Shown in pieces: positions 1 to 64,000 of a DNA stretch of 64,000 bases (positions are counted from its first letter, which is position 1; each line of letters opens with the position of its first letter). The notes beneath the pieces were generated by a model, which made no database searches, was not told the origin of the DNA, and saw nothing but the letters and a program-made list of their open reading frames with translations. The stretch comes from Opitutia bacterium. GTDB lineage: Bacteria > Verrucomicrobiota > Verrucomicrobiia > Opitutales > Opitutaceae. A program made the translations under genes and the position numbers. The DNA lies in contig CANJVR010000003.1 of assembly GCA_947478395.1 (NCBI GenBank), positions 451,421 to 515,420 of the forward strand. The letters run 5' to 3'.

Positions 1-522
1 TTCGGCGTTAGCGACCGCCGCTTCCTTGGCTTGGACCTGAGCGCGGGTCGTGTCGCGCTTCGTCAGCAGCTGCGCGTACAGCTCTTTCGAGACAACCGCC
101 TGCTGGTCGAGCTGCTGGTAACGTTCCGCGTCGGCGGCCGCCCGCGCGGCTTCGGCCACGGCGTTGGCCAGATCAGCGCGCGCGATACGCAGGGAATTTT
201 CAAACGGACGCCGGTCGAGCGACACCAGCCGGTCGCCCGCGTTGACGTCGTCGCCTTCGCGGAAATGGACCTCGGCGATGACGCCGTCGACCTGCGACTT
301 CACGCTCACATTGCGCAGCGTCGCGACGGCTCCGATCGATTCGATCCGGCGCGGCATATCCAGTTGTTGCACGACGGCCACTTGTACCGGCACCGCGGGT
401 GCGGCGGTGGCTTTGGTGGGTGCAGCGGACGAAGCACCGCGGTTGCACCCGCCCAAAATCAAGGCGGCCACGAGCGAAGCGCCGGCAAAGGGAGCGAAGG
501 AAAAGCGAACGTGAGAGATCAT
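1..522 (-). CDS. RND efflux periplasmic adaptor (MFP, MdtA/AcrA-like) lipoprotein, 5' part only (runs off window)
   Basis: Manual minus-strand translation from ATG at 522: MISHVRFSFAPFAGASLVAALILGGCNRG (lipobox)...AVPVQVAVVQQLDMPRRIESIGAVATLRNVSVKSQVDGVIAEVHFREGDDVNAGDRLVSLDRRPFENSL, a classic MFP lipoyl-domain pattern. Absent from the ORF track because it is truncated. Confidence 0.88.
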   Translation of the reverse strand, partial: MISHVRFSFAPFAGASLVAALILGGCNRGASSAAPTKATAAPAVPVQVAVVQQLDMPRRIESIGAVATLRNVSVKSQVDGVIAEVHFREGDDVNAGDRLVSLDRRPFENSLRIARADLANAVAEAARAAADAERYQQLDQQAVVSKELYAQLLTKRDTTRAQVQAKEAAVANAE

Positions 523-1014
523 GGAGGAGCGGGGGCGAACGTGGGCCGCGGGAGACGCGGCCGATACGCCAAGTAGGCTGCGTTGATACAATGAGCGATC
601 AGCCGACGGCAAGCGGCGTCATGCAGTTTCAAAGCGATCGGCTGCCGGTTTCCGTTCTTCGCCCCCGCCACCCCGCGCGTCTGCGGCTGGGCTTCACAAA
701 GGAGACGTTTGGTTTCCCGATCGCGATCAACGCGCTCCGCGCGTTTTTTATCCCCGCCAATGAGAGTCGGCGCTTCGGACGTTCGAATGGCGCGGGACCA
801 CGCTGGCCTTCTGCCCTGCTTCGACCGGGTCTTTGGCGCGATCTACCTGCCGAAGTGCTATCTGGCGCGTTTTGGCATCGATGAGCCGATGGCGTAGGGC
901 GATTTTGGCCAGCCGGCCCAGTTGTTGCGAAAAAAATTCTGAGTGGTGGGCTAGGAGCCGCCGCTGCGGTTGCGGATTGTCACCGCGCCTCAAGCCACTA
1001 ACGGTTCAACCATC

Positions 1015-2223
1015 ATGCGCCTGACCGCCCGCCTCGTTTCCATTCTGGTTGTCCTGTCCCTAGCGCCGCTTTTTGCGGAAACCGCGGCCCAACCCGCGGA
1101 ACCCTCCCGGGCTACGCTCGAAACCCAATTGGCCGCCGCCAAGAGCGATCTGGCCACCGCTGAAGCTAAGCTCGCGACCACCGCGACGCAGACCGCCCGC
1201 CTCACCGCACTTGAAGCGGAGAGTGCTCGTGCGACGAAGCAGGTGGCCACGCTGCAGACGAAGCTCGATGAGGCGACGGCCGATCGCGTCCTCCTCAAAC
1301 AAAAACTGGCCGACGGCGCCCGCGCGCCCGCGCCGAAACCCGACGAATCAGCCCCTCAAATCGCCGCGCTGCAGGCGCAGGTGGCCTCACTCACCGCCGC
1401 GAAATCTGCGGCGGAACAAAAACTCGCCGCTTCGGAAGCCCGGGTTTCAGCATCCCCGGCCGTTCCAGCCGCTTCAGCCGACCGGGAAGAACTCAGCGCG
1501 GCCAACGCGAAACTCGAAAGCGTGCTGCATTCGTTTATGTTGGCGCAAAGCGAAAACGCCGGACTCAAGGCCGCGGTCGAAGTCGCGAAAAACGAGAGCA
1601 ACTCTCTTCGTCAGCAATTGGCCGATGCCCAAAGCAAGACCACGGCGCCCTCGGCTGCGTCCGCGGAAGATCCGGTCGCGCTCAAGCGTGAGTTGAATGA
1701 CACGGCGACAAAACTAAGTGTGGCCCTGCGTTCTTATGTGGTGATTGCCTCGGAGAACGACCGGCTGAAAGCCGACGCCGCGGCGCGCACGAATTCCTCC
1801 GCGCAGGCTGTGGCCGCGGTCGAGACGAAGGCCGCCGCCGCCGCGACCACGCAATCGACGCAACTGGCCGAACTGCGCGACCAGCTTCGCCAGGTCCAGG
1901 CGCAGTCCGCCGCGTACGCCGAGGATAATTTCCAGCTCCGCACCCGCCTGGCGTCCGCTGGCGGTGGGGCCGCGCCCAGCCGCGCGCCGGATCGCGTGAT
2001 GCCCACGGCCGTGCCGACGAGCGCGCCAGTTCCGTCAGCGGCGGCGCCGGTGGTCGAAACCGTTCAGCGCACCCACACGATCGCCGCCGGCGACACGTTG
2101 CAGGGTCTCGCCAAGAAATATTACGGCGACGCCGCCCGCTGGAACGAAATTCTCACCGCCAATAGTGATGTGCTCGGGGGCAAGCCCAACCTGGTGATCG
2201 GTCGTAAGCTGCGTATCCCGTGA
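1015..2223 (+). CDS. Secreted coiled-coil protein with C-terminal LysM peptidoglycan-binding domain
   Basis: Signal peptide, long Ala/Glu/Lys heptad region, C-terminal RTHTIAAGDTLQGLAKKYYGDAARWNEILTAN...LVIGRKLRIP (LysM). Confidence 0.85.
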   Translation: MRLTARLVSILVVLSLAPLFAETAAQPAEPSRATLETQLAAAKSDLATAEAKLATTATQTARLTALEAESARATKQVATLQTKLDEATADRVLLKQKLADGARAPAPKPDESAPQIAALQAQVASLTAAKSAAEQKLAASEARVSASPAVPAASADREELSAANAKLESVLHSFMLAQSENAGLKAAVEVAKNESNSLRQQLADAQSKTTAPSAASAEDPVALKRELNDTATKLSVALRSYVVIASENDRLKADAAARTNSSAQAVAAVETKAAAAATTQSTQLAELRDQLRQVQAQSAAYAEDNFQLRTRLASAGGGAAPSRAPDRVMPTAVPTSAPVPSAAAPVVETVQRTHTIAAGDTLQGLAKKYYGDAARWNEILTANSDVLGGKPNLVIGRKLRIP

Positions 2224-2253
2224 TTTTCGTTCGCCGACTCCGGAAGGCGTCGA

Positions 2254-3186
2254 TCAAAACGCGCCCACGATCACGATGAGGCTGACGAGTGATAACACGG
2301 TGCTGAGCACAATTGCTCCTGCCGCGATCCGCTCCTCGCCTTTGAGTTCCACTGCCACGGTGTAGGAGATCACGGCCGTGGGAGTGGCCATGAAGATCAT
2401 GAGGGCTTTCAACTCAATCCCGCGCAGTCCCCACGCGTGTCCCACCAACCAGCCCAGCGCCGGCGAAAGCATCGTTTTCACAAACGCCGCGGCCAACGGC
2501 GCCCGCCAGTGGTCACCCAGCTTAACGGTTACCAGCGAACCGCCCACGCTCAGCAAACCCAGCGGAAGGGCCATCTCGCCCAGCGCGGCAAAGGTCCGGT
2601 CTATGGCCAGCGGCAGATGCCAATCCATCAGGGCGCAGGTGATGCCTGCGACCGTCGCGACCAGCGGCGGGGTGGTGACGAGCTGTTTCAAGAACGGCTT
2701 GATCATGCGCCAGCCGAACGCGTGTTGGCTCACGAGGAGCACCGCGATTCCCGCCGTGTTGTAGAAAACCATCATCGGCGCCACGACGACGATGGCCGCG
2801 GCGCGCAGCGAGATGCCGCCGGCGAGCATTTCCTCCGGCATGGCGTAGATAATCGGCAGGCCGACGTAGGCGAGATTCCCGCGAAATGCACCCTGCACCA
2901 AGGTCCCCGCCGCGGACGCCGGCACTTTCAAGCTGCGCGCCACCAGGTAGCCCACGGCAATCACCGCGAATGTCGCTACCAGCATCGAAAGCAGCATCAC
3001 GCGGGCGGCGCCTCCGGTGTGAAACGAGCCCGCGAGCTGCGAAAATAAAAGCGCCGGTAGACCGAGCCAGTACGTCACCCGGTTTGCCTCCTTCAAAAAA
3101 TCCGCCGTAACGAATCGGGAGGATTGCAGGACCACCCCGATGGCGATCAGCAAAAAAACCGGCGCGAGGGTATTCAAAATAAGCAC
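2254..3186 (-). CDS. AEC (auxin efflux carrier) family membrane transporter
   Basis: About 10 TM segments; motifs PVFLLIAIG, LPALLF, RGNLAYVGLPI, MATPTA. GTG start chosen; exact start uncertain. Confidence 0.85.
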   Translation of the reverse strand: MLILNTLAPVFLLIAIGVVLQSSRFVTADFLKEANRVTYWLGLPALLFSQLAGSFHTGGAARVMLLSMLVATFAVIAVGYLVARSLKVPASAAGTLVQGAFRGNLAYVGLPIIYAMPEEMLAGGISLRAAAIVVVAPMMVFYNTAGIAVLLVSQHAFGWRMIKPFLKQLVTTPPLVATVAGITCALMDWHLPLAIDRTFAALGEMALPLGLLSVGGSLVTVKLGDHWRAPLAAAFVKTMLSPALGWLVGHAWGLRGIELKALMIFMATPTAVISYTVAVELKGEERIAAGAIVLSTVLSLVSLIVIVGAF

Positions 3187-3310
3187 CGCGCTAAAATCGC
3201 CTGCCGCGCCCCGCCCGCGCAAATTTATTTCCTCAAAGCCGTTCGCTCAACTGGCGCCCGGCAACACGTCCCACTTGCTCCGTCCTTCGCATTACTCTCT
3301 GCTCGTCCCG

Positions 3311-4189
3311 ATGTTTCCCTCTTCTACCTCCATCGCTTTCATCGGTACCGGTGTCATGGGCCGCAGTATGGCCGGTCACCTCCTGCGCGCGGGACACGCG
3401 CTGCACGTCTACAACCGCACGAAGGAAAAAGCCGCGGATCTTCTCGCGGCGGGTGCTCAATGGCATGACTCGGCGGGCCGCGCGGCGGCGGCCGCCGATG
3501 TGGTCATCACCATCGTCGGTTACCCGGCCGACGTCGAAGCCACGTACCTTTCCGATCACGGCGTCGTCGCGCAGGCTCGACCGGGCAGCGTGTTGATCGA
3601 CATGACCACCTCAAGCCCCTCGCTCGCTCGCCGCATCGCCGCCGCGGCCAGTGCGCGCGGTAGCGCAGCGTTGGATGCGCCGGTATCGGGCGGCGATATC
3701 GGCGCGAAAGAGGCTCGTCTCGTGATCATGGTCGGTGGTGATGAAGCGGCGTTTGCCCGCGTGCAGCCGCTGTTCGCCCTGATGGGGAAAAATATTATTC
3801 GCCACGGTGCTGCTGGCGCCGGTCAGCACTGCAAACTGGCTAATCAAGTCGCCATCGCCTCCGGCATGATGGCGTGGGTCGAGGCGTTGACTTACGCGCG
3901 CGCGGCGGGACTCGATCCGGCTCGCGTCCTCGAAAGCATCGGGGGCGGTGCGGCCAGCAGTTGGGCGATGGTCAACCTCGGGCCGCGTGCCCTCCGCGGG
4001 GATTTCGCACCAGGCTTTTATGTGAAACATTTTCTCAAGGACATGCGCCTCGCGCTTGAGTCCGCGGCCGAACTCAAGCTGGACCTGCCCGGTCTCGCCG
4101 CGGCGAAAAAACTCTATGACCGCGTTGCCGCCCAAGGCTGGGAAGATCTCGGCACCCAGGCGCTTTATCGGCTCTACACCGAGTCTTGA
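3311..4189 (+). CDS. NAD(P)-dependent beta-hydroxyacid dehydrogenase (3-hydroxyisobutyrate/tartronate semialdehyde reductase family)
   Basis: IAFIGTGVMGRSMA Rossmann motif, DAPVSGGDIGA, GAGQHCKLANQ, FYVKHFLKDM. Confidence 0.92.
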   Translation: MFPSSTSIAFIGTGVMGRSMAGHLLRAGHALHVYNRTKEKAADLLAAGAQWHDSAGRAAAAADVVITIVGYPADVEATYLSDHGVVAQARPGSVLIDMTTSSPSLARRIAAAASARGSAALDAPVSGGDIGAKEARLVIMVGGDEAAFARVQPLFALMGKNIIRHGAAGAGQHCKLANQVAIASGMMAWVEALTYARAAGLDPARVLESIGGGAASSWAMVNLGPRALRGDFAPGFYVKHFLKDMRLALESAAELKLDLPGLAAAKKLYDRVAAQGWEDLGTQALYRLYTES

Positions 4190-4251
4190 TGGGGCCGCCC
4201 GCCGCGTCGCCCAAGCGCCCGTCCCATGGGGCCTATCCGTCCGATCGAATC

Positions 4252-5772
4252 TCAGCCCAGCGCCTCGGCCAGAGTAGCAATAATATCGTCCGGATCTTCG
4301 CAGCCCACGCAGAGCCGCAGCAGATCGGGATCGAGTTTGCTCGCGGCGAGCTCGGCGAGGCCGGCGGGCGTCGTGACGAGATCGTAGTGCGCGAGGTACA
4401 TGAAGGGACAGATCAACGTGGTCTTCATGCCGAAGCTCGGGCCTTTCGGCAGCCGCAGCCGATCGTAGAAATTTTCCAGCGCACCCAGTTTTTTGAGCGT
4501 GAACGTGATCATGCCGCCCGTGGCGTCGGGCCGATGGGCGATCCGGCTAAAATTTTTCTCGGAGCGGGCGTGGCGCGCCCAGAACACGTCTTTCACCGCC
4601 GGGTGACTTTCTAAAAATGAGACAACTTTGGCCGTACTGGCGTTGATCGTTTTCAGGACTTCGTCCACCTGTCCAATCTCGGCGGCAAGGCGCGAAAGGT
4701 CGCGCGAGTAAACCGGTTCGAGGGTGGCGGCAATCAGGCGTCGTAGCTCGACGGCATCGGGCCCGGCGGGATTGACCGCGACAAAACCGGCCATGACGTC
4801 GCCCTCGCTGGCGGCGTATTTCGTGAGACTCGAAGTGATGACGTCGGCATACGAAAGTACATCGAGATTGAACACCGACGCGGTCGTGGGATCGAGGATC
4901 AGGTGCACGCCATGGCTCCGGCAGAGATCGGAGAGCGCGCGGAGGTCGGGAGTTTGAAAGAGCGGGTTCGTCGGAACCTCGGTGACAAGCCCGGCGATGC
5001 GGTGGCCGTGGCGGGCGAAAATACGCTCGAGCGCCTCGAGGTCGAACACGTCGCGCGCGTAGACGTAGTCCGCCGGCGTCGCGGTGAATTTTTTCAGGAT
5101 TTCGATCGTATCGAGGTAAAGCCAGCCGAGTTGAACCCACACGGTGCGACCGCGCGGGGCTTGCACCTGGCTCACGGCGCTAAAGGCCGCCTTTACGGCG
5201 TTCATGCCGGAGTTCGCGATCAGGAGGTCCGCCTCGCTCGTGGCGGGCAACGCGCGGTGGAGATGCCGGCGGATTTCTGCCGCGGCATCGCCGGCGAAAT
5301 TTTCCTCGGGGTGAAGCGTGGCGATCAGGCCGGCGCGAAGCAGATGATCTTCGGCTTCGCGCGACGAAATGAAGCCGCCGATATTTTGGAGGAAAACTTT
5401 GGCGCGAGCACCCGTGGCCGCGTCGGCGGCAAGATGAGTTACCCCATGCAACGCGTCGCGGATGAAGATCTCGGCCGAGCCCGACTTTTTAACGTTGAGG
5501 TGGGTAGCGAGCTGCTCCGCCATGGGCGCGGAGGTGACCAGCCACAGGGTGCGATCGGCGAGCGCTGGCTCCGTGGCGACGGTGTGCGCCGCAAGTTGCC
5601 GGGCGAACGGATGAACGACAAAGCGCGGATAACCCGACGTGAGATGGCGCGTGACGGCCGGATCTTTTTCCTCGTAGCCACGGACATCGCGCATCGTGGG
5701 CAGGCTGCAAGATACGGCGTGCGGGGACGCGGGAATCGTTTGGCCGAGGGGAAGGTGGGCGAAGGCAGACAT
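4252..5772 (-). CDS. PLP-dependent Cys/Met metabolism enzyme (cystathionine gamma-synthase-like, long form)
   Basis: SGMNA, EVPTNPL, SSLTKYA (PLP lysine), KGPSFG, LLRLCVGCED. Confidence 0.85.
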   Translation of the reverse strand: MSAFAHLPLGQTIPASPHAVSCSLPTMRDVRGYEEKDPAVTRHLTSGYPRFVVHPFARQLAAHTVATEPALADRTLWLVTSAPMAEQLATHLNVKKSGSAEIFIRDALHGVTHLAADAATGARAKVFLQNIGGFISSREAEDHLLRAGLIATLHPEENFAGDAAAEIRRHLHRALPATSEADLLIANSGMNAVKAAFSAVSQVQAPRGRTVWVQLGWLYLDTIEILKKFTATPADYVYARDVFDLEALERIFARHGHRIAGLVTEVPTNPLFQTPDLRALSDLCRSHGVHLILDPTTASVFNLDVLSYADVITSSLTKYAASEGDVMAGFVAVNPAGPDAVELRRLIAATLEPVYSRDLSRLAAEIGQVDEVLKTINASTAKVVSFLESHPAVKDVFWARHARSEKNFSRIAHRPDATGGMITFTLKKLGALENFYDRLRLPKGPSFGMKTTLICPFMYLAHYDLVTTPAGLAELAASKLDPDLLRLCVGCEDPDDIIATLAEALG

Positions 5773-6220
5773 GGGCACGGGCGGGGGCGCAACTTCGCCG
5801 TTTCAATCCCGCTTGGCAATCGGAACGTGGGCGATCTTGGGGCGTGAGCCCGACCGCCGCGCGCTACGCCGGATGGATGGCATTCTTTTGGTGGGCGAGT
5901 TGGGTAAGTTGGTCGCGTGGTGTGACGCGATAGTTGGCCGACGAAACGGAGACCGGCGCGGGGCCTTTCAAGTCGGCGGTGGACTGGCGACGCCGACAGC
6001 CCTCAGGACGGAGGTGACGGCGATAAGCGGCCACGGAATGAATTTCACGTTGGGTGAGACGTTGATCTCGGGTTCGGCTGAGGGGAAGCGCGGCGGGCCG
6101 GAATTTTGGGCCCCGCAATGTTGGGTGCCTGGGCGGCGGGTGCGCAGGGCGGTTGGCCGGAGAACGCGCGGCGGTGCGAATCCGTTTGCGACGGCGCGGA
6201 GGGTGGCGTTGAAACGCGCG

Positions 6221-6982
6221 ATGAAACTTGTGTCGTGGAATGTGAACGGCGTGCGCGCGGTGTTGAAGAAGGGCTTTCTGGATTACATGGCGAAGGTGGA
6301 TGCGGACGTGATTTGCCTGCAGGAAACGAAGGCGCACCCGGGCGACGTGCAGCACGTGGCTTGGACAACCGGCTACACGCCGCACTGGTATTCCGCCGTA
6401 AAGAAAGGCTACTCCGGCACGGTGATTTTCACCCGCGTGCCGCCGAAAAATGTGACATGCGGGATCGGTATGGCGGGACACGACGACGAAGGCCGCGTGA
6501 TCACGGCGGAGTTCGAAGCCTTTTATCTGGTGAACGTTTACCAGCCCAACTCGCAGCGTGGTCTCACGCGATTGGAGTATCGCGCTAAGGAATGGGATCC
6601 GGCGTTCCTCGCGTTTTTAAAAAGGCTGGAAAAAAAGAAGCCGGTGATTTTTTGCGGCGATCTCAACGTCGCGCACACCGAGATCGACCTCACGAATCCG
6701 AAGACTAACCGGCGCAACGCCGGATTCACGGAGGAGGAGCGGGAGAATTTCTCCAAGGTGCTGGCCGCCGGTTTCGTCGACACGTTTCGCGAATTTGAAA
6801 AAGGACCGGGCCATTATTCATGGTGGAGCCAGATGATGAATTGTCGCGCGAGGAACATCGGCTGGCGCGTCGATTATTTCGTGGCCTCGGAGCAGCTGCG
6901 CTCGAAATTGAAACGCGCGTGGATCTCGCCGGAGGTGATGGGCAGCGACCATTGTCCGGTGGGATTGGAGATCGCGGGGTGA
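6221..6982 (+). CDS. xth: Exodeoxyribonuclease III / AP endonuclease
   Basis: MKLVSWNVNGVRA, LQETK, GYSGT, GDLNVAH, GWRVDY, GSDHCPV. Confidence 0.96.
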   Translation: MKLVSWNVNGVRAVLKKGFLDYMAKVDADVICLQETKAHPGDVQHVAWTTGYTPHWYSAVKKGYSGTVIFTRVPPKNVTCGIGMAGHDDEGRVITAEFEAFYLVNVYQPNSQRGLTRLEYRAKEWDPAFLAFLKRLEKKKPVIFCGDLNVAHTEIDLTNPKTNRRNAGFTEEERENFSKVLAAGFVDTFREFEKGPGHYSWWSQMMNCRARNIGWRVDYFVASEQLRSKLKRAWISPEVMGSDHCPVGLEIAG

Positions 6983-7479
6983 GCCTGATGAGCGCGCCCC
7001 TGAAAGTCCTGTTGCTCCGTGCGCCGAAGCTCACGCTGGCGGTGGCGGAGAGTTTGACGGCGGGCCACGTGCAGGCGCGGGTGGCGAGCGGGTCGGGTGC
7101 CTCCGAATTTTTCCTCGGCGGAGTGACGGCGTATTCGATCGAGCAGAAAGTGAAACTGCTGGGCGTGGATCGTGCGGAAGCGGCGCGGGTGAATTGCGTC
7201 TCGGCGGCCGTAGCGGAGCAGATGGCGCGCGGGGTCTGTGCGCTTTTCGGCGCGGATGTCGGCCTTGCTACGACCGGCTATGCGGAGCCCAATCCGGCGG
7301 AGGGCGTCGCGACGCCGATGGCCTGGTGGGCCGTGGCGCACCGCTTGGACTCAGGATTATTTGCGGTGCGGACGGGACGGGTGGAGTTCCCGGCCGCCGC
7401 CCGAGTCGAAGCGCAACAACGCGTGGCTGACGAGGCAGTGGCCGCGCTGGTGGAGTATTTGCGAGCGCTGCGCGGCTGA
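6979..7479 (+). CDS. CinA C-terminal domain / nicotinamide-nucleotide amidohydrolase (PncC-like)
   Basis: LAVAESLTAG, SGASEFFLGGVTAYS, VSAAVAEQMARG, ATTGYA. GTG start overlaps the xth TGA; alternative ATG at 6988. Confidence 0.9.
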   Translation: MSLMSAPLKVLLLRAPKLTLAVAESLTAGHVQARVASGSGASEFFLGGVTAYSIEQKVKLLGVDRAEAARVNCVSAAVAEQMARGVCALFGADVGLATTGYAEPNPAEGVATPMAWWAVAHRLDSGLFAVRTGRVEFPAAARVEAQQRVADEAVAALVEYLRALRG

Positions 7480-7517
7480 ATCGGGCGGACCACGCGCGGA
7501 ACGACTGGCGCGGGTAG

Positions 7518-7928
7518 TTACGTCAGCGAATTCTGAAAAAACTCGACCACTTCGCCGCTCGGGCCTTCGCAGAAAAAGATGCGGATCGGCACCGGTGCGT
7601 GGGCGTTGGTCGTCGCGATAGTCGCGTCCTTTGGCTCCATCGTGATTTTCGCTCCGGTCGCGCGGACCCGGGCGGCGACCTCGTCGAGCTGGTGGGTGCG
7701 GAGGGCGAAGTGGATCACCGCGCCGTTGGGAGCCGGCGTGTAGGTGAGGTCCTCGAAAACCTCGAGATAGTTGCCGTCACCCGCATCGAGCATGACTGCG
7801 CGCTGGGGCGCGGCGCGCCAGGCGATTTTTTCGGTGAAGCCCAAGGTATCGCAATAAAAGGCGCGGGTGCGCTCCCAGTCGCGGGTTTTAATGCAGACGT
7901 GATGAAAACCGGAGATCAGCGCGCTCAT
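7518..7928 (-). CDS. VOC/glyoxalase family protein
   Basis: GFHHVCI...FYCDTLGF, YLEVF, HFAL, FFCEGPSGEVVEF metal-ligand pattern. Confidence 0.88.
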   Translation of the reverse strand: MSALISGFHHVCIKTRDWERTRAFYCDTLGFTEKIAWRAAPQRAVMLDAGDGNYLEVFEDLTYTPAPNGAVIHFALRTHQLDEVAARVRATGAKITMEPKDATIATTNAHAPVPIRIFFCEGPSGEVVEFFQNSLT

Positions 7929-8067
7929 GGATGGAGGGGCTAGTTGAAGCCGGAAAGTTTCAGTTGGAAGTCTGAAGTCACCGCGGCAGCCAGCTATCGG
8001 TGCGGGGCTCTTCTAACCGGTGCCTCAACGTAATCTTCGAACTTCAACTCGCGCGGAACGCCGCGCG

Positions 8068-8751
8068 TCAGGGCGCGATTTTCTGCACAAAATCGATCAA
8101 GGGCTGCACTTCCGCCACCGGCGCGACCCAATCGCTGTAGAGCAGCTCGGGCAAGGTGTACTGCGTGTGATAAAGCGCGAAGTTGGCCTCGTCGTTGCGC
8201 GAGATGTAGCCGGCCTTGATCGTGGCGCCGGCGAATACGCCCGCGGACCGCGTGTACACCAGCACGGGAGCGTCGATGACTTTGTAGTCGGGGTTTACGG
8301 CCTCCGCCACCTTGGGCCCGATCACGGCCTTGGCATCGACGCCCAAACGGAAGCGTTGTTTAAAAAGGAGCCGAGGTGTGGTGTCGTCGGTGATGACGTA
8401 GATCGTTTCGACGGACGACGCACCAAATTGCAGGCCAAAGCTGGCTTCGCCGGCGGAGATCAACACGGGCAGGCTCCACTTACCGGACGGTTTTTTCACC
8501 ATGATCACGCCATATCCGTCCTTCACGCCCAGGATAAGACCGGCCTTGAACTGGTTGACGATCACGAGGGCTTTGGCTTTGGCGAGGACGTTAGCGGGAA
8601 CCGCGATGCGGGGATCGCGTTGAAATTCCTGCAGCACAGCTTCGCAGGACCCGACGTATTTCACGAGATCATCACGATTCAACGCCGCCGAGAGCTGGGC
8701 GGCGCTGGCGCTGAAAAACGCGACGAGAAGCGGAAGAAAAAGTTTTTTCAT
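8068..8751 (-). CDS. Secreted lipid-binding SYLF (Ysc84) domain protein
   Basis: Signal peptide MKKLFLPLL; KAGLILGVKDGYGV, WSLP, ASFGLQFG, YTRSAGVFAG. Confidence 0.85.
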   Translation of the reverse strand: MKKLFLPLLVAFFSASAAQLSAALNRDDLVKYVGSCEAVLQEFQRDPRIAVPANVLAKAKALVIVNQFKAGLILGVKDGYGVIMVKKPSGKWSLPVLISAGEASFGLQFGASSVETIYVITDDTTPRLLFKQRFRLGVDAKAVIGPKVAEAVNPDYKVIDAPVLVYTRSAGVFAGATIKAGYISRNDEANFALYHTQYTLPELLYSDWVAPVAEVQPLIDFVQKIAP

Positions 8752-8912
8752 ACGGAGGAAAAAGGCTGAATGAAGTGGGACGTAAGCATGCTGGATTAGA
8801 ATTGGAAAGCGCGGAGTGAGGCACGGCTGCGGTGGTAAAATCGCAAGCGACCAGACTTCCAAACTGGCCAAAGGTGCCCCCGCGATGACCGCGGCGCGGC
8901 CGGGACGGGAAT

Positions 8913-9284
8913 CTAATCTAGCCCGCGCGCGGTCAGCTCGTCCTCGTCCCAGCCGAAATAGTGCCCGAGCTCGTGCAGGTAAGTCAGCCGGACCTCCTCC
9001 CGGAAAATGCCCAGATCCCCTTCGGCGTAGTCCCAGAGATTTTCGAGATAGAGGATGATGCGCGGTGGTGCGGGCTGATCGCTGGCGAACTCGGAGCCGT
9101 GGGGATCGCCGCTGAAAAGCCCGAGGATGTCGTCGGGAAATCCCTCGGCGAGGATATCATCCTCGGGCAATCCTTCGTAATGCACCGGCACGGCGACGGC
9201 CAGCGGGCGCAATTCATCTGGAAGCGAACGTTGAGTCGCGCCGACGGTTTCGGCCGCAAGGACGGTGAGTCGGGCGAGAGTCAT
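8913..9284 (-). CDS. Minimal zincin metallopeptidase (Zincin_1/DUF1025-like)
   Basis: ILGLFSG, RIILY, EVRLTYLHELGHYFGWDEDELTARGL (HExxH). Confidence 0.88.
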   Translation of the reverse strand: MTLARLTVLAAETVGATQRSLPDELRPLAVAVPVHYEGLPEDDILAEGFPDDILGLFSGDPHGSEFASDQPAPPRIILYLENLWDYAEGDLGIFREEVRLTYLHELGHYFGWDEDELTARGLD

Positions 9285-9300
9285 CGGCGTGCGGGCGGGG

Positions 9301-11097
9301 CTACGGACGCAGCTCGGTGGCAAGGTCGAGTTTCTCGAAGCGCTGCCCCAGCCACCACACGCCGCAAGCGATTTCCCCGGTGAGCAGCGCGAGCGTGAGC
9401 AGGGCCGCGAAAATCACGGCGACCGGTCCGCCGACGAGCCATTGCGTGGCGAAGATCAGGATAGCCGAGCCGATCACCGCCGGCAGGAGGGCGACCAGAA
9501 TCGCGATTAATTGGCCGGCGACGAAGATGAGACGTTGCCCCATGACATCGATCCCGCCGCCGCGTTGGCGCGTCGCTTGGAACCACGCGGGGAACAGGAG
9601 GGCGGCGGCGTTGGGAATTATGAGTTGCAGGGCGCACAGAAAAGGCACCAGGAGGGCCACGCTAAAACCAGCGGACAGGCGCAAGGCGGGGGTTAACCAG
9701 GGGAGTTCAACCGCGGCGGGCTGAAGCGCGCAGAAGGCGGTGATCAACGCGAGCCACAGCAAGCCGGTGAGGATCGCGACGGGGGTCAGTAGTTGGCCTA
9801 GGAGGATCTGCCAGCCGGCGAGCGGGTACGTTTTAAGGATGTCGGAGTTCGGGAGGTCGCTGCGCAGATCCTGTCGGGCGATTTGGGGACCGAGCAGCAA
9901 CGTGTACGCGGCAAAAATCGTGGCGCCGGCGGCGATGACCACGAGGAAGGGCCTGGTTTTGTCGTAATGGGCGAGCCGCGGTACGACGATCGTGATTAAC
10001 GCCGCGCAACCGAGCCAAACCCTCCAGTGAAAGCAGGACCTGGTCGAAAGTAGGTTTTTCCAGAGGAAAGCGAGTTCCGGACGACCGGTAGATCGTAACC
10101 GGAAAGGCTCGCGGCGCGGCTTGGGTTTCTCGGCGCTCAAGGATCCGCCGCGGCGGATGCGCGCAATCCGGTCGGCCCGCTTCTCGGCGCTCGCGACCGA
10201 CGCTTCTTCGAACGACACCTCCATGCGTGAGACCCAGAAATAGTGAGCCAGAATGAGGAGCGCCGCCGGCCAAAGTGCGTGCAAAAACGTCGCGCGATCC
10301 GTGGCGAGAAACGGTCCGACCACCCACTTACCTGGGAGCAGCAGCCAGTGGAAGGCGCCGGAGTCGAGAAACTGTCCGACGTAGGCAACTGCAACGGTGA
10401 CGTCGGCGAAAGAGCCGCTGGGGCGCGGTCCGGACTCGAATATGGGCGGCATGCCGTTCCAGCTCGATAGGATGGCGGTCACCGCGACCACTCCGATCAC
10501 GCCCAGCACGGTGGCGCGCCGCCGGGCGGTGCTTACCCCGCCGTCGATCAGTCGGGTGACCGAAAGCGTGGCACCGGTGATATGCAGATTTACAGTCGTG
10601 AGAATGATCCACCATCCGAGGGCATGAATGAGCGCGCCGCCGGCCAGAAAGCTCCAGCCGCTCGAAATCAGGGTAAACAAAATGGCCGAGACGAGAATCC
10701 GGAGCTGCGCGCCGAGCATTTTAAAATGAATCAGTCGCCGTCGTGAAATCGGGGCGGGAAAAAGAAAAGCGATTTCGGCTTCAGTGAACGCCAGCCCGGG
10801 TTTTTGAGTGGGAAGGGCCCACGTAAAGGTGGCGATTAGCAACAACAGCAGGGCGCCACCGGTGGTATACAACGGCAGAAGATCGAGGGTCGGAAGGGTC
10901 ACGCCTGGCAGCCCGCGTGGCGCAGTGAGCCCGCGCCCCGGCGCAGGCGCGGAGAAACGCCGGAAGAAAGCCAGGTAGAAATACCCTGCGCCTACGATTG
11001 CGCCCACGAGATACTTGGGCTGCCGCAAACGGCGGAGCCGTGAGAGCAGCAGATTCTTGAGCGACGTGAGCCGCAGGTAGAGCAGGGCACCGAGCAT
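9301..11097 (-). CDS. Putative ABC exporter permease
   Basis: Multi-TM protein with FTEAEIAFLFPAPISRRRLI and FLWKNL motifs, directly downstream of an ABC ATPase. Confidence 0.75.
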   Translation of the reverse strand: MLGALLYLRLTSLKNLLLSRLRRLRQPKYLVGAIVGAGYFYLAFFRRFSAPAPGRGLTAPRGLPGVTLPTLDLLPLYTTGGALLLLLIATFTWALPTQKPGLAFTEAEIAFLFPAPISRRRLIHFKMLGAQLRILVSAILFTLISSGWSFLAGGALIHALGWWIILTTVNLHITGATLSVTRLIDGGVSTARRRATVLGVIGVVAVTAILSSWNGMPPIFESGPRPSGSFADVTVAVAYVGQFLDSGAFHWLLLPGKWVVGPFLATDRATFLHALWPAALLILAHYFWVSRMEVSFEEASVASAEKRADRIARIRRGGSLSAEKPKPRREPFRLRSTGRPELAFLWKNLLSTRSCFHWRVWLGCAALITIVVPRLAHYDKTRPFLVVIAAGATIFAAYTLLLGPQIARQDLRSDLPNSDILKTYPLAGWQILLGQLLTPVAILTGLLWLALITAFCALQPAAVELPWLTPALRLSAGFSVALLVPFLCALQLIIPNAAALLFPAWFQATRQRGGGIDVMGQRLIFVAGQLIAILVALLPAVIGSAILIFATQWLVGGPVAVIFAALLTLALLTGEIACGVWWLGQRFEKLDLATELRP

Positions 11098-11120
11098 GGG
11101 GATCGCGTCTCGCTTCGCCT

Positions 11121-11852
11121 TTAATTCTCTGTGCCACCGGTGGCGCGGAGGAAGATTTCCTCAAGACTGACATTCGTTTCACCCAGCGCAAACTGGCTCG
11201 AAATATCCGGAATCGAACCGTGAGCGATTTTCTCGCCTTGCTTCAGGATGAGCACGTGGGAGCAAACCTCTTCCAATAAGTGGAGCAGATGGGAGCTGAG
11301 CACGATGGCGGCGCCGTCGCGGGCGCGCCGCAGGATGGAATCTTTCATGCGCCGAATGCCGAGAGGGTCGAGGCCGGTGAGCGGCTCGTCGAAAAACATC
11401 ACGCGCGGGCCGTGCAGGAGGCCACAGGCGATCGCGAGTTTTTGCTTCATGCCCCGGGATAACTCACCGGGCAGCTGGTCGGCTTTGTCCGCGATCTCCA
11501 GTTCGACCAGTAAGGGTTCGGCGATGCGCTGATGATCGTCGATGCCGTAGATGCGCGCGACGAAAGCGAGATGCTGGCGAACCGTGAGATAGTCGAAAAG
11601 CCGCGGCTCGTCGGGGAAGAAAGCGAGCTGGCGTTTGGCGGCCACCGGATCGGCAGTCACGTCGTGACCGGCGATTCGAACTTGCCCTGTACTTGCCGCG
11701 ATGATGCCGGAAAGGCAGCGCAGTGTGCTGGTTTTGCCGGCGCCGTTGGGCCCGACGAGACCGAGCACTTCGCCGGCTTGGACGGTAAACGAGAGGTCAC
11801 GCACGGCCGTGAAATCTCCGTAACGTTTTGTGAGCGCCGCGACTTCGATCAT
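11121..11852 (-). CDS. ABC transporter ATP-binding protein
   Basis: Walker A GPNGAGKT, signature LSRGMKQK, Walker B FFDEP, SSH switch. Confidence 0.95.
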   Translation of the reverse strand: MIEVAALTKRYGDFTAVRDLSFTVQAGEVLGLVGPNGAGKTSTLRCLSGIIAASTGQVRIAGHDVTADPVAAKRQLAFFPDEPRLFDYLTVRQHLAFVARIYGIDDHQRIAEPLLVELEIADKADQLPGELSRGMKQKLAIACGLLHGPRVMFFDEPLTGLDPLGIRRMKDSILRRARDGAAIVLSSHLLHLLEEVCSHVLILKQGEKIAHGSIPDISSQFALGETNVSLEEIFLRATGGTEN

Positions 11853-12030
11853 GGGTGACGACGCTGCGGCGAATTTTTTCGCGCGGCAAGCGCGGCGCCG
11901 TTTTCGTCGAGCCCACCCGAAAAGATCGCGGACCTTGGCGGCGGATATATTTCGTAACCGCTCCGGTAACCTGGCGTCTCCCGGCAACCCGACGCCGGTC
12001 CTGCCCATGTTAACCCACAAAATTAATCCT

Positions 12031-12480
12031 GTGAAAATCACGCTCAAACTCGCTCTCGCCACCCTCGCAGCCGCTTTGGCGGCCGCGCCTTTTGTTCGCG
12101 CCCAAGATGATACCGCCGCTGTGCCGGTTGCCCCCTCGACGGCCGCGGCCGGAAAGGGTGCGAAAGGCGTCAAGGGAGCCAAAGGAGCCAACAAAGGAGC
12201 GCGCGATCAAGTGGCGCAACGGGACACCATGCTCGCGGAAAAGCTTAATCTTACCGACCCCCAAAAACAGCAGCTGGCCGATCTGCGGGCCAAGCAGGCC
12301 GAGGAACTCAAGGCGGCGAAAGGCGATCGCGCCAAAATGGCGAGTTTAGCAAAGAGTGCTCCCGATCAGGTTCGGGCGCTGCTGACGCCCGAACAACAGA
12401 AGCTGTTTGATGCGATCAAACCGGAAGGTAGCCCCGGCAAGGCCGGCGCCCCCAAAGCTAAGAAGGCGGGGAAATTATAG
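12031..12480 (+). CDS. Periplasmic Spy/CpxP-like (LTxxQ motif) protein
   Basis: Signal peptide; LNLTDPQKQQL and LLTPEQQK motifs. Alternative ATG at 12007. Confidence 0.7.
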   Translation: MKITLKLALATLAAALAAAPFVRAQDDTAAVPVAPSTAAAGKGAKGVKGAKGANKGARDQVAQRDTMLAEKLNLTDPQKQQLADLRAKQAEELKAAKGDRAKMASLAKSAPDQVRALLTPEQQKLFDAIKPEGSPGKAGAPKAKKAGKL

Positions 12481-12504
12481 CTTATCTTTGTTGGTGTCAG
12501 CCCG

Positions 12505-12540
12505 CGCCGCGGCGGCAGGCAGCCTGCGGCGGCTTTTTTG
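12505..12540 (+). terminator. Probable intrinsic terminator
   Basis: GC-rich imperfect stem (gcagg-cag-cctgc core) followed by TTTTTT, 25 nt after the stop. Confidence 0.5.
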
Positions 12541-12650
12541 CCCCTGCTTAAATGCTTGAAACTAATTCCCAAATATGTCGTCTGTCTGCCGGTCCTGACT
12601 TCGTTGGGACAAGTTCCCCGGATTCAATTCCAACCCGTACCCACATCATC

Positions 12651-13061
12651 ATGAAACTGTCACCCAAGTCCATTATCATGGCTCTGGCCCTCGGCCTTGC
12701 CATCGTTCCCGCGATTTCGTTCGCCCAACCCCCCGCTGGCGGCGCCCCTGGTGGTCCCGGTGGCGGTGGTGGTCGTCGCGGCGGTCAAACGCCTGAGGCC
12801 CGCGTCGCCCAAATCGACGAGGCAGTTAAGCTCACGGCTGATCAGAAGACCAAGATCACCGCGATTCTGACGAAGGCTGCTGCTGATCAGCAGGCGATGG
12901 CGCCGGAAGATCGTCGCGGCCCGAAGGCTCAGGAAGCCCGCACGGCGACCAACAAGGAAATCCGCGCGCTGCTCACGGCTGAGCAGCAGCCGAAGTTCGA
13001 CGCGATCCCGGCTCCGGCTGGCCGCGGCGCTGGCGGCGGTGGCGCTCGTCCCCCACAATAA
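12651..13061 (+). CDS. Periplasmic Spy/CpxP-like (LTxxQ motif) protein with Gly-rich linker
   Basis: Signal peptide; KLTADQKTKI and LLTAEQQPKF motifs. Confidence 0.72.
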   Translation: MKLSPKSIIMALALGLAIVPAISFAQPPAGGAPGGPGGGGGRRGGQTPEARVAQIDEAVKLTADQKTKITAILTKAAADQQAMAPEDRRGPKAQEARTATNKEIRALLTAEQQPKFDAIPAPAGRGAGGGGARPPQ

Positions 13062-13087
13062 TCGCTTAGCGATTTAGTTTTTTACGC

Positions 13088-13122
13088 ACGCCGCAGGCTT
13101 TGGCCTGCGGCGTTTTTATTTT
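13088..13122 (+). terminator. Intrinsic terminator
   Basis: ACGCCGCAGG-ctttgg-CCTGCGGCGT 10-bp stem followed by a T-rich tract. Confidence 0.8.
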
Positions 13123-13158
13123 TCGACTCCGGCGAGGCCGCGTCCCAGCGTGCGCCGG

Positions 13159-14448
13159 ATGGCTGCGAAAAAAAACATCGTGATTGCCGGCGGCGGGGCG
13201 GCCGGTTTTTTCGCGGCCATTGCCTGCGCTGAACAATATGGGGGTGCGGGGGAGAATTGTTCCGGTGCCCAGGTTACGATTTATGAGGCCACGGCCCACG
13301 TACTCGCCAAAGTTCGGGTGTCCGGCGGCGGTCGCTGCAACGTTACGCATGCGTGTTTCGAGCCGCGCGAACTCGTCAAAAAATACCCGCGGGGCGAGCG
13401 CGAGTTGCTCGGAGCGTTTTCACGCTTCCAGCCGCGCGATACCGTGGCGTGGTTCGAAGCGCGCGGGGTGCTGCTCAAAACCGAGGCCGATGGCCGCATG
13501 TTTCCGGTCACGGACGATTCCGCGACCGTGATGGAGTGCTTGCAGCGGGCGGCGATGCAGGCCGGGGTGCGCGTGATAAAGGGCGTCGGACTGCGCCGGG
13601 TGGAGCGCGTTGTTTCCATGGCCTCGGGTGAGCCGCTGGAAACGGATCGCCCGAGCTTTGCAGTAGAGCTGACGACCGGGGAAATCATCTCGGCCGATCG
13701 CGTGCTGCTGGCGACGGGGGGCAACAAATCTTCGGCCGGGCTCGCCGTCGCTCAAGCGCTGGGCCACGTGATCGAACCGCCCGTGCCGTCGCTGTTCACA
13801 TTTAATATCGAGCGCGACGCGCGGTTGATGGATCTGGCGGGAGTCGCGGTCGAGCGCGTGGAGACATCGGTGCAAGGGACAAAATTGCGAGCGGAAGGCC
13901 CGCTGTTGGTCACGCATTGGGGACTCAGCGGTCCGGCGATCTTAAAACTTTCGGCGTGGGGGGCGCGGGAACTCGCCGCGATGGATTACGCGTTTACGCT
14001 GACCGTAAATTTCGCCCCGCCGCACACGCCGGAAACGTTTGCCCGCGAATTGGCCGGGGTGCGCACGAAGAATTTAAGGAAGCAAATCACAACGTGGAGT
14101 CCCATCCCGGGCGTTCCGCAGCGATTCTGGGAGCGTCTCGTGGCGTCGGCGGGAATCGCCCCGACAACCCCGTGGACGATGGCGGGCAACGCCGCGTTGA
14201 AGGCGCTGGCAGCCCAAGTCTGCGCGGCGGAATTTGCGGTGAGCGGAAAGAGCACCAACAAGGAGGAATTCGTGACCTGCGGCGGCGTGCGGTTGCGCGA
14301 GGTTAATTTCAAAACCATGGAGAGCCGTATTTGTCCGGGTTTGTATTTTGCGGGCGAGGTGCTCGACATCGACGGCATCACGGGTGGATTCAATTTCCAG
14401 TCAGCGTGGACCACCGGCTGGCTGGCGGGCCGGGCCATGGCGGAGTAA
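13159..14448 (+). CDS. HI0933/BaiN/YhiN family flavoprotein (NAD(P)/FAD-dependent oxidoreductase)
   Basis: GGGAAG, KVRVSGGGRCNVTH, GRMFP, THWGLSGP, FVTCGGV, GEVLDIDGITGGFNFQSAW. Confidence 0.93.
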   Translation: MAAKKNIVIAGGGAAGFFAAIACAEQYGGAGENCSGAQVTIYEATAHVLAKVRVSGGGRCNVTHACFEPRELVKKYPRGERELLGAFSRFQPRDTVAWFEARGVLLKTEADGRMFPVTDDSATVMECLQRAAMQAGVRVIKGVGLRRVERVVSMASGEPLETDRPSFAVELTTGEIISADRVLLATGGNKSSAGLAVAQALGHVIEPPVPSLFTFNIERDARLMDLAGVAVERVETSVQGTKLRAEGPLLVTHWGLSGPAILKLSAWGARELAAMDYAFTLTVNFAPPHTPETFARELAGVRTKNLRKQITTWSPIPGVPQRFWERLVASAGIAPTTPWTMAGNAALKALAAQVCAAEFAVSGKSTNKEEFVTCGGVRLREVNFKTMESRICPGLYFAGEVLDIDGITGGFNFQSAWTTGWLAGRAMAE

Positions 14449-14506
14449 GTCGGGGCGAGCGCTTTCCGGCGTGACCTGCGTCGCCGTCGCTGCAAGGTGA
14501 CCCACG

Positions 14507-15457
14507 ATGCCCACGTACTGGCAACTTTTGCTACTGATTCTGCCGGTCTTTGCGTTGATCGCGGTGGGCGCGGCGATCCGTCGGGCGCATTGGATCGAGG
14601 GGGAGGCGGAGACGAGTCTGATCCGTTTGGTCGTGAACCTTTGTTTCCCGTGCCTGGTGTTCGAGTCGGTGGTGGGGAATGCGGCGTTGCGCAATCCGGC
14701 TAACGTCCTGTTGCCGCCGTTGGTGGGCTTCGCCCTCACCGCGGTGACGCTTAAGCTATCCATGTATGGAGCGCGCGCGGTCGGATTGACGGTTGGGCAT
14801 GGTCAGCGGACCTTCGCGGTGACTACGGGCGTGGCCAATTACGGTTACCTGCCGTTGCCGATCATGGCGGCAATCTGGGGGCGCGAGTCGCAGGGTGTGC
14901 TACTCGTGCATAACGTCGGGGTGGAAGCGGCGGTTTGGACCGTCGGCGTGTTGATCTTAAACGGTCTCTCGGTGCGGGAAGGCTGGCGCAAGCTCCTCAA
15001 TCCCGTGGTGATCACGCTCGTGGGCGCGATGCTGGTGAATCTTTCCGGCGCGGTGCGGTTTGTGCCCGAGATCGTGATGAACACCGTGCATGCGCTGGCG
15101 ATCTGTGCGATTCCGATCGGGCTCGTGATGATCGGCGTCAGTCTCGCGAATTATCTCGGCGATGTGCGGGCGTTGATCAGCCCCAAGGTGGTGGCGAGTG
15201 CGAGCCTGCTCCGGCTGGCAATTTTCCCGGTGCTGATTTTGGGCGTGGCGAAGTGGCTCCCGTGTCCGATCGAATTGAAGCGGGTGCTCGTGATCCAAGC
15301 CGCGATGCCCACCGGCGTTTTCACCATCGTGCTCGCGCGGCACTACGGCGGCCAGCCGTTGACCGCGGTCCAAATCGTGATGGGCACGACGTTGTTCGGA
15401 TTGGCGACGATTCCTCTCTGGATTCGACTGGGCCTCGCGTGGGTGGGCGTACAGTAG
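14507..15457 (+). CDS. AEC family membrane transporter (second paralog)
   Basis: LPVFALIAVG, FPCLVF, NYGYLPLPI, QAAMP motifs; about 10 TMs. Confidence 0.85.
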   Translation: MPTYWQLLLLILPVFALIAVGAAIRRAHWIEGEAETSLIRLVVNLCFPCLVFESVVGNAALRNPANVLLPPLVGFALTAVTLKLSMYGARAVGLTVGHGQRTFAVTTGVANYGYLPLPIMAAIWGRESQGVLLVHNVGVEAAVWTVGVLILNGLSVREGWRKLLNPVVITLVGAMLVNLSGAVRFVPEIVMNTVHALAICAIPIGLVMIGVSLANYLGDVRALISPKVVASASLLRLAIFPVLILGVAKWLPCPIELKRVLVIQAAMPTGVFTIVLARHYGGQPLTAVQIVMGTTLFGLATIPLWIRLGLAWVGVQ

Positions 15458-15476
15458 GCCGGCGCCGCTGGCCTAC
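15454..15476. repeat. GTAG-type palindromic hairpin between convergent genes
   Basis: GTAGGCC-ggcgccgct-GGCCTAC inverted repeat. Confidence 0.45.
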
Positions 15477-15510
15477 GGCCGGACGGCCGGAGGGCGACTC
15501 AAATAGCCAC

Positions 15511-16866
15511 TCAGTTGGCTTTGGGATGTTTGGCGATTTCGACCGCGTAGGTGTGGGTCGTCGCACGACGGCCAGGGCCAGGATTCGAGTGAAAATTACC
15601 ACTGAAGATGATCCACTTTCCGTCGGGCGTGAACGTCAGGTTCGGCTCGACGCCGGTTTCCTTGCTGTAGTTGTGATTCGACATGTCGACGAGTCGCTCC
15701 GACTTGAAGTAGCCGACGTCGATCAGGTCCTTTTTTTCTCGGAATGAGCTGCCGGAAGTCATGACGGGACGGAAAAGATAAATCCACTGGCCCTGCCCCT
15801 GGATGTCTTCGCGATCCATCGTGCGTGCAGCGACGCTGGTCGGGCCCCCGCCGTCGCCCGCCATGAGTTTTCCGTCGCGCGAGACGTTGTAGTGCACGGA
15901 CCACTCGTCGCGTTGTAAATTATACCAGGTGCGGTGGCCGGTGGAGAGGTCGACGTTCGCCAGCCAGAAGACTCCGCTCATCGGCGTCTGCAAATCGTAC
16001 CACACGGATTTGCCGTCCTGGCCGAAAAATTCATGGCCTTCGATTTCCATGTTCATGGTCCGCTCGTGCAGCAGGCGCGCGGGTCCGCCATCCGCGCGAA
16101 TGGTCCAGGTGCGGTCGTTGTAGTGCCAGGGCCCTTCGTGACAGAAAAGAATTTGCTGCGGATCGGTCGGAGAGCATTGCAGATGATTCGTCCAGTCGTT
16201 CTCGCGGTGGATGACTTTGAACTCACCGGTCTTGGTGTTGAGCGTGTAGATCATCTTCGGCGTACCAGCCGCCCACTGCGGCTCGAGGCTGCCTTGGCGC
16301 GGGGGAGCCAGCACGCCGCCGGGCGGTAAACGCGGCGTGGTCTTGCCGTCGGGGTCCGGCGCGATGCCGACCAACAAAGTTTCGTCGCAGTTCAGGGCAT
16401 ACGCGCCGCTGCGCGCTTGAGGCGGTAGCTTGATGACTTCGCGCACGGCCTTCGTGTCGAGGTTCACGGCCTTCATCGCTCCGGCTTCGCGGTCGACGTA
16501 ATACGCTTCACGTGTGCGCCACGCGGTCGCGATGGGCGCGGCGTCGGCCAGGATCAGTTCTCCTTTGGGTGCGGTCGTCCCTAATTTGGAAATGTCGACG
16601 GTGTAGATGCCGCCCGCGCCGCGCAGCACGACTTTATCGCCTTCGGGCGTATAACCGTGTTGGTGAAAATAGAGACTGGAGCCGCCCGTGTCGGGCGAGA
16701 GGCGGATGATGCGGTGGCCGGTTTTGGGATCGATCCAGTCGGCGGCCGGCCCGGCGTTCTCGGCTGGCCGGGCGGCATTTCGTGGCGCGACTGGCTCGGC
16801 GGCGAAGGTGTGCAACGTGAGGGCGGCGAATAGCGGAAGTGCAAAACGCGGAGAAATCATGGACAT
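15511..16866 (-). CDS. Oligogalacturonate lyase family (PL22-like beta-propeller), secreted
   Basis: DPKTGHRIIRL, LYFHQ, WTNHLQCSP, FCHEGPW, HEFF, FTPDGKWIIF match the Ogl pattern; N-terminal signal peptide. Confidence 0.85.
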   Translation of the reverse strand: MSMISPRFALPLFAALTLHTFAAEPVAPRNAARPAENAGPAADWIDPKTGHRIIRLSPDTGGSSLYFHQHGYTPEGDKVVLRGAGGIYTVDISKLGTTAPKGELILADAAPIATAWRTREAYYVDREAGAMKAVNLDTKAVREVIKLPPQARSGAYALNCDETLLVGIAPDPDGKTTPRLPPGGVLAPPRQGSLEPQWAAGTPKMIYTLNTKTGEFKVIHRENDWTNHLQCSPTDPQQILFCHEGPWHYNDRTWTIRADGGPARLLHERTMNMEIEGHEFFGQDGKSVWYDLQTPMSGVFWLANVDLSTGHRTWYNLQRDEWSVHYNVSRDGKLMAGDGGGPTSVAARTMDREDIQGQGQWIYLFRPVMTSGSSFREKKDLIDVGYFKSERLVDMSNHNYSKETGVEPNLTFTPDGKWIIFSGNFHSNPGPGRRATTHTYAVEIAKHPKAN

Positions 16867-16932
16867 GTGAGGTGGGTTTAAGCGGGCGATGAAGGTGAAG
16901 GGGCGGATGCGGAACGAAGCTTGAAATCGAAC

Positions 16933-19098
16933 TCAGGCGCCGAAGCTCAGCAGGAGGTGCAGAAAGCCCACGACCGAGCAGGCCACCAGGATGCACGCGG
17001 CAAAACCGATCGCGTCGGTCCGGGTCCAGCGGAAAAATTCGAAGTTGGTTTTGGGAAACAGCAGGAGCGCGCGCGTCGTTTCCGGCTCGGCGTAAGCGGC
17101 GGCCAAGGCGCTTTCGTCATCCGGGCGGTTGGCCTGCACCCGCGTCCGCATGCGCAGGAAAAACTGGCGCACCCGCTCCGAGTTGTCCTCGGGTGTGCAG
17201 CGTGAAACGATCATCAGCACTAAAAATGGCAGCAGAATTTTATAGATGTAACGGATCGTTTCGTTGAGCGCGTAGGGATTGGCGGATAGATCGAAAACGT
17301 GATCGAGCGCCCACATCTCGATCAAAAAAAATCCGCGGCCGCTCGACTGGCCGTCGACGATGGCGAAGCCCTGCGACCAATAGATCGAGCGGGGTGGCAT
17401 CACGATGTCGCGGCGCACCGACTCGCCGGCGACCAACGCCGCGGGGGGTTGATTCCTGGGATCGCGCCAGTTTTTTATCTGGCGCGCCCGGTCCTCCACG
17501 TCACGTGAAGTCGCGGGGAGCACCTGCGAAACGCGGCGCTCGTTCGTGGCGCGCTGGAGGCTCGGAGCGGTGCGCAATTGCGGAAACACGCTCGGCAGTC
17601 CCGCGGGCAAAATAATGAACAGGAGCAGCGCGGTGCTGATCGACGCCCAAGCGCCGGGGCGGTTCGCCCGTCGCCATTTCAGGCCGCACCAGAACGAAGC
17701 GGCCATCACGGCGTTGAACTCCCAAAGGAACTTCAGCATGTCGAGGACGGTGCTGAATGCCGTGCAGAGCAGCGCCGCGACGATGAGGAAAAGCGCGCCG
17801 CTCATCCGCCCGACCTTGATGTAGTGGGCATCGCTGCGATTGGGGAAAAGGGGGGCGTAGACGTTTCTCGTTAGCAGGGCCGAGGACGACAGCATCAGGG
17901 TGCTGGCGGACGCCTGCAGTGCGGCGAGGAGACAGGCGATCATCAGCCCGACCAAACCAACCCCCAGTCCGTCGAGTAAATCCCGGGCGGCAACCCCCCA
18001 AATCAAATCGGAGTTCTGGATTTCACGGCCATAAAGGGCGAAACACAGCAACGCCACGAAGCCCCAGATCACCGTGAGAAAACGCTTGATGAACGTGCCC
18101 GTGGTGAAGCCAACGGCCGCCGTCATTTCGTCGCGGGCCGAGGCGTTGGCCGTAAGTTGATTGGCCTGCACCGCGACGTTGAGCGTCGCCATGATGGAAA
18201 GGATGAAAATGAAATACCAAGTGAACTCAGCGCTCTGCGCCGAACCGAACGGCGAGAAAAAATAGCCCGGCAATTCCTCGTGCAAAATTTTACCGATGGC
18301 GCCCACGCCGTGCGTGCCGTGCTGGAGGTTGAGCTTCGCGACGGCGAAGGGGATCAGCAAAAACGAAAGGACCACGATCATCACGCTCTGGAGCGAGTCG
18401 GACCACGCCGCGCCCTCGAGTCCGCCCAGCAGGGCGTAGATCAGGATGATGCCCACGATCGCCCACGTGAGGATAAGGTCGTCGAACGAGGAAAATTCGC
18501 GGCGCGGATGTTCGCGTTGCAATACCGTCAGCTCCGAACGCTCCGTGTCCGGCAACACGGTGGCGGTGCTTTTGGCGGTGAGTTCCTGGAGGCGCGCCGC
18601 GCGTTGAAACTCCGCCTGCTCGGCCGGGGTGAAGGAGGCCTCGGTCTTGAGCGTGATACCCAGTACGGTGACGCCGACCGCCTTAAGGCTGACGGCGATG
18701 ATCATCACCATGTAAAAACTCGCGGTCGCGGAGTACAGCGTGGCCATGCGCCTCGAGCCGTAACGGTGATGGAAGAAATCGCCCAGCGTCAGCATCCGCA
18801 TGCGTCGATACCAGCGGGCGGTGAACCAATACAGCGGCGTGGCCCAGAGCAGCAGCAGCTGGCTCCAGGTGCCGCCGGCGCCGTCGCGATAGGTCGCAGT
18901 CACCGTTCCCACGACATTCTCGGAACTCGTGGCTTGGCCGAAAGACGTCAGGACCTGCAGCACCTTGCCGAACCGCCGACCGCCGAGGAAGAAATCTTCC
19001 TGGTTCTTGATCCGGTGCATCGCGGTGAAGCCGAGTACGATCAGCACCGTGAAATAGAGTGCGATGATCGCCAGATCGAGGGGGGAAATTCCAGACAT
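16933..19098 (-). CDS. Sodium:solute symporter (SSS) family transporter
   Basis: LDLAIIALYF, EDFFLGGRRFG, DFFHHRYGS, YALLGGLEGAAWSDSLQ, GLVGLMIACLLAA. Confidence 0.9.
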   Translation of the reverse strand: MSGISPLDLAIIALYFTVLIVLGFTAMHRIKNQEDFFLGGRRFGKVLQVLTSFGQATSSENVVGTVTATYRDGAGGTWSQLLLLWATPLYWFTARWYRRMRMLTLGDFFHHRYGSRRMATLYSATASFYMVMIIAVSLKAVGVTVLGITLKTEASFTPAEQAEFQRAARLQELTAKSTATVLPDTERSELTVLQREHPRREFSSFDDLILTWAIVGIILIYALLGGLEGAAWSDSLQSVMIVVLSFLLIPFAVAKLNLQHGTHGVGAIGKILHEELPGYFFSPFGSAQSAEFTWYFIFILSIMATLNVAVQANQLTANASARDEMTAAVGFTTGTFIKRFLTVIWGFVALLCFALYGREIQNSDLIWGVAARDLLDGLGVGLVGLMIACLLAALQASASTLMLSSSALLTRNVYAPLFPNRSDAHYIKVGRMSGALFLIVAALLCTAFSTVLDMLKFLWEFNAVMAASFWCGLKWRRANRPGAWASISTALLLFIILPAGLPSVFPQLRTAPSLQRATNERRVSQVLPATSRDVEDRARQIKNWRDPRNQPPAALVAGESVRRDIVMPPRSIYWSQGFAIVDGQSSGRGFFLIEMWALDHVFDLSANPYALNETIRYIYKILLPFLVLMIVSRCTPEDNSERVRQFFLRMRTRVQANRPDDESALAAAYAEPETTRALLLFPKTNFEFFRWTRTDAIGFAACILVACSVVGFLHLLLSFGA

Positions 19099-19441
19099 GG
19101 ACGCAGGGGTGGGGACGAGCAAAAGACAGCCAAAAAGAAGGGAGGCCGGCCGGGATCCGGAGCGCAGATTGCGCGCCGGCGGGGCGAAAAAGGGTAGGCG
19201 CTTTTTGTGCAGAACCGGTGCAAACGCCGCGATCCCAAACGCCCGACGCCGTCGCGGCGATTTTCCGGACGGTCTGGAGTTCGGGAGATGGCGGCGGCGG
19301 GCCCGTGCTAAAATGTCCACCGCACCGCGCGTTGATTTCCCTGAAAAACATGTCCTGCCTTCGCCGCCGCTGCGTGCTTTCCCCGGATAACCGCAGGTCT
19401 ATTGCTCGCGGTCGCACGGCTTTCGGGCGCGCGAAAAAATC

Positions 19442-20212
19442 ATGAAGGCGCCCGCAAAAAATCACCGGCCCGTCGCACTGGTCACGGGTGCGTCGCGTGG
19501 CATTGGCCGCGTGACGGCCATGAAACTCGCCGCGCGTGGCGTCCGGATTGCGGTCCATTATCGGCGCGACCGGGTGGCGGCCGCGGCCGTGCTCTCGAGC
19601 CTGCCGGGCGATGGGCATTTTCTCATCGCTTGCGACCTGGGGCGGCGGGGCGGTGCGGAAAAACTTTTCGCGGCCACGCTCAAAAAGTCCGGCCGGCTCG
19701 ACCTTCTGGTGAACAGCGCCGGGATTTATGAAACTCATCCGATCGGTGAAGTGAAATTCGCCGCATGGCAGAAAGCCTGGGACCGCGCGCTGGCGATCAA
19801 TCTCCTGGCTCCGACCCATCTCACGTTTCTCGCGAGCGAGCACATGAGCCATCATGGCGGTGGCCGGATCATCAATGTGTCTTCCCGCGGCGCGTATGGC
19901 GGCCAGACCCGGACGGCCGCTTACAGCGCGGCGAAGGCGGGCCTGAATTCCATGAGCCAGTCCTTCGCGCGATCGGTCGCGGCCGAGGGCGTGTTGGTTT
20001 TTGTCGTGGCCCCGAGCTGGGTCGATACCGACATGGCTGCGCCGCACATCCACGGACCGCGAAAGAAGGAAATCCTGGAGGGAATTCCGCTGGGCCGCGT
20101 GACGACGCCCGACGAGGTGGCCTCGACCATCGCGTGGCTCGCTTTGGATGCGCCCGCCGCGATGACCGGTGCCATCGTCGATATTAATGGCGCGGTGCAT
20201 CTCCGCCATTAG
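19442..20212 (+). CDS. SDR family oxidoreductase
   Basis: TGASRGIG, LVNSAG, YSAAK catalytic motif. Confidence 0.92.
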   Translation: MKAPAKNHRPVALVTGASRGIGRVTAMKLAARGVRIAVHYRRDRVAAAAVLSSLPGDGHFLIACDLGRRGGAEKLFAATLKKSGRLDLLVNSAGIYETHPIGEVKFAAWQKAWDRALAINLLAPTHLTFLASEHMSHHGGGRIINVSSRGAYGGQTRTAAYSAAKAGLNSMSQSFARSVAAEGVLVFVVAPSWVDTDMAAPHIHGPRKKEILEGIPLGRVTTPDEVASTIAWLALDAPAAMTGAIVDINGAVHLRH

Positions 20213-20388
20213 CCCGAGCGCGTGGGAATTCTTGATGATGCCGCAACCGCCGGTACGGTCGTATTGATGCTCCCGTCGCTCTTTTCTAACCAACCCGTGC
20301 CGGGGCACGGATGCATCACGCCCGGCGGTGCAGCGGGCGGTGGCGTTGAGCTGAATCCGGCCTCGGGGTGGAGCCGGCCCTTTTCCGC

Positions 20389-21126
20389 ATGAACCAATCA
20401 TTACGTTTTTCCGGACAGAGTGCGATTATCACGGGCGGCGCCTCGGGCCTCGGGGCCGCGATTGCGGCGCGCCTCAAAAAGGAAGGCGCGGACATCACGG
20501 TCTTCGACGTGCCGGCCGCCGCCGGGGCGGTCGCGGCGCCGGATCATTTTATCGCGGTCGACGTCGCGGATGAAGCGTCGGTGGCGGCCGGCGTGGCCGA
20601 AGTGCTGCAGCGGCGCGGCCGGATCGATATTCTGATCAACTGCGCGGGCATCACTGGGAAAACCAATCTGAAGTCGCACCTCGTCACGGTAGATGATTTC
20701 GATCGGGTGCTGGCGATCAACGTCCGCGGATCATTTCTCACTTCGAAGCATGTGTTGCCGGCGATGGTGAGCCGGGGCTACGGCCGCATCCTCCATATCT
20801 CTTCGATCGCGGGAAAAGAAGGAAACGCCGGTATGCTGGCGTATTCCACGTCGAAGGCGGCGGTGATTGGCCTGACCAAAGTGCAGGGCAAAGAATACGC
20901 GGAGTCGGGCATCACGATCAACGCGCTCGCCCCGGCGGTGGTGGCGACGCCGATGGTCGCGGCGTTGCCGGCGGAGCAGGTGCGTTACATGACGGATAAG
21001 ATTCCGATGAAACGTTGCGGCACGCTCGAAGAAGTCGCGGCGATGGCGGCGTTCATCGTTTCCGGCGAGGCGAGTTTCACGAGCGGCTTCACGTTCGATC
21101 TCACGGGCGGCCGCGCGGTCTATTAA
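20389..21126 (+). CDS. SDR family oxidoreductase (sugar-acid dehydrogenase-like)
   Basis: TGGASGLG, INCAGITG, SIAGKEGN, YSTSK, FDLTGGRAVY. Confidence 0.92.
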   Translation: MNQSLRFSGQSAIITGGASGLGAAIAARLKKEGADITVFDVPAAAGAVAAPDHFIAVDVADEASVAAGVAEVLQRRGRIDILINCAGITGKTNLKSHLVTVDDFDRVLAINVRGSFLTSKHVLPAMVSRGYGRILHISSIAGKEGNAGMLAYSTSKAAVIGLTKVQGKEYAESGITINALAPAVVATPMVAALPAEQVRYMTDKIPMKRCGTLEEVAAMAAFIVSGEASFTSGFTFDLTGGRAVY

Positions 21127-21205
21127 GGGAGGGGCCTTTGGCTGGGGCCGGTTATCCCCGGCCGGCGCGGGAGGAAAAACGCGCCCGCCCTTTTCTGACG
21201 TCGGC

Positions 21206-22258
21206 TTATTCCAGCGGACCCTCGGGCTCCGGGCCATGACCAGAGGGAATGATCGTCGGTGCTTCCACCCAGCGTGCGGGGATGGTCGTCATCGAACACG
21301 AGGGCGGAATGCCATGCTGGTTGCGATGGAGCTGGGCGATGACGAGCTCCGCGGCCTGCGTGCCCCATAAGCGCGGTTGCAGGTCGAGCCCCGCACACGT
21401 CGTGGTTTCGGTGAAAAGGTTGAGGCAGAAAAAACCGTTCGTTTGCGGAATTTTCGCGCCGCACGCCTTCATCCATTCCAAGGCCTGGGTGTGATGGCCC
21501 AGCACGACGTCGGGCTGGTGCTGGCGAAACCACGCGGAGAAAAGCGCCGGCGTGATCTCCGGTACGACGAGCGGCGGCACGCGCGTGAGCCCCTTGGCGT
21601 GTTGTTGAAAACCGAGGAAGGCGCTCTCGAAACTATGCTGCAGGCGCTCGTCGCGATGACTGGTTAGGAAGATGCCGGGCCGGCGGTAGCCGCGGGCGTG
21701 GAGCCGTTCGAGCACGCCCATCAACGAGCGATAGTGCGCGGTAGAGACGGCGTGCAGGGGCGGACGCTGGACAATGTAGTCGCAATAGACCGCCGCATAG
21801 TGCGACCAGTCGAGCGCGGTGAAATCGGGCGTGCCCCACGCGGGCATCAGGATCAGGCCGCGGATGCCCCGCGCTTTCAGAATCCCGTCGAGCCGTTTCA
21901 GGGGCATCGTGCGTCCGCCGGCCTCGAATTTCTCGAGGCCGAAGCCCAGTTCCGCGGCGCGATCGCTCGCGCCGGCGATCAGCTCGGTAAAAAACCGTTT
22001 AAAGACCGGCGGACGGTCGCGCTCCTCCAGCAAAACGGAGGCGAGCATCCCTCGGAACGCGGCGTTGTGCGATCGGCGGATTTCCGACATCACCGCGCTG
22101 GCGAGGGGATTGCTGCGATAGCCCGCGGCGGCGGCGGCCTGGCGGATGCGCTCGGCGGTCTTCGCGTTGACGTTCGGCGAATGGCGGAGGGCGTCGGAGA
22201 TGGTGCTCCGCGAATATTTCAACAACTTGGCGAGCGAACGGAGAGTGTGGGCGGCCAT
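21206..22258 (-). CDS. LacI-family transcriptional regulator (Opitutaceae-type)
   Basis: N-terminal HTH TLRSLAKLLKYSRSTISDALR...GYRSNPLAS; LKARGIRGLIL, GYRRPG, sugar-binding C-domain. Confidence 0.88.
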   Translation of the reverse strand: MAAHTLRSLAKLLKYSRSTISDALRHSPNVNAKTAERIRQAAAAAGYRSNPLASAVMSEIRRSHNAAFRGMLASVLLEERDRPPVFKRFFTELIAGASDRAAELGFGLEKFEAGGRTMPLKRLDGILKARGIRGLILMPAWGTPDFTALDWSHYAAVYCDYIVQRPPLHAVSTAHYRSLMGVLERLHARGYRRPGIFLTSHRDERLQHSFESAFLGFQQHAKGLTRVPPLVVPEITPALFSAWFRQHQPDVVLGHHTQALEWMKACGAKIPQTNGFFCLNLFTETTTCAGLDLQPRLWGTQAAELVIAQLHRNQHGIPPSCSMTTIPARWVEAPTIIPSGHGPEPEGPLE

Positions 22259-22409
22259 GACGTTGGATACGCGGCTATCGCGCGGGGGGTGGGCTGACAG
22301 GGGCAAGAAGCAATCGTGGAATGCGAGTTAGGCAACAGCGCATGTCCGGGCGGCTGAAAAAATGCGAATGGTCAGCCCCCCGTGCCGGGCTGAGGGAAGA
22401 ACCGCCGCC

Positions 22410-23543
22410 TCAGTGCGTGGCAGGGAGGAAATAGAACAGGATGCCAAGAATCAGGTAGAGCGCGAGGAGTTGCACGCCCTCGAGCCAGTTGGACTCGCCG
22501 TCGCCGGCAATTTGGTCGGTGACGAACGCCGCCATCACGACGGCGGCAATTTCCGGGAGCGTGAATTCCAGGTTCATCTGGTGGGGGAAGGCGTAACTGG
22601 CAAACACGAGCACGGGCGCGACGAAGAGTGCAATCTGCAGACTCGAGCCGACGGCGATGCCGAGCGATAGATCCATTTTGTTTTTCAGCGCCATCGTTAC
22701 GGCCGTCGAGTGCTCGGCCGCGTTGCCCACGATGGCGACGATGATCACGCCGACAAACACCTCCGTGACGCCGAGCGAATGTTGCGCGGCCTCGACGGCG
22801 CCCACCAGAAATTCTGAAACCCAGGCCACGGCGATCGTGGCCCCGAGCAATACCCCGACCGCTTTTCCCACGGGCCAGATAGCTTGGTGCGCGTCGGCGT
22901 CATTCCCGGTTGTGGCCAAGTCCGCTTCGCCGCCGACGAACAGCTGCTTGTGCGTGACGAGCGAGAATACGAGCATGGCGCCGTAGGTCGCAATCAACAC
23001 CACGGCGATGGCGAGGGAGAGATTTTGCTCAGCGGCGGGACTCCAGCCCCCGGGCGCCTGGGCGGCGGCGTAATGGAAAATCGTTGGAATCACGAGCGCC
23101 GACGCCGCGAGAATGAGCGCCGTGCACGAGGACCGGGCGGCGGTTTTGTTGAACCGCTGGTGTTTGAATTTCATCCCGCCGGCGAACACCGACACGCCGA
23201 GCACGAGCAGGAGGTTGCCGATGATCGAGCCGGTGATGGACGCTTTGACGACGCCGATATGGCCGGCGCGCAGGGCCATTAGCGCGATGATGAGTTCGGC
23301 GGCGTTGCCGAAGGAGGCGTTGAGCAATCCGCCGATGCCTTCGCCCATGCGGTGCGCGAGCTGCTCCGTGGCGTGGCCCATCCAGCCGGCGATCGGAATG
23401 ATCGCGAGCGCGGCAACGATGAACAGCGCGGTATCGTTGCGCCATGCCGGTACATAGCGGAGCGCGAACGCGACCGGGACGAAGATGAGCAGCCAGTCGA
23501 GCGAGGGCGTGAGCCAAGGAGATTTTTTTGCGGCGGGGGACAT
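22410..23543 (-). CDS. cax: Calcium/proton exchanger (CAX/ChaA family)
   Basis: Alpha repeats [13 protein letters not shown] and [30 protein letters not shown]. Confidence 0.93.
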
Positions 23544-23638
23544 GAGGACGGAAGGAAGCGGAGCATTCGAGAATCCGCGGCTTTTTCCAAGCCGGGTCCG
23601 GTTGACCGCGGGAAAAGGCCCCGGTCTTCTCGGTGGCC

Positions 23639-23737
23639 ATGGACTGGTTCGTCGACCCTCAAATTTGGATTTCACTCCTCACGCTCACCGGGCTCGAGAT
23701 CGTGCTCGGGATCGATAACGTCATCTTCATCTCGATC
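23639..23737 (+). pseudogene. N-terminal stub (33 codons) of a TerC-family membrane protein
   Basis: MDWFVDPQIWISLLTLTGLEIVLGIDNVIFISI matches the TerC/YegH N-terminus (LEIVLGIDN). Similarity stops abruptly just before the tex terminator. Confidence 0.8.
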
Positions 23738-23755
23738 CGCGCGCCCGTTCGGTGG

Positions 23756-23784
23756 AAAAAATGGCCGCGATTCAAGCCGCGGCC
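23756..23784 (-). terminator. Intrinsic terminator of tex
   Basis: GGCCGCG/CGCGGCC stem with an A6 run on the plus strand (U-tract on minus), 30 nt past the tex stop. Confidence 0.65.
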
Positions 23785-23813
23785 TATGCAAGGCGGGAAC
23801 GACCCGGATGAAC

Positions 23814-26192
23814 TCAGCGCTTTTTATTCAGCGCGGAACTAAACCAGTCGTTGTTCACGGCGGCCGGCGGACGCGGAGCGGCGGGCGGAGGGTTGGCGCC
23901 CCGCGGTGCTCCGGGGCTGGTGCGGGGTGAGGGCGCCCCGCCTCCCGCTCCGCTGCCGGACTTCGGGCCGATCTCAGGCTTGCTGCGCATCGAGAGCGCG
24001 ATGCGTTTCCGGGGCAGATCGATCTCGGTGACCGTGACGGAAACTTTCTGGCCCGGCTTCACGACCGCGGCAGGCTCTTTTACGAAGCTGTCGGCGAGCT
24101 GGCTCACGTGCACGAGTCCGTCCTGGTGTACGCCGATGTCCACGAATGCCCCGAAGGCCGTGACGTTGGTGACGATGCCGGGAAGCTTCATGCCGGGCTT
24201 TAGGTCCTCGGGCTTGTGCACGGTCTCGGAAAAACTGAACGCTTCGAATTTTTCGCGCGGATCGCGGCCGGGTTTCGCCAGTTCGGCGACGATATCGGTA
24301 AGGGTGGGCAGACCGACTTCGGCCGTGACGTAGGATTCGAGTTTGATTTGGGCGCGGACGCTCCCGTCGCGAATGAGATCAGGCACGGTGACGCCGAGAT
24401 CGGCCGCCATTTTTTCCACGAGGGCGTAGCGTTCCGGATGCACCGCACTCGCGTCGAGCGGGTGCGCGGCGTCGCGGATGCGCAGAAACCCGGCGGCCTG
24501 CTCGAAAGCTTTCGGCCCGAGCCGCGGTACGTTCTTCAGTTCGGAGCGGGCTTTGAACGGGCCGTGCTCGTTGCGGTGGGCGACGATCGCGGCGGCGGTG
24601 GCGGTGTTCAGGCCGGAGACGTAGCTGAGGAGTTGCTTGGAAGCGGTGTTGAGTTCGACGCCCACGCCGTTGACGGAGCTCACGACGGTATCGTCGAGCG
24701 AGCGCTTGAGCGCGGCTTGATCCACATCGTGCTGATATTGCCCGACGCCGATTGATTTCGGGTCGAGTTTCACGAGTTCGGCCAGCGGGTCCATCAGGCG
24801 GCGGCCGATCGAGACGGCGCCGCGCACGGTGAGATCGTGATCGGGAAATTCTTCGCGGGCGACGTCGCTGGCCGAGTAGATCGAGGCGCCGGATTCGTTG
24901 ACCATCACGATCGGAATCGAAGCGGGCAGGCCGAGGGCGCGCACAAATGCCTCGGTTTCGCGGCCGGCGGTGCCGTTGCCGATGGCGATGGCCTCGACTT
25001 TGAAAAACTGCACGAAGCCGAGGAGTTTTTCCTTGGCCTCCGCTTCGAGCCGGTCCGGGAAGACGACGTCGTTGTGCAGCAATTTTCCCTGTCGATCGAG
25101 GAGCACGACTTTGCAGCCGGTGCGGATGCCGGGATCGATCGCGAGCACCGCGCGTTGGCCGAGGGGCGCGGCGAGAAGGAGTTCGCGCAGATTCGAGGTG
25201 AAGACCTTGATGCCCGCTTCGTCGGCGCGCTTCTTTGATTCGAGCCGCATCTCGGTTTCCATCGCGGGCGAGAGCAGGCGTTTGCAGGCGTCCTGCACCG
25301 CGGCGCGTACTTCGCTCGCGCATGGGTTCGGGGTTTTTGGTTTCGCGTTTTGACTGGGTCGGGCGAAGAGCGGTTCGACTTCGGCGGGAGCGGTCGCCTC
25401 GTCGGGGAGCGTGACGCGCATCATCAGAAACAACTCTTTCTCGCCGCGGCGCATCGCGAGGACGCGGTGGCTGGGGGCTTTGGCCAGCGGCTCGTGCCAG
25501 TCGAAGTAGTCCTTAAACTTCGCCGCTTCGGGCGTCGCGTCTTTGCCCGTGAGAACTTTCGAAGAGACGATGGCATCGCGTTGGTAAATGAGACGCAGCC
25601 GGCTGCGGGCGTCTTTGTCGTCGCTCACACGTTCGGCAATGATGTCGCGCGCGCCGGCCAGGGCTTCGTCGGTCGAGGCGATCGTGGCGGGCAGATTTTT
25701 ACCGTCGTCGGCGACATACTCGCGTCCGACGTAGGCCTGCGCCGCGACGAGCGGATCAGTGGCTTCGTCCTGGGCGAAGACCAGATCGGCGAGTGGCTCG
25801 AGGCCTTTCTCCTTCGCGATGGTTGCGCGGGTGCGTTTCTTGGGACGGAACGGCAGGTAGATATCTTCGAGCGCGGTGACGGTGTCGGCGGACTGCAAGG
25901 CGCGTTCGAGCGCGGGCGTGAGCAGATTGCGCTCCTTCAGCGAACCGAGGATGGAGGCGCGGCGTTCGTCGACCTGGGCCATTTGCTCCATGCGGTCGCG
26001 AATGGCGAGCACCTGCACTTCGTCGAGTTCGCCGGTGGCTTCCTTGCGGTAGCGGGCGATGAAAGGGACGGTTGCGCCCTCCGCGAAGAGCTGAGCGGTG
26101 GCGGCGACTTGAAAGACCTTGATCTTCAGTTCGGCCGCGAGGCGGAGGACGTGATCGGGATTGGGTTGGGTCGGAGAGGCGACGGCGGACAT
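23814..26192 (-). CDS. tex: Tex/YhgF transcription accessory protein with S1 domain
   Basis: TVPFIARYRKEATG, LEDIYLPF, IDPGIRTGCK, NESGASIYSAS, IGVGQYQHDV, S1 domain FGAFVDIGVHQDGLVHVS. Confidence 0.96.
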   Translation of the reverse strand: MSAVASPTQPNPDHVLRLAAELKIKVFQVAATAQLFAEGATVPFIARYRKEATGELDEVQVLAIRDRMEQMAQVDERRASILGSLKERNLLTPALERALQSADTVTALEDIYLPFRPKKRTRATIAKEKGLEPLADLVFAQDEATDPLVAAQAYVGREYVADDGKNLPATIASTDEALAGARDIIAERVSDDKDARSRLRLIYQRDAIVSSKVLTGKDATPEAAKFKDYFDWHEPLAKAPSHRVLAMRRGEKELFLMMRVTLPDEATAPAEVEPLFARPSQNAKPKTPNPCASEVRAAVQDACKRLLSPAMETEMRLESKKRADEAGIKVFTSNLRELLLAAPLGQRAVLAIDPGIRTGCKVVLLDRQGKLLHNDVVFPDRLEAEAKEKLLGFVQFFKVEAIAIGNGTAGRETEAFVRALGLPASIPIVMVNESGASIYSASDVAREEFPDHDLTVRGAVSIGRRLMDPLAELVKLDPKSIGVGQYQHDVDQAALKRSLDDTVVSSVNGVGVELNTASKQLLSYVSGLNTATAAAIVAHRNEHGPFKARSELKNVPRLGPKAFEQAAGFLRIRDAAHPLDASAVHPERYALVEKMAADLGVTVPDLIRDGSVRAQIKLESYVTAEVGLPTLTDIVAELAKPGRDPREKFEAFSFSETVHKPEDLKPGMKLPGIVTNVTAFGAFVDIGVHQDGLVHVSQLADSFVKEPAAVVKPGQKVSVTVTEIDLPRKRIALSMRSKPEIGPKSGSGAGGGAPSPRTSPGAPRGANPPPAAPRPPAAVNNDWFSSALNKKR

Positions 26193-26302
26193 GCGAAGAA
26201 AACTGCCGACAACAGAGCGCCGCGCGATGCGTGCAATCCCCAAAATTTCCGACGCCTGCCGAGACTGGAATCGCACACGCTTATCTTGCGAAACGGAGAG
26301 GG

Positions 26303-27448
26303 ATGCTTTGGATTTTTGGCCTCATGCTCGCACCGATCGGCGTCAGGTTGCGTTGGATTTTGTTGGGGTCGCTGGCGTTCGGTGGCGCCGGATTGCACGC
26401 TGCTTTTGAGTTGAGCGGGGACTTGCCCTCGCGCCGCGCCGACGGGCCGGTCGTCGTTTCGCGTGAATGGCTGGAGACCCGCGATTCGGTGTTGGTGGCG
26501 ACCGGAAAACTCGCGACGGGTCGGTTTCAGGTTAAGGTGAACAGTGGTCCGGGATTGTTCACGATTCGCGTGGGCGACAGTGAGACCTCCTTTGTGGTGG
26601 GGGAAGGGCAGGCATTGCAGGTGTCTGAGGCCGAGAGCGGCGCATTGCTCGTCGCCGGCGGACCGGACCAAAAACTCTACGCGGACTACGAGATGTTTCG
26701 CAGCGAGTCCCTCGGGCGGCTCGTGCTCCCGGTGCGTGCCGCGGGTGCCGCGGCCCAAATTGCCGGCAATGATGCGGAGGTCGCACGGCTGACCGAAGCT
26801 GAAGTCGTGGGCTATCGTAAACATCGGCACGAGTTGAACGACTTCACGCTGGAGCGGCTGCGCGGTTCGCCGGCGCTCTATGCGGCGGCGCTGCGTTGGG
26901 ATGGCGATTACCGCCTCGAAGATCTGGCCAAGGCGGTGCGAGAATTTTCCGAACGTGATCCGCAGGCTGAAATCGCGCGTTTGTTGGAAGCGCGCATCGC
27001 GCGGTTTCGTGCGACCGCGATCGGTGCGATCGCGCCGGCGCTCGCGGGGGCGACGCCGGCGGGGCCCGCCTACGCGCTCGCTGCTCTCCGTGGCCGGTTG
27101 GTACTCGTCGATTTCTGGGCTTCGTGGTGCGGACCGTGCCGCCGGGAAAACCTGCACTACGTCGAACTCTACCGGAAATATCACGCGGCCGGTTTTGAAA
27201 TCCTCGCGGTCTCGGTGGATCAGGACGCCGCCGCTTGGAAAGCGGCGATCGCAAAAGACGGAGCCATCTGGCGGCAGGTGTCCGATCTCACCGCGTGGAA
27301 ATCGCCGCTCGCCGCGGCGTACAATGTGACCGCTTTGCCCGCCAGTTTTCTGCTCGATGGTGAAGGTCGGATCGTGGCGAAAGACCTGCGGGGCCCGGCG
27401 CTCGACGCGGCGTTGGCGGAGCGCATGGGAAAATTGCCGGTGCGTTGA
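26303..27448 (+). CDS. TlpA/ResA-like thiol-disulfide oxidoreductase with N-terminal extension
   Basis: VDFWASWCGPCRRE, ILAVSVD, LPASFLLD; GGAG upstream of the ATG. Confidence 0.88.
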   Translation: MLWIFGLMLAPIGVRLRWILLGSLAFGGAGLHAAFELSGDLPSRRADGPVVVSREWLETRDSVLVATGKLATGRFQVKVNSGPGLFTIRVGDSETSFVVGEGQALQVSEAESGALLVAGGPDQKLYADYEMFRSESLGRLVLPVRAAGAAAQIAGNDAEVARLTEAEVVGYRKHRHELNDFTLERLRGSPALYAAALRWDGDYRLEDLAKAVREFSERDPQAEIARLLEARIARFRATAIGAIAPALAGATPAGPAYALAALRGRLVLVDFWASWCGPCRRENLHYVELYRKYHAAGFEILAVSVDQDAAAWKAAIAKDGAIWRQVSDLTAWKSPLAAAYNVTALPASFLLDGEGRIVAKDLRGPALDAALAERMGKLPVR

Positions 27449-27720
27449 TCGCAAGCGAGCGGACCGGCCGCGCTTTTGACGCTAATTTTCCGGCGGCGGA
27501 TGAGGTTTTTGCAGATTCGGACATGAATCCTAGTTGTCAGCGGCGAGGAAACCTGTGGGTTTTCTCGCCGCTTGAATCTCATCGTTGTCATCTTGGCTCG
27601 ATGGAGCTCCACTCCGTCGCAACGCGCGCGATCAGACCGTCTGATCGATGCGGTATTTCGCCGTGCGTTTCCCGCCCGTTGAGTCGTCTCCCCCGTATTT
27701 CGCCCAAATAAAATCTCATC

Positions 27721-29583
27721 ATGTCCGCCATTAACGCGTTTCTGCTCAATAACGGCCTGCGCATTGCGACTAATCCGTGCGTGTCCCCGGACTTCTGTCT
27801 GGATTGGTCGGCGCTCAGCGCGAAGCTGCTTCAAGGCGCCCAGTTAAAGGTCTACGCGAAGAGCCGTTTCGCGACGGCGGTGGGCGACTTCACGTTGGTG
27901 GAGGATGCCGCGACCGGCGACTGCGCCTGGCAGTTGGACTCCAGCAAAAACGACGCTCGGGCCGTCGCGTTGATCGACGGTGTGACCAAGCCGGGCGGAC
28001 CGGCCTTTTTCCCCGCCACATTCGCCAATCTGCTCCGACTCAAGAATCTCGCGCAGGAACACGATCCGCGCTCCACGATTTTTCCGGGCGCGACCGAGCA
28101 ACTCGGCCGGAGCACGCTGGGCATCGGCGCCCGTTTCACGACGTTGCATTGGCCGGCGGTGGAGTGGGCGATGGCCCAGCTCGCGATCGGCGTCACCGCC
28201 AACCAGAATTCCATCCCGCGCGAACTCGTCTACGACACCGATGTCATGCTCGCCGGCAAACTCGACACCGTGCCGTTTCCCTTCATCGGCACCAACGTCC
28301 CCGAGGGTCACCAGGGCCAGAGCGTCGAAGGGATGAGCCATGGTTGCGTCCTCTCGAAGCTGAAGACGGGGTTTCACCAGCGCCGCATTGCGTGGTCGTT
28401 CAACGCTGACCACCAGCCTATCGGCGGCAAATTCGATAACCGCGAAGACGCGCTCGTCACCGGCTGTGTGCTCGCGAGCTACATCACGTTCGATCTCTCG
28501 CCTGAACTCGCGCAGACGAAGGTGGCGGACGATGCCGCGGCTTGGGTCGCCGCCAATGTCCCGGCTGCAATCGTAGCCACGGTGAAGGCCCGGGTCGCGA
28601 AAGCTGGCCTCACGTTGAACGAAGCCGACTTCGCCAAGCTGCTCGCCTACGTCTGGCCGTCGTTGCAGAAAATGAAACGCCGCGACGAGAAATACGCGGT
28701 CGCGCGCGCCAAATTGTTCACGACCGACGCCGGTCGCGCGTATCTTCGCGAACTGTCGATCGACGAACTGCCGGGCCTCACCACGCCCGAGACGACGGCG
28801 ATCATGCTCGCGCTCTGCGAGGCGCTGGGAATGACGATCCACTTTGTGGCGCCCGCCTTCGGTTTTCAGAAGAACATGCCTTACCCCGACAACGCCGCGC
28901 TGCGCGTGCTCATCGAGAAACAGTGGGCGGTGTGCAAAGGCTTCGGCGCGAGCATCGGATTTCACTCCGGCTCCGGCAAGTCGGCGGAGAACTACCAGGT
29001 CATGGGGCAGGTCACGGGTGGCCGACTCGAAATCAAAACCAGCGGACGCTACACTTACGAAATGGGCCGGGCGCTGTTTGCTTCGAAGCACGCCGCCGAC
29101 CAGGCGCTCTGGCGTGACTGGTACAAGTTCACGCTCGAGCTCGCGTTGCTTGGAGCCTACAGCGCCGACGCCACCGAGCAGAAAATGGCGCGGGTCTTTA
29201 TCACCGATGCCCTCGCGAAATCCGGCCGCGGCGTGGAAGTTTTCGCCAGCCCGACGGTCACTCGCGCCGCGCTCGAGTCGCTCACGCCGAGTCCGGAACA
29301 CATGTTCTGGTTTGAGTATAATTTCCTCCACGTGCTCGCCGCTGGCGGCCGGGCCGAGAAAGCGGCGCTCGGTGACCACACCCCCGCGGGTTATCGCCAG
29401 CGCGCCCGGTTCTACACGATCAGCGATGAAGGCCGGCTCAACTTTGCGAAGAACATCGCGACCTACATCGTCTTCCTCGCGCAGAACACCGGCTTGGCTT
29501 CCGCCAGCACCTGCGCCGCGGCCGACGCGAAACTCGCTGGCTACAAGACACTCGACGCGATGCTCGACGGCATCGCGGGCTGA
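27721..29583 (+). CDS. uxaE: Tagaturonate/fructuronate epimerase family (UxaE-like)
   Basis: Q.SI.RE, NADH, ELSIDE, FHSGSGK and IKTSG motifs parallel UxaE; directly upstream of uxaC. Confidence 0.72.
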   Translation: MSAINAFLLNNGLRIATNPCVSPDFCLDWSALSAKLLQGAQLKVYAKSRFATAVGDFTLVEDAATGDCAWQLDSSKNDARAVALIDGVTKPGGPAFFPATFANLLRLKNLAQEHDPRSTIFPGATEQLGRSTLGIGARFTTLHWPAVEWAMAQLAIGVTANQNSIPRELVYDTDVMLAGKLDTVPFPFIGTNVPEGHQGQSVEGMSHGCVLSKLKTGFHQRRIAWSFNADHQPIGGKFDNREDALVTGCVLASYITFDLSPELAQTKVADDAAAWVAANVPAAIVATVKARVAKAGLTLNEADFAKLLAYVWPSLQKMKRRDEKYAVARAKLFTTDAGRAYLRELSIDELPGLTTPETTAIMLALCEALGMTIHFVAPAFGFQKNMPYPDNAALRVLIEKQWAVCKGFGASIGFHSGSGKSAENYQVMGQVTGGRLEIKTSGRYTYEMGRALFASKHAADQALWRDWYKFTLELALLGAYSADATEQKMARVFITDALAKSGRGVEVFASPTVTRAALESLTPSPEHMFWFEYNFLHVLAAGGRAEKAALGDHTPAGYRQRARFYTISDEGRLNFAKNIATYIVFLAQNTGLASASTCAAADAKLAGYKTLDAMLDGIAG

Positions 29584-29671
29584 GATTTTTATGGAGGATA
29601 CTAGGCCGCCGGGAATTCCCGGCGGTTTGGTGCCACCCGGTTCGTCCTGATTTTTTCCACTCCCTTCTCTC

Positions 29672-31108
29672 ATGGCCTCTTTTATCTCCGACGATTTTCT
29701 CCTGAGCTCCGCGCCCGCCCGCGAACTTTACCATAACTTCGCGCAGGCCGAGCCGATTTTCGACTATCACTGTCACCTGCCGCCCGCGCAGATCGCGAGC
29801 AACCATCAGTTCGCCGACCTGCAGGAAATCTGGCTGGCGGGCGATCACTACAAATGGCGCGCCATGCGCACCAACGGCGTGCAGGAACGTTTCTGCACGG
29901 GCGATGCCGCGCCGCGCGAAAAATTCCAAGCTTGGGCGGAGACCGTTCCGCACACCCTCCGCAATCCGCTCTATCACTGGACTCATCTGGAGTTGAAACG
30001 CTATTTTGGCATCGACGCGCTGCTCGATGCCCGGACGGCGGACGGCGTTTGGAAAGAAGGCAACGCCGCGCTCGCGAAGCTACGCGTGCATGACCTGCTG
30101 ACCAACTCGAAGGTGGCGGTCGTGTGTACCACCGACGATCCCGCCGATGCACTCGATTTTCACGTGAAGATTCGCGCGAGTGGTTTGAAGACGCGCGTGT
30201 ATCCGACGTTCCGCCCCGACAAGGCACTCGCCGTCGGCGACGCGAAGGCGTTCAACGCTTACCTTGAAAAACTCGGCGGCGCCGCGGGTGGGGCGTTCGC
30301 GGCGAATGGCCTGCGCACGTTCGACGATCTGCTGGGCGCGTTGAAAAAACGTCATGACGATTTTCACGCGGCGGGCGGACGGCTATCCGACCACGGCTTG
30401 GAGATGGCGCTGTCCGAGCCGTGCACGCATGCGCAGGCCACGGCCGTGTTTGACGCGGTCCGCGCGGGGCGGGTGCCGAGCGTGGAAGACCAGTTGCGCT
30501 ACGGTTCGTATTTGATGCTGGAGTTCGGGCGCTGGGATGCGGCGCGCGGCTGGACCAAGCAGCTTCACCTCGGCGCGATCCGCAACAACAGCAGTCGCCT
30601 GCTGCGCACGCTGGGGCCGGACACCGGGCTCGATTCGATCGGCGATTTTCCGCAAGCGCGCGCATTGTCGCGATACCTGGATACGCTCGACGCGACGAAC
30701 CAGCTCCCGCGCACGGTCATCTACAACGTCAATCCGAGCGACAATTATGTCTTCGGCACGATGATCGGAAATTTCCAGGACGGCTCCATCGCGGGCAAAC
30801 TTCAGTTCGGCAGCGGCTGGTGGTTTGCGGACCAGAAAGAAGGCATGGAGTGGCAGATCAACGCGCTCTCGAATCTCGGTTTGCTGAGCCGCTTCGTCGG
30901 CATGATTACCGACTCGCGCAGTTTCCTCAGTTATCCGCGGCACGAATATTTCCGCCGCACGCTGTGTAATCTGATTGGTGGTGACATGGCCCGCGGAGAA
31001 ATCCCGGCCGACATGGCGCTGGTGGGCGGCATGGTGAAGAATATCTGTTTCGGAAACGCGCGAAATTATTTTGGCTTGGAACTGGCGCCCGAGTTCGCGG
31101 CGAAGTGA
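29672..31108 (+). CDS. uxaC: Glucuronate/uronate isomerase
   Basis: IFDYHCHL, GDHYKWRAMR, NPLYHWTHLEL, CTTDDP, GSGWWF, TDSRSFLSYPRHEYFRR. Confidence 0.97.
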   Translation: MASFISDDFLLSSAPARELYHNFAQAEPIFDYHCHLPPAQIASNHQFADLQEIWLAGDHYKWRAMRTNGVQERFCTGDAAPREKFQAWAETVPHTLRNPLYHWTHLELKRYFGIDALLDARTADGVWKEGNAALAKLRVHDLLTNSKVAVVCTTDDPADALDFHVKIRASGLKTRVYPTFRPDKALAVGDAKAFNAYLEKLGGAAGGAFAANGLRTFDDLLGALKKRHDDFHAAGGRLSDHGLEMALSEPCTHAQATAVFDAVRAGRVPSVEDQLRYGSYLMLEFGRWDAARGWTKQLHLGAIRNNSSRLLRTLGPDTGLDSIGDFPQARALSRYLDTLDATNQLPRTVIYNVNPSDNYVFGTMIGNFQDGSIAGKLQFGSGWWFADQKEGMEWQINALSNLGLLSRFVGMITDSRSFLSYPRHEYFRRTLCNLIGGDMARGEIPADMALVGGMVKNICFGNARNYFGLELAPEFAAK

Positions 31109-31167
31109 AGCGGATGGGAACGGGCTTTCGCGCGTCGAGCGGCTGGAATTTTTCCGGGGCCGTTTTG

Positions 31168-31197
31168 GGTAGCGGCAGGCGTCTCGGCCTGCCGCTA
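31168..31197. repeat. GTAG-type REP-like palindrome
   Basis: GTAGCGGCAGGC-gtctcg-GCCTGCCGCTAC perfect 12-bp stem between convergent genes. Confidence 0.6.
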
Positions 31198-31267
31198 CGT
31201 CGTGAGCGGCCACGCGTGGGTTGACCCGCTCTAAATTAGCGGGCCCGCGCGGAATCGCGCCGCCCGC

Positions 31268-31816
31268 TTACGATTTGAGCCCGTAGGCCTCGCGCACGAC
31301 GTCCTTGATATACGTCGGAAAACTGGACGCCTGATCGAGCACGACGCGATGTCCGTCGGCTGCAATGATGGTGAAACGGAAGATCCGGATTTCGCTGTTC
31401 ATGCGATGAATCCATTCGATGCGCGGATCACTCAGGGGCAGGGTGAGGAGTTCTCCCCGCCACACGCCCGCGGTTACTTTTGGCGCTTCGTCCGTTAGAA
31501 ACATGCGGGATGCTTCGTCGGTAATATCTTCAACCGTGATGCTCCGCGGCGGTTTCGCATCCTTCACGCCGATGAGAAAAATGAAGTCAGGCGTTTTGGG
31601 TGCTTTGTTGGGCACAAAGCTAACGAACTGGATCTCAAAACCGTCTTCCGCCGCGTGGGTCGGACCGTGAGCGGTGAGTTCTACTCGTACCTTTTCTTTC
31701 CCGCCCATCACCGGCACCAATACGATCGTACCGGTGCTGCAACCCGTCAGCAGTGAGCTAAAAATGGCGAGGGCGGCGCAGAGGACCGGGGAAAGTGAGC
31801 GAAGGACGTGGGTCAT
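31268..31816 (-). CDS. Hypothetical lipoprotein
   Basis: Hydrophobic signal ending in LLTGC (lipobox), followed by a plausible globular domain. Confidence 0.65.
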   Translation of the reverse strand: MTHVLRSLSPVLCAALAIFSSLLTGCSTGTIVLVPVMGGKEKVRVELTAHGPTHAAEDGFEIQFVSFVPNKAPKTPDFIFLIGVKDAKPPRSITVEDITDEASRMFLTDEAPKVTAGVWRGELLTLPLSDPRIEWIHRMNSEIRIFRFTIIAADGHRVVLDQASSFPTYIKDVVREAYGLKS

Positions 31817-32200
31817 AGTAAAAATACGAGGGCGCGAAACGAAGGCTAAGAAGAGCCGGCCCGGTGCGGCTGGGCCATTAAAATCTTCGGCCGGAGGGGT
31901 GGGCGTGCTTTGGTTTTTGCGAGGGCGGGGTGCGGTTTCTGACATCACGTCGCCCGGGGGTTTCATCCTCGCGGTTTTTCCAGGCAAAGGGCGGCCTCAG
32001 TCGCGGCGCTCGTGCGGGCTTGGCCCGTTTTCTCGTGCAAGCCGTGGGTCGGTTGCCGTGCATCGAAATTGGTCTCGCGGCCAAGCCCCCTAGCTCGCTT
32101 GGCTATCAATCACTCTACCGCTTCGCCGGGCTTATTCCTCCCGCCATCCCTCGCACCGGTTTCCGCCCTATCAACCCACCTCTCGGAGTAACACCCAACC

Positions 32201-32259
32201 TGGCCTGAACCCCGCGTCCCCTGCAAAGGGCGTCGTCCTAGGCCCGCTCAACAACGACC
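32201..32259 (-). pseudogene. Possible degenerate tRNA-Glu-like relic
   Basis: Minus strand GGTCGTTGTTGAGCGGGCCTAGGACGACGCCCTTTGCAGGGGACGCGGGGTTCAGGCCA resembles the tRNA-Glu D-arm/anticodon stem (AGCGGCCTAGGACGCCGCCCTTTC...GCGGGTTC) but cannot form a full cloverleaf. Confidence 0.3.
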
Positions 32260-32518
32260 TTGAAGTCATCCCTGCCGACTGGCTCGAAGAAATGGTTTCG
32301 CAAGCCTTCCGCTGCGCCATCGGCTGCTTGGGAGCGTTGCTCTTTTATCCCAATGACACCGTGCAACCCGCCGGCACTCATCATCGGCAAGGTAGCGACA
32401 ATGATGCAGCGCAGGGAAAAAGAGTTGAAACCCGATCCGGCTTACCATCCCACGCTCGAGCTCACCGATTTCACCTTGGCCGCGCCCCTGCGTCCTTGGA
32501 CACCCTAGTTACCACGCC

Positions 32519-33709
32519 ATGTCTACGCCGCCCGCCGCTTTGTCCGAACTCCAGTTTCACATCGATCTACCGACCACCACGCCCGCCTATGCGCACTTTG
32601 CGGTCAAGGGCTGGGTGGCTTCGCTCACTCCCCTCCATGCGGTTTTCGCTGGTACGGTAGCCGCCGGCAATCGGCTCGCCTTAATCCCGCGGCCCGACGT
32701 TTCCGCCGCCCTGCCGTCCTGCCCGTATGTCAGCGGCTTCGTGGGCCAGGCCACCGGCGCGGAAATTTCTGACGGCCAGCTCCGTATCACGATCGTAACC
32801 GCGAGCGGCGAACACACCTTGGCCCACCCGCTGAGGCCGCCCCTGTTTCCCCCCGCCGCCCCACCGGCCCACTTCGCGATCACGCCCGAGTTCAAGGCCC
32901 GGAAAATCCGCCGCCTCGCCGGCCACTTAGCGTGCCCCATCTGTAAGGCCGTTCTGCCCGACGCGCCCTCCCGCGAAACTTGCGCGGGCTGCGGCGCCGC
33001 CTTCGAGTTCAGCCCAACGCTCCTCGATTTTTTCACGCCGGCCCAACGCGCTTCGATACCCGCGGTCGGTGCCACCGGTGATTCCTTAGGCGGTTACGAC
33101 GAGGTCATGAACGCTCTCGTGCAGCACTTCGCCGATGGCCTCATCCTCGACTGCGGCGCCGGTCTCAAAGATCGCCTTTTCTCCAACGTGATCAACCTGG
33201 AGATCATGGACTACCCGAGCACGGATGTCCGCGCCTTCAACGAATCGCTCCCCTTTGCCACCGGGACCTTTGACGCGGTCTTCACCCTCGCGACCCTCGA
33301 ACACGTCCGCGACCCCTTCGCCGCCGGCGCTGAGATCATGCGCGTACTCAAGCCCCATGGCATCGTCTATTCGATGGTGCCGTTGTTGGTGCCTTATCAC
33401 GGCTACCCGAACCACTATTACAACATGACCGTCGAGGGCCATCGCCTCGTGTTCGGTCCCAGCTTCGAACCGCTCGATGCCAGTGTCCCACTTTCCGGAA
33501 ATCCCATGTGGGCACTTAGCGGCCTCCTTCACGCCTGGCACAACAACCTCGCGCCCTCCGCCCGCCCCGAGTTCCTCAACCTGCGCATTGGCGACCTCCT
33601 CGCGCCACCTCTCACTTACACGGACCGCGACTTCGTCCGCCACCTCACACCGGAAGGCGCACTCGAAATCGCCGCCATGACCCGCTTCATCGGTCGTAAA
33701 CGCAGCTGA
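32519..33709 (+). CDS. Class I SAM-dependent methyltransferase with Zn-ribbon (Trm112-like) insert
   Basis: CPIC...CAGC, then ILDCGAG motif I, LPFATGTFDAV, LEHVRDP, RVLKPHG, PYHGYPNHYY. Confidence 0.82.
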   Translation: MSTPPAALSELQFHIDLPTTTPAYAHFAVKGWVASLTPLHAVFAGTVAAGNRLALIPRPDVSAALPSCPYVSGFVGQATGAEISDGQLRITIVTASGEHTLAHPLRPPLFPPAAPPAHFAITPEFKARKIRRLAGHLACPICKAVLPDAPSRETCAGCGAAFEFSPTLLDFFTPAQRASIPAVGATGDSLGGYDEVMNALVQHFADGLILDCGAGLKDRLFSNVINLEIMDYPSTDVRAFNESLPFATGTFDAVFTLATLEHVRDPFAAGAEIMRVLKPHGIVYSMVPLLVPYHGYPNHYYNMTVEGHRLVFGPSFEPLDASVPLSGNPMWALSGLLHAWHNNLAPSARPEFLNLRIGDLLAPPLTYTDRDFVRHLTPEGALEIAAMTRFIGRKRS

Positions 33710-33950
33710 ACGACCGCGCTGATCGCTCCCCTCGTCCGGAAAAGGCTTTTCAATTTTCAGGCCGCCGCCGCGACCGGGCATCGTCAACCGACCTGAAACT
33801 TTCAACCGCTGCATCCTCGCGGACCGCGTCGGCCTCGGCAAAAGAGTGAGGCCCTGGGCTGAATCTTCGGCGAACGATGCCCCCGCCGCCCGCCGGCCAG
33901 CAGGGCGTTTTCAATCAAACCGCTGGGCAAACTATCGGGTGCCGACCTCC

Positions 33951-35096
33951 TCACCGCGGATAGGCGGGTGCTGGTTGATAATGAAAGTCCGGGGTGGTGG
34001 CGAACTCGCTCATGGGCGTGTGAAAGACGCGCGTGGCGGAGGCTGACATCGGCGGCACGATCCAATCCCAGCGCGCCGATATCGCTCGGCCGTGAGACGC
34101 TTCCCGATCGCGGAATTTAATGAATTCCTCGGAGGCGGTGTGGTGATCGACCATCTTTACGCCTGCGGCCGCGTAGGAATGCAGGACCGCCTGGTTGAGC
34201 TCAAGCAACGCCCGATCCTGCCAGAGGGTCCGCGAGCGCCTCCGGTCCAGGCCCAGCCGGTCTGCGATCAGAGGAAGTAGATTGTAGCGGTGAGTGTCGC
34301 CCAGATTGCGCGACCCAATTTCGGTGCCCATATACCAGCCGTTAAAAGGAGAGGCCTCGTAGTCGGTGCCGGCGGCCCGAAACCGCATATTGGCGATGAC
34401 GGGGACAGCGTACCAGCGCAACCCGAGCGCTTCGAACCAGCTGTACTCGGGATGGTGGATTGGAACCTCCCGGACCAACCCTTGCGGCAGCGGAAAAAGC
34501 TGGGGCTGGCCGTCGCGGCCAGAAATGATCCAAGGCAAGAGATCGAATGCGGTTGGGTGCTTTGGACGTTGCCAGCCCAACTGCAACGCAAGGTCCGTAA
34601 ATGGCGCGTTAGCTGGATCGCCTAAAATAGTTTCGCCGGGGCCGCGATAACCCGCGTACCCGCAAAGCTGGGCATTCCAAATTCGCGGGGCCGGGTCGCC
34701 GGCGCGCGCGGCCGGTGCGAAAACGGTGAGGTATGAACTCACGGTGCCGTCATTTTGGGCCAAGGTGAGATGCTCGCGCAGGCTCTCGGCGATGGCGTCC
34801 GGGGCTTCGATTCCGCGGTGATCTCGCACGATCAGGCTTCGCCAATGGAGACGCCCGATGCAGCGCGAATGATTGCGCCACGCAATCCGCCCGGCCCACG
34901 TCAGCTCCTTTGAGGTCAATGGGGCGGCTTGGTGCGCGGCGATTGCGGCCTCAAGACGGGTGCGGCGCTCGGGCTCAATTCCTGCCGGATAAACTTCGTC
35001 TAAGAATGCGAGCTCAGCCGTGGGATCTACCGCGGCGACCACCGGTTTCGGTGGGGGCGGGGCGCTCGGCTGACGATGGAACGGGCATTGTGACAT
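33951..35096 (-). CDS. nos: Bacterial nitric oxide synthase oxygenase (stand-alone NOSoxy)
   Basis: AWRNHSRCIGRLHW (heme-thiolate Cys), IWNAQL..YAGY, FDLLP, WYAVPVIANM, PFNGWYMGTEIGSRN (Arg-binding Glu), VDHHTA, WDWIVPPMS...VFH. Confidence 0.95.
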   Translation of the reverse strand: MSQCPFHRQPSAPPPPKPVVAAVDPTAELAFLDEVYPAGIEPERRTRLEAAIAAHQAAPLTSKELTWAGRIAWRNHSRCIGRLHWRSLIVRDHRGIEAPDAIAESLREHLTLAQNDGTVSSYLTVFAPAARAGDPAPRIWNAQLCGYAGYRGPGETILGDPANAPFTDLALQLGWQRPKHPTAFDLLPWIISGRDGQPQLFPLPQGLVREVPIHHPEYSWFEALGLRWYAVPVIANMRFRAAGTDYEASPFNGWYMGTEIGSRNLGDTHRYNLLPLIADRLGLDRRRSRTLWQDRALLELNQAVLHSYAAAGVKMVDHHTASEEFIKFRDREASHGRAISARWDWIVPPMSASATRVFHTPMSEFATTPDFHYQPAPAYPR

Positions 35097-35350
35097 CGGC
35101 GGCTACTAAAATTTCAAAATGGCCGGGAGCAAGATCCCGCAACGCTTTCACGCGCTGCAACGCCCCGTCCCGCGGCCCGCTTATTTTCTACGCAGGATCA
35201 GTTCATGGCCGCCACGACGCGGCGCGCCCAGCGCCGAGAGAGATCGAGGCCGAAGTCAGCCGACCTTCGGCTCAGATCAAACCCGCGCAACAGCGACTGC
35301 TCCGCGCAGTGCTATATTCCTCGAGAACCACGCGTCTTCGCGCCCGTCCG

Positions 35351-35375
35351 GGATTCCGCCGGCACGGCGGAATCC
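35351..35375. terminator. 11-bp hairpin just downstream of the CDGSH gene (no U-tract)
   Basis: GGATTCCGCCG-gca-CGGCGGAATCC, 7 nt past the minus-strand stop. Confidence 0.45.
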
Positions 35376-35382
35376 GGCCAAC

Positions 35383-35547
35383 TTACTTAGCGTGCGAACC
35401 GTCGCAATACCCCTTGGGATTCTTCGTCTTGCCGCAGCCGCATTTCTTCGGCTCCGGAGCCGCAACCGGCGCCGGAGCCGCATGCGAGCCATCGCAATTG
35501 CCCTGAGCATTCTTGGTTTTACCACAGCCGCACTTTTTCGGTTCCAT
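35383..35547 (-). CDS. 54-aa twin CDGSH iron-sulfur (NEET-like) miniprotein
   Basis: MEPKKCGCGKTKNAQGNCDGSHAAPAPVAAPEPKKCGCGKTKNPKGYCDGSHAK. The two 22-codon repeats differ by 12 synonymous versus 3 non-synonymous codons, supporting a real gene. Confidence 0.85.
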   Translation of the reverse strand: MEPKKCGCGKTKNAQGNCDGSHAAPAPVAAPEPKKCGCGKTKNPKGYCDGSHAK

Positions 35548-35837
35548 GACGAAGGAGCGTGGGAGCGGGGCGACGGGAATCAACTCCGAAGCCGCGAAAC
35601 TAATTTGATCCGGAAGTCTACCGGTCATCTCGGAAAACCGAGCCGGAGGCAGGGTTAGTCTGGGGCGAAGCAAAGGATCAACGTGAGGCCGCCCCGATTT
35701 GAAGGGCACGAATTTAGTCCAGGAAAAGGTCTCCACGATGATCGGCGAAATCGGCGGGGACGCCGAGGACACCGCGGCCTTTTTGTCTTGGGTATTGCGG
35801 CGCACGGAATGCTGCTGCTCCATCCGGCACCGGATTC

Positions 35838-37457
35838 ATGAAATGGGCCTTCATTCTTGTTCTCGTCGCGGAGTTCTTGGTCTTCGACCGGATGACCTCG
35901 CGGCACTATTCCGGAATTTACCCGCGGTGGAATGACCAGATTGAGACCCTGAACGAGTCCTATACCGGTTATGAGTACCGTTTGGCCCATGGTTTTTTAG
36001 CGGGACTCGGGCACACCCTGAACAAGCCCGCGGCGCAGGGCACCCTACATTCCTTTTGGGCGATGCTCGCCTTCGAGGTGGCGGGTGAACCGTCGCGGAC
36101 CGCGGCGCTCGCGGTCAACATGCTCGCCTTCGTTGCTTGGCAGGCGGCCCTCCTCTTCGCGCTCCGGCGCGGCACCGGCTCCTATGCCCTCGGCTGGGTC
36201 GCGCTCGGTCTGACCCTCGGTCTGCGCTGGCCCTGGTACGGAGTTCAGGGCTCGGCCACGGACTTCCGGCTCGATCATGTCACGATGGGCATGATGGGGA
36301 TTTCCCTCGTCACGGCGCTCCAGACGAAAGTCTTCCGTTCGACCGCTTGGTCGGCGGTGTTTGGCGGCGTAGTGGGCGTGACCCTGCTCACGCGTTTCCT
36401 GAGCGGTACCTATTTCGCGCTGATTTTCGGCGCGTGCCTGCTCTGGATCCTGCTTTCATGCGAGGCACGTCTGCGCCGTTCGCTGAACCTCGGGCTGTCG
36501 GCGCTGGTCGCCACCCTGTTGCTGGCGCCCTGCCTTTGGGTGAACCGCCAGTTGGTCTACGAACATTATTGGATCGGACATTATTACGATGCGGACGGTG
36601 CGCTCTGGATTTCGCACGCGTCGCTTAGCCAGGCGATCGCCCAATTCTGGACGCAGCTGAGCGTCGAGCAGTTGGGGCCAGGCTTTGGCGCCGCCGCCGG
36701 CGCGGCGCTGCTTTGGCTGGGAGCCGGCGCTTGGTTCTCGCGCCGGAAGCCGGTTCCACCCGACGCCAACGGCGCGCGCCGCTGGACCGGCGAGGCGGCC
36801 ATCCTTGGCGCGATTTTTCTGCTGGCCCCGGGCATCGTCCTGCCGCTCCAGAACCAGCCTTTCGGCGTCGTGCTCGGCGTGGCCGTCCCGGGCGCGATCC
36901 TTGTCCTGCTCGCGCTCGCCGCCAAGCTGAACGCCCGGGTCGCCACCGGATATTCCGTCGCGGCCGCGGTCACGGCCTTCGCCCTTGGCGCCGGTTACTA
37001 CGTCGCCCGGCAGACCGCCGCGCCGTACGACGCCAACTTCGTGGCCGACAACCATCGGATCAATTCGATTGCCGACCGGATCTTTGCTACCTCCCGCGCC
37101 GCCAAGCTCGACCAGCCCACGATCGCCGTCGACCGGATCGCTGATTACTTCGACGCCCAAATTCTCCGGGTCATCTGCTACGAGCGCCACAAGGTCTGGA
37201 TGTCTTTCGCCATCGCGCTGCCCGTGGGCCTGAGTGCGATCCCGGAAGACATGCTGATGGGCCAGCTGATTCACAGCGATTTCGTTCTCGCCACGGAGGA
37301 GGGCCCGACCGGGCCCTGGCCCTACGACCGGCAAACCCTCGAGCTGCGGCCAAAAATCCTGACTTGGTGCGAGGCCAACCTGCGCGCCGTCGAACGCTTC
37401 ACGGTTTTTGGACAGCGCATGGTGCTCTATCAGCGCCGCGACCTACCGGTTCCCTGA
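35838..37457 (+). CDS. Polytopic membrane protein, GT-C glycosyltransferase-like
   Basis: Multiple TMs, an early periplasmic loop with WNDQ, DFRLDH, LLTRF; C-terminal soluble domain. Confidence 0.6.
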   Translation: MKWAFILVLVAEFLVFDRMTSRHYSGIYPRWNDQIETLNESYTGYEYRLAHGFLAGLGHTLNKPAAQGTLHSFWAMLAFEVAGEPSRTAALAVNMLAFVAWQAALLFALRRGTGSYALGWVALGLTLGLRWPWYGVQGSATDFRLDHVTMGMMGISLVTALQTKVFRSTAWSAVFGGVVGVTLLTRFLSGTYFALIFGACLLWILLSCEARLRRSLNLGLSALVATLLLAPCLWVNRQLVYEHYWIGHYYDADGALWISHASLSQAIAQFWTQLSVEQLGPGFGAAAGAALLWLGAGAWFSRRKPVPPDANGARRWTGEAAILGAIFLLAPGIVLPLQNQPFGVVLGVAVPGAILVLLALAAKLNARVATGYSVAAAVTAFALGAGYYVARQTAAPYDANFVADNHRINSIADRIFATSRAAKLDQPTIAVDRIADYFDAQILRVICYERHKVWMSFAIALPVGLSAIPEDMLMGQLIHSDFVLATEEGPTGPWPYDRQTLELRPKILTWCEANLRAVERFTVFGQRMVLYQRRDLPVP

Positions 37458-37459
37458 CC

Positions 37460-37600
37460 AGGCGCCGTCCAAGCCGAATCAGTTCGGGGTGAGCGATCTG
37501 ACTTACGTGCCGACCGACGAAAGCGGACTCAACGTCGCGCGGGCGTGCTCGACCGTTGCCGTCGCTCTCAGGTCGGCTGGGCCATGGGCTCCACGCCCTT
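37460..37600 (+). mobile_element. IS3-family transposase (integrase core) remnant, frameshifted
   Basis: APSKPNQFGVSDLTYVPTDESG in one frame, then LDRCRRSQVGWAMGS in another; matches the PNqxWxxDiTY...lD..SR.ivGWam DDE-core signature. Confidence 0.75.
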
Positions 37601-37731
37601 CGTGCAGGGACGCGCGAAGACTCGACGGCGGTGGTGCCCAGCGCCAAGTTTGGTCGCACCCTCCTGGCATCCGGCCGCGAATATCGCCGGCCATGAAACC
37701 AGCCGACAACGCCCCCCAACTCCACGCCATC

Positions 37732-39060
37732 ATGCTCCGCGACCGACTTCCTTTGGCCCTTTTCGCCCTCGCTCTCCTGACGCCATTGGCGGCGAAGGAG
37801 TATTACGTTGCGCCCAACGGCAGCGATGCCGCCGCCGGGACGATCACAGCGCCGTTTGCGACCGTCCAGCGCGGGCAGCAAGCCGCGGAGCCGGGCGACA
37901 CGGTTATGATTCGCGGCGGCACCTACCGCCTGAGCAACGCCCAGATCGCGGGGCGCGAGGGCCCCTACGCCTGCGTCACACGGCTGACCAAGAGCGGCAC
38001 GCCGGAGCAGCGAATCAACTATTGGGCCTATCCGGGCGAGCAGCCCGTCTTCGATCTGTCCCAGGTGAAGCCGGTCGGCGAGCGCGTCGCGGCCTTTCGC
38101 ATCGATGGCTCGTGGCTGCACCTCAAGGGCCTCGAGGTCATCGGGGTGCAGGTGACGATTACGACCCACACGCAGTCGATCAATTTCGACAACGAGGGCA
38201 GCAACAACCTCTACGAGCGACTCAGCATGCACGACGGCATGGGCATTGGGTTCTGGCTCGGCGCCGGCGCGAACAATCTCGTCCTGAATTGCGACGCCTA
38301 CCGCAACTACGACTCCGTCTCCGAGACCGGCCGCGGCGGGAATGTCGACGGCTTCGGCTACCACGGCCGGAAGGGCAGCGTGAACAATGTGTTCCGCGGC
38401 TGTCGCGCGTGGTTCAACAGCGACGACGGCTACGACTTCATCAACGCGGACGAAGCCGCCCGGATCGAGAATTGCTGGGCGTTCTACAACGGCTTCTCCG
38501 CGGATTTCAAATCGCTCGGCGATGGCAACGGCTTCAAGAGCGGCGGCGAGGCCGGCCGCACCCCCGCGACCCTGCCCAACCCCATCCCGCGCCACGTGGT
38601 GACCGGCAGCGTTTCCGTCCGCAACAAAGTGAACGGCTTCTACGCGAACCACCACCCCGCCGGCCTCGATTGGACCAACAACACCGCTTACAAGAATCCG
38701 ACCAACTTCAACCTGCGCGGGCGCGACCCCAAGGATAACAAGACGATCATTCCCGGCCGCGGCCACCACCTGAAAAACAACCTCGGCTTCGCCGGTGAGC
38801 ACGAAGTCGCCGAGCTCGACGCCGCGGCCAGCGACGTGAGCGGCAATTACTTTACGCTCCCCGTAACGCTCACCGCGGAGGATTTTCTCAGCCTCGAAGA
38901 GGCCGACCTCATCAAGCCGCGGAAATCCGACGGCAGCCTGCCCGACATCCAGTTCCTACACCTCGCCCCCGGCAGCGCCGTCATCGACCGGGGCGTAGAC
39001 GTGGGCCGGCCGTTCAAGGGCCGCGCGCCTGACCTCGGCGCGTTCGAGTCCGGCGGTTGA
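37732..39060 (+). CDS. Secreted PL9-family pectate/rhamnogalacturonan lyase (parallel beta-helix)
   Basis: YYVAPNGSD...APFATVQ, PGDTVMIRGGTY, GGNVDGF, NSDDGYD, GDGNGFK, APDLGAFE. Alternative ATG at 37693. Confidence 0.88.
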   Translation: MLRDRLPLALFALALLTPLAAKEYYVAPNGSDAAAGTITAPFATVQRGQQAAEPGDTVMIRGGTYRLSNAQIAGREGPYACVTRLTKSGTPEQRINYWAYPGEQPVFDLSQVKPVGERVAAFRIDGSWLHLKGLEVIGVQVTITTHTQSINFDNEGSNNLYERLSMHDGMGIGFWLGAGANNLVLNCDAYRNYDSVSETGRGGNVDGFGYHGRKGSVNNVFRGCRAWFNSDDGYDFINADEAARIENCWAFYNGFSADFKSLGDGNGFKSGGEAGRTPATLPNPIPRHVVTGSVSVRNKVNGFYANHHPAGLDWTNNTAYKNPTNFNLRGRDPKDNKTIIPGRGHHLKNNLGFAGEHEVAELDAAASDVSGNYFTLPVTLTAEDFLSLEEADLIKPRKSDGSLPDIQFLHLAPGSAVIDRGVDVGRPFKGRAPDLGAFESGG

Positions 39061-39490
39061 GCCCCCTCTGATTTTCTCGCGAGGCGTCCCCGGCTTTCGC
39101 AACCGATTCCACCCGTGCAAAACAACACGATGCGCTGACCCTTGCGCTGGCGGGGCCGCCACTCAGCCGCAGCCGGGCCATCCGCAAGTTTTCGATCCCG
39201 GCCGGCACGGCACCGTGAAAGGTGCCCGGGCGGAGCGCATAATTGTTGCGGGTAGCGAGCGAGGTGATCGCCCGGCCCTGTTTGAGCCATCGCTGCAGCT
39301 TTCGCGAAGACGGCCGGGGGTTGGTGGCACCAGAATCCCTGGCTCGATCCACCGGCTACTTTGGGCTGGAACGCGACCTTGTAGCGTATTTGTAACACCG
39401 CACCGGTTGACGGTAAAAGCTGATGAATAAACTCTCTCTGCGTCGCCGCCTAGCGGCGACATAGTTTAGGTGTAAATAGGTTATAGTAGT

Positions 39491-39567
39491 GACCGGTCGG
39501 GTAGGGGTATCCGCTCGGTCGACCAAGAAAGTAATGGGCCGGTCGCGTAGGGGTACGCGACCGGCCC
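39491..39567. repeat. Two tandem hairpins sharing a GTA-GGGG-TA apex
   Basis: 39536-39567 is a perfect 14-bp IR (GGGCCGGTCGCGTA-gggg-TACGCGACCGGCCC); 39491-39520 is an imperfect sister hairpin. Confidence 0.8.
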
Positions 39568-40117
39568 TAATTTTTGGCCCAAGTGGAGCGCTGCACAAAC
39601 CGTACAGCGATCCAGCGTAAGCAGCACCGCTGGCGTGGGTCTCGTCGCATGCTACGCAGAACCTTCCTCCGACTCGCCCGCCGATCGCACGCCGGCCGCT
39701 CTTGATTATCAGCAGAACGGCATAGTTTTGCCCCAGAAAGCACATCACCTCGAAAAGCTCCTCACCGATGGCGACAAGACCGGTAAGTTCGACGACGAAT
39801 GGTGTGATCTGCTTTTAAAGCAGGATGCGCAGCAGGACCCGAAGCAATGGATCGGCAAGGTCATCGAGCAGCGCCGGGTGGCTCGGGGCTCAAGGTTGAT
39901 TTCGCCCGTTCGCCTCATTCATCACAAAAATGGTCCATTTGTCCTTTTTACGTTTTATTTATGGATCAATGTGGAGCATTCGAAGGGGTTTCTTAAATTT
40001 GAGGATCATTTTCTTAAGTTTCAGAAGATCCGCCATGAGTCACTGGGTCCGCGCGGGACCCAGCTAAACTGGCGGAGTTGGGCCCGAAGTTTCGCCCCTC
40101 GCGCACTTAATTTTTTA

Positions 40118-40879
40118 ATGCCTAATTTCATCCGATGCTTGATTGTGGACGGCGATGAAGAGGCGCGCGAGCAGTTCGGCGAGCGCTTAGCGGCTTACCC
40201 GGAAATCCTAGTGGTGGGCGCGGTGTCGACCGCGGCAGTAGCGATCCTGCAATGGAGTAAATTTGTCCCCGATGTTCTCTTTCTCGCTAACGCGCTCGTC
40301 GACCTTGATGAACTCTCCGCGGTGGGCCCATTGTCCTCGGTCCCCTATTTAACCGTGGTTCTGGCACGGGACGAAAGAGGGGCATTTGCCGCCCAGGAGA
40401 AAGGCGCAATCGATTTTCTGTTAACCCCTTTTTCACCCGCGAGGCTGTCTAAATCAGTCCAAAAGATCCGGACCGAGATAGCAGGTCGCGCGTCGCTCGG
40501 CGCGTTGGCACTTCGGCCAGCTGAGCCGATTTTGGAGCTAGTTAAGTTGCCGGGACGTGGTGGTGCTGTCGTGGTTAGAGCGAGCGAGCTCGCTCTGATC
40601 AAAGCCGAAGGCAACTACAGCCGGGTCGCCCGAACCATCGGTCCTCCGTTTTTTATACGACGGACGTTGGCCGCCTGGATAAAAAAGTTAGGGCCGGCTG
40701 GTTTTTTTCGGGTCGATCGATTTACGGTCGTTAACTTAACGCAGTTGTTGCGCTACGATAAGAAGCACCGGGATCAGGCGCTACTTTATGTACGGGGCTT
40801 GAAAGAGCCGCTGCTGCTCGGGAGACGAGCTATTCTGCGCCTGGACCGGGAAAACAAGGCGCGCCTAGCGCCCCCTTGA
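40118..40879 (+). CDS. LytTR-family response regulator with degenerate (pseudo) receiver domain
   Basis: IRCLIVDGD, PDVLFLA, AIDFLLTPF receiver; IKAEGNYS, FFRVDRFTVVNL LytTR domain. The longer track ORF from 39635 is probably over-extended. Confidence 0.82.
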   Translation: MPNFIRCLIVDGDEEAREQFGERLAAYPEILVVGAVSTAAVAILQWSKFVPDVLFLANALVDLDELSAVGPLSSVPYLTVVLARDERGAFAAQEKGAIDFLLTPFSPARLSKSVQKIRTEIAGRASLGALALRPAEPILELVKLPGRGGAVVVRASELALIKAEGNYSRVARTIGPPFFIRRTLAAWIKKLGPAGFFRVDRFTVVNLTQLLRYDKKHRDQALLYVRGLKEPLLLGRRAILRLDRENKARLAPP

Positions 40880-41055
40880 TCGGCTGATTGAGGGCATGAC
40901 CGGCCTCGATCGACGGTAGCCCGTCGCCCACGGGTGAGGCCCTTAGCGAACGTCCGCGCCGCGGGGCGTTTCAGCCCGGTTCCGCGCCTCGTTCGTCAAC
41001 TAATTGGGTCACTCGTCACACGCAATTTTACTTATCGTGGCCGCAGGGCGATCTA

Positions 41056-44000
41056 GTGGGAAAATTTACAAATAATTTACCCGTGTTCTGCAGGCTCAAA
41101 GTCCATTTCATTATCGCGATCGTGGCGTTGGCCGCGTTCAGCCGCCCCGTTCTCGCCGCAACATCAACCTACACGGATGGACAAAACGTAGTGTACACGT
41201 ACACCGTCGTAGCATCGCCTAGCGTTGGCACGGCCACGGTGACCAGTAGCGCTGGCGCCACGGGTAGTATCACCATCCCGGCGTCGTTTACGGCTGGTGC
41301 GCCCGCGGTGACCTATAATGTCACGGCTATCGCGGCCAGTGCGTTTGCATCTAATACCGCGATTACGAGTGTCACGATTTCCAATAAAGTAACTAGTATT
41401 GGTGCGAACGCATTTCAAGGGTGCACGGGCCTTACGAGCGTTACAATCTCCAGTGGTGGTACAGCCTTGACTCTAGGGAACTATTCTTTTGCCGGCTGCA
41501 CAGGCCTCACGAGTATGACGATGCCTAACCATGTGAATGTCCTTGGGACTTATGTTTTCTCTGGTTGTACGAGTCTGGCGAGCGTAACGCTTTCCACGGC
41601 GTTAACGAGTATCAATAGCTACGACTTCCTGAACTGTACTGGGCTAACCAGTATCACATTCCCCAGCTCCATAACCACGATTGTTTCAGGTGCTTTTTAT
41701 GGCTGCTCGGGTCTCACAAGTTTAACGATCCCAAATACAGTCTCGGCCATTAATAGTTCTGCGTTTCAAAACTGCTCTGGTCTGACCAGTTTGACGCTTT
41801 CCACTCATTCGTCATTAACTACCCTTAGCGCCTATGCGTTTGCTGGCTGCACTAGGCTGACTAGTTTAACTATTCCGAGTAATATTACCACTATTGGTCA
41901 GGCTGCGTTCAGCGGGTTGACCGGATTGACCGCTATAAACATCCCAGCAACGGTCACAAGTCTGGGCCAAAGTGCCTTTAACGGATGCACGAATGTGACC
42001 TCACTGGTACTTGAAAGCGGAACGACTCTGTCGATTGGTGAACAAGCGTTTTATAATCTAACCAAGCTGACCAGTCTTTCCATCCCAAGTAGCGTAACAA
42101 GCATCGGGAACTCCGCGTTTTCTGGTTGTATAGCTCTGTCGAGTTGCACCATGGCGAGCGGGGTTACAAGCATTGGAACCTACGCGTTTCTGAACTGTGT
42201 TTTGTTGCCCAACCTCGTGATACCGAACACGGTCGCGAGCATCGGATCTAATGTCTTTCAGGGCTGCAGTGTCTTGTCCAGCGTGACGCTGCCGACCAAT
42301 CCGTCTTTCACCAGCCTGGCCGCGAGCACGTTTCAAAACTGCGGGGCTTTGACCAGTGTGATCATTCCGAGCTCGGTGACGAGCATCGCGTCCGCGGCGT
42401 TCAGCAGTTGCTCTAAATTGCGCTCGGTCTCCTTTCTGGGTAATGCGCCCTCAGTGGTTGCAGGTGCATTTACTAGTGTCCCGGCAGCGGGCTATTACTT
42501 GAATACGGCGACCGGTTGGAGCACGCCGTTTGACAGTTTGCCCATGACAAGCGTGACGAGCATGGCCGTATCGGGTGATTTTAATTACGTGATCGATGCC
42601 GCGGGGGCTAAGGTGATCAGCTACGTGGGCACCGCTACGACCGTGTCGATACCGAGCACCCTCGGTGGGTCTGCGGTGACGAGCATCGGAGGCTCGGCTT
42701 TTCTTTCCTGCACGCTCATCACCTCGGTGACGATCCCTAGCGGGGTCACGAGCATCGGGGACAAGGCGTTTAAATCCAATTCCGCGCTGACGAATGTGAC
42801 GATTCCCAGCACGGTCACGAGTATCGGAGCCAGTGCGTTTTATAGCTGTGCTCGATTAGGCGGCTTTTACTTCCTCGGGAACGCGCCCACGTTAGGACTA
42901 AGTGCATTTACCAATACGGTGGCAGCGGGGTACTACCTGAGTTCAACCACGGGATGGAGCAATCCCTATGGTGATTTGACCATGACGGGAGTGACGATCA
43001 TGGCCACGGCAGGCGATTATACCTACGTCGATGCCGGCGCGGGCGCGATGATCACAGGCTATAGCGGCGCAGGTGGCGCCGTGACCGCCCCCAGCACGCT
43101 CGGAGGGCGTGCCGTCAATAGCATCGGTTCCACGGCGTTTCTCTATAAGACTTCACTTACAAGTATGACGATCCCCAGCGGGGTCACAAGTATCGGCAGT
43201 ATGGCCTTTGTCGGCTGTACGAGCCTGACCGCTACGAGCATCCCGAGCACGGTCACGAGTATCGGTTCGACCGCGTTTTATAACTGTACGGTCTTGGCTA
43301 ACGTGACCCTTCCTCGTCTGCTCACAAGCATCGAGGCTAGTACGTTTCAAGGCTGTCGAAGCCTTACCGTTGTAACGATCCCGAGTGCGGTCACGAGCAT
43401 AGGAGCGGCCGCCTTTTATGGGTGCACCGGTTTAACGGCAGTATATTTTCAGGGTGATGCCCCAACGGGTATAACGGGTATATTTACCTCGGTCACGGCA
43501 CCAGGCTACCGGGCGAGTGCCGCGACGGGTTGGACGAGCACCTATTATGGTCTGACGATGACGGCGCAAAGCCGGCCGACCGTAACGACGCCGACCAGCG
43601 CAAGCGTCGCCACGAGCACGGCGACCTTAGGCGGAACGGTCACGGCCGCCGGTGATACGAGCCTACTCGACGTGGGTGTGGTCTATGCGCCCACGGCGTC
43701 TAATCCCGCCCCGCAACTCGACGGGACCAGCGTCACCAATCTCACTAGCACTGCCGCTACTGGGGTCATGGCGCTGAGTGCGACCGGACTCACGGCTGGC
43801 ACGGAGTACAGCTACGCCGCCTACGCGACGAATAGTGTCGGCACCACGTACACGTCCGTGGCCGCGATCACGACCGGACCGGTACCGACCCTTACCTTTG
43901 CGACCCCGACCGCGGCCACGGTGACCAATGGGGCCACGCTGAGTAATACCGCAACGTCCACGCTCTCGGGCGCTGGCTATGGGGCGATCAGTTACACCAG

Positions 44001-47000
44001 CGGTGCGCTCAGTATCGCTACGGTCGATGCTGCGACCGGACTTGTGACGGCGGTGAGCGCCGGCACGACCACGATCACCGCGACGCAAGCGCTCGCTGCG
44101 GGGTATAATAATACCGGCTCGAATACTTATGTGCTCACCGTGGGCAAAGCGACGCCGACGGTTACGTGGGCGACGCCGAGTGCCATCACGTATGGCACGG
44201 CACTTTCTGCGACGCAGCTCAACGCAACCGGGAGCGTGCCCGGTACGATCGTGTACAGCCCTGCGAGTGGTACAACGCCGAGCGTGGGAACGTCGACGTT
44301 GACGGCGACGTTCACGCCGACGGACACGGCTAACTACGACGGCGCGAGCGGTACGGTGTCCCTCATCGTGAATAAAGCGACGCCGACGGTTACGTGGGCG
44401 ACGCCGAGTGCCATCACGTACGGCACGGCACTTTCTGCGACGCAGCTCAACGCAACCGGGAGCGTGCCCGGTACGATCGTGTACAGCCCTGCGAGTGGCA
44501 CGACGCCGAGCGTGGGAACGTCGACGTTGACCGCGACGTTCACGCCGACGGATACGGCCAATTACAACGGAGCAAGTCGCACGGTTTCCCTCGTCGTGAG
44601 TAAAGCGACGCCGACGGTTACGTGGGAGACCCCGAGTGGGATTAGCTACGGTAACGCACTCTCTGAGACGCAGCTCAACGCAACCGCGAGCGTGGCCGGT
44701 GCGATCGTGTACAGCCCTGCGAGTGGTACGACGCCGGGCGTGGGAACGTCGACGTTGACCGCGACGTTTACGCCGACGGATACAGCCAACTACAACGGCG
44801 CGAGCGGTACGGTGTCCCTCGTCGTGAGTAAAGCGACGCCGAGCCTCACCTGGGCGACGCCGAGTGCCATCACGTATGGCACGGCACTCTCTGCGACGCA
44901 GCTCAACGCAACTGCGAGCGTGGCTGGTGCGATCGTGTACAGCCCTGCGAGTGGTACGACGCCAAGCGTGGGAACGCAGACCTTGACGGCGACGTTCACG
45001 CCGACGGACACGGCCAACTATGACTCTGCGAGTGCCTCGGTTGCGCTCGCGGTGGTCGTGGCCGCTCCCGGTGCGCCCACGGCGATTTCCGCGACCACAG
45101 CCAATGGCGAAGCCACGGTCACCTTCACGGCGCCCAGCAACACGGGCAGCAGTGCAATCACCAGCTTCACGATCTGCGCCACAGCGACCGATGGCAGCAC
45201 GGTTTCGGTCACGGCGACGGGCTCACCGGCGAAGATCACCGGCCTCACACCGGGTAAGTCCTACAGCTTCACGGTGACCGCGAACAACAGTGCTGGATCA
45301 AGTGATACCAGCACCCCCACGGATGAACTCACGATCAGTCTGTTAAACCAGACGATCACCTTCCCGGCGCTCGCAGACCGCGAGCACAACAGTGGATCTT
45401 TTGCACTTTCAGCCACGACGAGCTTAGGCTTGCCGGTCACCTACACTATTATGAGCGGCCCAGCGCTGCTCACCGGCAACATCGTCGATCTCACCGGCGC
45501 GCTTGGCCCGGTGTTGATTCGGGCGAGCCAAGCGGGCAACGCGACCTGCGCCGCGGCACCCGACGTGGAGGCCTCCTTCCTCGTCACTGAAGGGCTCACT
45601 CGGGCGATCTTTAGCAAAGTGATCAACCCCGCCACGCAAAAGCCAGAGGCCGATTTGGTCCTCGTTCTCCAAAATAATTCAAGCCAAGGCACCTTGATGA
45701 TCGGTTCGACGACCACTCAGGGCCTCAATGGGGTCGTGGCGGTTGAGTTGGGTGCAGCCGGGGTGTTTATCGCCGAGTTAAAACCCTATACGATCACCGG
45801 TAGTTTAACCGATAATGTTCTTTCGGGCACCGTGGCCCCGCTGGGTTTAACTTTCCGCGCGGTGGTCGTAGCCTCGGGAAGCACGCCTTCCAAAGCGGTC
45901 GGGTTCTATGCCGCGAATGCGTTAGGGGAAAACAGGGGCAGCATCTATGCCGCGGTGGGCGCCAACAATGAGGTCCTGCTATTAACTGAAAACGACCAGG
46001 CCGTAATCAGCGGGCTCACGACGCTCAAAGCCGATAATACCCTCTCTTTCACGACGACCACCGCGACGGGCAGTGCGATCATCACCGGCGATATCAACCC
46101 AGTCACCACGGTTATTAACGGCGTGCTCACGCTCGCCAACAACCCGGCGGTAAGTCTCGCGGGCCTGAGCGTGGCCACCACCCACACCGATCGCCTCATC
46201 AACTTGTCCTCGCGCGCCAAAGTCGGCCCCGGGGAAGCGGTCCTCATCACCGGTTTTGTGGTCGGTGGTTCGGAGTCGAAACGGGTGCTGATCCGTGCCG
46301 TCGGTCCTGCGCTCGGCGCCTTTGGTTTGGCGAACACGTTGCCCAACCCCGCAATTAAGATCTATCGAGGCTCAAACCTCATCGCGCAAAACGATGATTG
46401 GAACCCAGCCGACGCCGCGGAAATGGCCCGCCTTGGCGCGTTCTCACTCCTCAACATCCGTGGCAAAGAAGCCACCAGCAATGACGCCGCCCTCTTTGCG
46501 ACGCTCGCGCCCGGCGCCTACACCGCGCTGATCACTGACCCCAGTGGCACGGGCACAGGAGTCGCCCTCGCGGAAATCTACGACGCCAGTGTGAATCCCA
46601 ATGCGGATTATCAGCGGCTCGTGAACATTTCCAGTCGGGGCAAAGTCACGCCAGATGACGGCGTCTTGATCGGCGGCTTCATCGTGACGGGTAATGCCCC
46701 AAAGACGCTGCTCATCCGTGGTGTTGGACCGACCCTTACCGCCTTCGGCATCGCCGGCGCACTCGCCGATCCCGCTCTCACGATCTACCGCGATAGCAAA
46801 GTCATCGCGACCAACGAAGGTTGGGCGAACAGTGCGGCCATCGCGACGGCGGCGATTCAGACCGGTGCGTTTACGTTACCCAGTGGCAGCAAAGACGCGG
46901 CCGTGTTGGTGACCTTGAATCCCGGCGCTTACACCGCGCTGATCAAATCAGCGAAAAACGCATCCTCGGGCGTGGCCCTGATCGAGATCTACGAGGTGCC

Positions 47001-47004
47001 GTAA
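41056..47004 (+). CDS. Giant secreted surface protein: BspA-type LRRs, Ig/MBG-like repeats, FN3, Opitutus-type C-terminal module
   Basis: Signal-like N-terminus; many IPSSVTSIG..AF..C..LTS repeats; four 76-aa KATPTVTW repeats; FN3 APGAPT...GLTPGKSYSFTVTA; duplicated RLINLSSRA/RLVNISSRG domains ending ALIEIYEVP. Confidence 0.9.
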   Translation: MGKFTNNLPVFCRLKVHFIIAIVALAAFSRPVLAATSTYTDGQNVVYTYTVVASPSVGTATVTSSAGATGSITIPASFTAGAPAVTYNVTAIAASAFASNTAITSVTISNKVTSIGANAFQGCTGLTSVTISSGGTALTLGNYSFAGCTGLTSMTMPNHVNVLGTYVFSGCTSLASVTLSTALTSINSYDFLNCTGLTSITFPSSITTIVSGAFYGCSGLTSLTIPNTVSAINSSAFQNCSGLTSLTLSTHSSLTTLSAYAFAGCTRLTSLTIPSNITTIGQAAFSGLTGLTAINIPATVTSLGQSAFNGCTNVTSLVLESGTTLSIGEQAFYNLTKLTSLSIPSSVTSIGNSAFSGCIALSSCTMASGVTSIGTYAFLNCVLLPNLVIPNTVASIGSNVFQGCSVLSSVTLPTNPSFTSLAASTFQNCGALTSVIIPSSVTSIASAAFSSCSKLRSVSFLGNAPSVVAGAFTSVPAAGYYLNTATGWSTPFDSLPMTSVTSMAVSGDFNYVIDAAGAKVISYVGTATTVSIPSTLGGSAVTSIGGSAFLSCTLITSVTIPSGVTSIGDKAFKSNSALTNVTIPSTVTSIGASAFYSCARLGGFYFLGNAPTLGLSAFTNTVAAGYYLSSTTGWSNPYGDLTMTGVTIMATAGDYTYVDAGAGAMITGYSGAGGAVTAPSTLGGRAVNSIGSTAFLYKTSLTSMTIPSGVTSIGSMAFVGCTSLTATSIPSTVTSIGSTAFYNCTVLANVTLPRLLTSIEASTFQGCRSLTVVTIPSAVTSIGAAAFYGCTGLTAVYFQGDAPTGITGIFTSVTAPGYRASAATGWTSTYYGLTMTAQSRPTVTTPTSASVATSTATLGGTVTAAGDTSLLDVGVVYAPTASNPAPQLDGTSVTNLTSTAATGVMALSATGLTAGTEYSYAAYATNSVGTTYTSVAAITTGPVPTLTFATPTAATVTNGATLSNTATSTLSGAGYGAISYTSGALSIATVDAATGLVTAVSAGTTTITATQALAAGYNNTGSNTYVLTVGKATPTVTWATPSAITYGTALSATQLNATGSVPGTIVYSPASGTTPSVGTSTLTATFTPTDTANYDGASGTVSLIVNKATPTVTWATPSAITYGTALSATQLNATGSVPGTIVYSPASGTTPSVGTSTLTATFTPTDTANYNGASRTVSLVVSKATPTVTWETPSGISYGNALSETQLNATASVAGAIVYSPASGTTPGVGTSTLTATFTPTDTANYNGASGTVSLVVSKATPSLTWATPSAITYGTALSATQLNATASVAGAIVYSPASGTTPSVGTQTLTATFTPTDTANYDSASASVALAVVVAAPGAPTAISATTANGEATVTFTAPSNTGSSAITSFTICATATDGSTVSVTATGSPAKITGLTPGKSYSFTVTANNSAGSSDTSTPTDELTISLLNQTITFPALADREHNSGSFALSATTSLGLPVTYTIMSGPALLTGNIVDLTGALGPVLIRASQAGNATCAAAPDVEASFLVTEGLTRAIFSKVINPATQKPEADLVLVLQNNSSQGTLMIGSTTTQGLNGVVAVELGAAGVFIAELKPYTITGSLTDNVLSGTVAPLGLTFRAVVVASGSTPSKAVGFYAANALGENRGSIYAAVGANNEVLLLTENDQAVISGLTTLKADNTLSFTTTTATGSAIITGDINPVTTVINGVLTLANNPAVSLAGLSVATTHTDRLINLSSRAKVGPGEAVLITGFVVGGSESKRVLIRAVGPALGAFGLANTLPNPAIKIYRGSNLIAQNDDWNPADAAEMARLGAFSLLNIRGKEATSNDAALFATLAPGAYTALITDPSGTGTGVALAEIYDASVNPNADYQRLVNISSRGKVTPDDGVLIGGFIVTGNAPKTLLIRGVGPTLTAFGIAGALADPALTIYRDSKVIATNEGWANSAAIATAAIQTGAFTLPSGSKDAAVLVTLNPGAYTALIKSAKNASSGVALIEIYEVP
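44146..45057 (+). repeat. Four tandem 228-bp intragenic repeats (76-aa Ig/MBG-like domain)
   Basis: Units start with AAAGCGACGCCGA at 44146, 44374, 44602 and 44830 and are highly similar at DNA level. Confidence 0.92.
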
Positions 47005-47198
47005 GGCCGTCCCTCATAGTCTACGCCAATCTCTAATTTATATTTCTGTAGTGTTATATGGATCAATCCAAGCAATCCGGTTCCTCAATTAAAAGCCGCG
47101 CAGGGCTGCACTATGGCCCCGAGTTGCTCCGTCTCATCGAAAGCGTGGACTTTCGTAGTCACTTTGAAATCGAAGGGTGGCCCATCGCGACAAAACGA

Positions 47199-47400
47199 CT
47201 CGAGCCTTTCAGTGTATCGAACACGATCTTGGCGAACATGGTATCGACGGGCTAGCTTAGCGGTCTTGCTGCACCACGCGCCCCTTCCGCTTCTCGCCCG
47301 CGATCTCATCCCCGGTCGCACGCTGGGTACGTTGAATAACTCCATCGGCGTGAACGGGCACGATGGGTTATAAAAATGGTGGAGGTGGCGGGAGTTGAAC
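47199..47400 (-). mobile_element. att-like junction copy A: conserved left arm plus tmRNA 3'-end core
   Basis: Core 47377-47400 TGGTGGAGGTGGCGGGAGTTGAAC is the reverse complement of GTTCAACTCCCGCCACCTCCACCA (tmRNA T-arm/acceptor end). The left arm aligns with 63399-63560. Confidence 0.8.
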
Positions 47401-47574
47401 CGGGCTTACCGGGGTCTTTTAATGACACTATTGCCCTCAACGTTTTACCGAGTAAACTTGGGGTGTTCTCGCGCAGGTTCGATCTAGGTAAACGGATATC
47501 TGGCGTTAGACCGTGTCGGCTGAGATCTTCTCCAACATCCTTGCGTTGGGACGCGTATTTGGCCACCGTGACCC

Positions 47575-47793
47575 ATGCTTAACTGGTCAGAATGTTCCGC
47601 CGTCGATCGGGCGCCCGGAAAGGTCAGCGGCGCCTGGCTTTTCAAGGGCACGCGTGTTCCGGTAAAGGCACTTTTCGAGAATCTTGAAAGCGGAGCAACT
47701 GTAGAGGATTTTTTGGAATGGTTTCCTGGAGTGAGTCGGGAGCAAATCGAGGCCGTGTTGGACCACGCGCAGCGCAGCCTCGTTGAGGCTTAA
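47575..47793 (+). CDS. DUF433 family antitoxin
   Basis: PGKVSGAWLFKGTRVPV..LFENLESGATVEDFLEWFPGVSREQI. Confidence 0.9.
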   Translation: MLNWSECSAVDRAPGKVSGAWLFKGTRVPVKALFENLESGATVEDFLEWFPGVSREQIEAVLDHAQRSLVEA

Positions 47794-47797
47794 AGGA

Positions 47798-48142
47798 GTG
47801 AAGATACTTTTCGATCAAGGCACACCTGTGCCGCTGCGCCGCTTTCTGGCTTCACACGAGGTGGTGACAGCTTTTGACCGCGGCTGGGGCGAACTACAAA
47901 ATGGTGACTTATTGCGCGCAGCAGAGGCGGATGGCTTTGCCGCCATCATTACGACGGATCAAAATCTTCGCTATCAGCAGCACCTGCCCAGCCGCCGACT
48001 AGCGATACTTGTCTTGCTTACCACGGATTGGCGGCGCATCCGGCAAGACGCTGATTCCGTCGTTCAAGCAGTGGCGTCTTTGTCCTCAGGGGATTACGTT
48101 GAGTTACCCATCCGATCTTTGCCTAAGCCCGAACCGAGGTAG
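47798..48142 (+). CDS. PIN-like toxin (DUF5615/VapC45-type), partner of DUF433
   Basis: KILFDQGTP, NGDLLRAAE, IITTDQNLRYQQ; adjacent to DUF433. Confidence 0.85.
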   Translation: MKILFDQGTPVPLRRFLASHEVVTAFDRGWGELQNGDLLRAAEADGFAAIITTDQNLRYQQHLPSRRLAILVLLTTDWRRIRQDADSVVQAVASLSSGDYVELPIRSLPKPEPR

Positions 48143-48223
48143 GAGGCTCTCTTGATGCATTGCGGCACTCATCAAGATCTATGAAGTGCCGCAACTTTCC
48201 TCGTCACCCATCCGCTGCCAGCA

Positions 48224-48415
48224 CGCGATCTCTCCCCCTGTCACTCGCCGGGTACGTTGAGTAATCCCATCGGCGCGAACGCGCGCGATGGGGCCTGAAA
48301 ATGGTGGAGGTCGTGGGATTTCAAACCGGATTATATAGTGATCGAAATCTCCGGGATTGAGGTAACTGAATCACGCTCAGCTACGCGGCGCTTTTGGCGT
48401 TTTGCCAGTGCGGGC
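48224..48415 (-). mobile_element. att-like junction copy B: partial left arm, tmRNA-end core and right arm
   Basis: CGCGATCTCTCCCCCTGTC...GGTACGTTGAGTAATCCCATCGGCGCGAACGCGCGCGATGGGGCCTGAAAATGGTGGAGGT is nearly identical to 63487-63574. The right arm GTAACTGAATCACGCTCAGC...GGCGTTTTGCCAGTG matches copies C and D. Confidence 0.82.
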
Positions 48416-48432
48416 ACGCATCTTCCGCGGGA

Positions 48433-49917
48433 CTATTTGATTCCGCCGTTGGGATTTTTCTGGGGCTCAACTTCGGTCGAGACGCCGGCGGCGGCCATGA
48501 TTTCGCGGAGGGCGGCGGCGGTTTGCGGGGAGCCGCGGAGGTTCATGCCGCGGTAAACCCCGGTCGCGATGCGCAGCGGGGTCCAGCCGTTTTGGTTGGG
48601 CCGGTTCCACACTTCGATCTTCGCCCCTTTGGACACGAGATAGGGTACGGAAGAAGTGGCCCACTTCAGGGCGGCGCCGTGCAGCGCGGTATTGCCGTTC
48701 TGGTCGACCGCGTTGACGTCGTTGCCGAGTTCCACGGCGAGTTTCACGGCCTCGAACACTTCCTCCTCCGTGCCGGGATCCTCGCCGGGGGATTGCACGT
48801 CGACGCCGGCCGCCGCCAAGAGCGGCGTGGTGCCGTCGGCGTTCGGGATCGATGGGTCGGCGCCGAGTTCCACGAGGAGCCGCATCAACTCGGCGTCGGC
48901 GGTGCGCGCGGCGAGCAGGAAGGGCGTGGCGCCTTTAAGATTGAGGGTCGTGCGCGGGCCGCCGCTGGCGGTCCGCCGGCGGTTCACGTCGGCGCCGTGC
49001 GCCACGAGGAACCGCACGAATTCGAGGTCGGACATTTTCCCGCTGCCCTCGGGGGCGGGGTCGTTGGAGCCTGCCCCCGGACGGCGGACCCAGGTGAGCA
49101 GGTGCAGCACGGTCCGGCCCGACCAAGTGTAGTTGGGATCTGCGCCGGCCCCGATTAGCCACGCGCCGAGTTCGTAGTGTGCGTTGGTCACGGCCAGCGA
49201 CAACGCGCTGGGGCCGCCGGGCTTGAGGCCGACGGAATCGTTGGCGCTCGCGCCGGCTTCGAGGAGCACCCGGGCGACATCGTGATGCCCCTGCCGCACC
49301 GCGAATAGAAAGGCGCTGAAGCCGCCCTTGGACTTGGCGCCGACTTCTGCGCCAGCGCGCAGCAACTCGGCCACGGCGTCGCGGTTGCCCTCGGCGGCGG
49401 CCCACATGAGCGCCGTCTGGTCTTGGGCCGGCTCGCGTGCGTTCGGCTCGGCGCCGCGGGCGAGGAGCAGTTTCACGGCGTCGGGTCGGCCGGTCTGCGC
49501 CGCGACCATCAGGGGAGTGCGGCCATCCGGGAGGGAGGCATTCACGCTGGCGCCGGCGTCCAGCAGGAGGGCGATGAGAGGGGCATGGCCCAACTCGCAG
49601 GCGGCGAAGAGCGGGGAGACGCCGTAGCGGTTGGTGGCCACCTTCGCGCCGGCCTGCACGAGGCGCTGCGCGGCCGCGAGGTCGCCGGACTCGGCGGCGA
49701 AATGCAGCGCCGTCTCGCCGGTGGGCGTGGCCGCGTTGGGGTTGGCGCCCGCGCCCAGAAGCGCGGTCAGTCGGGTCGCGTCGCCCGCGCGGGCGGCGGC
49801 GAGGAAGGCGGCATCGTCCGCGGCGACGGGCAGCGAGCCGGCGAGGAGGAGACACAGGCCGGCGGCGGCAAATTTCATACGCGCGTAAAATCTCATCATT
49901 CCGGCAGTCCGGCTCAC
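48433..49917 (-). CDS. Secreted ankyrin-repeat protein (DUF1552 operon partner)
   Basis: Repeated G.T(A/P)L..AA..G....V..LL..GA motifs; start overlaps the DUF1552 stop. Later ATG starts are possible. Confidence 0.9.
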   Translation of the reverse strand: MSRTAGMMRFYARMKFAAAGLCLLLAGSLPVAADDAAFLAAARAGDATRLTALLGAGANPNAATPTGETALHFAAESGDLAAAQRLVQAGAKVATNRYGVSPLFAACELGHAPLIALLLDAGASVNASLPDGRTPLMVAAQTGRPDAVKLLLARGAEPNAREPAQDQTALMWAAAEGNRDAVAELLRAGAEVGAKSKGGFSAFLFAVRQGHHDVARVLLEAGASANDSVGLKPGGPSALSLAVTNAHYELGAWLIGAGADPNYTWSGRTVLHLLTWVRRPGAGSNDPAPEGSGKMSDLEFVRFLVAHGADVNRRRTASGGPRTTLNLKGATPFLLAARTADAELMRLLVELGADPSIPNADGTTPLLAAAGVDVQSPGEDPGTEEEVFEAVKLAVELGNDVNAVDQNGNTALHGAALKWATSSVPYLVSKGAKIEVWNRPNQNGWTPLRIATGVYRGMNLRGSPQTAAALREIMAAAGVSTEVEPQKNPNGGIK

Positions 49918-51260
49918 AGCACCACCGGGGAGGAAATTTCCGAGAGCCGGCCGGTGCTGTCGGCGAACGCCTCGAGCGACACACCGACCTTGTCGAGCAT
50001 CGTCAGGTGCAGGTTGGCCAGCGGCGTCGGTTCGGCGTAGCGAATATGCCGCCCGCCGCGGTGCGTGCCGCCGCCCCCGCCAGCGACCACGATGGGCAGG
50101 TCGACGTGGTTGTGGATGTCCGGGTTTCCCATGCCGCTGCCGAAGAGGAGTAGCGAGTGGTCGAGGAGGTTGCCGGTGCCGTCCGGGGTCGCCTGCAGTT
50201 TCGCGAGGTAGTAGGCGAAGAGTGACACGTGAAACGCGTTGATCTTCTCGAGATTCGCGATCTTCGCGAGATTGCCGGCGTGATGGGAGGCGGCGTGGTG
50301 GCCCTCCGCGACGCCGATTTCGGGATAGGTACGGTTGCTCGTTTCGCGGGCGAGCTGGAAGGTCATGACCCGGGTGAGATCGCCCTGCATGGCGAGCACC
50401 TGCAGGTCGAACATGAGCCGGGCGTGGTCGGCGTAGGCGTCGGGCACCGTGCTCGGCCGGTCGATATCGGGCGCGGGTGCATCGGCGGCGCGATTCTCCG
50501 CCTGCTGGATCCGGCGCTCAACCTCGCGGATGGTGTCGAGGTATTCGGCGACCTTGTGGCGGTCGCCGGGGCCGACGCTGCGCTGGAGACGCGCGACATC
50601 GTCGAGCACCCAGTCGAGGATGCTGGCGTCCTTGCGCAACTCGGCCTGGCGCTCGGCGGCGCTGCCGCCGGTGCCGAAGAGGCGCTCAAAAACCACGCGC
50701 GGGTGCGCCTCGGCGGGAAGCGGGGCGGTGGGGGTCGCCCACGAAAGATTGTTCTGATAGACGCAGGCGTAGCCGTTGTCGCAGTTGCCGACGGCCGTGG
50801 TGAGGTCCATCGCCAGCTCGAGCGAGGGCAGCGGCGTCTCGCGGCCGATGCGGCGCGCCGCGATCTGGTCGACGGTGGTGGCGAGCTCGTAGTCGCTGCC
50901 CTCGGTCATCTTCGCGCGAGCGGCGCTGAGGAAAGCCGCGTTGGCGGTGGCGTGATTGCCGGCGGAATAGGCGTTCCTCAACTCGAGGTTGGACAGCACG
51001 CTGACCTGGTTGAGGTAGGGTGTCAGCGTCTGCAGCGTCGGGGGAAGCGTGGACAGCGGGCCGGTGGTCTCCGGGATCCACTTGCCGAGCTGGGCGCCCA
51101 TCGGAAGGTAGACGTAGCCGAGGCGCCGGACGGGTGCGGCCGCGGTCTTCGCCAGCGGCGTCATGGCGGGGAGCATCGATTCGAGCAGTGGGAGGGCGAG
51201 GGTGATGCCGGCGCCGCGCAGGAACGTGCGGCGACTCAGGGCCTTTTTCGTGATGATCAT
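49914..51260 (-). CDS. DUF1552 (HXXSHH) family Tat-exported protein
   Basis: LSRRTFLRGAG..LALPLLESM twin-arginine leader; TVDQIAA, CDNGYACVY, HHAASHH. Confidence 0.88.
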   Translation of the reverse strand: MIITKKALSRRTFLRGAGITLALPLLESMLPAMTPLAKTAAAPVRRLGYVYLPMGAQLGKWIPETTGPLSTLPPTLQTLTPYLNQVSVLSNLELRNAYSAGNHATANAAFLSAARAKMTEGSDYELATTVDQIAARRIGRETPLPSLELAMDLTTAVGNCDNGYACVYQNNLSWATPTAPLPAEAHPRVVFERLFGTGGSAAERQAELRKDASILDWVLDDVARLQRSVGPGDRHKVAEYLDTIREVERRIQQAENRAADAPAPDIDRPSTVPDAYADHARLMFDLQVLAMQGDLTRVMTFQLARETSNRTYPEIGVAEGHHAASHHAGNLAKIANLEKINAFHVSLFAYYLAKLQATPDGTGNLLDHSLLLFGSGMGNPDIHNHVDLPIVVAGGGGGTHRGGRHIRYAEPTPLANLHLTMLDKVGVSLEAFADSTGRLSEISSPVVL

Positions 51261-53653
51261 TTGGCTTCCTTCATTTGAAACGGGGCGCTGCGGACGAGGC
51301 CGAGCACGATGGCGGAAAGGCGGTAGTCCTCCGGGGCGGCGTCATGGACGATCTGCCGGACGGCGGGCTCATCGTAGTACTCCAAGCCGCGCCCGAGGGA
51401 ATAGACCAGCAGCTTTTCGGCGAGGGTGTGGACGAAGAGTTCCGGGCGTTTCAGGATCGCCTGCTGGAGTTCTGCCGGTGAGTGAAAGGCGGTGCCGTCC
51501 GGCAGGCTTCCGGTGGTGTCGAGGGGCTGGCCGCCCTCGGACGTGCGCCAGCGGCCCACGGCGTCGTAATTCTCGAGGGCGAAGCCGATCGGATCCATCA
51601 GGTTGTGGCAGGTGGCGCAGGCGGGCTGGCTGCGGTGGCGGGCCATCTGCTCGCGCATCGAGAGATTCTTGCCGGCCTCGTTCTTCTCCTTCAATTGCGG
51701 GACATCGGGCGGCGGCGGCTTCGGCGGCGTACCGAGGAGATTGGTCAGAATCCAGTTGCCGCGCACCACGGGGGAGGTCCGGTTCGCGTGCGAGGTGACG
51801 GTTAGGATGCTTCCGTGGTTGAGCAGTCCGCCGGCGCGGTCCTCGGGTCCCAGTTCGACGCGGCGGAACTCGCTGCCGTAGACGTGTGCGATGCCGTAGT
51901 GCTTCGCGAGGCGCTCGTTCAGAAACGTGAAGCGGGCGCGCAGCAGGTCGAGGACGCTGCGGTCCTCGCGCAGGATGCTGGTGCAGAACAGCTCGGTTTC
52001 GCGCCGCATGGCTGAGCGGAGGTTCTCGTCGAAATCCATGAACAGCCGAGCATCGGGCCGCGCGAGGTCGACGTTGCGGAGATAGAGCCATTGCGAGGCG
52101 AAGCTCTCCACGAGCGCCGAGGAACGGGGATCCTGCAGCATGCGCCGGGTTTGCGCGGCCAGCACCTCGGGGCGGCTCAGGGTTCCCTGGCTGGCGACAT
52201 CGAGCAACTCGTCGTCGGGGATGCTACTCCAGAGAAAGAACGACAGCCGCGAGGCGAGCTGCAGATCGGGCACGCGGAAGACCTTGCCTGCCGCGGTACC
52301 CGGCGGATCGGGCTCGATGCGGAAGAGGAAATTCGGGCTGACGAGAATGGCGCGCAGGGCCATCTCGATACCGGCCTCGAAGCCCTCCTTTGCCTTGGTC
52401 TCGGTGTAGAAGCGCAGCGGCCCGGCGAGGTCCTGCGCGGTGACTGGACGCCGGAACGCGCGCCGGGCGAGCGTGGCAATGACCTTTTGCGCGGTGGCGT
52501 CCTCCTGGGCGGGGCCGGTGGGAAAGGACGGGAAAATCCGGCGGCGGCTCGGCGTGTCGCCGGGGCCGGTGGCGTTGTACGGGCCGACGACGGAGATGGA
52601 GTAGATCGCCGGCTGCAGGCGCGGATGGCGGTCCATGTTGAAATGGGCGAGCGTCGGCTCGCGCTCGGATTCGCCGAGGACGGTCGAAGTGCGGGGGAAG
52701 GTGGCGCTTACCTCGTGGGGGCCGGCCTTGACCGGCACGCGGATGGAAAGGTGGAGGTCGACATTCTGGTAGGTCGCGCCGCGGCCGGGCGCGGCGACCT
52801 GGAAGCGCGTGACCGGGGCGCCGTCGACCAGCAGGTCGATGTCGCTGGTGCCGCGGAGGAGGCCCTCGACCTTGTCGTTGCGATCGCGGGCGAGGCGAAG
52901 TTGCACCTCGTATTCGCCGTCGCGCGGGAAATTGAAACGGGTGGAAGCGCCGCCCCGTGTTCCCGGCGGCAGGTCGGCGAACTCTCCCTCCTGCGTCAGG
53001 TCAATCGGAACCTGCATCGTCTCGCCCTGCGGCGCCGACAGCGGCCGGCCCAGCGCGATCTGGCCGATTTTTTTGGCGGCACCGAGGTAACGCTCGAGGA
53101 GGCTCGGCGAGAGTTCGCCAACGGTGATGTTGTCGAAGCCGTGGCTGCTGTCGTCCTTGGGCAGCAGGGCGGAGGCGTCGATCTCGAGGTCGAGCAGGTC
53201 GCGGATCGCGTTGTGATACTCGGTGCGCGTCAGCCGCCGGAATGTGTCGACGTGGCCTGGGTTCGGCTGGGCGGCGGCCGCGCGATCGATCGAGGACTGA
53301 AGATGGGTGACGACGGCCTCGTAGGACGCCTCATCCGGGCGCGTCTCGCCGATGGGCGGCATCTGGCGGTGGCGGAGTTTCAGGAGCACACGCTCCCATG
53401 CCTCGGGATTGGCGGCGGGATTGCGGGCGTTGAGGCCCTCGAGCGACAGGCCCCCCTTCTTGGTGGCGGCGTCATGGCAGTCCATGCAGTAGTCCTGAAT
53501 GACCGTTGCGGTTCGGTTCGGGAGGTCGGCGGCGGCGGCGCGGGCCAGGCTGAAAGCCCCGAGCAATCCAGCGGCGCCACCGAGCGAGCGGAGGAGGCGC
53601 GAGGCGGAAGATCGATGGATCAGCCGGGAGGGAGTGAACACAGGAGAGGGCAA
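51257..53653 (-). CDS. DUF1592/1588/1587/1595/1585 (PSD) protein with cytochrome c motifs
   Basis: CMDCH and CATCH heme motifs; RRLTRTEY, LASRLSFFLWSSIPD, TSPVVRG, DPIGFALENYDAVGRWR. Confidence 0.9.
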   Translation of the reverse strand: MPSPVFTPSRLIHRSSASRLLRSLGGAAGLLGAFSLARAAAADLPNRTATVIQDYCMDCHDAATKKGGLSLEGLNARNPAANPEAWERVLLKLRHRQMPPIGETRPDEASYEAVVTHLQSSIDRAAAAQPNPGHVDTFRRLTRTEYHNAIRDLLDLEIDASALLPKDDSSHGFDNITVGELSPSLLERYLGAAKKIGQIALGRPLSAPQGETMQVPIDLTQEGEFADLPPGTRGGASTRFNFPRDGEYEVQLRLARDRNDKVEGLLRGTSDIDLLVDGAPVTRFQVAAPGRGATYQNVDLHLSIRVPVKAGPHEVSATFPRTSTVLGESEREPTLAHFNMDRHPRLQPAIYSISVVGPYNATGPGDTPSRRRIFPSFPTGPAQEDATAQKVIATLARRAFRRPVTAQDLAGPLRFYTETKAKEGFEAGIEMALRAILVSPNFLFRIEPDPPGTAAGKVFRVPDLQLASRLSFFLWSSIPDDELLDVASQGTLSRPEVLAAQTRRMLQDPRSSALVESFASQWLYLRNVDLARPDARLFMDFDENLRSAMRRETELFCTSILREDRSVLDLLRARFTFLNERLAKHYGIAHVYGSEFRRVELGPEDRAGGLLNHGSILTVTSHANRTSPVVRGNWILTNLLGTPPKPPPPDVPQLKEKNEAGKNLSMREQMARHRSQPACATCHNLMDPIGFALENYDAVGRWRTSEGGQPLDTTGSLPDGTAFHSPAELQQAILKRPELFVHTLAEKLLVYSLGRGLEYYDEPAVRQIVHDAAPEDYRLSAIVLGLVRSAPFQMKEAK

Positions 53654-53796
53654 GGGAGCGCGGGGGAAAGGCGGCCTCGGGGAGAAGGCGTAAAAACGAG
53701 GATGAGGTTGCCGCCGAAGCGGGAGGCAATGCGAGGGAAAATGTCGGCAGTGCGGAATATCTCACGCGCAGCTGCGAAGGATGCAAAGGATGCAGG

Positions 53797-53982
53797 TTTG
53801 GGGTTCGAACCCGGATTATGAAGTTATGGAAATCGAGGTGAGTTGAGTAACGGCATCACGTTCAGCGCTCAAAGCGTTGGGCGTTTTGCCAGTGTGGGCG
53901 GGAATGTAACGGGAAATTTTTTAGGCGATACTCGCCGAGCAAATCCCGCGAACACGGGGATGTTCTGCGGAGTGGGGCAGTG
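53797..53982 (-). mobile_element. att-like junction copy C: eroded core plus long right arm
   Basis: GGGTTCGAACCCGGATTATG...GAGTAACGGCATCACGTTCAGCG...GGCGTTTTGCCAGTG...GATACTC...AAATCCC..GAACACGGGGAT.TTC...GGGGCAGTG aligns with 63578-63793. Confidence 0.75.
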
Positions 53983-54159
53983 AGGTACTGGGAAAACGTG
54001 GGGGCCGGATGGCCGGAGTCTGAACCGAAGGTGACGCGTTGCCTCCGCCCTGAGGTGCTCCCGCGTCTTCGCGCGCAACGAAAACAAGGCGCGTCATTCA
54101 CCCACCGCGCGCCTCAAGAAGGATCGCCTGCGTGCTGAAACTTCTGAACGCTTCGCCCG

Positions 54160-55386
54160 ATGAATCTCCTGCCCCCACGGCTTTCGGTCCTCCTTTCCCT
54201 GCTCGCCTTCGTTTCGCCGTGCTTGTGGGCCGCGGAGCCGGTGGGCAAAGCCGCCGCTGCCGCCGACCCGGATTGGGCGGCGTTTCAACAGGCGATGCAG
54301 CCCCCGCCTTCCTCCAAGGACGCGGATTTTTCGGGGCGCATTCGCTGGGGCATGATGTTCGTCCAAGGCGTTCTCGCGACCGGCCAGAATTTTTACGACC
54401 GGCACCCCACTGACCCCCGCCGGTGGGACTGCGTGATGCAGATGGTGAAACAATTCGGCAGCTGGACCGGCGGCATCAACGGCCGCGAGGACGGCAAAGA
54501 AGCCGCCAACGCCGTGTTCAACGAGGCGGCGCGGGCGCAGTGGGCGATCAAGCTGGAAGCGCTGCGTGTCGCGGGAGTATCAGCGCCGGACATTTCCGAA
54601 ACCAACCGGCTCATTCTCGAACAGGAAACCTTGGTCGGTTTACGCAGCGTCGCGGCCAAGGCCGCCCCGACCGAGCGCGTCGCCGCGCTGGCCGCGGTCA
54701 AGGCCGAGGTGGACCGCCTCGCGGCCAAATATCCCGATGAGCCGCTCATGGGCTCCCTCGCCAGCGGCTACATCAAGTCGATGGAACGCGCCGGCGCCAC
54801 CCGCGAAGAAATCCAGGCGCAGTGGGCCGCGTTCGCCGCCTATCCGGGAACGGCGCTGGCCGACGCGGCGCCCGCGGGCGCCCGGGACGCGGCGGCGCGA
54901 CAGCAGCTCGGTGACCGGGCAAAGTTGCCCATCGAGCTCGCATTCACCGCGGTCGACGGCCGCAAGGTCGACCTCCGGGACCTGCGAGGAAAGGTCGTCC
55001 TCGTGGAGTTCTGGGCCACCTGGTGCGCCCCTTGCAAAGAGGAGATTCCTAACATCAAAAAAATCTACGCCGCCTACCACGGGAAGGGCTTCGAGGTCGT
55101 GGGCATCACGCTCGAGAACGCCGGGCTCGCCGACGCCGACACCCCGGCTGAGCGGGAGAAAAAGCTGGCGAAGGCGCGTCAGACGCTCGGCGACTTCACC
55201 GCAAAACAAGCGATGCCGTGGCCGCAGTATTTTGACGGCAAGTATCGGCAGAACACGATCGCAGTCGACTATCTCATCAACGCCATCCCGGCCATGTTTC
55301 TGATCGGCAAAGATGGCCGCATCATCACGACCTACGCGCGCGGTCCCCAGCTGGAGGCGGCCGTCACCGCCGCGTTGGGACTGTGA
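54160..55386 (+). CDS. Secreted TlpA-family thiol-disulfide oxidoreductase
   Basis: Signal peptide; GKVVLVEFWATWCAPCKEE, MPWPQYFDG, IPAMFLIGKDG. Confidence 0.88.
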   Translation: MNLLPPRLSVLLSLLAFVSPCLWAAEPVGKAAAAADPDWAAFQQAMQPPPSSKDADFSGRIRWGMMFVQGVLATGQNFYDRHPTDPRRWDCVMQMVKQFGSWTGGINGREDGKEAANAVFNEAARAQWAIKLEALRVAGVSAPDISETNRLILEQETLVGLRSVAAKAAPTERVAALAAVKAEVDRLAAKYPDEPLMGSLASGYIKSMERAGATREEIQAQWAAFAAYPGTALADAAPAGARDAAARQQLGDRAKLPIELAFTAVDGRKVDLRDLRGKVVLVEFWATWCAPCKEEIPNIKKIYAAYHGKGFEVVGITLENAGLADADTPAEREKKLAKARQTLGDFTAKQAMPWPQYFDGKYRQNTIAVDYLINAIPAMFLIGKDGRIITTYARGPQLEAAVTAALGL

Positions 55387-55392
55387 CACCCC

Positions 55393-55475
55393 GCGAACCC
55401 GCCCGCTAACTCATCGCCGGTCGCCCGCCGGGCGCGCTGGGGCCTGAAAATGGCGCGGGTGGTGGGAGTTGAGCC
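55393..55475 (-). mobile_element. att-like junction copy E: internally deleted left arm plus diverged core
   Basis: CCCGCCCGC...GTCGCCCGCCGGG...TGGGGCCTGAAAATGGCGCGGGTGGTGGGAGTTGAGCC. Confidence 0.7.
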
Positions 55476-55554
55476 GAACTTTCCCGTCATCTTGAGAACC
55501 GCGAATTGCTGTAATTTTTAATCTGATACTTTTTGATGCGACTCATGCGGTCGG

Positions 55555-55649
55555 AGGGGTCAGTTTGTACCGTGTTCCCGGATAGCGAATCTCTGAAAGA
55601 AAGATCGTGGGTCTCGGCCGCTGGGCGAACACGGTACAACCCGACCCTT
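55555..55649. repeat. ~95-bp element with ~23-bp terminal inverted repeats (MITE-like)
   Basis: AGGGGTCAGTTTGTACCGTGTTC ... GAACACGGTACAACCCGACCCTT, with a 13-bp perfect inner core. Confidence 0.6.
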
Positions 55650-55752
55650 TTCAGAGCTCCGCGTGCTTCCGTCCGCGGCTGCACGCGGTTACGAGTTCGG
55701 GCGTGACCTTGTCCGGCCCGACGTTTTTTATATGCGGCGCAATGCTCCCGGT

Positions 55753-56793
55753 ATGAAACATCCCATTGGCGGTCCGCGTATTTGGCGTCGTCTGGTGACC
55801 CGCTGGTGGCAACCCGCCGCTCGCATGCAACGGGAATGGGAGGCCCGCGCCCGCCTCGACGCCAAAGGCTACATCGGCCGCGGCTACGCCGCCTCCGACG
55901 CCTTGTTTTGGGCCTCCGGCGAAAACGATCTCACTCAGGTGGTCCTGCGCGACATCGAACTCGACCCGGCCGCCGCCGTGCTGGAAATCGGCTGTGGCGT
56001 CGGCCGTTTGCTGCGGCCGTTCGCGACCCGGGCGCGCGTGGTCTGGGGTGTCGACATCGCGCCGACGATGATTGAGCAGGGCCGGTTCCATCTCGCGGGC
56101 GCGCCCAACGTGAATCTGCACGTCACGACCGGCCGACTCGAAATGATCGCGAGCGGCTCGCTCGATTTTGCCTACTCGTTCATCGTCTTCCAGCACATCC
56201 CGTCCAAAGCCGCTATTTCGACTTACCTCGCCGAGGCGGCGAGGACCCTCAAGCGCGGCGGCATCTTCAAGTTTCAGGTCGACGGCCGCCGCCGCGCGTT
56301 TTGGCGCGGCACCGACAGCTGGTTGGGCGTCTGGTATACGGCCGGGGAAATCCGAGCGGCCCTGGCGAACAAAGGCTTCGCGGTGCTTGATACGTGGGGC
56401 GAAGGCACGCAATATTTCTGGATCACCGCGGTCCGGCTCGGTGCCGCCTCGGAGCCCGCGGCCCTCGTAAATTCCCGCATCCGGGAACTCAATCCCGCCG
56501 CCGTCGCCGCGGTCTTGCGGCGTCTGGGACACACCGCCCCTGCCGCCGCCGTCGCCGGGATTCTCGACGGTCGCTGCACGATTCGCCACCAAGCCCGCGG
56601 CTTCCTGCGCGCCACGCAAGCCGTGCCGCCGGAGGGTTTCGTGCGCCGCGCCTTCCTTGCCGTGCTCGATCGCGAACCCGACCCGGATGGACTTTCCTTC
56701 TACGTCGCCCAGCTCGCCGGCGGCGCCTCCCGCGACTACCTGCTGGATTGCCTGCTGGCCTCGTTCGAATTTCGCGCCGCCATCAGCAACTGA
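55753..56793 (+). CDS. Class I SAM-dependent methyltransferase with C-terminal DUF4214-like domain
   Basis: VLEIGCGVGR, GVDIAPTM, SFIVFQHIP, RTLKRGG; C-terminal FVRRAFLAVLDREPDPDGLSFY...LLASFEF. Confidence 0.82.
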   Translation: MKHPIGGPRIWRRLVTRWWQPAARMQREWEARARLDAKGYIGRGYAASDALFWASGENDLTQVVLRDIELDPAAAVLEIGCGVGRLLRPFATRARVVWGVDIAPTMIEQGRFHLAGAPNVNLHVTTGRLEMIASGSLDFAYSFIVFQHIPSKAAISTYLAEAARTLKRGGIFKFQVDGRRRAFWRGTDSWLGVWYTAGEIRAALANKGFAVLDTWGEGTQYFWITAVRLGAASEPAALVNSRIRELNPAAVAAVLRRLGHTAPAAAVAGILDGRCTIRHQARGFLRATQAVPPEGFVRRAFLAVLDREPDPDGLSFYVAQLAGGASRDYLLDCLLASFEFRAAISN

Positions 56794-56891
56794 CCGACGC
56801 CGGCCCCGCCCCGGTACTTGACCGCGTGTTTCCGGCCCTAGCCGCCGCGCGCCGGTGTATTTTCACCCCCGCCTCCTCTCCGCCGCGTCCG

Positions 56892-56945
56892 CGCGACTCG
56901 CCCGCGAGCTCATCGCCGGGCGCCCGCCGGTCGTGCTGGGGCGAG
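56892..56945 (-). mobile_element. att-like junction copy F: left-arm remnant only
   Basis: GCGACTCGCCCGCGAGCTCATCGCCGGGCGCCCGCCGGTCGTGCTGGGGC resembles copy E (55393-55445); core lost. Confidence 0.5.
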
Positions 56946-57134
56946 AGATAGCCGAGCGAGTTGGGCGGGCGCGTGGCGATAAAACGCCGCAGTAGCCACG
57001 ATTATCCGGGCGAATAGATTGCTAATGAAAACGGCGTCACGCATCCGCGCCCGAGCACTCGCCCGTTACACGAATGACCGGCGCCATCTTGGTGTCCGGC
57101 TTCTAACGTTAATCCTAATCCTAAAATCGTTCCC

Positions 57135-57602
57135 ATGAAGCTTCGCGCACTCTTCACCATCATTGCTCTGAGCACCGGCCTGGCCTCGCTGGCGCCCGCC
57201 AAGACCATCGTCGAAATCGCCGCCGGTTCACCTGATCACACCACGCTCGTGGCTGCCATCAAGGCTGCGGGCCTCGTTGAAACCTTGAGCGGAGCCGGCC
57301 CTTTCACGGTTTTCGCGCCGACCAACGCCGCTTTCGCCAAGCTGCCCGCCGGCACGGTGGAATCGCTTTTGCTGCCTGAAAACAAAGCCAAGCTCGTCGC
57401 GGTTCTCACCTACCACGTCGTTCCGGCCAAGGTCATGGCCGCCGAGGTCAAGTCGGGCCAGGTGCCCACGGTCAACGGCAAGGCCCTGACGGTAAAAGCG
57501 GACGCCACGGGCGTGACGGTCAACAACGCCAAGGTCGTCGCCACCGATCTGGTCGGCAGTAACGGAGTGATCCACGCCGTCGACACCGTGATCCTCCCGT
57601 AA
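57135..57602 (+). CDS. Secreted fasciclin (FAS1) domain protein
   Basis: TLVAAIKAAGLVETL.G.GPFTVFAPTNAAFAKLP, LTYHVV, NGVIHAVDTVILP. Confidence 0.95.
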   Translation: MKLRALFTIIALSTGLASLAPAKTIVEIAAGSPDHTTLVAAIKAAGLVETLSGAGPFTVFAPTNAAFAKLPAGTVESLLLPENKAKLVAVLTYHVVPAKVMAAEVKSGQVPTVNGKALTVKADATGVTVNNAKVVATDLVGSNGVIHAVDTVILP

Positions 57603-57745
57603 CTGGCGGGTGCGCGGTTCCATTTAGCAATTTCCAACTCTTCGCCCGGGGCAGTGGGGTGGTTCGACGGCCTAGCCGTAGGATTACGTTGCTGCCCCGG
57701 TTTTATTTTTTAGAAGAACTCGTTGCCGCTCCACTTTCATTCCCC

Positions 57746-58291
57746 ATGAAACGTCTTCTGCTCCTGATCGCCTTAGTTTCCCCCACCATGGCCACTGAAC
57801 AAGCGTTTCCACCTTCACCGACTGGTGTTGCGGAGTTGAAGACACTACCCGCCGGCTTGCTCCTCAAAGCATCTGCGACGGGAAACTACTTCGAACAGTC
57901 GAACCGGCTCTTCGGCCCGCTGTTCAGCTATATTTCCTCGCACGAGATTGCCATGACGACACCGGTGGAGGCGAAGATCGAGGGCGCGGCGATGTTTTTT
58001 TGGGTGGCAAAGAGCCAGCAGGCGAAGGTAGCCGGGAGCACGGGCGCGGTCGAAGTGATCGAGATACCGGAGCGATGGGTGGCCAGTCTGGGCGCCCGCG
58101 GCAGTTATTCGGCGCAAAATTTCTCGAAAACGCGCGAGCAACTTCTGGCCTGGCTGAGTCAGCGGAAGGACGTCGAAGCGGCGGGCTCGCCCTACGCGGT
58201 TTTCTGGAACGGGCCGTTCACGCCCGGATTTCTGAAGCGTTATGAGGTGCACGTCCCCGTGCGGTCGGTGGGCCAAGCCCAGACTCGATAG
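57746..58291 (+). CDS. SOUL heme-binding family protein
   Basis: F..LFSYI, IAMTTPV, MFF, WNGPFTPGFLKRYEV; signal peptide. Confidence 0.8.
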   Translation: MKRLLLLIALVSPTMATEQAFPPSPTGVAELKTLPAGLLLKASATGNYFEQSNRLFGPLFSYISSHEIAMTTPVEAKIEGAAMFFWVAKSQQAKVAGSTGAVEVIEIPERWVASLGARGSYSAQNFSKTREQLLAWLSQRKDVEAAGSPYAVFWNGPFTPGFLKRYEVHVPVRSVGQAQTR

Positions 58292-58324
58292 GCGTCCGCC
58301 ATGTTCAATCGCGCGGAACACGTC

Positions 58325-58359
58325 CGCGACCCGCGCGCGCCCAGCGGGTCGCGCCCTAC
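58325..58359 (-). repeat. GTAG-type REP-like element between convergent genes
   Basis: Minus strand GTAGGGCGCGACCCGCTGGGCGCGCGCGGGTCGCG, with a CGCGACCCGC/GCGGGTCGCG stem. Confidence 0.55.
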
Positions 58360-58375
58360 CTTGTGGTGAGATGCC

Positions 58376-59731
58376 TTATTCTTCGGGCTTGAGGGTGTGG
58401 AGGGCGGGGAGGCGGCGCAGGGCGGGGACCTGTTTGGCGACCAGCGCGGCGACGGCGATCGTCCCGAGCCCACCCCAGATTACGGCGGCGACCGGTCCCA
58501 CGACGGCCGCCATGAGGCCGGCGCGGAGGGCGCCGAGTTCGTTGGAGGAGCCGATGAAGATCTGGTTGACCGCGGTCACGCGGCCGCGGAGGGAGTCGGG
58601 CGTGAGGAGTTGCACCAAGGACTGGCGCACGACGACGCTGATATTGTCGAACACGCCGGTGAAGAATAACGCGATGAGCGAGAGCCAGAACCAGGTGGAG
58701 AAACCAAAGACCACAATCGACGCGCCGAAGCCCGCGACCGTCCACAAGAGCGCACGTCCGGGATGCTGGAGGGGCGCACGGTGGGCGAGCCACATGGCCA
58801 TACCAAAGGCCCCGATCGACGGCGCCGCACGCAACCAGCCAAGACCGATGGGGCCGACGTGGAGGATGTCGGCCGCGTAGATCGGCAACAACGCCGTTGC
58901 ACCCCCGAGCAACACGGCAAACAGATCGAGCGTGCTCGCGCCTAGGATCACGGGTCGGCGCCAGATGAAGTCCGCGCCCCCGAGCATGTCACGCCACGTG
59001 CGGTGACCTTGGGTCGGTTTGGGCGGCGTCAAATAGTGCACGCGGCGGAGGAGCCCATAAAAGGTGAGCTCGAGGGCCACGGCGATGCCGTACACGAAGT
59101 GAAAACCCCCGAAGGCGATGAGGAACCCGCCGATGGCCGGCCCGACCATGGTGGCGATCTCAAACGTGCTGGAGCTCCACGTGACGGCGTTGCTCAAGTG
59201 CGCGCTCGGCAACAACAGCGGCGGAAAACTACTACGCGCCGGCCAGATCAAGATGCGTACCGTCGCGATGGCGAGGAGCAGGAGGAAAACCAGCGGGAGC
59301 GCGGGATCGGTAAAGTGGAGCGAAGCCGGATCGACGTGGCGCTCGAAGAGCAGGGCGGTGGAGCGGAGCACGCCGTTGGCCCAGCGCAACGGGGCGAGGT
59401 CCGGAACGCTGCTATGATAATAGGACAACAAGGCGAGGGCGGTACCGAGGAGTGCCGAGACGCCAGAGCCGAGGGCGATGATGCGGCGGCGGTCGTAGCG
59501 ATCGGCTAGCGCTCCGGCGGGCAAGGACAGCGCGAGCAAGGGCAACATGTTGACCAAGCCGACGAGACCTAGGGCGGTCGCGGAGTGGGTCCATTGGTAG
59601 ATTTCCCACGTGACGGCGACGCCGACGGCTTGACGACCGAGCAAAGAGAGGAAACTGCCGATGAGATAAGCTCGGTAGTTGGGAACGCGCAGGGCGGCGT
59701 AAGGGTCGTGCGGCGCGGAGGAGACGGTCAT
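58376..59731 (-). CDS. MFS transporter (EntS/DHA3-like)
   Basis: GALADRYDRRR motif A, GPAIGG, LDLFAVLLGG..ALLP, TPDSLRGRV, IGSSNELG. Confidence 0.9.
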   Translation of the reverse strand: MTVSSAPHDPYAALRVPNYRAYLIGSFLSLLGRQAVGVAVTWEIYQWTHSATALGLVGLVNMLPLLALSLPAGALADRYDRRRIIALGSGVSALLGTALALLSYYHSSVPDLAPLRWANGVLRSTALLFERHVDPASLHFTDPALPLVFLLLLAIATVRILIWPARSSFPPLLLPSAHLSNAVTWSSSTFEIATMVGPAIGGFLIAFGGFHFVYGIAVALELTFYGLLRRVHYLTPPKPTQGHRTWRDMLGGADFIWRRPVILGASTLDLFAVLLGGATALLPIYAADILHVGPIGLGWLRAAPSIGAFGMAMWLAHRAPLQHPGRALLWTVAGFGASIVVFGFSTWFWLSLIALFFTGVFDNISVVVRQSLVQLLTPDSLRGRVTAVNQIFIGSSNELGALRAGLMAAVVGPVAAVIWGGLGTIAVAALVAKQVPALRRLPALHTLKPEE

Positions 59732-60108
59732 GGTTTGGCCGGACGTTTAGCAGTCGGCGTGCTAAAAACCGCGGGCAGGGGGTTGGTTAAAAAAGACCCC
59801 GTCCGAGTGGGACGGGGTGGGAGGAGGTGTAGGGACGGCAGCTTGGAGAACATCACGAGCGGTCCGGTGGGCAAACCTCTAGGCGGGGCGAAACCCGGTA
59901 TCCGTGTTGCCATCGTGCGGGCCAACCAAATTGAGCATCGCGATTATGAACTCAGCGAATCGCCCGGGCCAGCCGGCAGGCTGCGACGACCGAAGAAATT
60001 GTGGCTGGATGAAATGTAGAATCGTTCAACGGTGATGAGCATCAGAGGGCGCCAGCAAGGCGCAGCCTAAGGTCTGTGACAAGGCGGAGAAACCCGGCGG
60101 GCGGCCCC

Positions 60109-60138
60109 AAAAAAGGCGGCCGGAAAATCCGGCCGCCT
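60109..60138 (-). terminator. Intrinsic terminator of the TonB receptor gene
   Basis: AGGCGGCCGGA-aaa-TCCGGCCGCCT stem with an A-run on the plus strand (U-tract on minus). Confidence 0.82.
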
Positions 60139-60177
60139 AGAGAGGGTGATTTAAGCGAGGCGTTTGAACGCCGTTAC

Positions 60178-63138
60178 TTAGTAATCGTAGGAAACGCTGA
60201 TACGAACGTAGCGCGACGTCTGGAAGGACGTGGGCAGGTTGTACGTGGGGCTCGGGACATTCAGGCCGGTCTCGGCGACGTTATTATACTCGGTGGCGGT
60301 GTGCTGATTCAAGGCGTTGAACACATCCAGGCCGAAGCCGAGTTTGTCGGCGGCCCAGCGGGGACGATACTTCAAGGTCAAATCGATCTGGTTATTCCAA
60401 GGCGTACGGCCCGCAGAACCACGCGGGGTGGGTTTGCTGTTGGAGAAGAACGAAGCCGCGCCGTATTGGGAAGCGAACAGATCGGTGGGGTGGAAACCGA
60501 GTTCGTTCTTGGGCGTGCCGGACTCGAGGCGGAAGTTGCCGCCGAGCTGGAATTCCTTGGTCAGGTTGTACGCGCCGAAGACCTTGAACTTGTGGCGACG
60601 GTCGTTGGCGAGGTAGCCGGTGCTATGGTCCATCAAGCCGGGATGGTCAAAGAGGACCGTGAGGCCGGCATCGGTCTGGCCGTTGTCGGAGAGCACGGAG
60701 CCTTCGTCGTTACCCCAGCTGTAGGACTGGGTGTAGGAGCCTTGGAGCATCCATTTACCGTTGTAGGCTTTTTCGAAGAAAACTTCGGCGCCGACGTATT
60801 GACGCTTGGCCTTGGGGAATTTGAGCTCCGCCGGAGTGAAACTGACCGCGCGGAGGCCTTTGCCATCACCGAAGTCCACGAAGGTGGTCATAGGCTGGCC
60901 AGGGTTGGTGAGGACGTAATAATCGTTACCACCGCCGGCGAAGCCCTTGATGTTGTTCTTGGCAGCGTAGGCGTTAAGCGTCTCGTCGATAGCTTCGTCT
61001 TCGATGAAGCGTCCCACGTTGCGATAGGTACCGCGAACGCCGACCGTCCAATCTTTGTTCAGCTGTTTTTGATAGCCGAGAATATACTCATCTTGATACA
61101 TCGGCTTGAGGTTGCGATCGACAATCTCGAGGGGATTGTGGATTTCACCACTGGCGAATACGTTGCGGCCGCCAATTTGGGCGCCGATGTTAGGGGTAGA
61201 GTCGGCTTTAAGGCCGGTAAGGGCATAGTATTCTTCGTAGTAAGTTTCGCCACCGGCGAGACGGATGTTGGTGTTGGTGGCGATGGGCAGGTAATAACGG
61301 CCGTAATTGGCGAAGATTTTAGATTTACCGTTCTTTTCCACATCGAAGGAGGCGCCGAGACGGGGAGCGAGCTGGTTATTAATCTTCACGAAGGTCGCGC
61401 CTTGGGAGTTGCGATTATCAAAGCCTTCATTGCGGAGTCCGAGACTCAGGAGCAATTGATCATCGAGCAGCTTCCAGTTGTCTTCAGCGTAGTAGGCGTT
61501 GGTCAGGGTTTGGAAGGCACCGCCGTTGGCGTAGATACGCTTGCGAGCGTATTCGGTCACGCCGGCCGGAACGATGCCACCGTTGGCGAGGGTTTTGCCT
61601 GGGGCCGTGACGACATAGCGCCAGTAAACGCCACCGGAGTAAGCTTGGAGGCTGTTGGAGGCGTTGTCTTCGCGGTCGAGACCGAAGCGGAGTTGGTGAG
61701 CACCGGCGAATTTGAAGCTATAGTCACCGTCGATACGCATGGCTTTGCGCGTGTCCTCGAGCGTGGTCGGCTGGGCGGTGGTCGCCTTGCTGATCAGAAT
61801 CGCGGTACCGGAGCGGGCATCAAGTACGTAAGGGATGCTGTCGCCGGCGCCGGCATCAGTGAAGTTGGCGGTGCTCTTGCCGTAAAGGGCCGAGAGATTG
61901 AAGGCTTCGGTGAGTTTGCCGGAGTAGCGGAAGATGTAGTCTTTACCACCGCGCTTGGCTTCGGAACTGCCATTGGAGGCGCCGATAGCGCCGGTGGCGT
62001 AAGTGTAGTCGAGGGTCTCGGTTTCGGTCTTACGTTTGTCGGAGATGGCCGTGAGTTCGAAGCTGTGGTTGTCGCTCACATTCCAGTCAAGCTTGGTGCC
62101 GTAGAACGGATCCTTGCTGCGCGCGCGGCTGAAGGTCGAAACGCCAGCGCCTTCAGATTTGTTGTCGCGGGCGTTGTAGAGGCCGTAGAAAAACAGCTTG
62201 TTTTTAATCAGCGCGCCACTCGCGTAAACGTTGGCGTTAAGCGAGCTGGAATCACTGCGGGTACGATTGATGTAAGGCGAGCCGTTGGGCTGGTTGACGC
62301 TGGGTGCGCGGGAAGCGAGTTGCTCGGGTTCGTAGTAAATATTCGCGCCGGCCTTAAAGGTGTTACCGCCACGTTTGGTGGTGGTGTTGATCACGCCACC
62401 GGTCGAGCGACCGAACTCCGCACCGTAGCCGCCGGTCTTAACTTGGAACTGGTCGTAAAATTCGAAGGGCACGCTACCGCCACCGAGACCGTTGCGGGCG
62501 TTGGTGAGGTTAAAGCCGTTCACGTAGTAAGCATTTTCACCGACGGAAGAACCCCCGAAAGAAGCGAGATTGCCGAAGGCGGCGACGCCTTGGGTCGTGC
62601 CGGGTGCGAGGAGCGCGACCGCCGTGGTGTTGCGAGCCACCGGGAGTTGCTTAATAACCTGCTGGTTGAATACCGTGACGGATTCAACCGAGGAAACGTC
62701 GATCGGGGAAACGGAGCCAGCGCTAACGCTGAATTTCTCGAGCGAGATCACGTCGGACTTGGCGCCGAAGCGAACCGAGGATCCGGTACCGAGGTTGACG
62801 CTAACGCTTTCAACCACTTGGTCAGGCTGACCCTTGGCCTTGAGGGTGACTTTGTAGTCACCGACTGGGAGGGAGGAAATACGGTAGTTGCCCGAGGCAT
62901 CGGCCACAGCGTCGCGTTTTTGACCCGTCGTGAGACTGACCGCGGAAACCGCGGAGCCAGCCGGAGCGCCTGCCCCGTAGATATAACCTTCAGTGTTACT
63001 TTGAGCGTAACCGACTGAAGTAACGAGGGTTAAAAGCGCCACCGTCAGTGCCGCCGTAGCGACAGAGGCAGTGAAACTCACGGATACAATCAGAGCGCTC
63101 AACGGCGCTCGTAGGCTATCGAATGGTTTATGATTCAT
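60178..63138 (-). CDS. TonB-dependent outer-membrane receptor, Oar-like, with N-terminal carboxypeptidase-regulatory-like domain
   Basis: DASGNYRISSLPVGDY, LPVARN...ALLAPG, ENAYYVNG, GGYGAEFGRSTGGVIN plug, LAPRLG, C-terminal RYVRISVSYDY barrel end. Confidence 0.93.
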   Translation of the reverse strand: MNHKPFDSLRAPLSALIVSVSFTASVATAALTVALLTLVTSVGYAQSNTEGYIYGAGAPAGSAVSAVSLTTGQKRDAVADASGNYRISSLPVGDYKVTLKAKGQPDQVVESVSVNLGTGSSVRFGAKSDVISLEKFSVSAGSVSPIDVSSVESVTVFNQQVIKQLPVARNTTAVALLAPGTTQGVAAFGNLASFGGSSVGENAYYVNGFNLTNARNGLGGGSVPFEFYDQFQVKTGGYGAEFGRSTGGVINTTTKRGGNTFKAGANIYYEPEQLASRAPSVNQPNGSPYINRTRSDSSSLNANVYASGALIKNKLFFYGLYNARDNKSEGAGVSTFSRARSKDPFYGTKLDWNVSDNHSFELTAISDKRKTETETLDYTYATGAIGASNGSSEAKRGGKDYIFRYSGKLTEAFNLSALYGKSTANFTDAGAGDSIPYVLDARSGTAILISKATTAQPTTLEDTRKAMRIDGDYSFKFAGAHQLRFGLDREDNASNSLQAYSGGVYWRYVVTAPGKTLANGGIVPAGVTEYARKRIYANGGAFQTLTNAYYAEDNWKLLDDQLLLSLGLRNEGFDNRNSQGATFVKINNQLAPRLGASFDVEKNGKSKIFANYGRYYLPIATNTNIRLAGGETYYEEYYALTGLKADSTPNIGAQIGGRNVFASGEIHNPLEIVDRNLKPMYQDEYILGYQKQLNKDWTVGVRGTYRNVGRFIEDEAIDETLNAYAAKNNIKGFAGGGNDYYVLTNPGQPMTTFVDFGDGKGLRAVSFTPAELKFPKAKRQYVGAEVFFEKAYNGKWMLQGSYTQSYSWGNDEGSVLSDNGQTDAGLTVLFDHPGLMDHSTGYLANDRRHKFKVFGAYNLTKEFQLGGNFRLESGTPKNELGFHPTDLFASQYGAASFFSNSKPTPRGSAGRTPWNNQIDLTLKYRPRWAADKLGFGLDVFNALNQHTATEYNNVAETGLNVPSPTYNLPTSFQTSRYVRISVSYDY

Positions 63139-63398
63139 TAGTTGCCAGGTTGGGGTTGTGAAAAACGCACTTTTGGGTCAAAGTCGCGCGTGTGACTTGC
63201 CTGGAATAATCGAGTTAAATTATTTATGCGCAACGCTATTTTACGATCGCTCCCGAAGGGACCTCGGCCCAATCCACGAGCGACCTAAAGGGCTTCGCCC
63301 CCGTATCGGTCTCATCCGCCAATTACTGGGAAGCTCCCTGGCCGGAAATTTCCCTAAGTTTACACGCCGAGAATTCGGTCAACCCAGCCCCGCGCGAG

Positions 63399-63793
63399 CT
63401 CAAGCCGTACGGTGCATCGAACACGATCTCGGCGGACATGGTATCGACGGGCTAGCGTAGCGGTCTTGCTGCATCAGCGACCCGCCCGCGATCTCTCCCC
63501 CTGTCGCCCGCCGGGTACGTTGAGTAACCCCATCGGCGCGAACGCGCACGATGGGGCCTGAAAATGGTGGAGGTGGTGGGAGTTGAAACCAGATTTTATG
63601 GTTATGTAAATATTTGGAAATTAAGTAACTGCATCACGCCCAGCGACTCGAAGCTTTTTGGCGTTTTGCAGGCTTTGGCAGGAGTTGGCGCCAAGAGGCA
63701 TGAATGTTGGCAGGAATCTGACAGGAATTTTTCAGGGGATACTCCCAAGGAAAATCCCAAGAACACGGGGATATTCCGAGGGTGGGGGCAGTG
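63399..63793 (-). mobile_element. att-like junction copy D: most complete (left arm, tmRNA-end core, right arm with arm-type repeats)
   Basis: Core 63565-63590 TGGTGGAGGTGGTGGGAGTTGAAACC; hairpin CCCCATCG-GCGCG-aa-CGCGC-a-CGATGGGG; right arm with TGGCAGGA x2 and TGACAGGA. Confidence 0.83.
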
Positions 63794-63844
63794 GCGCTTG
63801 GGATTGCCAACCACCACCGCAGTCATCACATCAACCAACGCTGC

Positions 63845-63885
63845 GGACTAACACTCCACCTGGCCCAGTTTTCGGGACCCGCTCA
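63845..63885 (+). mobile_element. Possible IS3-family right terminal end remnant
   Basis: GGACTAACACTCCACCTGGCCCAGTTTTCGGGACCCGCTCA resembles IS3/IS407-group ends terminating in CA; recognised from memory of the pattern only. Confidence 0.3.
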
Positions 63886-64000
63886 AATTTCTGCCGGCCC
63901 TTAGGCAGGCCCCTCTAGCAACCCCGTCTCCAGCTTGAGCACATCGATAAAATTCTTCACGGGAGCGGAGGTCTCATTTTTTAACCACACCGCCCTGATC

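Follow-up and report, generated by a model that had tools for sequence, protein, structure and literature searches.

A stack of gene cassettes behind the tmRNA gene of an Opitutaceae bacterium, and how it may have been built and reshuffled

How can unrelated genes be stacked behind a tmRNA gene, bounded by copies of its 3′ end, where no integrase is encoded? The question was raised by a 64,000-nucleotide stretch of Opitutia bacterium DNA (the window), which forms the end of contig C3. The original prediction described it as an integrase-free platform on which cassettes had repeatedly accreted at ssrA, marked by six co-oriented copies of one junction sequence (A to F).

Junctions, cargo and the ssrA anchor

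Four of the copies had been said to keep a minus-strand core from the tmRNA end, and the host gene agrees: the final 25 nt of this genome's ssrA are matched at 24 positions in D and A, and at 21 in B and E. Outside the junctions, only two more places in 3.3 Mb match at least 20 of the 25. Genome-wide, a junction profile picked out the window, ssrA and, behind tRNA-Gly(ccc), one weak copy, and nothing else; the copies are not scattered as those of a MITE or REP element would be. The six copies are co-oriented, as predicted; full junctions are limited to four of them (A, B, D and E). A full junction consists of an island-type left arm, a core running from the ssrA T loop to CCA, and a constant 90-nt tail right of the core, X′, which is also found behind the intact ssrA. 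The features are listed below.

33905–35152, minus strand: nitric-oxide-synthase-like gene (88.6% over 1249 bp to G188)
39635–40879, plus strand: LytTR regulator (Pfam); homologues adjoin junctions in G012 and G017
41056–47004, plus strand: BspA-type LRR surface protein behind A (Pfam)
47199–47401, minus strand: junction A; core 24/25 at 47377–47401, foreign-type X′ (97% to G013), shared remnant
47402–48206, plus strand: B–A cargo, DUF433 and DUF5615-like toxin-antitoxin unit (Pfam and cluster likeness)
48207–48415, minus strand: junction B; truncated P3 arm, core 21/25 at 48302–48326, resident-type X′
48433–53653, minus strand: C–B cargo, DUF1592, DUF1552 and ankyrin genes (Pfam)
53762–53982, minus strand: junction C; P3 arm 53812–53982, palindromic core 53801–53812, then an inverted 40-bp piece
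54160–55386, plus strand: E–C cargo, TlpA-like redoxin (Pfam)
55389–55539, minus strand: junction E; 60-bp P2 arm remnant, core 21/25, X′ minus its first hairpin
55663–56793, plus strand: F–E cargo, methyltransferase with DUF4214 (Pfam)
56893–56938, minus strand: F, a 46-nt distal X′ fragment without core (nhmmer E 0.005)
57135–63138, no single strand: D–F cargo, fasciclin, SOUL, MFS transporter and TonB receptor, a mosaic of pieces (Pfam)
63399–63471, minus strand: remnant 3′ of X′ in D, common to A and several junctions of relatives
63472–63564, minus strand: X′ of junction D, the same variant as behind the genome's own ssrA
63565–63589, minus strand: core of junction D, ssrA T loop to CCA, 24/25
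63590–63793, minus strand: left arm of junction D, type P3, 97–99% identical to P3 arms of G013 and metagenomes
63708–63726: tandem arm-site repeat TCCTGTCA..TCCTGCCA in the D arm
63795–63887, plus strand: 93-bp IS3-end-like repeat truncating the D arm, a separate multicopy element

Left homology, put at about 170 bp in A, B, D, E and F, has that length only between A and D, the common extent being about 90 nt beyond the core; the right homology, put at about 200 bp in B, C and D, is trimmed in B to about 90 nt by the ankyrin gene. The core of junction C is the palindromic GGGTTCGAACCC, unlike the ssrA-end core, and its 40-bp piece bears a weak likeness (80%, E 0.009) to the end of the tRNA-Leu cassette in inverted orientation. 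F is 85% identical to E over 55 bp. The 93-bp repeat has five further full or partial copies in the genome and a very high summed depth in one run; its likeness to IS3 ends at contig starts was judged by eye.

The cargo names given earlier for the intervals between A and D agree with Pfam, and gene stops lie close to junctions at 48433 and 55386. The claim that every interval is one self-contained cassette does not hold for the D–F interval, whose pieces lie at separate loci in relatives; homologues of its TonB receptor and MFS transporter (84–90%) are at separate non-junction loci. Much array cargo is found elsewhere in relatives without junctions, and copies of the TlpA-like redoxin, 85–90% identical, occur in differing contexts across the genus. 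The B–A unit also retains a short stretch from the 3′ end of a surface gene; its 117-aa toxin-antitoxin partner has no Pfam match, and scores 0.96 to clusters in which 16–39% of members have DUF5615. The median unit measures 2.3 kb, and toxin-antitoxin genes are present in 15 of 26 units.

To the left, the island continues past 47199 at least as far as 39635. Over its last 200 aa, the BspA-type protein shares 86.5% identity with the surface protein that lies behind ssrA. The match to the nitric-oxide-synthase-like gene in G188, which belongs to another genus, stops just short of a P2-core-X′ junction; by this likeness the gene is likely a relic cassette that lost its junction by deletion, and the island probably reaches 33905. 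Left of 39635, a terminal attR was sought and not found.

Intact ssrA had been expected to the right of the window, on the minus strand. The gene exists as the anchor; it lies on a separate contig (C1:922603–922955, plus strand), 4.8 kb short of the contig end and oriented toward the break. The C1–C3 join fits GC skew and is itself unassembled; left-flank synteny gave no confirmation of it, and ARAGORN and Rfam found nothing within the window. The order of intact tmRNA gene and co-oriented downstream 3′ fragments, split here by the gap, is contiguous in the relative G013, where ssrA and five junctions share one contig. Upstream of ssrA in relatives lies a 362-aa gene that is GlpX; its candidacy as a transposase was rejected.

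Arms, tail and the search for an integrase

The left arms bear arm-site repeats of two ssrA integrase families known in other Opitutaceae. P1 is the commonest arm, present at 25 of the 62 junctions. It is matched by the attR arm of G124, a complete island (E 2e-6), and by the P′ arms of both G124 and G158; these matches superseded a weak one to the arm of G171 (E 3e-4; 6 and 58 of 400 shuffles). In the D arm, 18 of 19 positions agree with the attR arm of the integrase island in G005 (0/400 shuffles), and G005-type arm repeats are present in P′ of 8 of 11 ssrA integrase loci among those listed. Arms P2 and P4 found no match among known island arms, and an order-wide search for P2 matched this genome only (1 of 401).

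Arm repeats do not flank the core on both sides. The strict P1-matching motif is present in 16 of 62 left arms and the second motif in 6 of 62, and no X′ carries an arm-site repeat (0/62). Since X′ lacks these repeats and also follows intact ssrA, the junctions are attR-like. Their earlier description as attP-like (P-O-P′) fails, as the right side has no arm repeats of real islands and does not travel with the cargo. X′ can fold into two hairpins, with a folding z-score of −0.21, a covariation term of −0.12 and any double change in 2 of 12 pairs.

In five cargo groups with differing upstream neighbours, the flank is 93–100% identical and X′ differs at 4–23 of 104 columns, the background mean being 12.8 of 104; independent pairs in this comparison are few, about 3–4 per class. 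X′ is not kept together with its cargo, an indication of homologous exchange within the repeat. Junction B has a resident-type X′ ahead of cargo 99% identical to that of G002, and A, after that cargo, has a foreign-type X′, which is the opposite of T-loop insertion.

The predicted absence of an integrase from the window was confirmed, and six-frame searches with tblastn and a custom profile found none in 33 array intervals. The absence rests on these two methods because PF00589 alone misses the ssrA integrase clade: the G012 copy was invisible to that search and was recovered otherwise. There were no island-integrase matches in 505,630 bases of array loci, no integrase adjoining a full X′ in 25 metagenome loci or genome loci, and no autonomous element adjoining the array in the loci examined. 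The genome has no close relative of the arm-matching ssrA integrases (best 25–35% identity). Two island integrases of the genome, which also encodes two Xer-like proteins, match no integron model in NCBIfam, and no integron integrase was found in the arrays. PF00239 (serine recombinase) has no match in the genome, the control being positive in 12 of 14. In G014 a partial X′ adjoins a small, frameshifted recombinase, which was set aside; this recombinase is unmatched in the present genome and has no close relative among the contigs searched. A ComEC family gene is present. Neither X′ nor the D junction matched anything in IMG/VR or in collections of phages and plasmids; 13 viral loci that contain the core were rejected as phage tmRNA-like ends or unrelated, and none has an integrase match.

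Accretion, exchange and alternative readings

Repeated accretion at ssrA, as originally proposed, is supported; none of the three contrary outcomes named with the prediction was observed, and the content and order of cargo differ between genomes. Whole units recur beside different neighbours. The B–A toxin-antitoxin unit, 925–929 bp from junction to junction, has a different pair of neighbours in each of four contexts (97% identity between the two copies aligned), and in G013 a 4.56-kb unit is duplicated at 99.9%.

We favour, with somewhat better than even confidence, a cassette stack behind ssrA derived from tyrosine-integrase islands that lost their integrase halves, the units being reshuffled by homologous recombination within a repeat of about 115 bp. 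Islands from at least two integrase subfamilies would enter at the T loop and leave attR-like ends, P-O-X′. Deletions would then strip P′ and the integrase gene, fusing the cargo to the upstream X′, and the deletion joint may often keep a scrap of the previous surface gene. The working unit would thus be cargo-arm-core-X′, and units bracketed by direct core-X′ repeats could loop out or in, or be copied, by host recombination. A passing integrase may at times act on a junction, seeding X′ behind ssrA of other genera and at off-target sites.

Several observations count against this explanation. At D the switch from foreign arm to resident sequence falls no more than 12 nt from the start of the core, which points to occasional integrase action. 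At the DUF2071|corA site, comparison of filled and empty alleles showed a duplication of about 7 bp ending at the T-loop left edge, with X′ at the left end of the insertion and the P2 arm at its right end; such an overlap with the target is too small for RecA. Together, the insertion and junction D indicate past occasional integrase action. No empty alleles were resolved at the CrcB and NfeD off-target sites. The P1 arm and X′ show no significant association in Mantel tests (p 0.25, 0.054 and 0.60). Seven different first cassettes stand behind ssrA ends 98–100% identical, and their X′ differences are near background, as T-loop insertion predicts. Gene conversion following such insertion would also unlink X′ from cargo, and the C1–C3 gap could conceal an integrase.

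Some of this evidence would suit the mobilisation in trans originally proposed, with units that are non-autonomous elements with a true attP (arm-core-X′), routinely moved at the T loop by an integrase encoded elsewhere, a reading that we consider rather doubtful. It would account for the DUF2071|corA alleles, which hold 0, 1 or 2 cargo units depending on the genome, for the resemblance of D to a T-loop crossover, and for X′ directly after CCA in G014 and in 4 genomes from two other genera, the ssrA of G014 being 350–352/353 identical to that of terminator-type genomes. P2-O-X′ could be a real attP, no integrase being assigned to arm P2. Against it, neither identified family has its arm repeats in X′, X′ and cargo are not linked, no integrase adjoins a full X′ in the loci searched, and the genome's own island integrases are distant from the ssrA ones. 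Excision joints were sought in read-derived contigs; none for array units, and no junction-to-junction joint, was among the 15 of 60 joints listed, and joints near 47004 were rejected as excision since they derive from other surface-gene/X′ loci.

Contigs from four studies carry the array in the same form (30 of 30 bins covered; contigs span B, C, E and F), which also counts against the favoured reading, and it looks static within this species. This, the damage to three of six window junctions (C, E and F) and the junction-less cargo of relatives would fit a fossil array, in which islands accreted and decayed and genomes differ by deletion and large-block transfer. Such a history is improbable, given the unit with four neighbour pairs and the seven first cassettes. 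A dispersed MITE or terminator-like element with a mere resemblance to the tmRNA end is a very improbable reading of the repeat. The hairpins of X′ and its partial copies at a few further loci of relatives would suit such an element; against it stand the folding and covariation values, the integrase arm repeats in the left arms, and copies that in this genome are confined to ssrA, the contig end and the tRNA-Gly site, all co-oriented in the window.

Within the favoured cassette stack, we tentatively entertain integron-like cassettes without a recombinase of their own: the 115-bp ssrA-anchored repeat and host recombination would add, copy and reorder toxin-antitoxin and surface-protein cassettes, the role of passing integrases being only to seed further sites and genera with the repeat.

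Relation to known arrays and meaning

The closest known system is the integrase-less ssrA islands of Dehalococcoides (McMurdie et al. 2011, PMC3146451). As described there, islands stand in tandem after ssrA, with copies of the gene's 3′ end as boundaries and the T loop as insertion point; 16 retain a serine-recombinase module, and the 15 without any integration module are explained by cis-mobilisable elements and by accretion. The present array shares the tandem arrangement, the ssrA 3′ boundaries and the T-loop insertion, likewise without an integration module. Unlike the islands in that account, it has no recombinase match in 33 intervals, DsiB module included, its arms come from tyrosine-integrase islands, its repeat includes the 90-nt tail past CCA, and its units are small and rich in toxin-antitoxin genes.

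Islander (PMC4383910), in the part of its description used here, requires an integrase in each island. The array resembles its islands in having an intact gene with displaced co-oriented 3′ fragments, and its arm-site repeats match the Opitutaceae ssrA islands G005, G124 and G158; it differs in that its members lack an integrase (0/33) and carry X′ in place of the P′ arm. Additive flexible genomic islands and tycheposon-built islands have repeats of the last ~20 nt or of partial tRNAs (PMC10872708, PMC4119200, bioRxiv 10.1101/2020.12.28.424599). They likewise belong to aquatic bacteria and are marked by tRNA 3′ repeats that recur, by transient integrase elements and by decay away from the anchor gene; neither a long conserved tail nor a test of where crossovers fall is described in the portions of these three sources drawn on.

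Chromosomal integrons also have small shuffled units, many toxin-antitoxin pairs and a unit-closing repeat. Unlike in integrons, no integron integrase was identified, the repeat forms no attC-like covarying hairpin (covariation term −0.12; z −0.21), and the cargo is multi-gene and in both orientations. In ICESt1/CIME, deletion and tandem accretion occur at one att site. The array is like ICESt1/CIME and SXT/R391 in its accretion at one att site; unlike them, no conjugative element was seen here. RecA-dependent recombination is described in tandem arrays of SXT/R391 (PMC5812530).

Integrase-less arrays at tRNA and tmRNA genes are already known, and how they keep changing is usually assumed. Here, dead arms are traceable to particular integrase subfamilies, and variants of a long repeat allow crossovers to be mapped, so that the choice between an integrase acting in trans and host recombination can be put to a direct test. 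Such arrays, which may offer small-genome lake bacteria a route for collecting toxin-antitoxin and surface genes without keeping an integrase, would escape island finders that rely on one being present.

Junction copies and their ssrA anchor

The 3.31-Mb assembly (G000) comprises 9 contigs, and the window forms the final 64 kb of contig C3. The single tmRNA gene, predicted to lie to the right of the window on the minus strand, was found on contig C1 at 922603-922955(+), 4.8 kb from the contig end. It points at that end, and a C1(+)-to-C3(−) join is consistent with GC skew, but no overlap between C1 and C3 exists. A tail identical in kind to those of the window copies follows ssrA, and then a surface-protein gene, which is cut by the contig end and lacks at least its 5′ part in the assembly.

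A full junction consists of a left arm (types P1 to P4), the ssrA core from T loop to CCA, and a tail of ~90 nt, X′. Of the six co-oriented copies reported in the window (right to left D, F, E, C, B and A), four have the tmRNA-end core, A and D matching the last 25 nt of ssrA at 24 positions, and B and E at 21. The core of C is palindromic, and F is a tail fragment only. Apart from ssrA and the window copies, a genome-wide profile search returned only a single weak copy, behind tRNA-Gly(ccc), so the repeat is not dispersed and a scattered element of the MITE type was dismissed.

The X′-like sequence behind tRNA-Gly(ccc) (C2:389031-389106; locus L006:5032-5107) resembles junction E. A one-cassette form of the same pattern occurs at tRNA-Leu(caa) (C1:153321-154544; locus L002:5322-6545), where the tRNA 3′ end and the same 80 bases downstream of it are repeated after a GDSL lipase gene, with no integrase. 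Window positions 63795-63887 hold a 93-bp IS3-end-like repeat with five further copies, four of them no more than ~5 kb from tRNA-Leu, -Asn, -Val or -Met.

Junction arms and integrase families

The 62 de-duplicated full junctions, not all independent because some metagenome contigs repeat MAG loci, comprised ssrA itself (13), P1 (25), P2 (4), P3 (9), P4 (4) and other flanks (7). The P3 arm of junction D carries a tandem TCCTGTCA..TCCTGCCA repeat, present in both arms of the G005 integrase island and in the right arm (P′) of 8 of 11 listed ssrA loci of that integrase family. The tandem CACCCGCTA repeat of the P1 arm recurs in the complete 48-kb G124 island, in both its arms, and in the P′ of G158. 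Neither motif was found on the X′ side of any of the 62 junctions. The original prediction had the junctions as attP-like P-O-P′ sites; island arm repeats on the left and an X′ with neither motif argue instead that they are attR-like. Each thus pairs a P arm of island origin with a right side that is not its cognate, and the P′ and integrase halves that would match the arm are gone.

Recombinases of G000 comprised two Xer-like proteins, an integrase in a tRNA-Ser island, whose identity to the ssrA integrases is 25-35%, and one more integrase; no resolvase-family match was found in the genome. The tRNA-Ser(cga) island (C1:527500-537430; locus L075) contains an integrase ORF, a DNA methylase, RhuM and an attR, after which comes a second integrase start.

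Cargo, extent and distribution

A census of all loci gave 35 junction-to-junction intervals, of which 33 remained after removal of two zero-length artefacts, window junctions C and F being merged into larger intervals. They represent 26 distinct kinds of 0.57-8.1 kb, and toxin-antitoxin genes were present in 15 of these by our own reading of Pfam matches. No integrase match was found in any of the 33. The B-A unit, a DUF433 and DUF5615-like toxin-antitoxin pair, was found whole with four different neighbour pairs.

The array had been given a left limit at 47199. The island extends further left, because an LRR gene and a LytTR regulator follow A, and a NOS-like gene resembles a junction-ending gene. 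Features in this region are:

33905-35152, NOS oxygenase-like gene, 88.6% identical to a gene of another genus that ends at a P2 junction; that homologue has IS3-like ends on its flanks
41320-43425, 69-bp LRR repeats within the LRR surface-protein gene
44134-45117, 228-bp tandem units within the same surface-protein gene

Assemblies of four studies, of which one may be the source, covered all 30 bins of 45200-64000, and contigs in two runs span junctions B, C, E and F. No junction-to-junction skip was seen among the joints listed (15 of 60). This shows a stable array in its dominant form only, because contigs drop rare variants.

Full X′ occurs in 9 of the 18 genomes of the genus, G000 included, and six have at least two junctions on a single contig; in G013 an intact ssrA and five junctions share a contig. 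Behind ssrA the remaining genomes have a plain terminator, other sequence or a classic integrase island. Among 383 family genomes outside the genus, with two candidates scored per genome, full X′ lay directly 3′ of ssrA in four and a partial junction in one. A metagenome scan gave 25 loci with the repeat. Named records that share the repeat bear the titles Opitutaceae, Opitutus or Opitutae MAGs, and runs containing the stretch are mostly lake or freshwater metagenomes.

Several variant loci were also observed. The ssrA end and native terminator are followed by a distal X′ piece and then by a frameshifted small tyrosine recombinase in G014 (contig C44; L045:13635-14433), a genome in which a different contig holds a full-X′ allele, or by a surface-gene remnant in G004 (L076:14000-14359). 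At L102:142-629 the ssrA end and X′ lead into a truncated DUF1365 gene beside tRNA-Arg(tcg). Viral contigs L168-L179 carry tmRNA genes with predicted tags that are unusually long or basic.

Position of exchange and related systems

Had cassettes been inserted into the T loop as P-O-P′ circles, mobilised in trans by an integrase as originally proposed, X′ would have remained with the cargo behind it. The best support for this model is an insertion at the off-target DUF2071|corA site, where a ~7-bp duplication stops at the T loop's left edge; it needs an integrase-type or microhomology event. The site is empty in G017, holds a ~330-bp element without cargo in G006 and on one G003 contig, the B-A toxin-antitoxin pair on another G003 contig, and a surface gene plus that pair in G013. 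At loci L092, L093, L100, L103 and L112, downstream of crcB rather than at ssrA, a palindromic repeat contains a HicA-type cassette with a core-X′ junction.

In five cargo groups with differing upstream neighbours, flank identity was 93-100%, yet 4-23 of the 104 X′ columns differed, the background mean being 12.8. X′ is thus unlinked from downstream cargo, contrary to T-loop entry as circles. Within the window, the toxin-antitoxin cargo has the resident variant of X′ ahead of it, at B, and a foreign one behind it, at A. In a four-gamete test on X′, 268 of 496 column pairs failed, a figure that recurrent mutation can inflate. The comparison gives a sign that exchange falls inside the repeat. 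Against this, no Mantel test reached significance, independent pairs numbered ~3-4 per class, and gene conversion produces the same unlinking of X′ and cargo; in junction D, moreover, the change from foreign arm to resident sequence falls ≤12 nt from the core start, a T-loop signature.

The array is real, ssrA-anchored and integrase-free. It works like an additive island and, as had been suggested, partly like an integron, yet it is no integron, and no set of complete integrase islands. The closest described case is the Dehalococcoides ssrA arrays, with 15 islands without an integration module (PMC3146451). Additive islands in which tRNA tails recur have been described from freshwater Methylopumilus, Alteromonas and Prochlorococcus (PMC10872708, PMC4119200, bioRxiv 10.1101/2020.12.28.424599), and RecA-dependent hybrids from tandem ICE arrays are covered in a review (PMC5812530). 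No description of the system in Opitutaceae was found in the open-access literature. What is new is the long constant tail, the attR-like junctions that can be traced back to two families of integrase, and the indication of exchange within the repeat.
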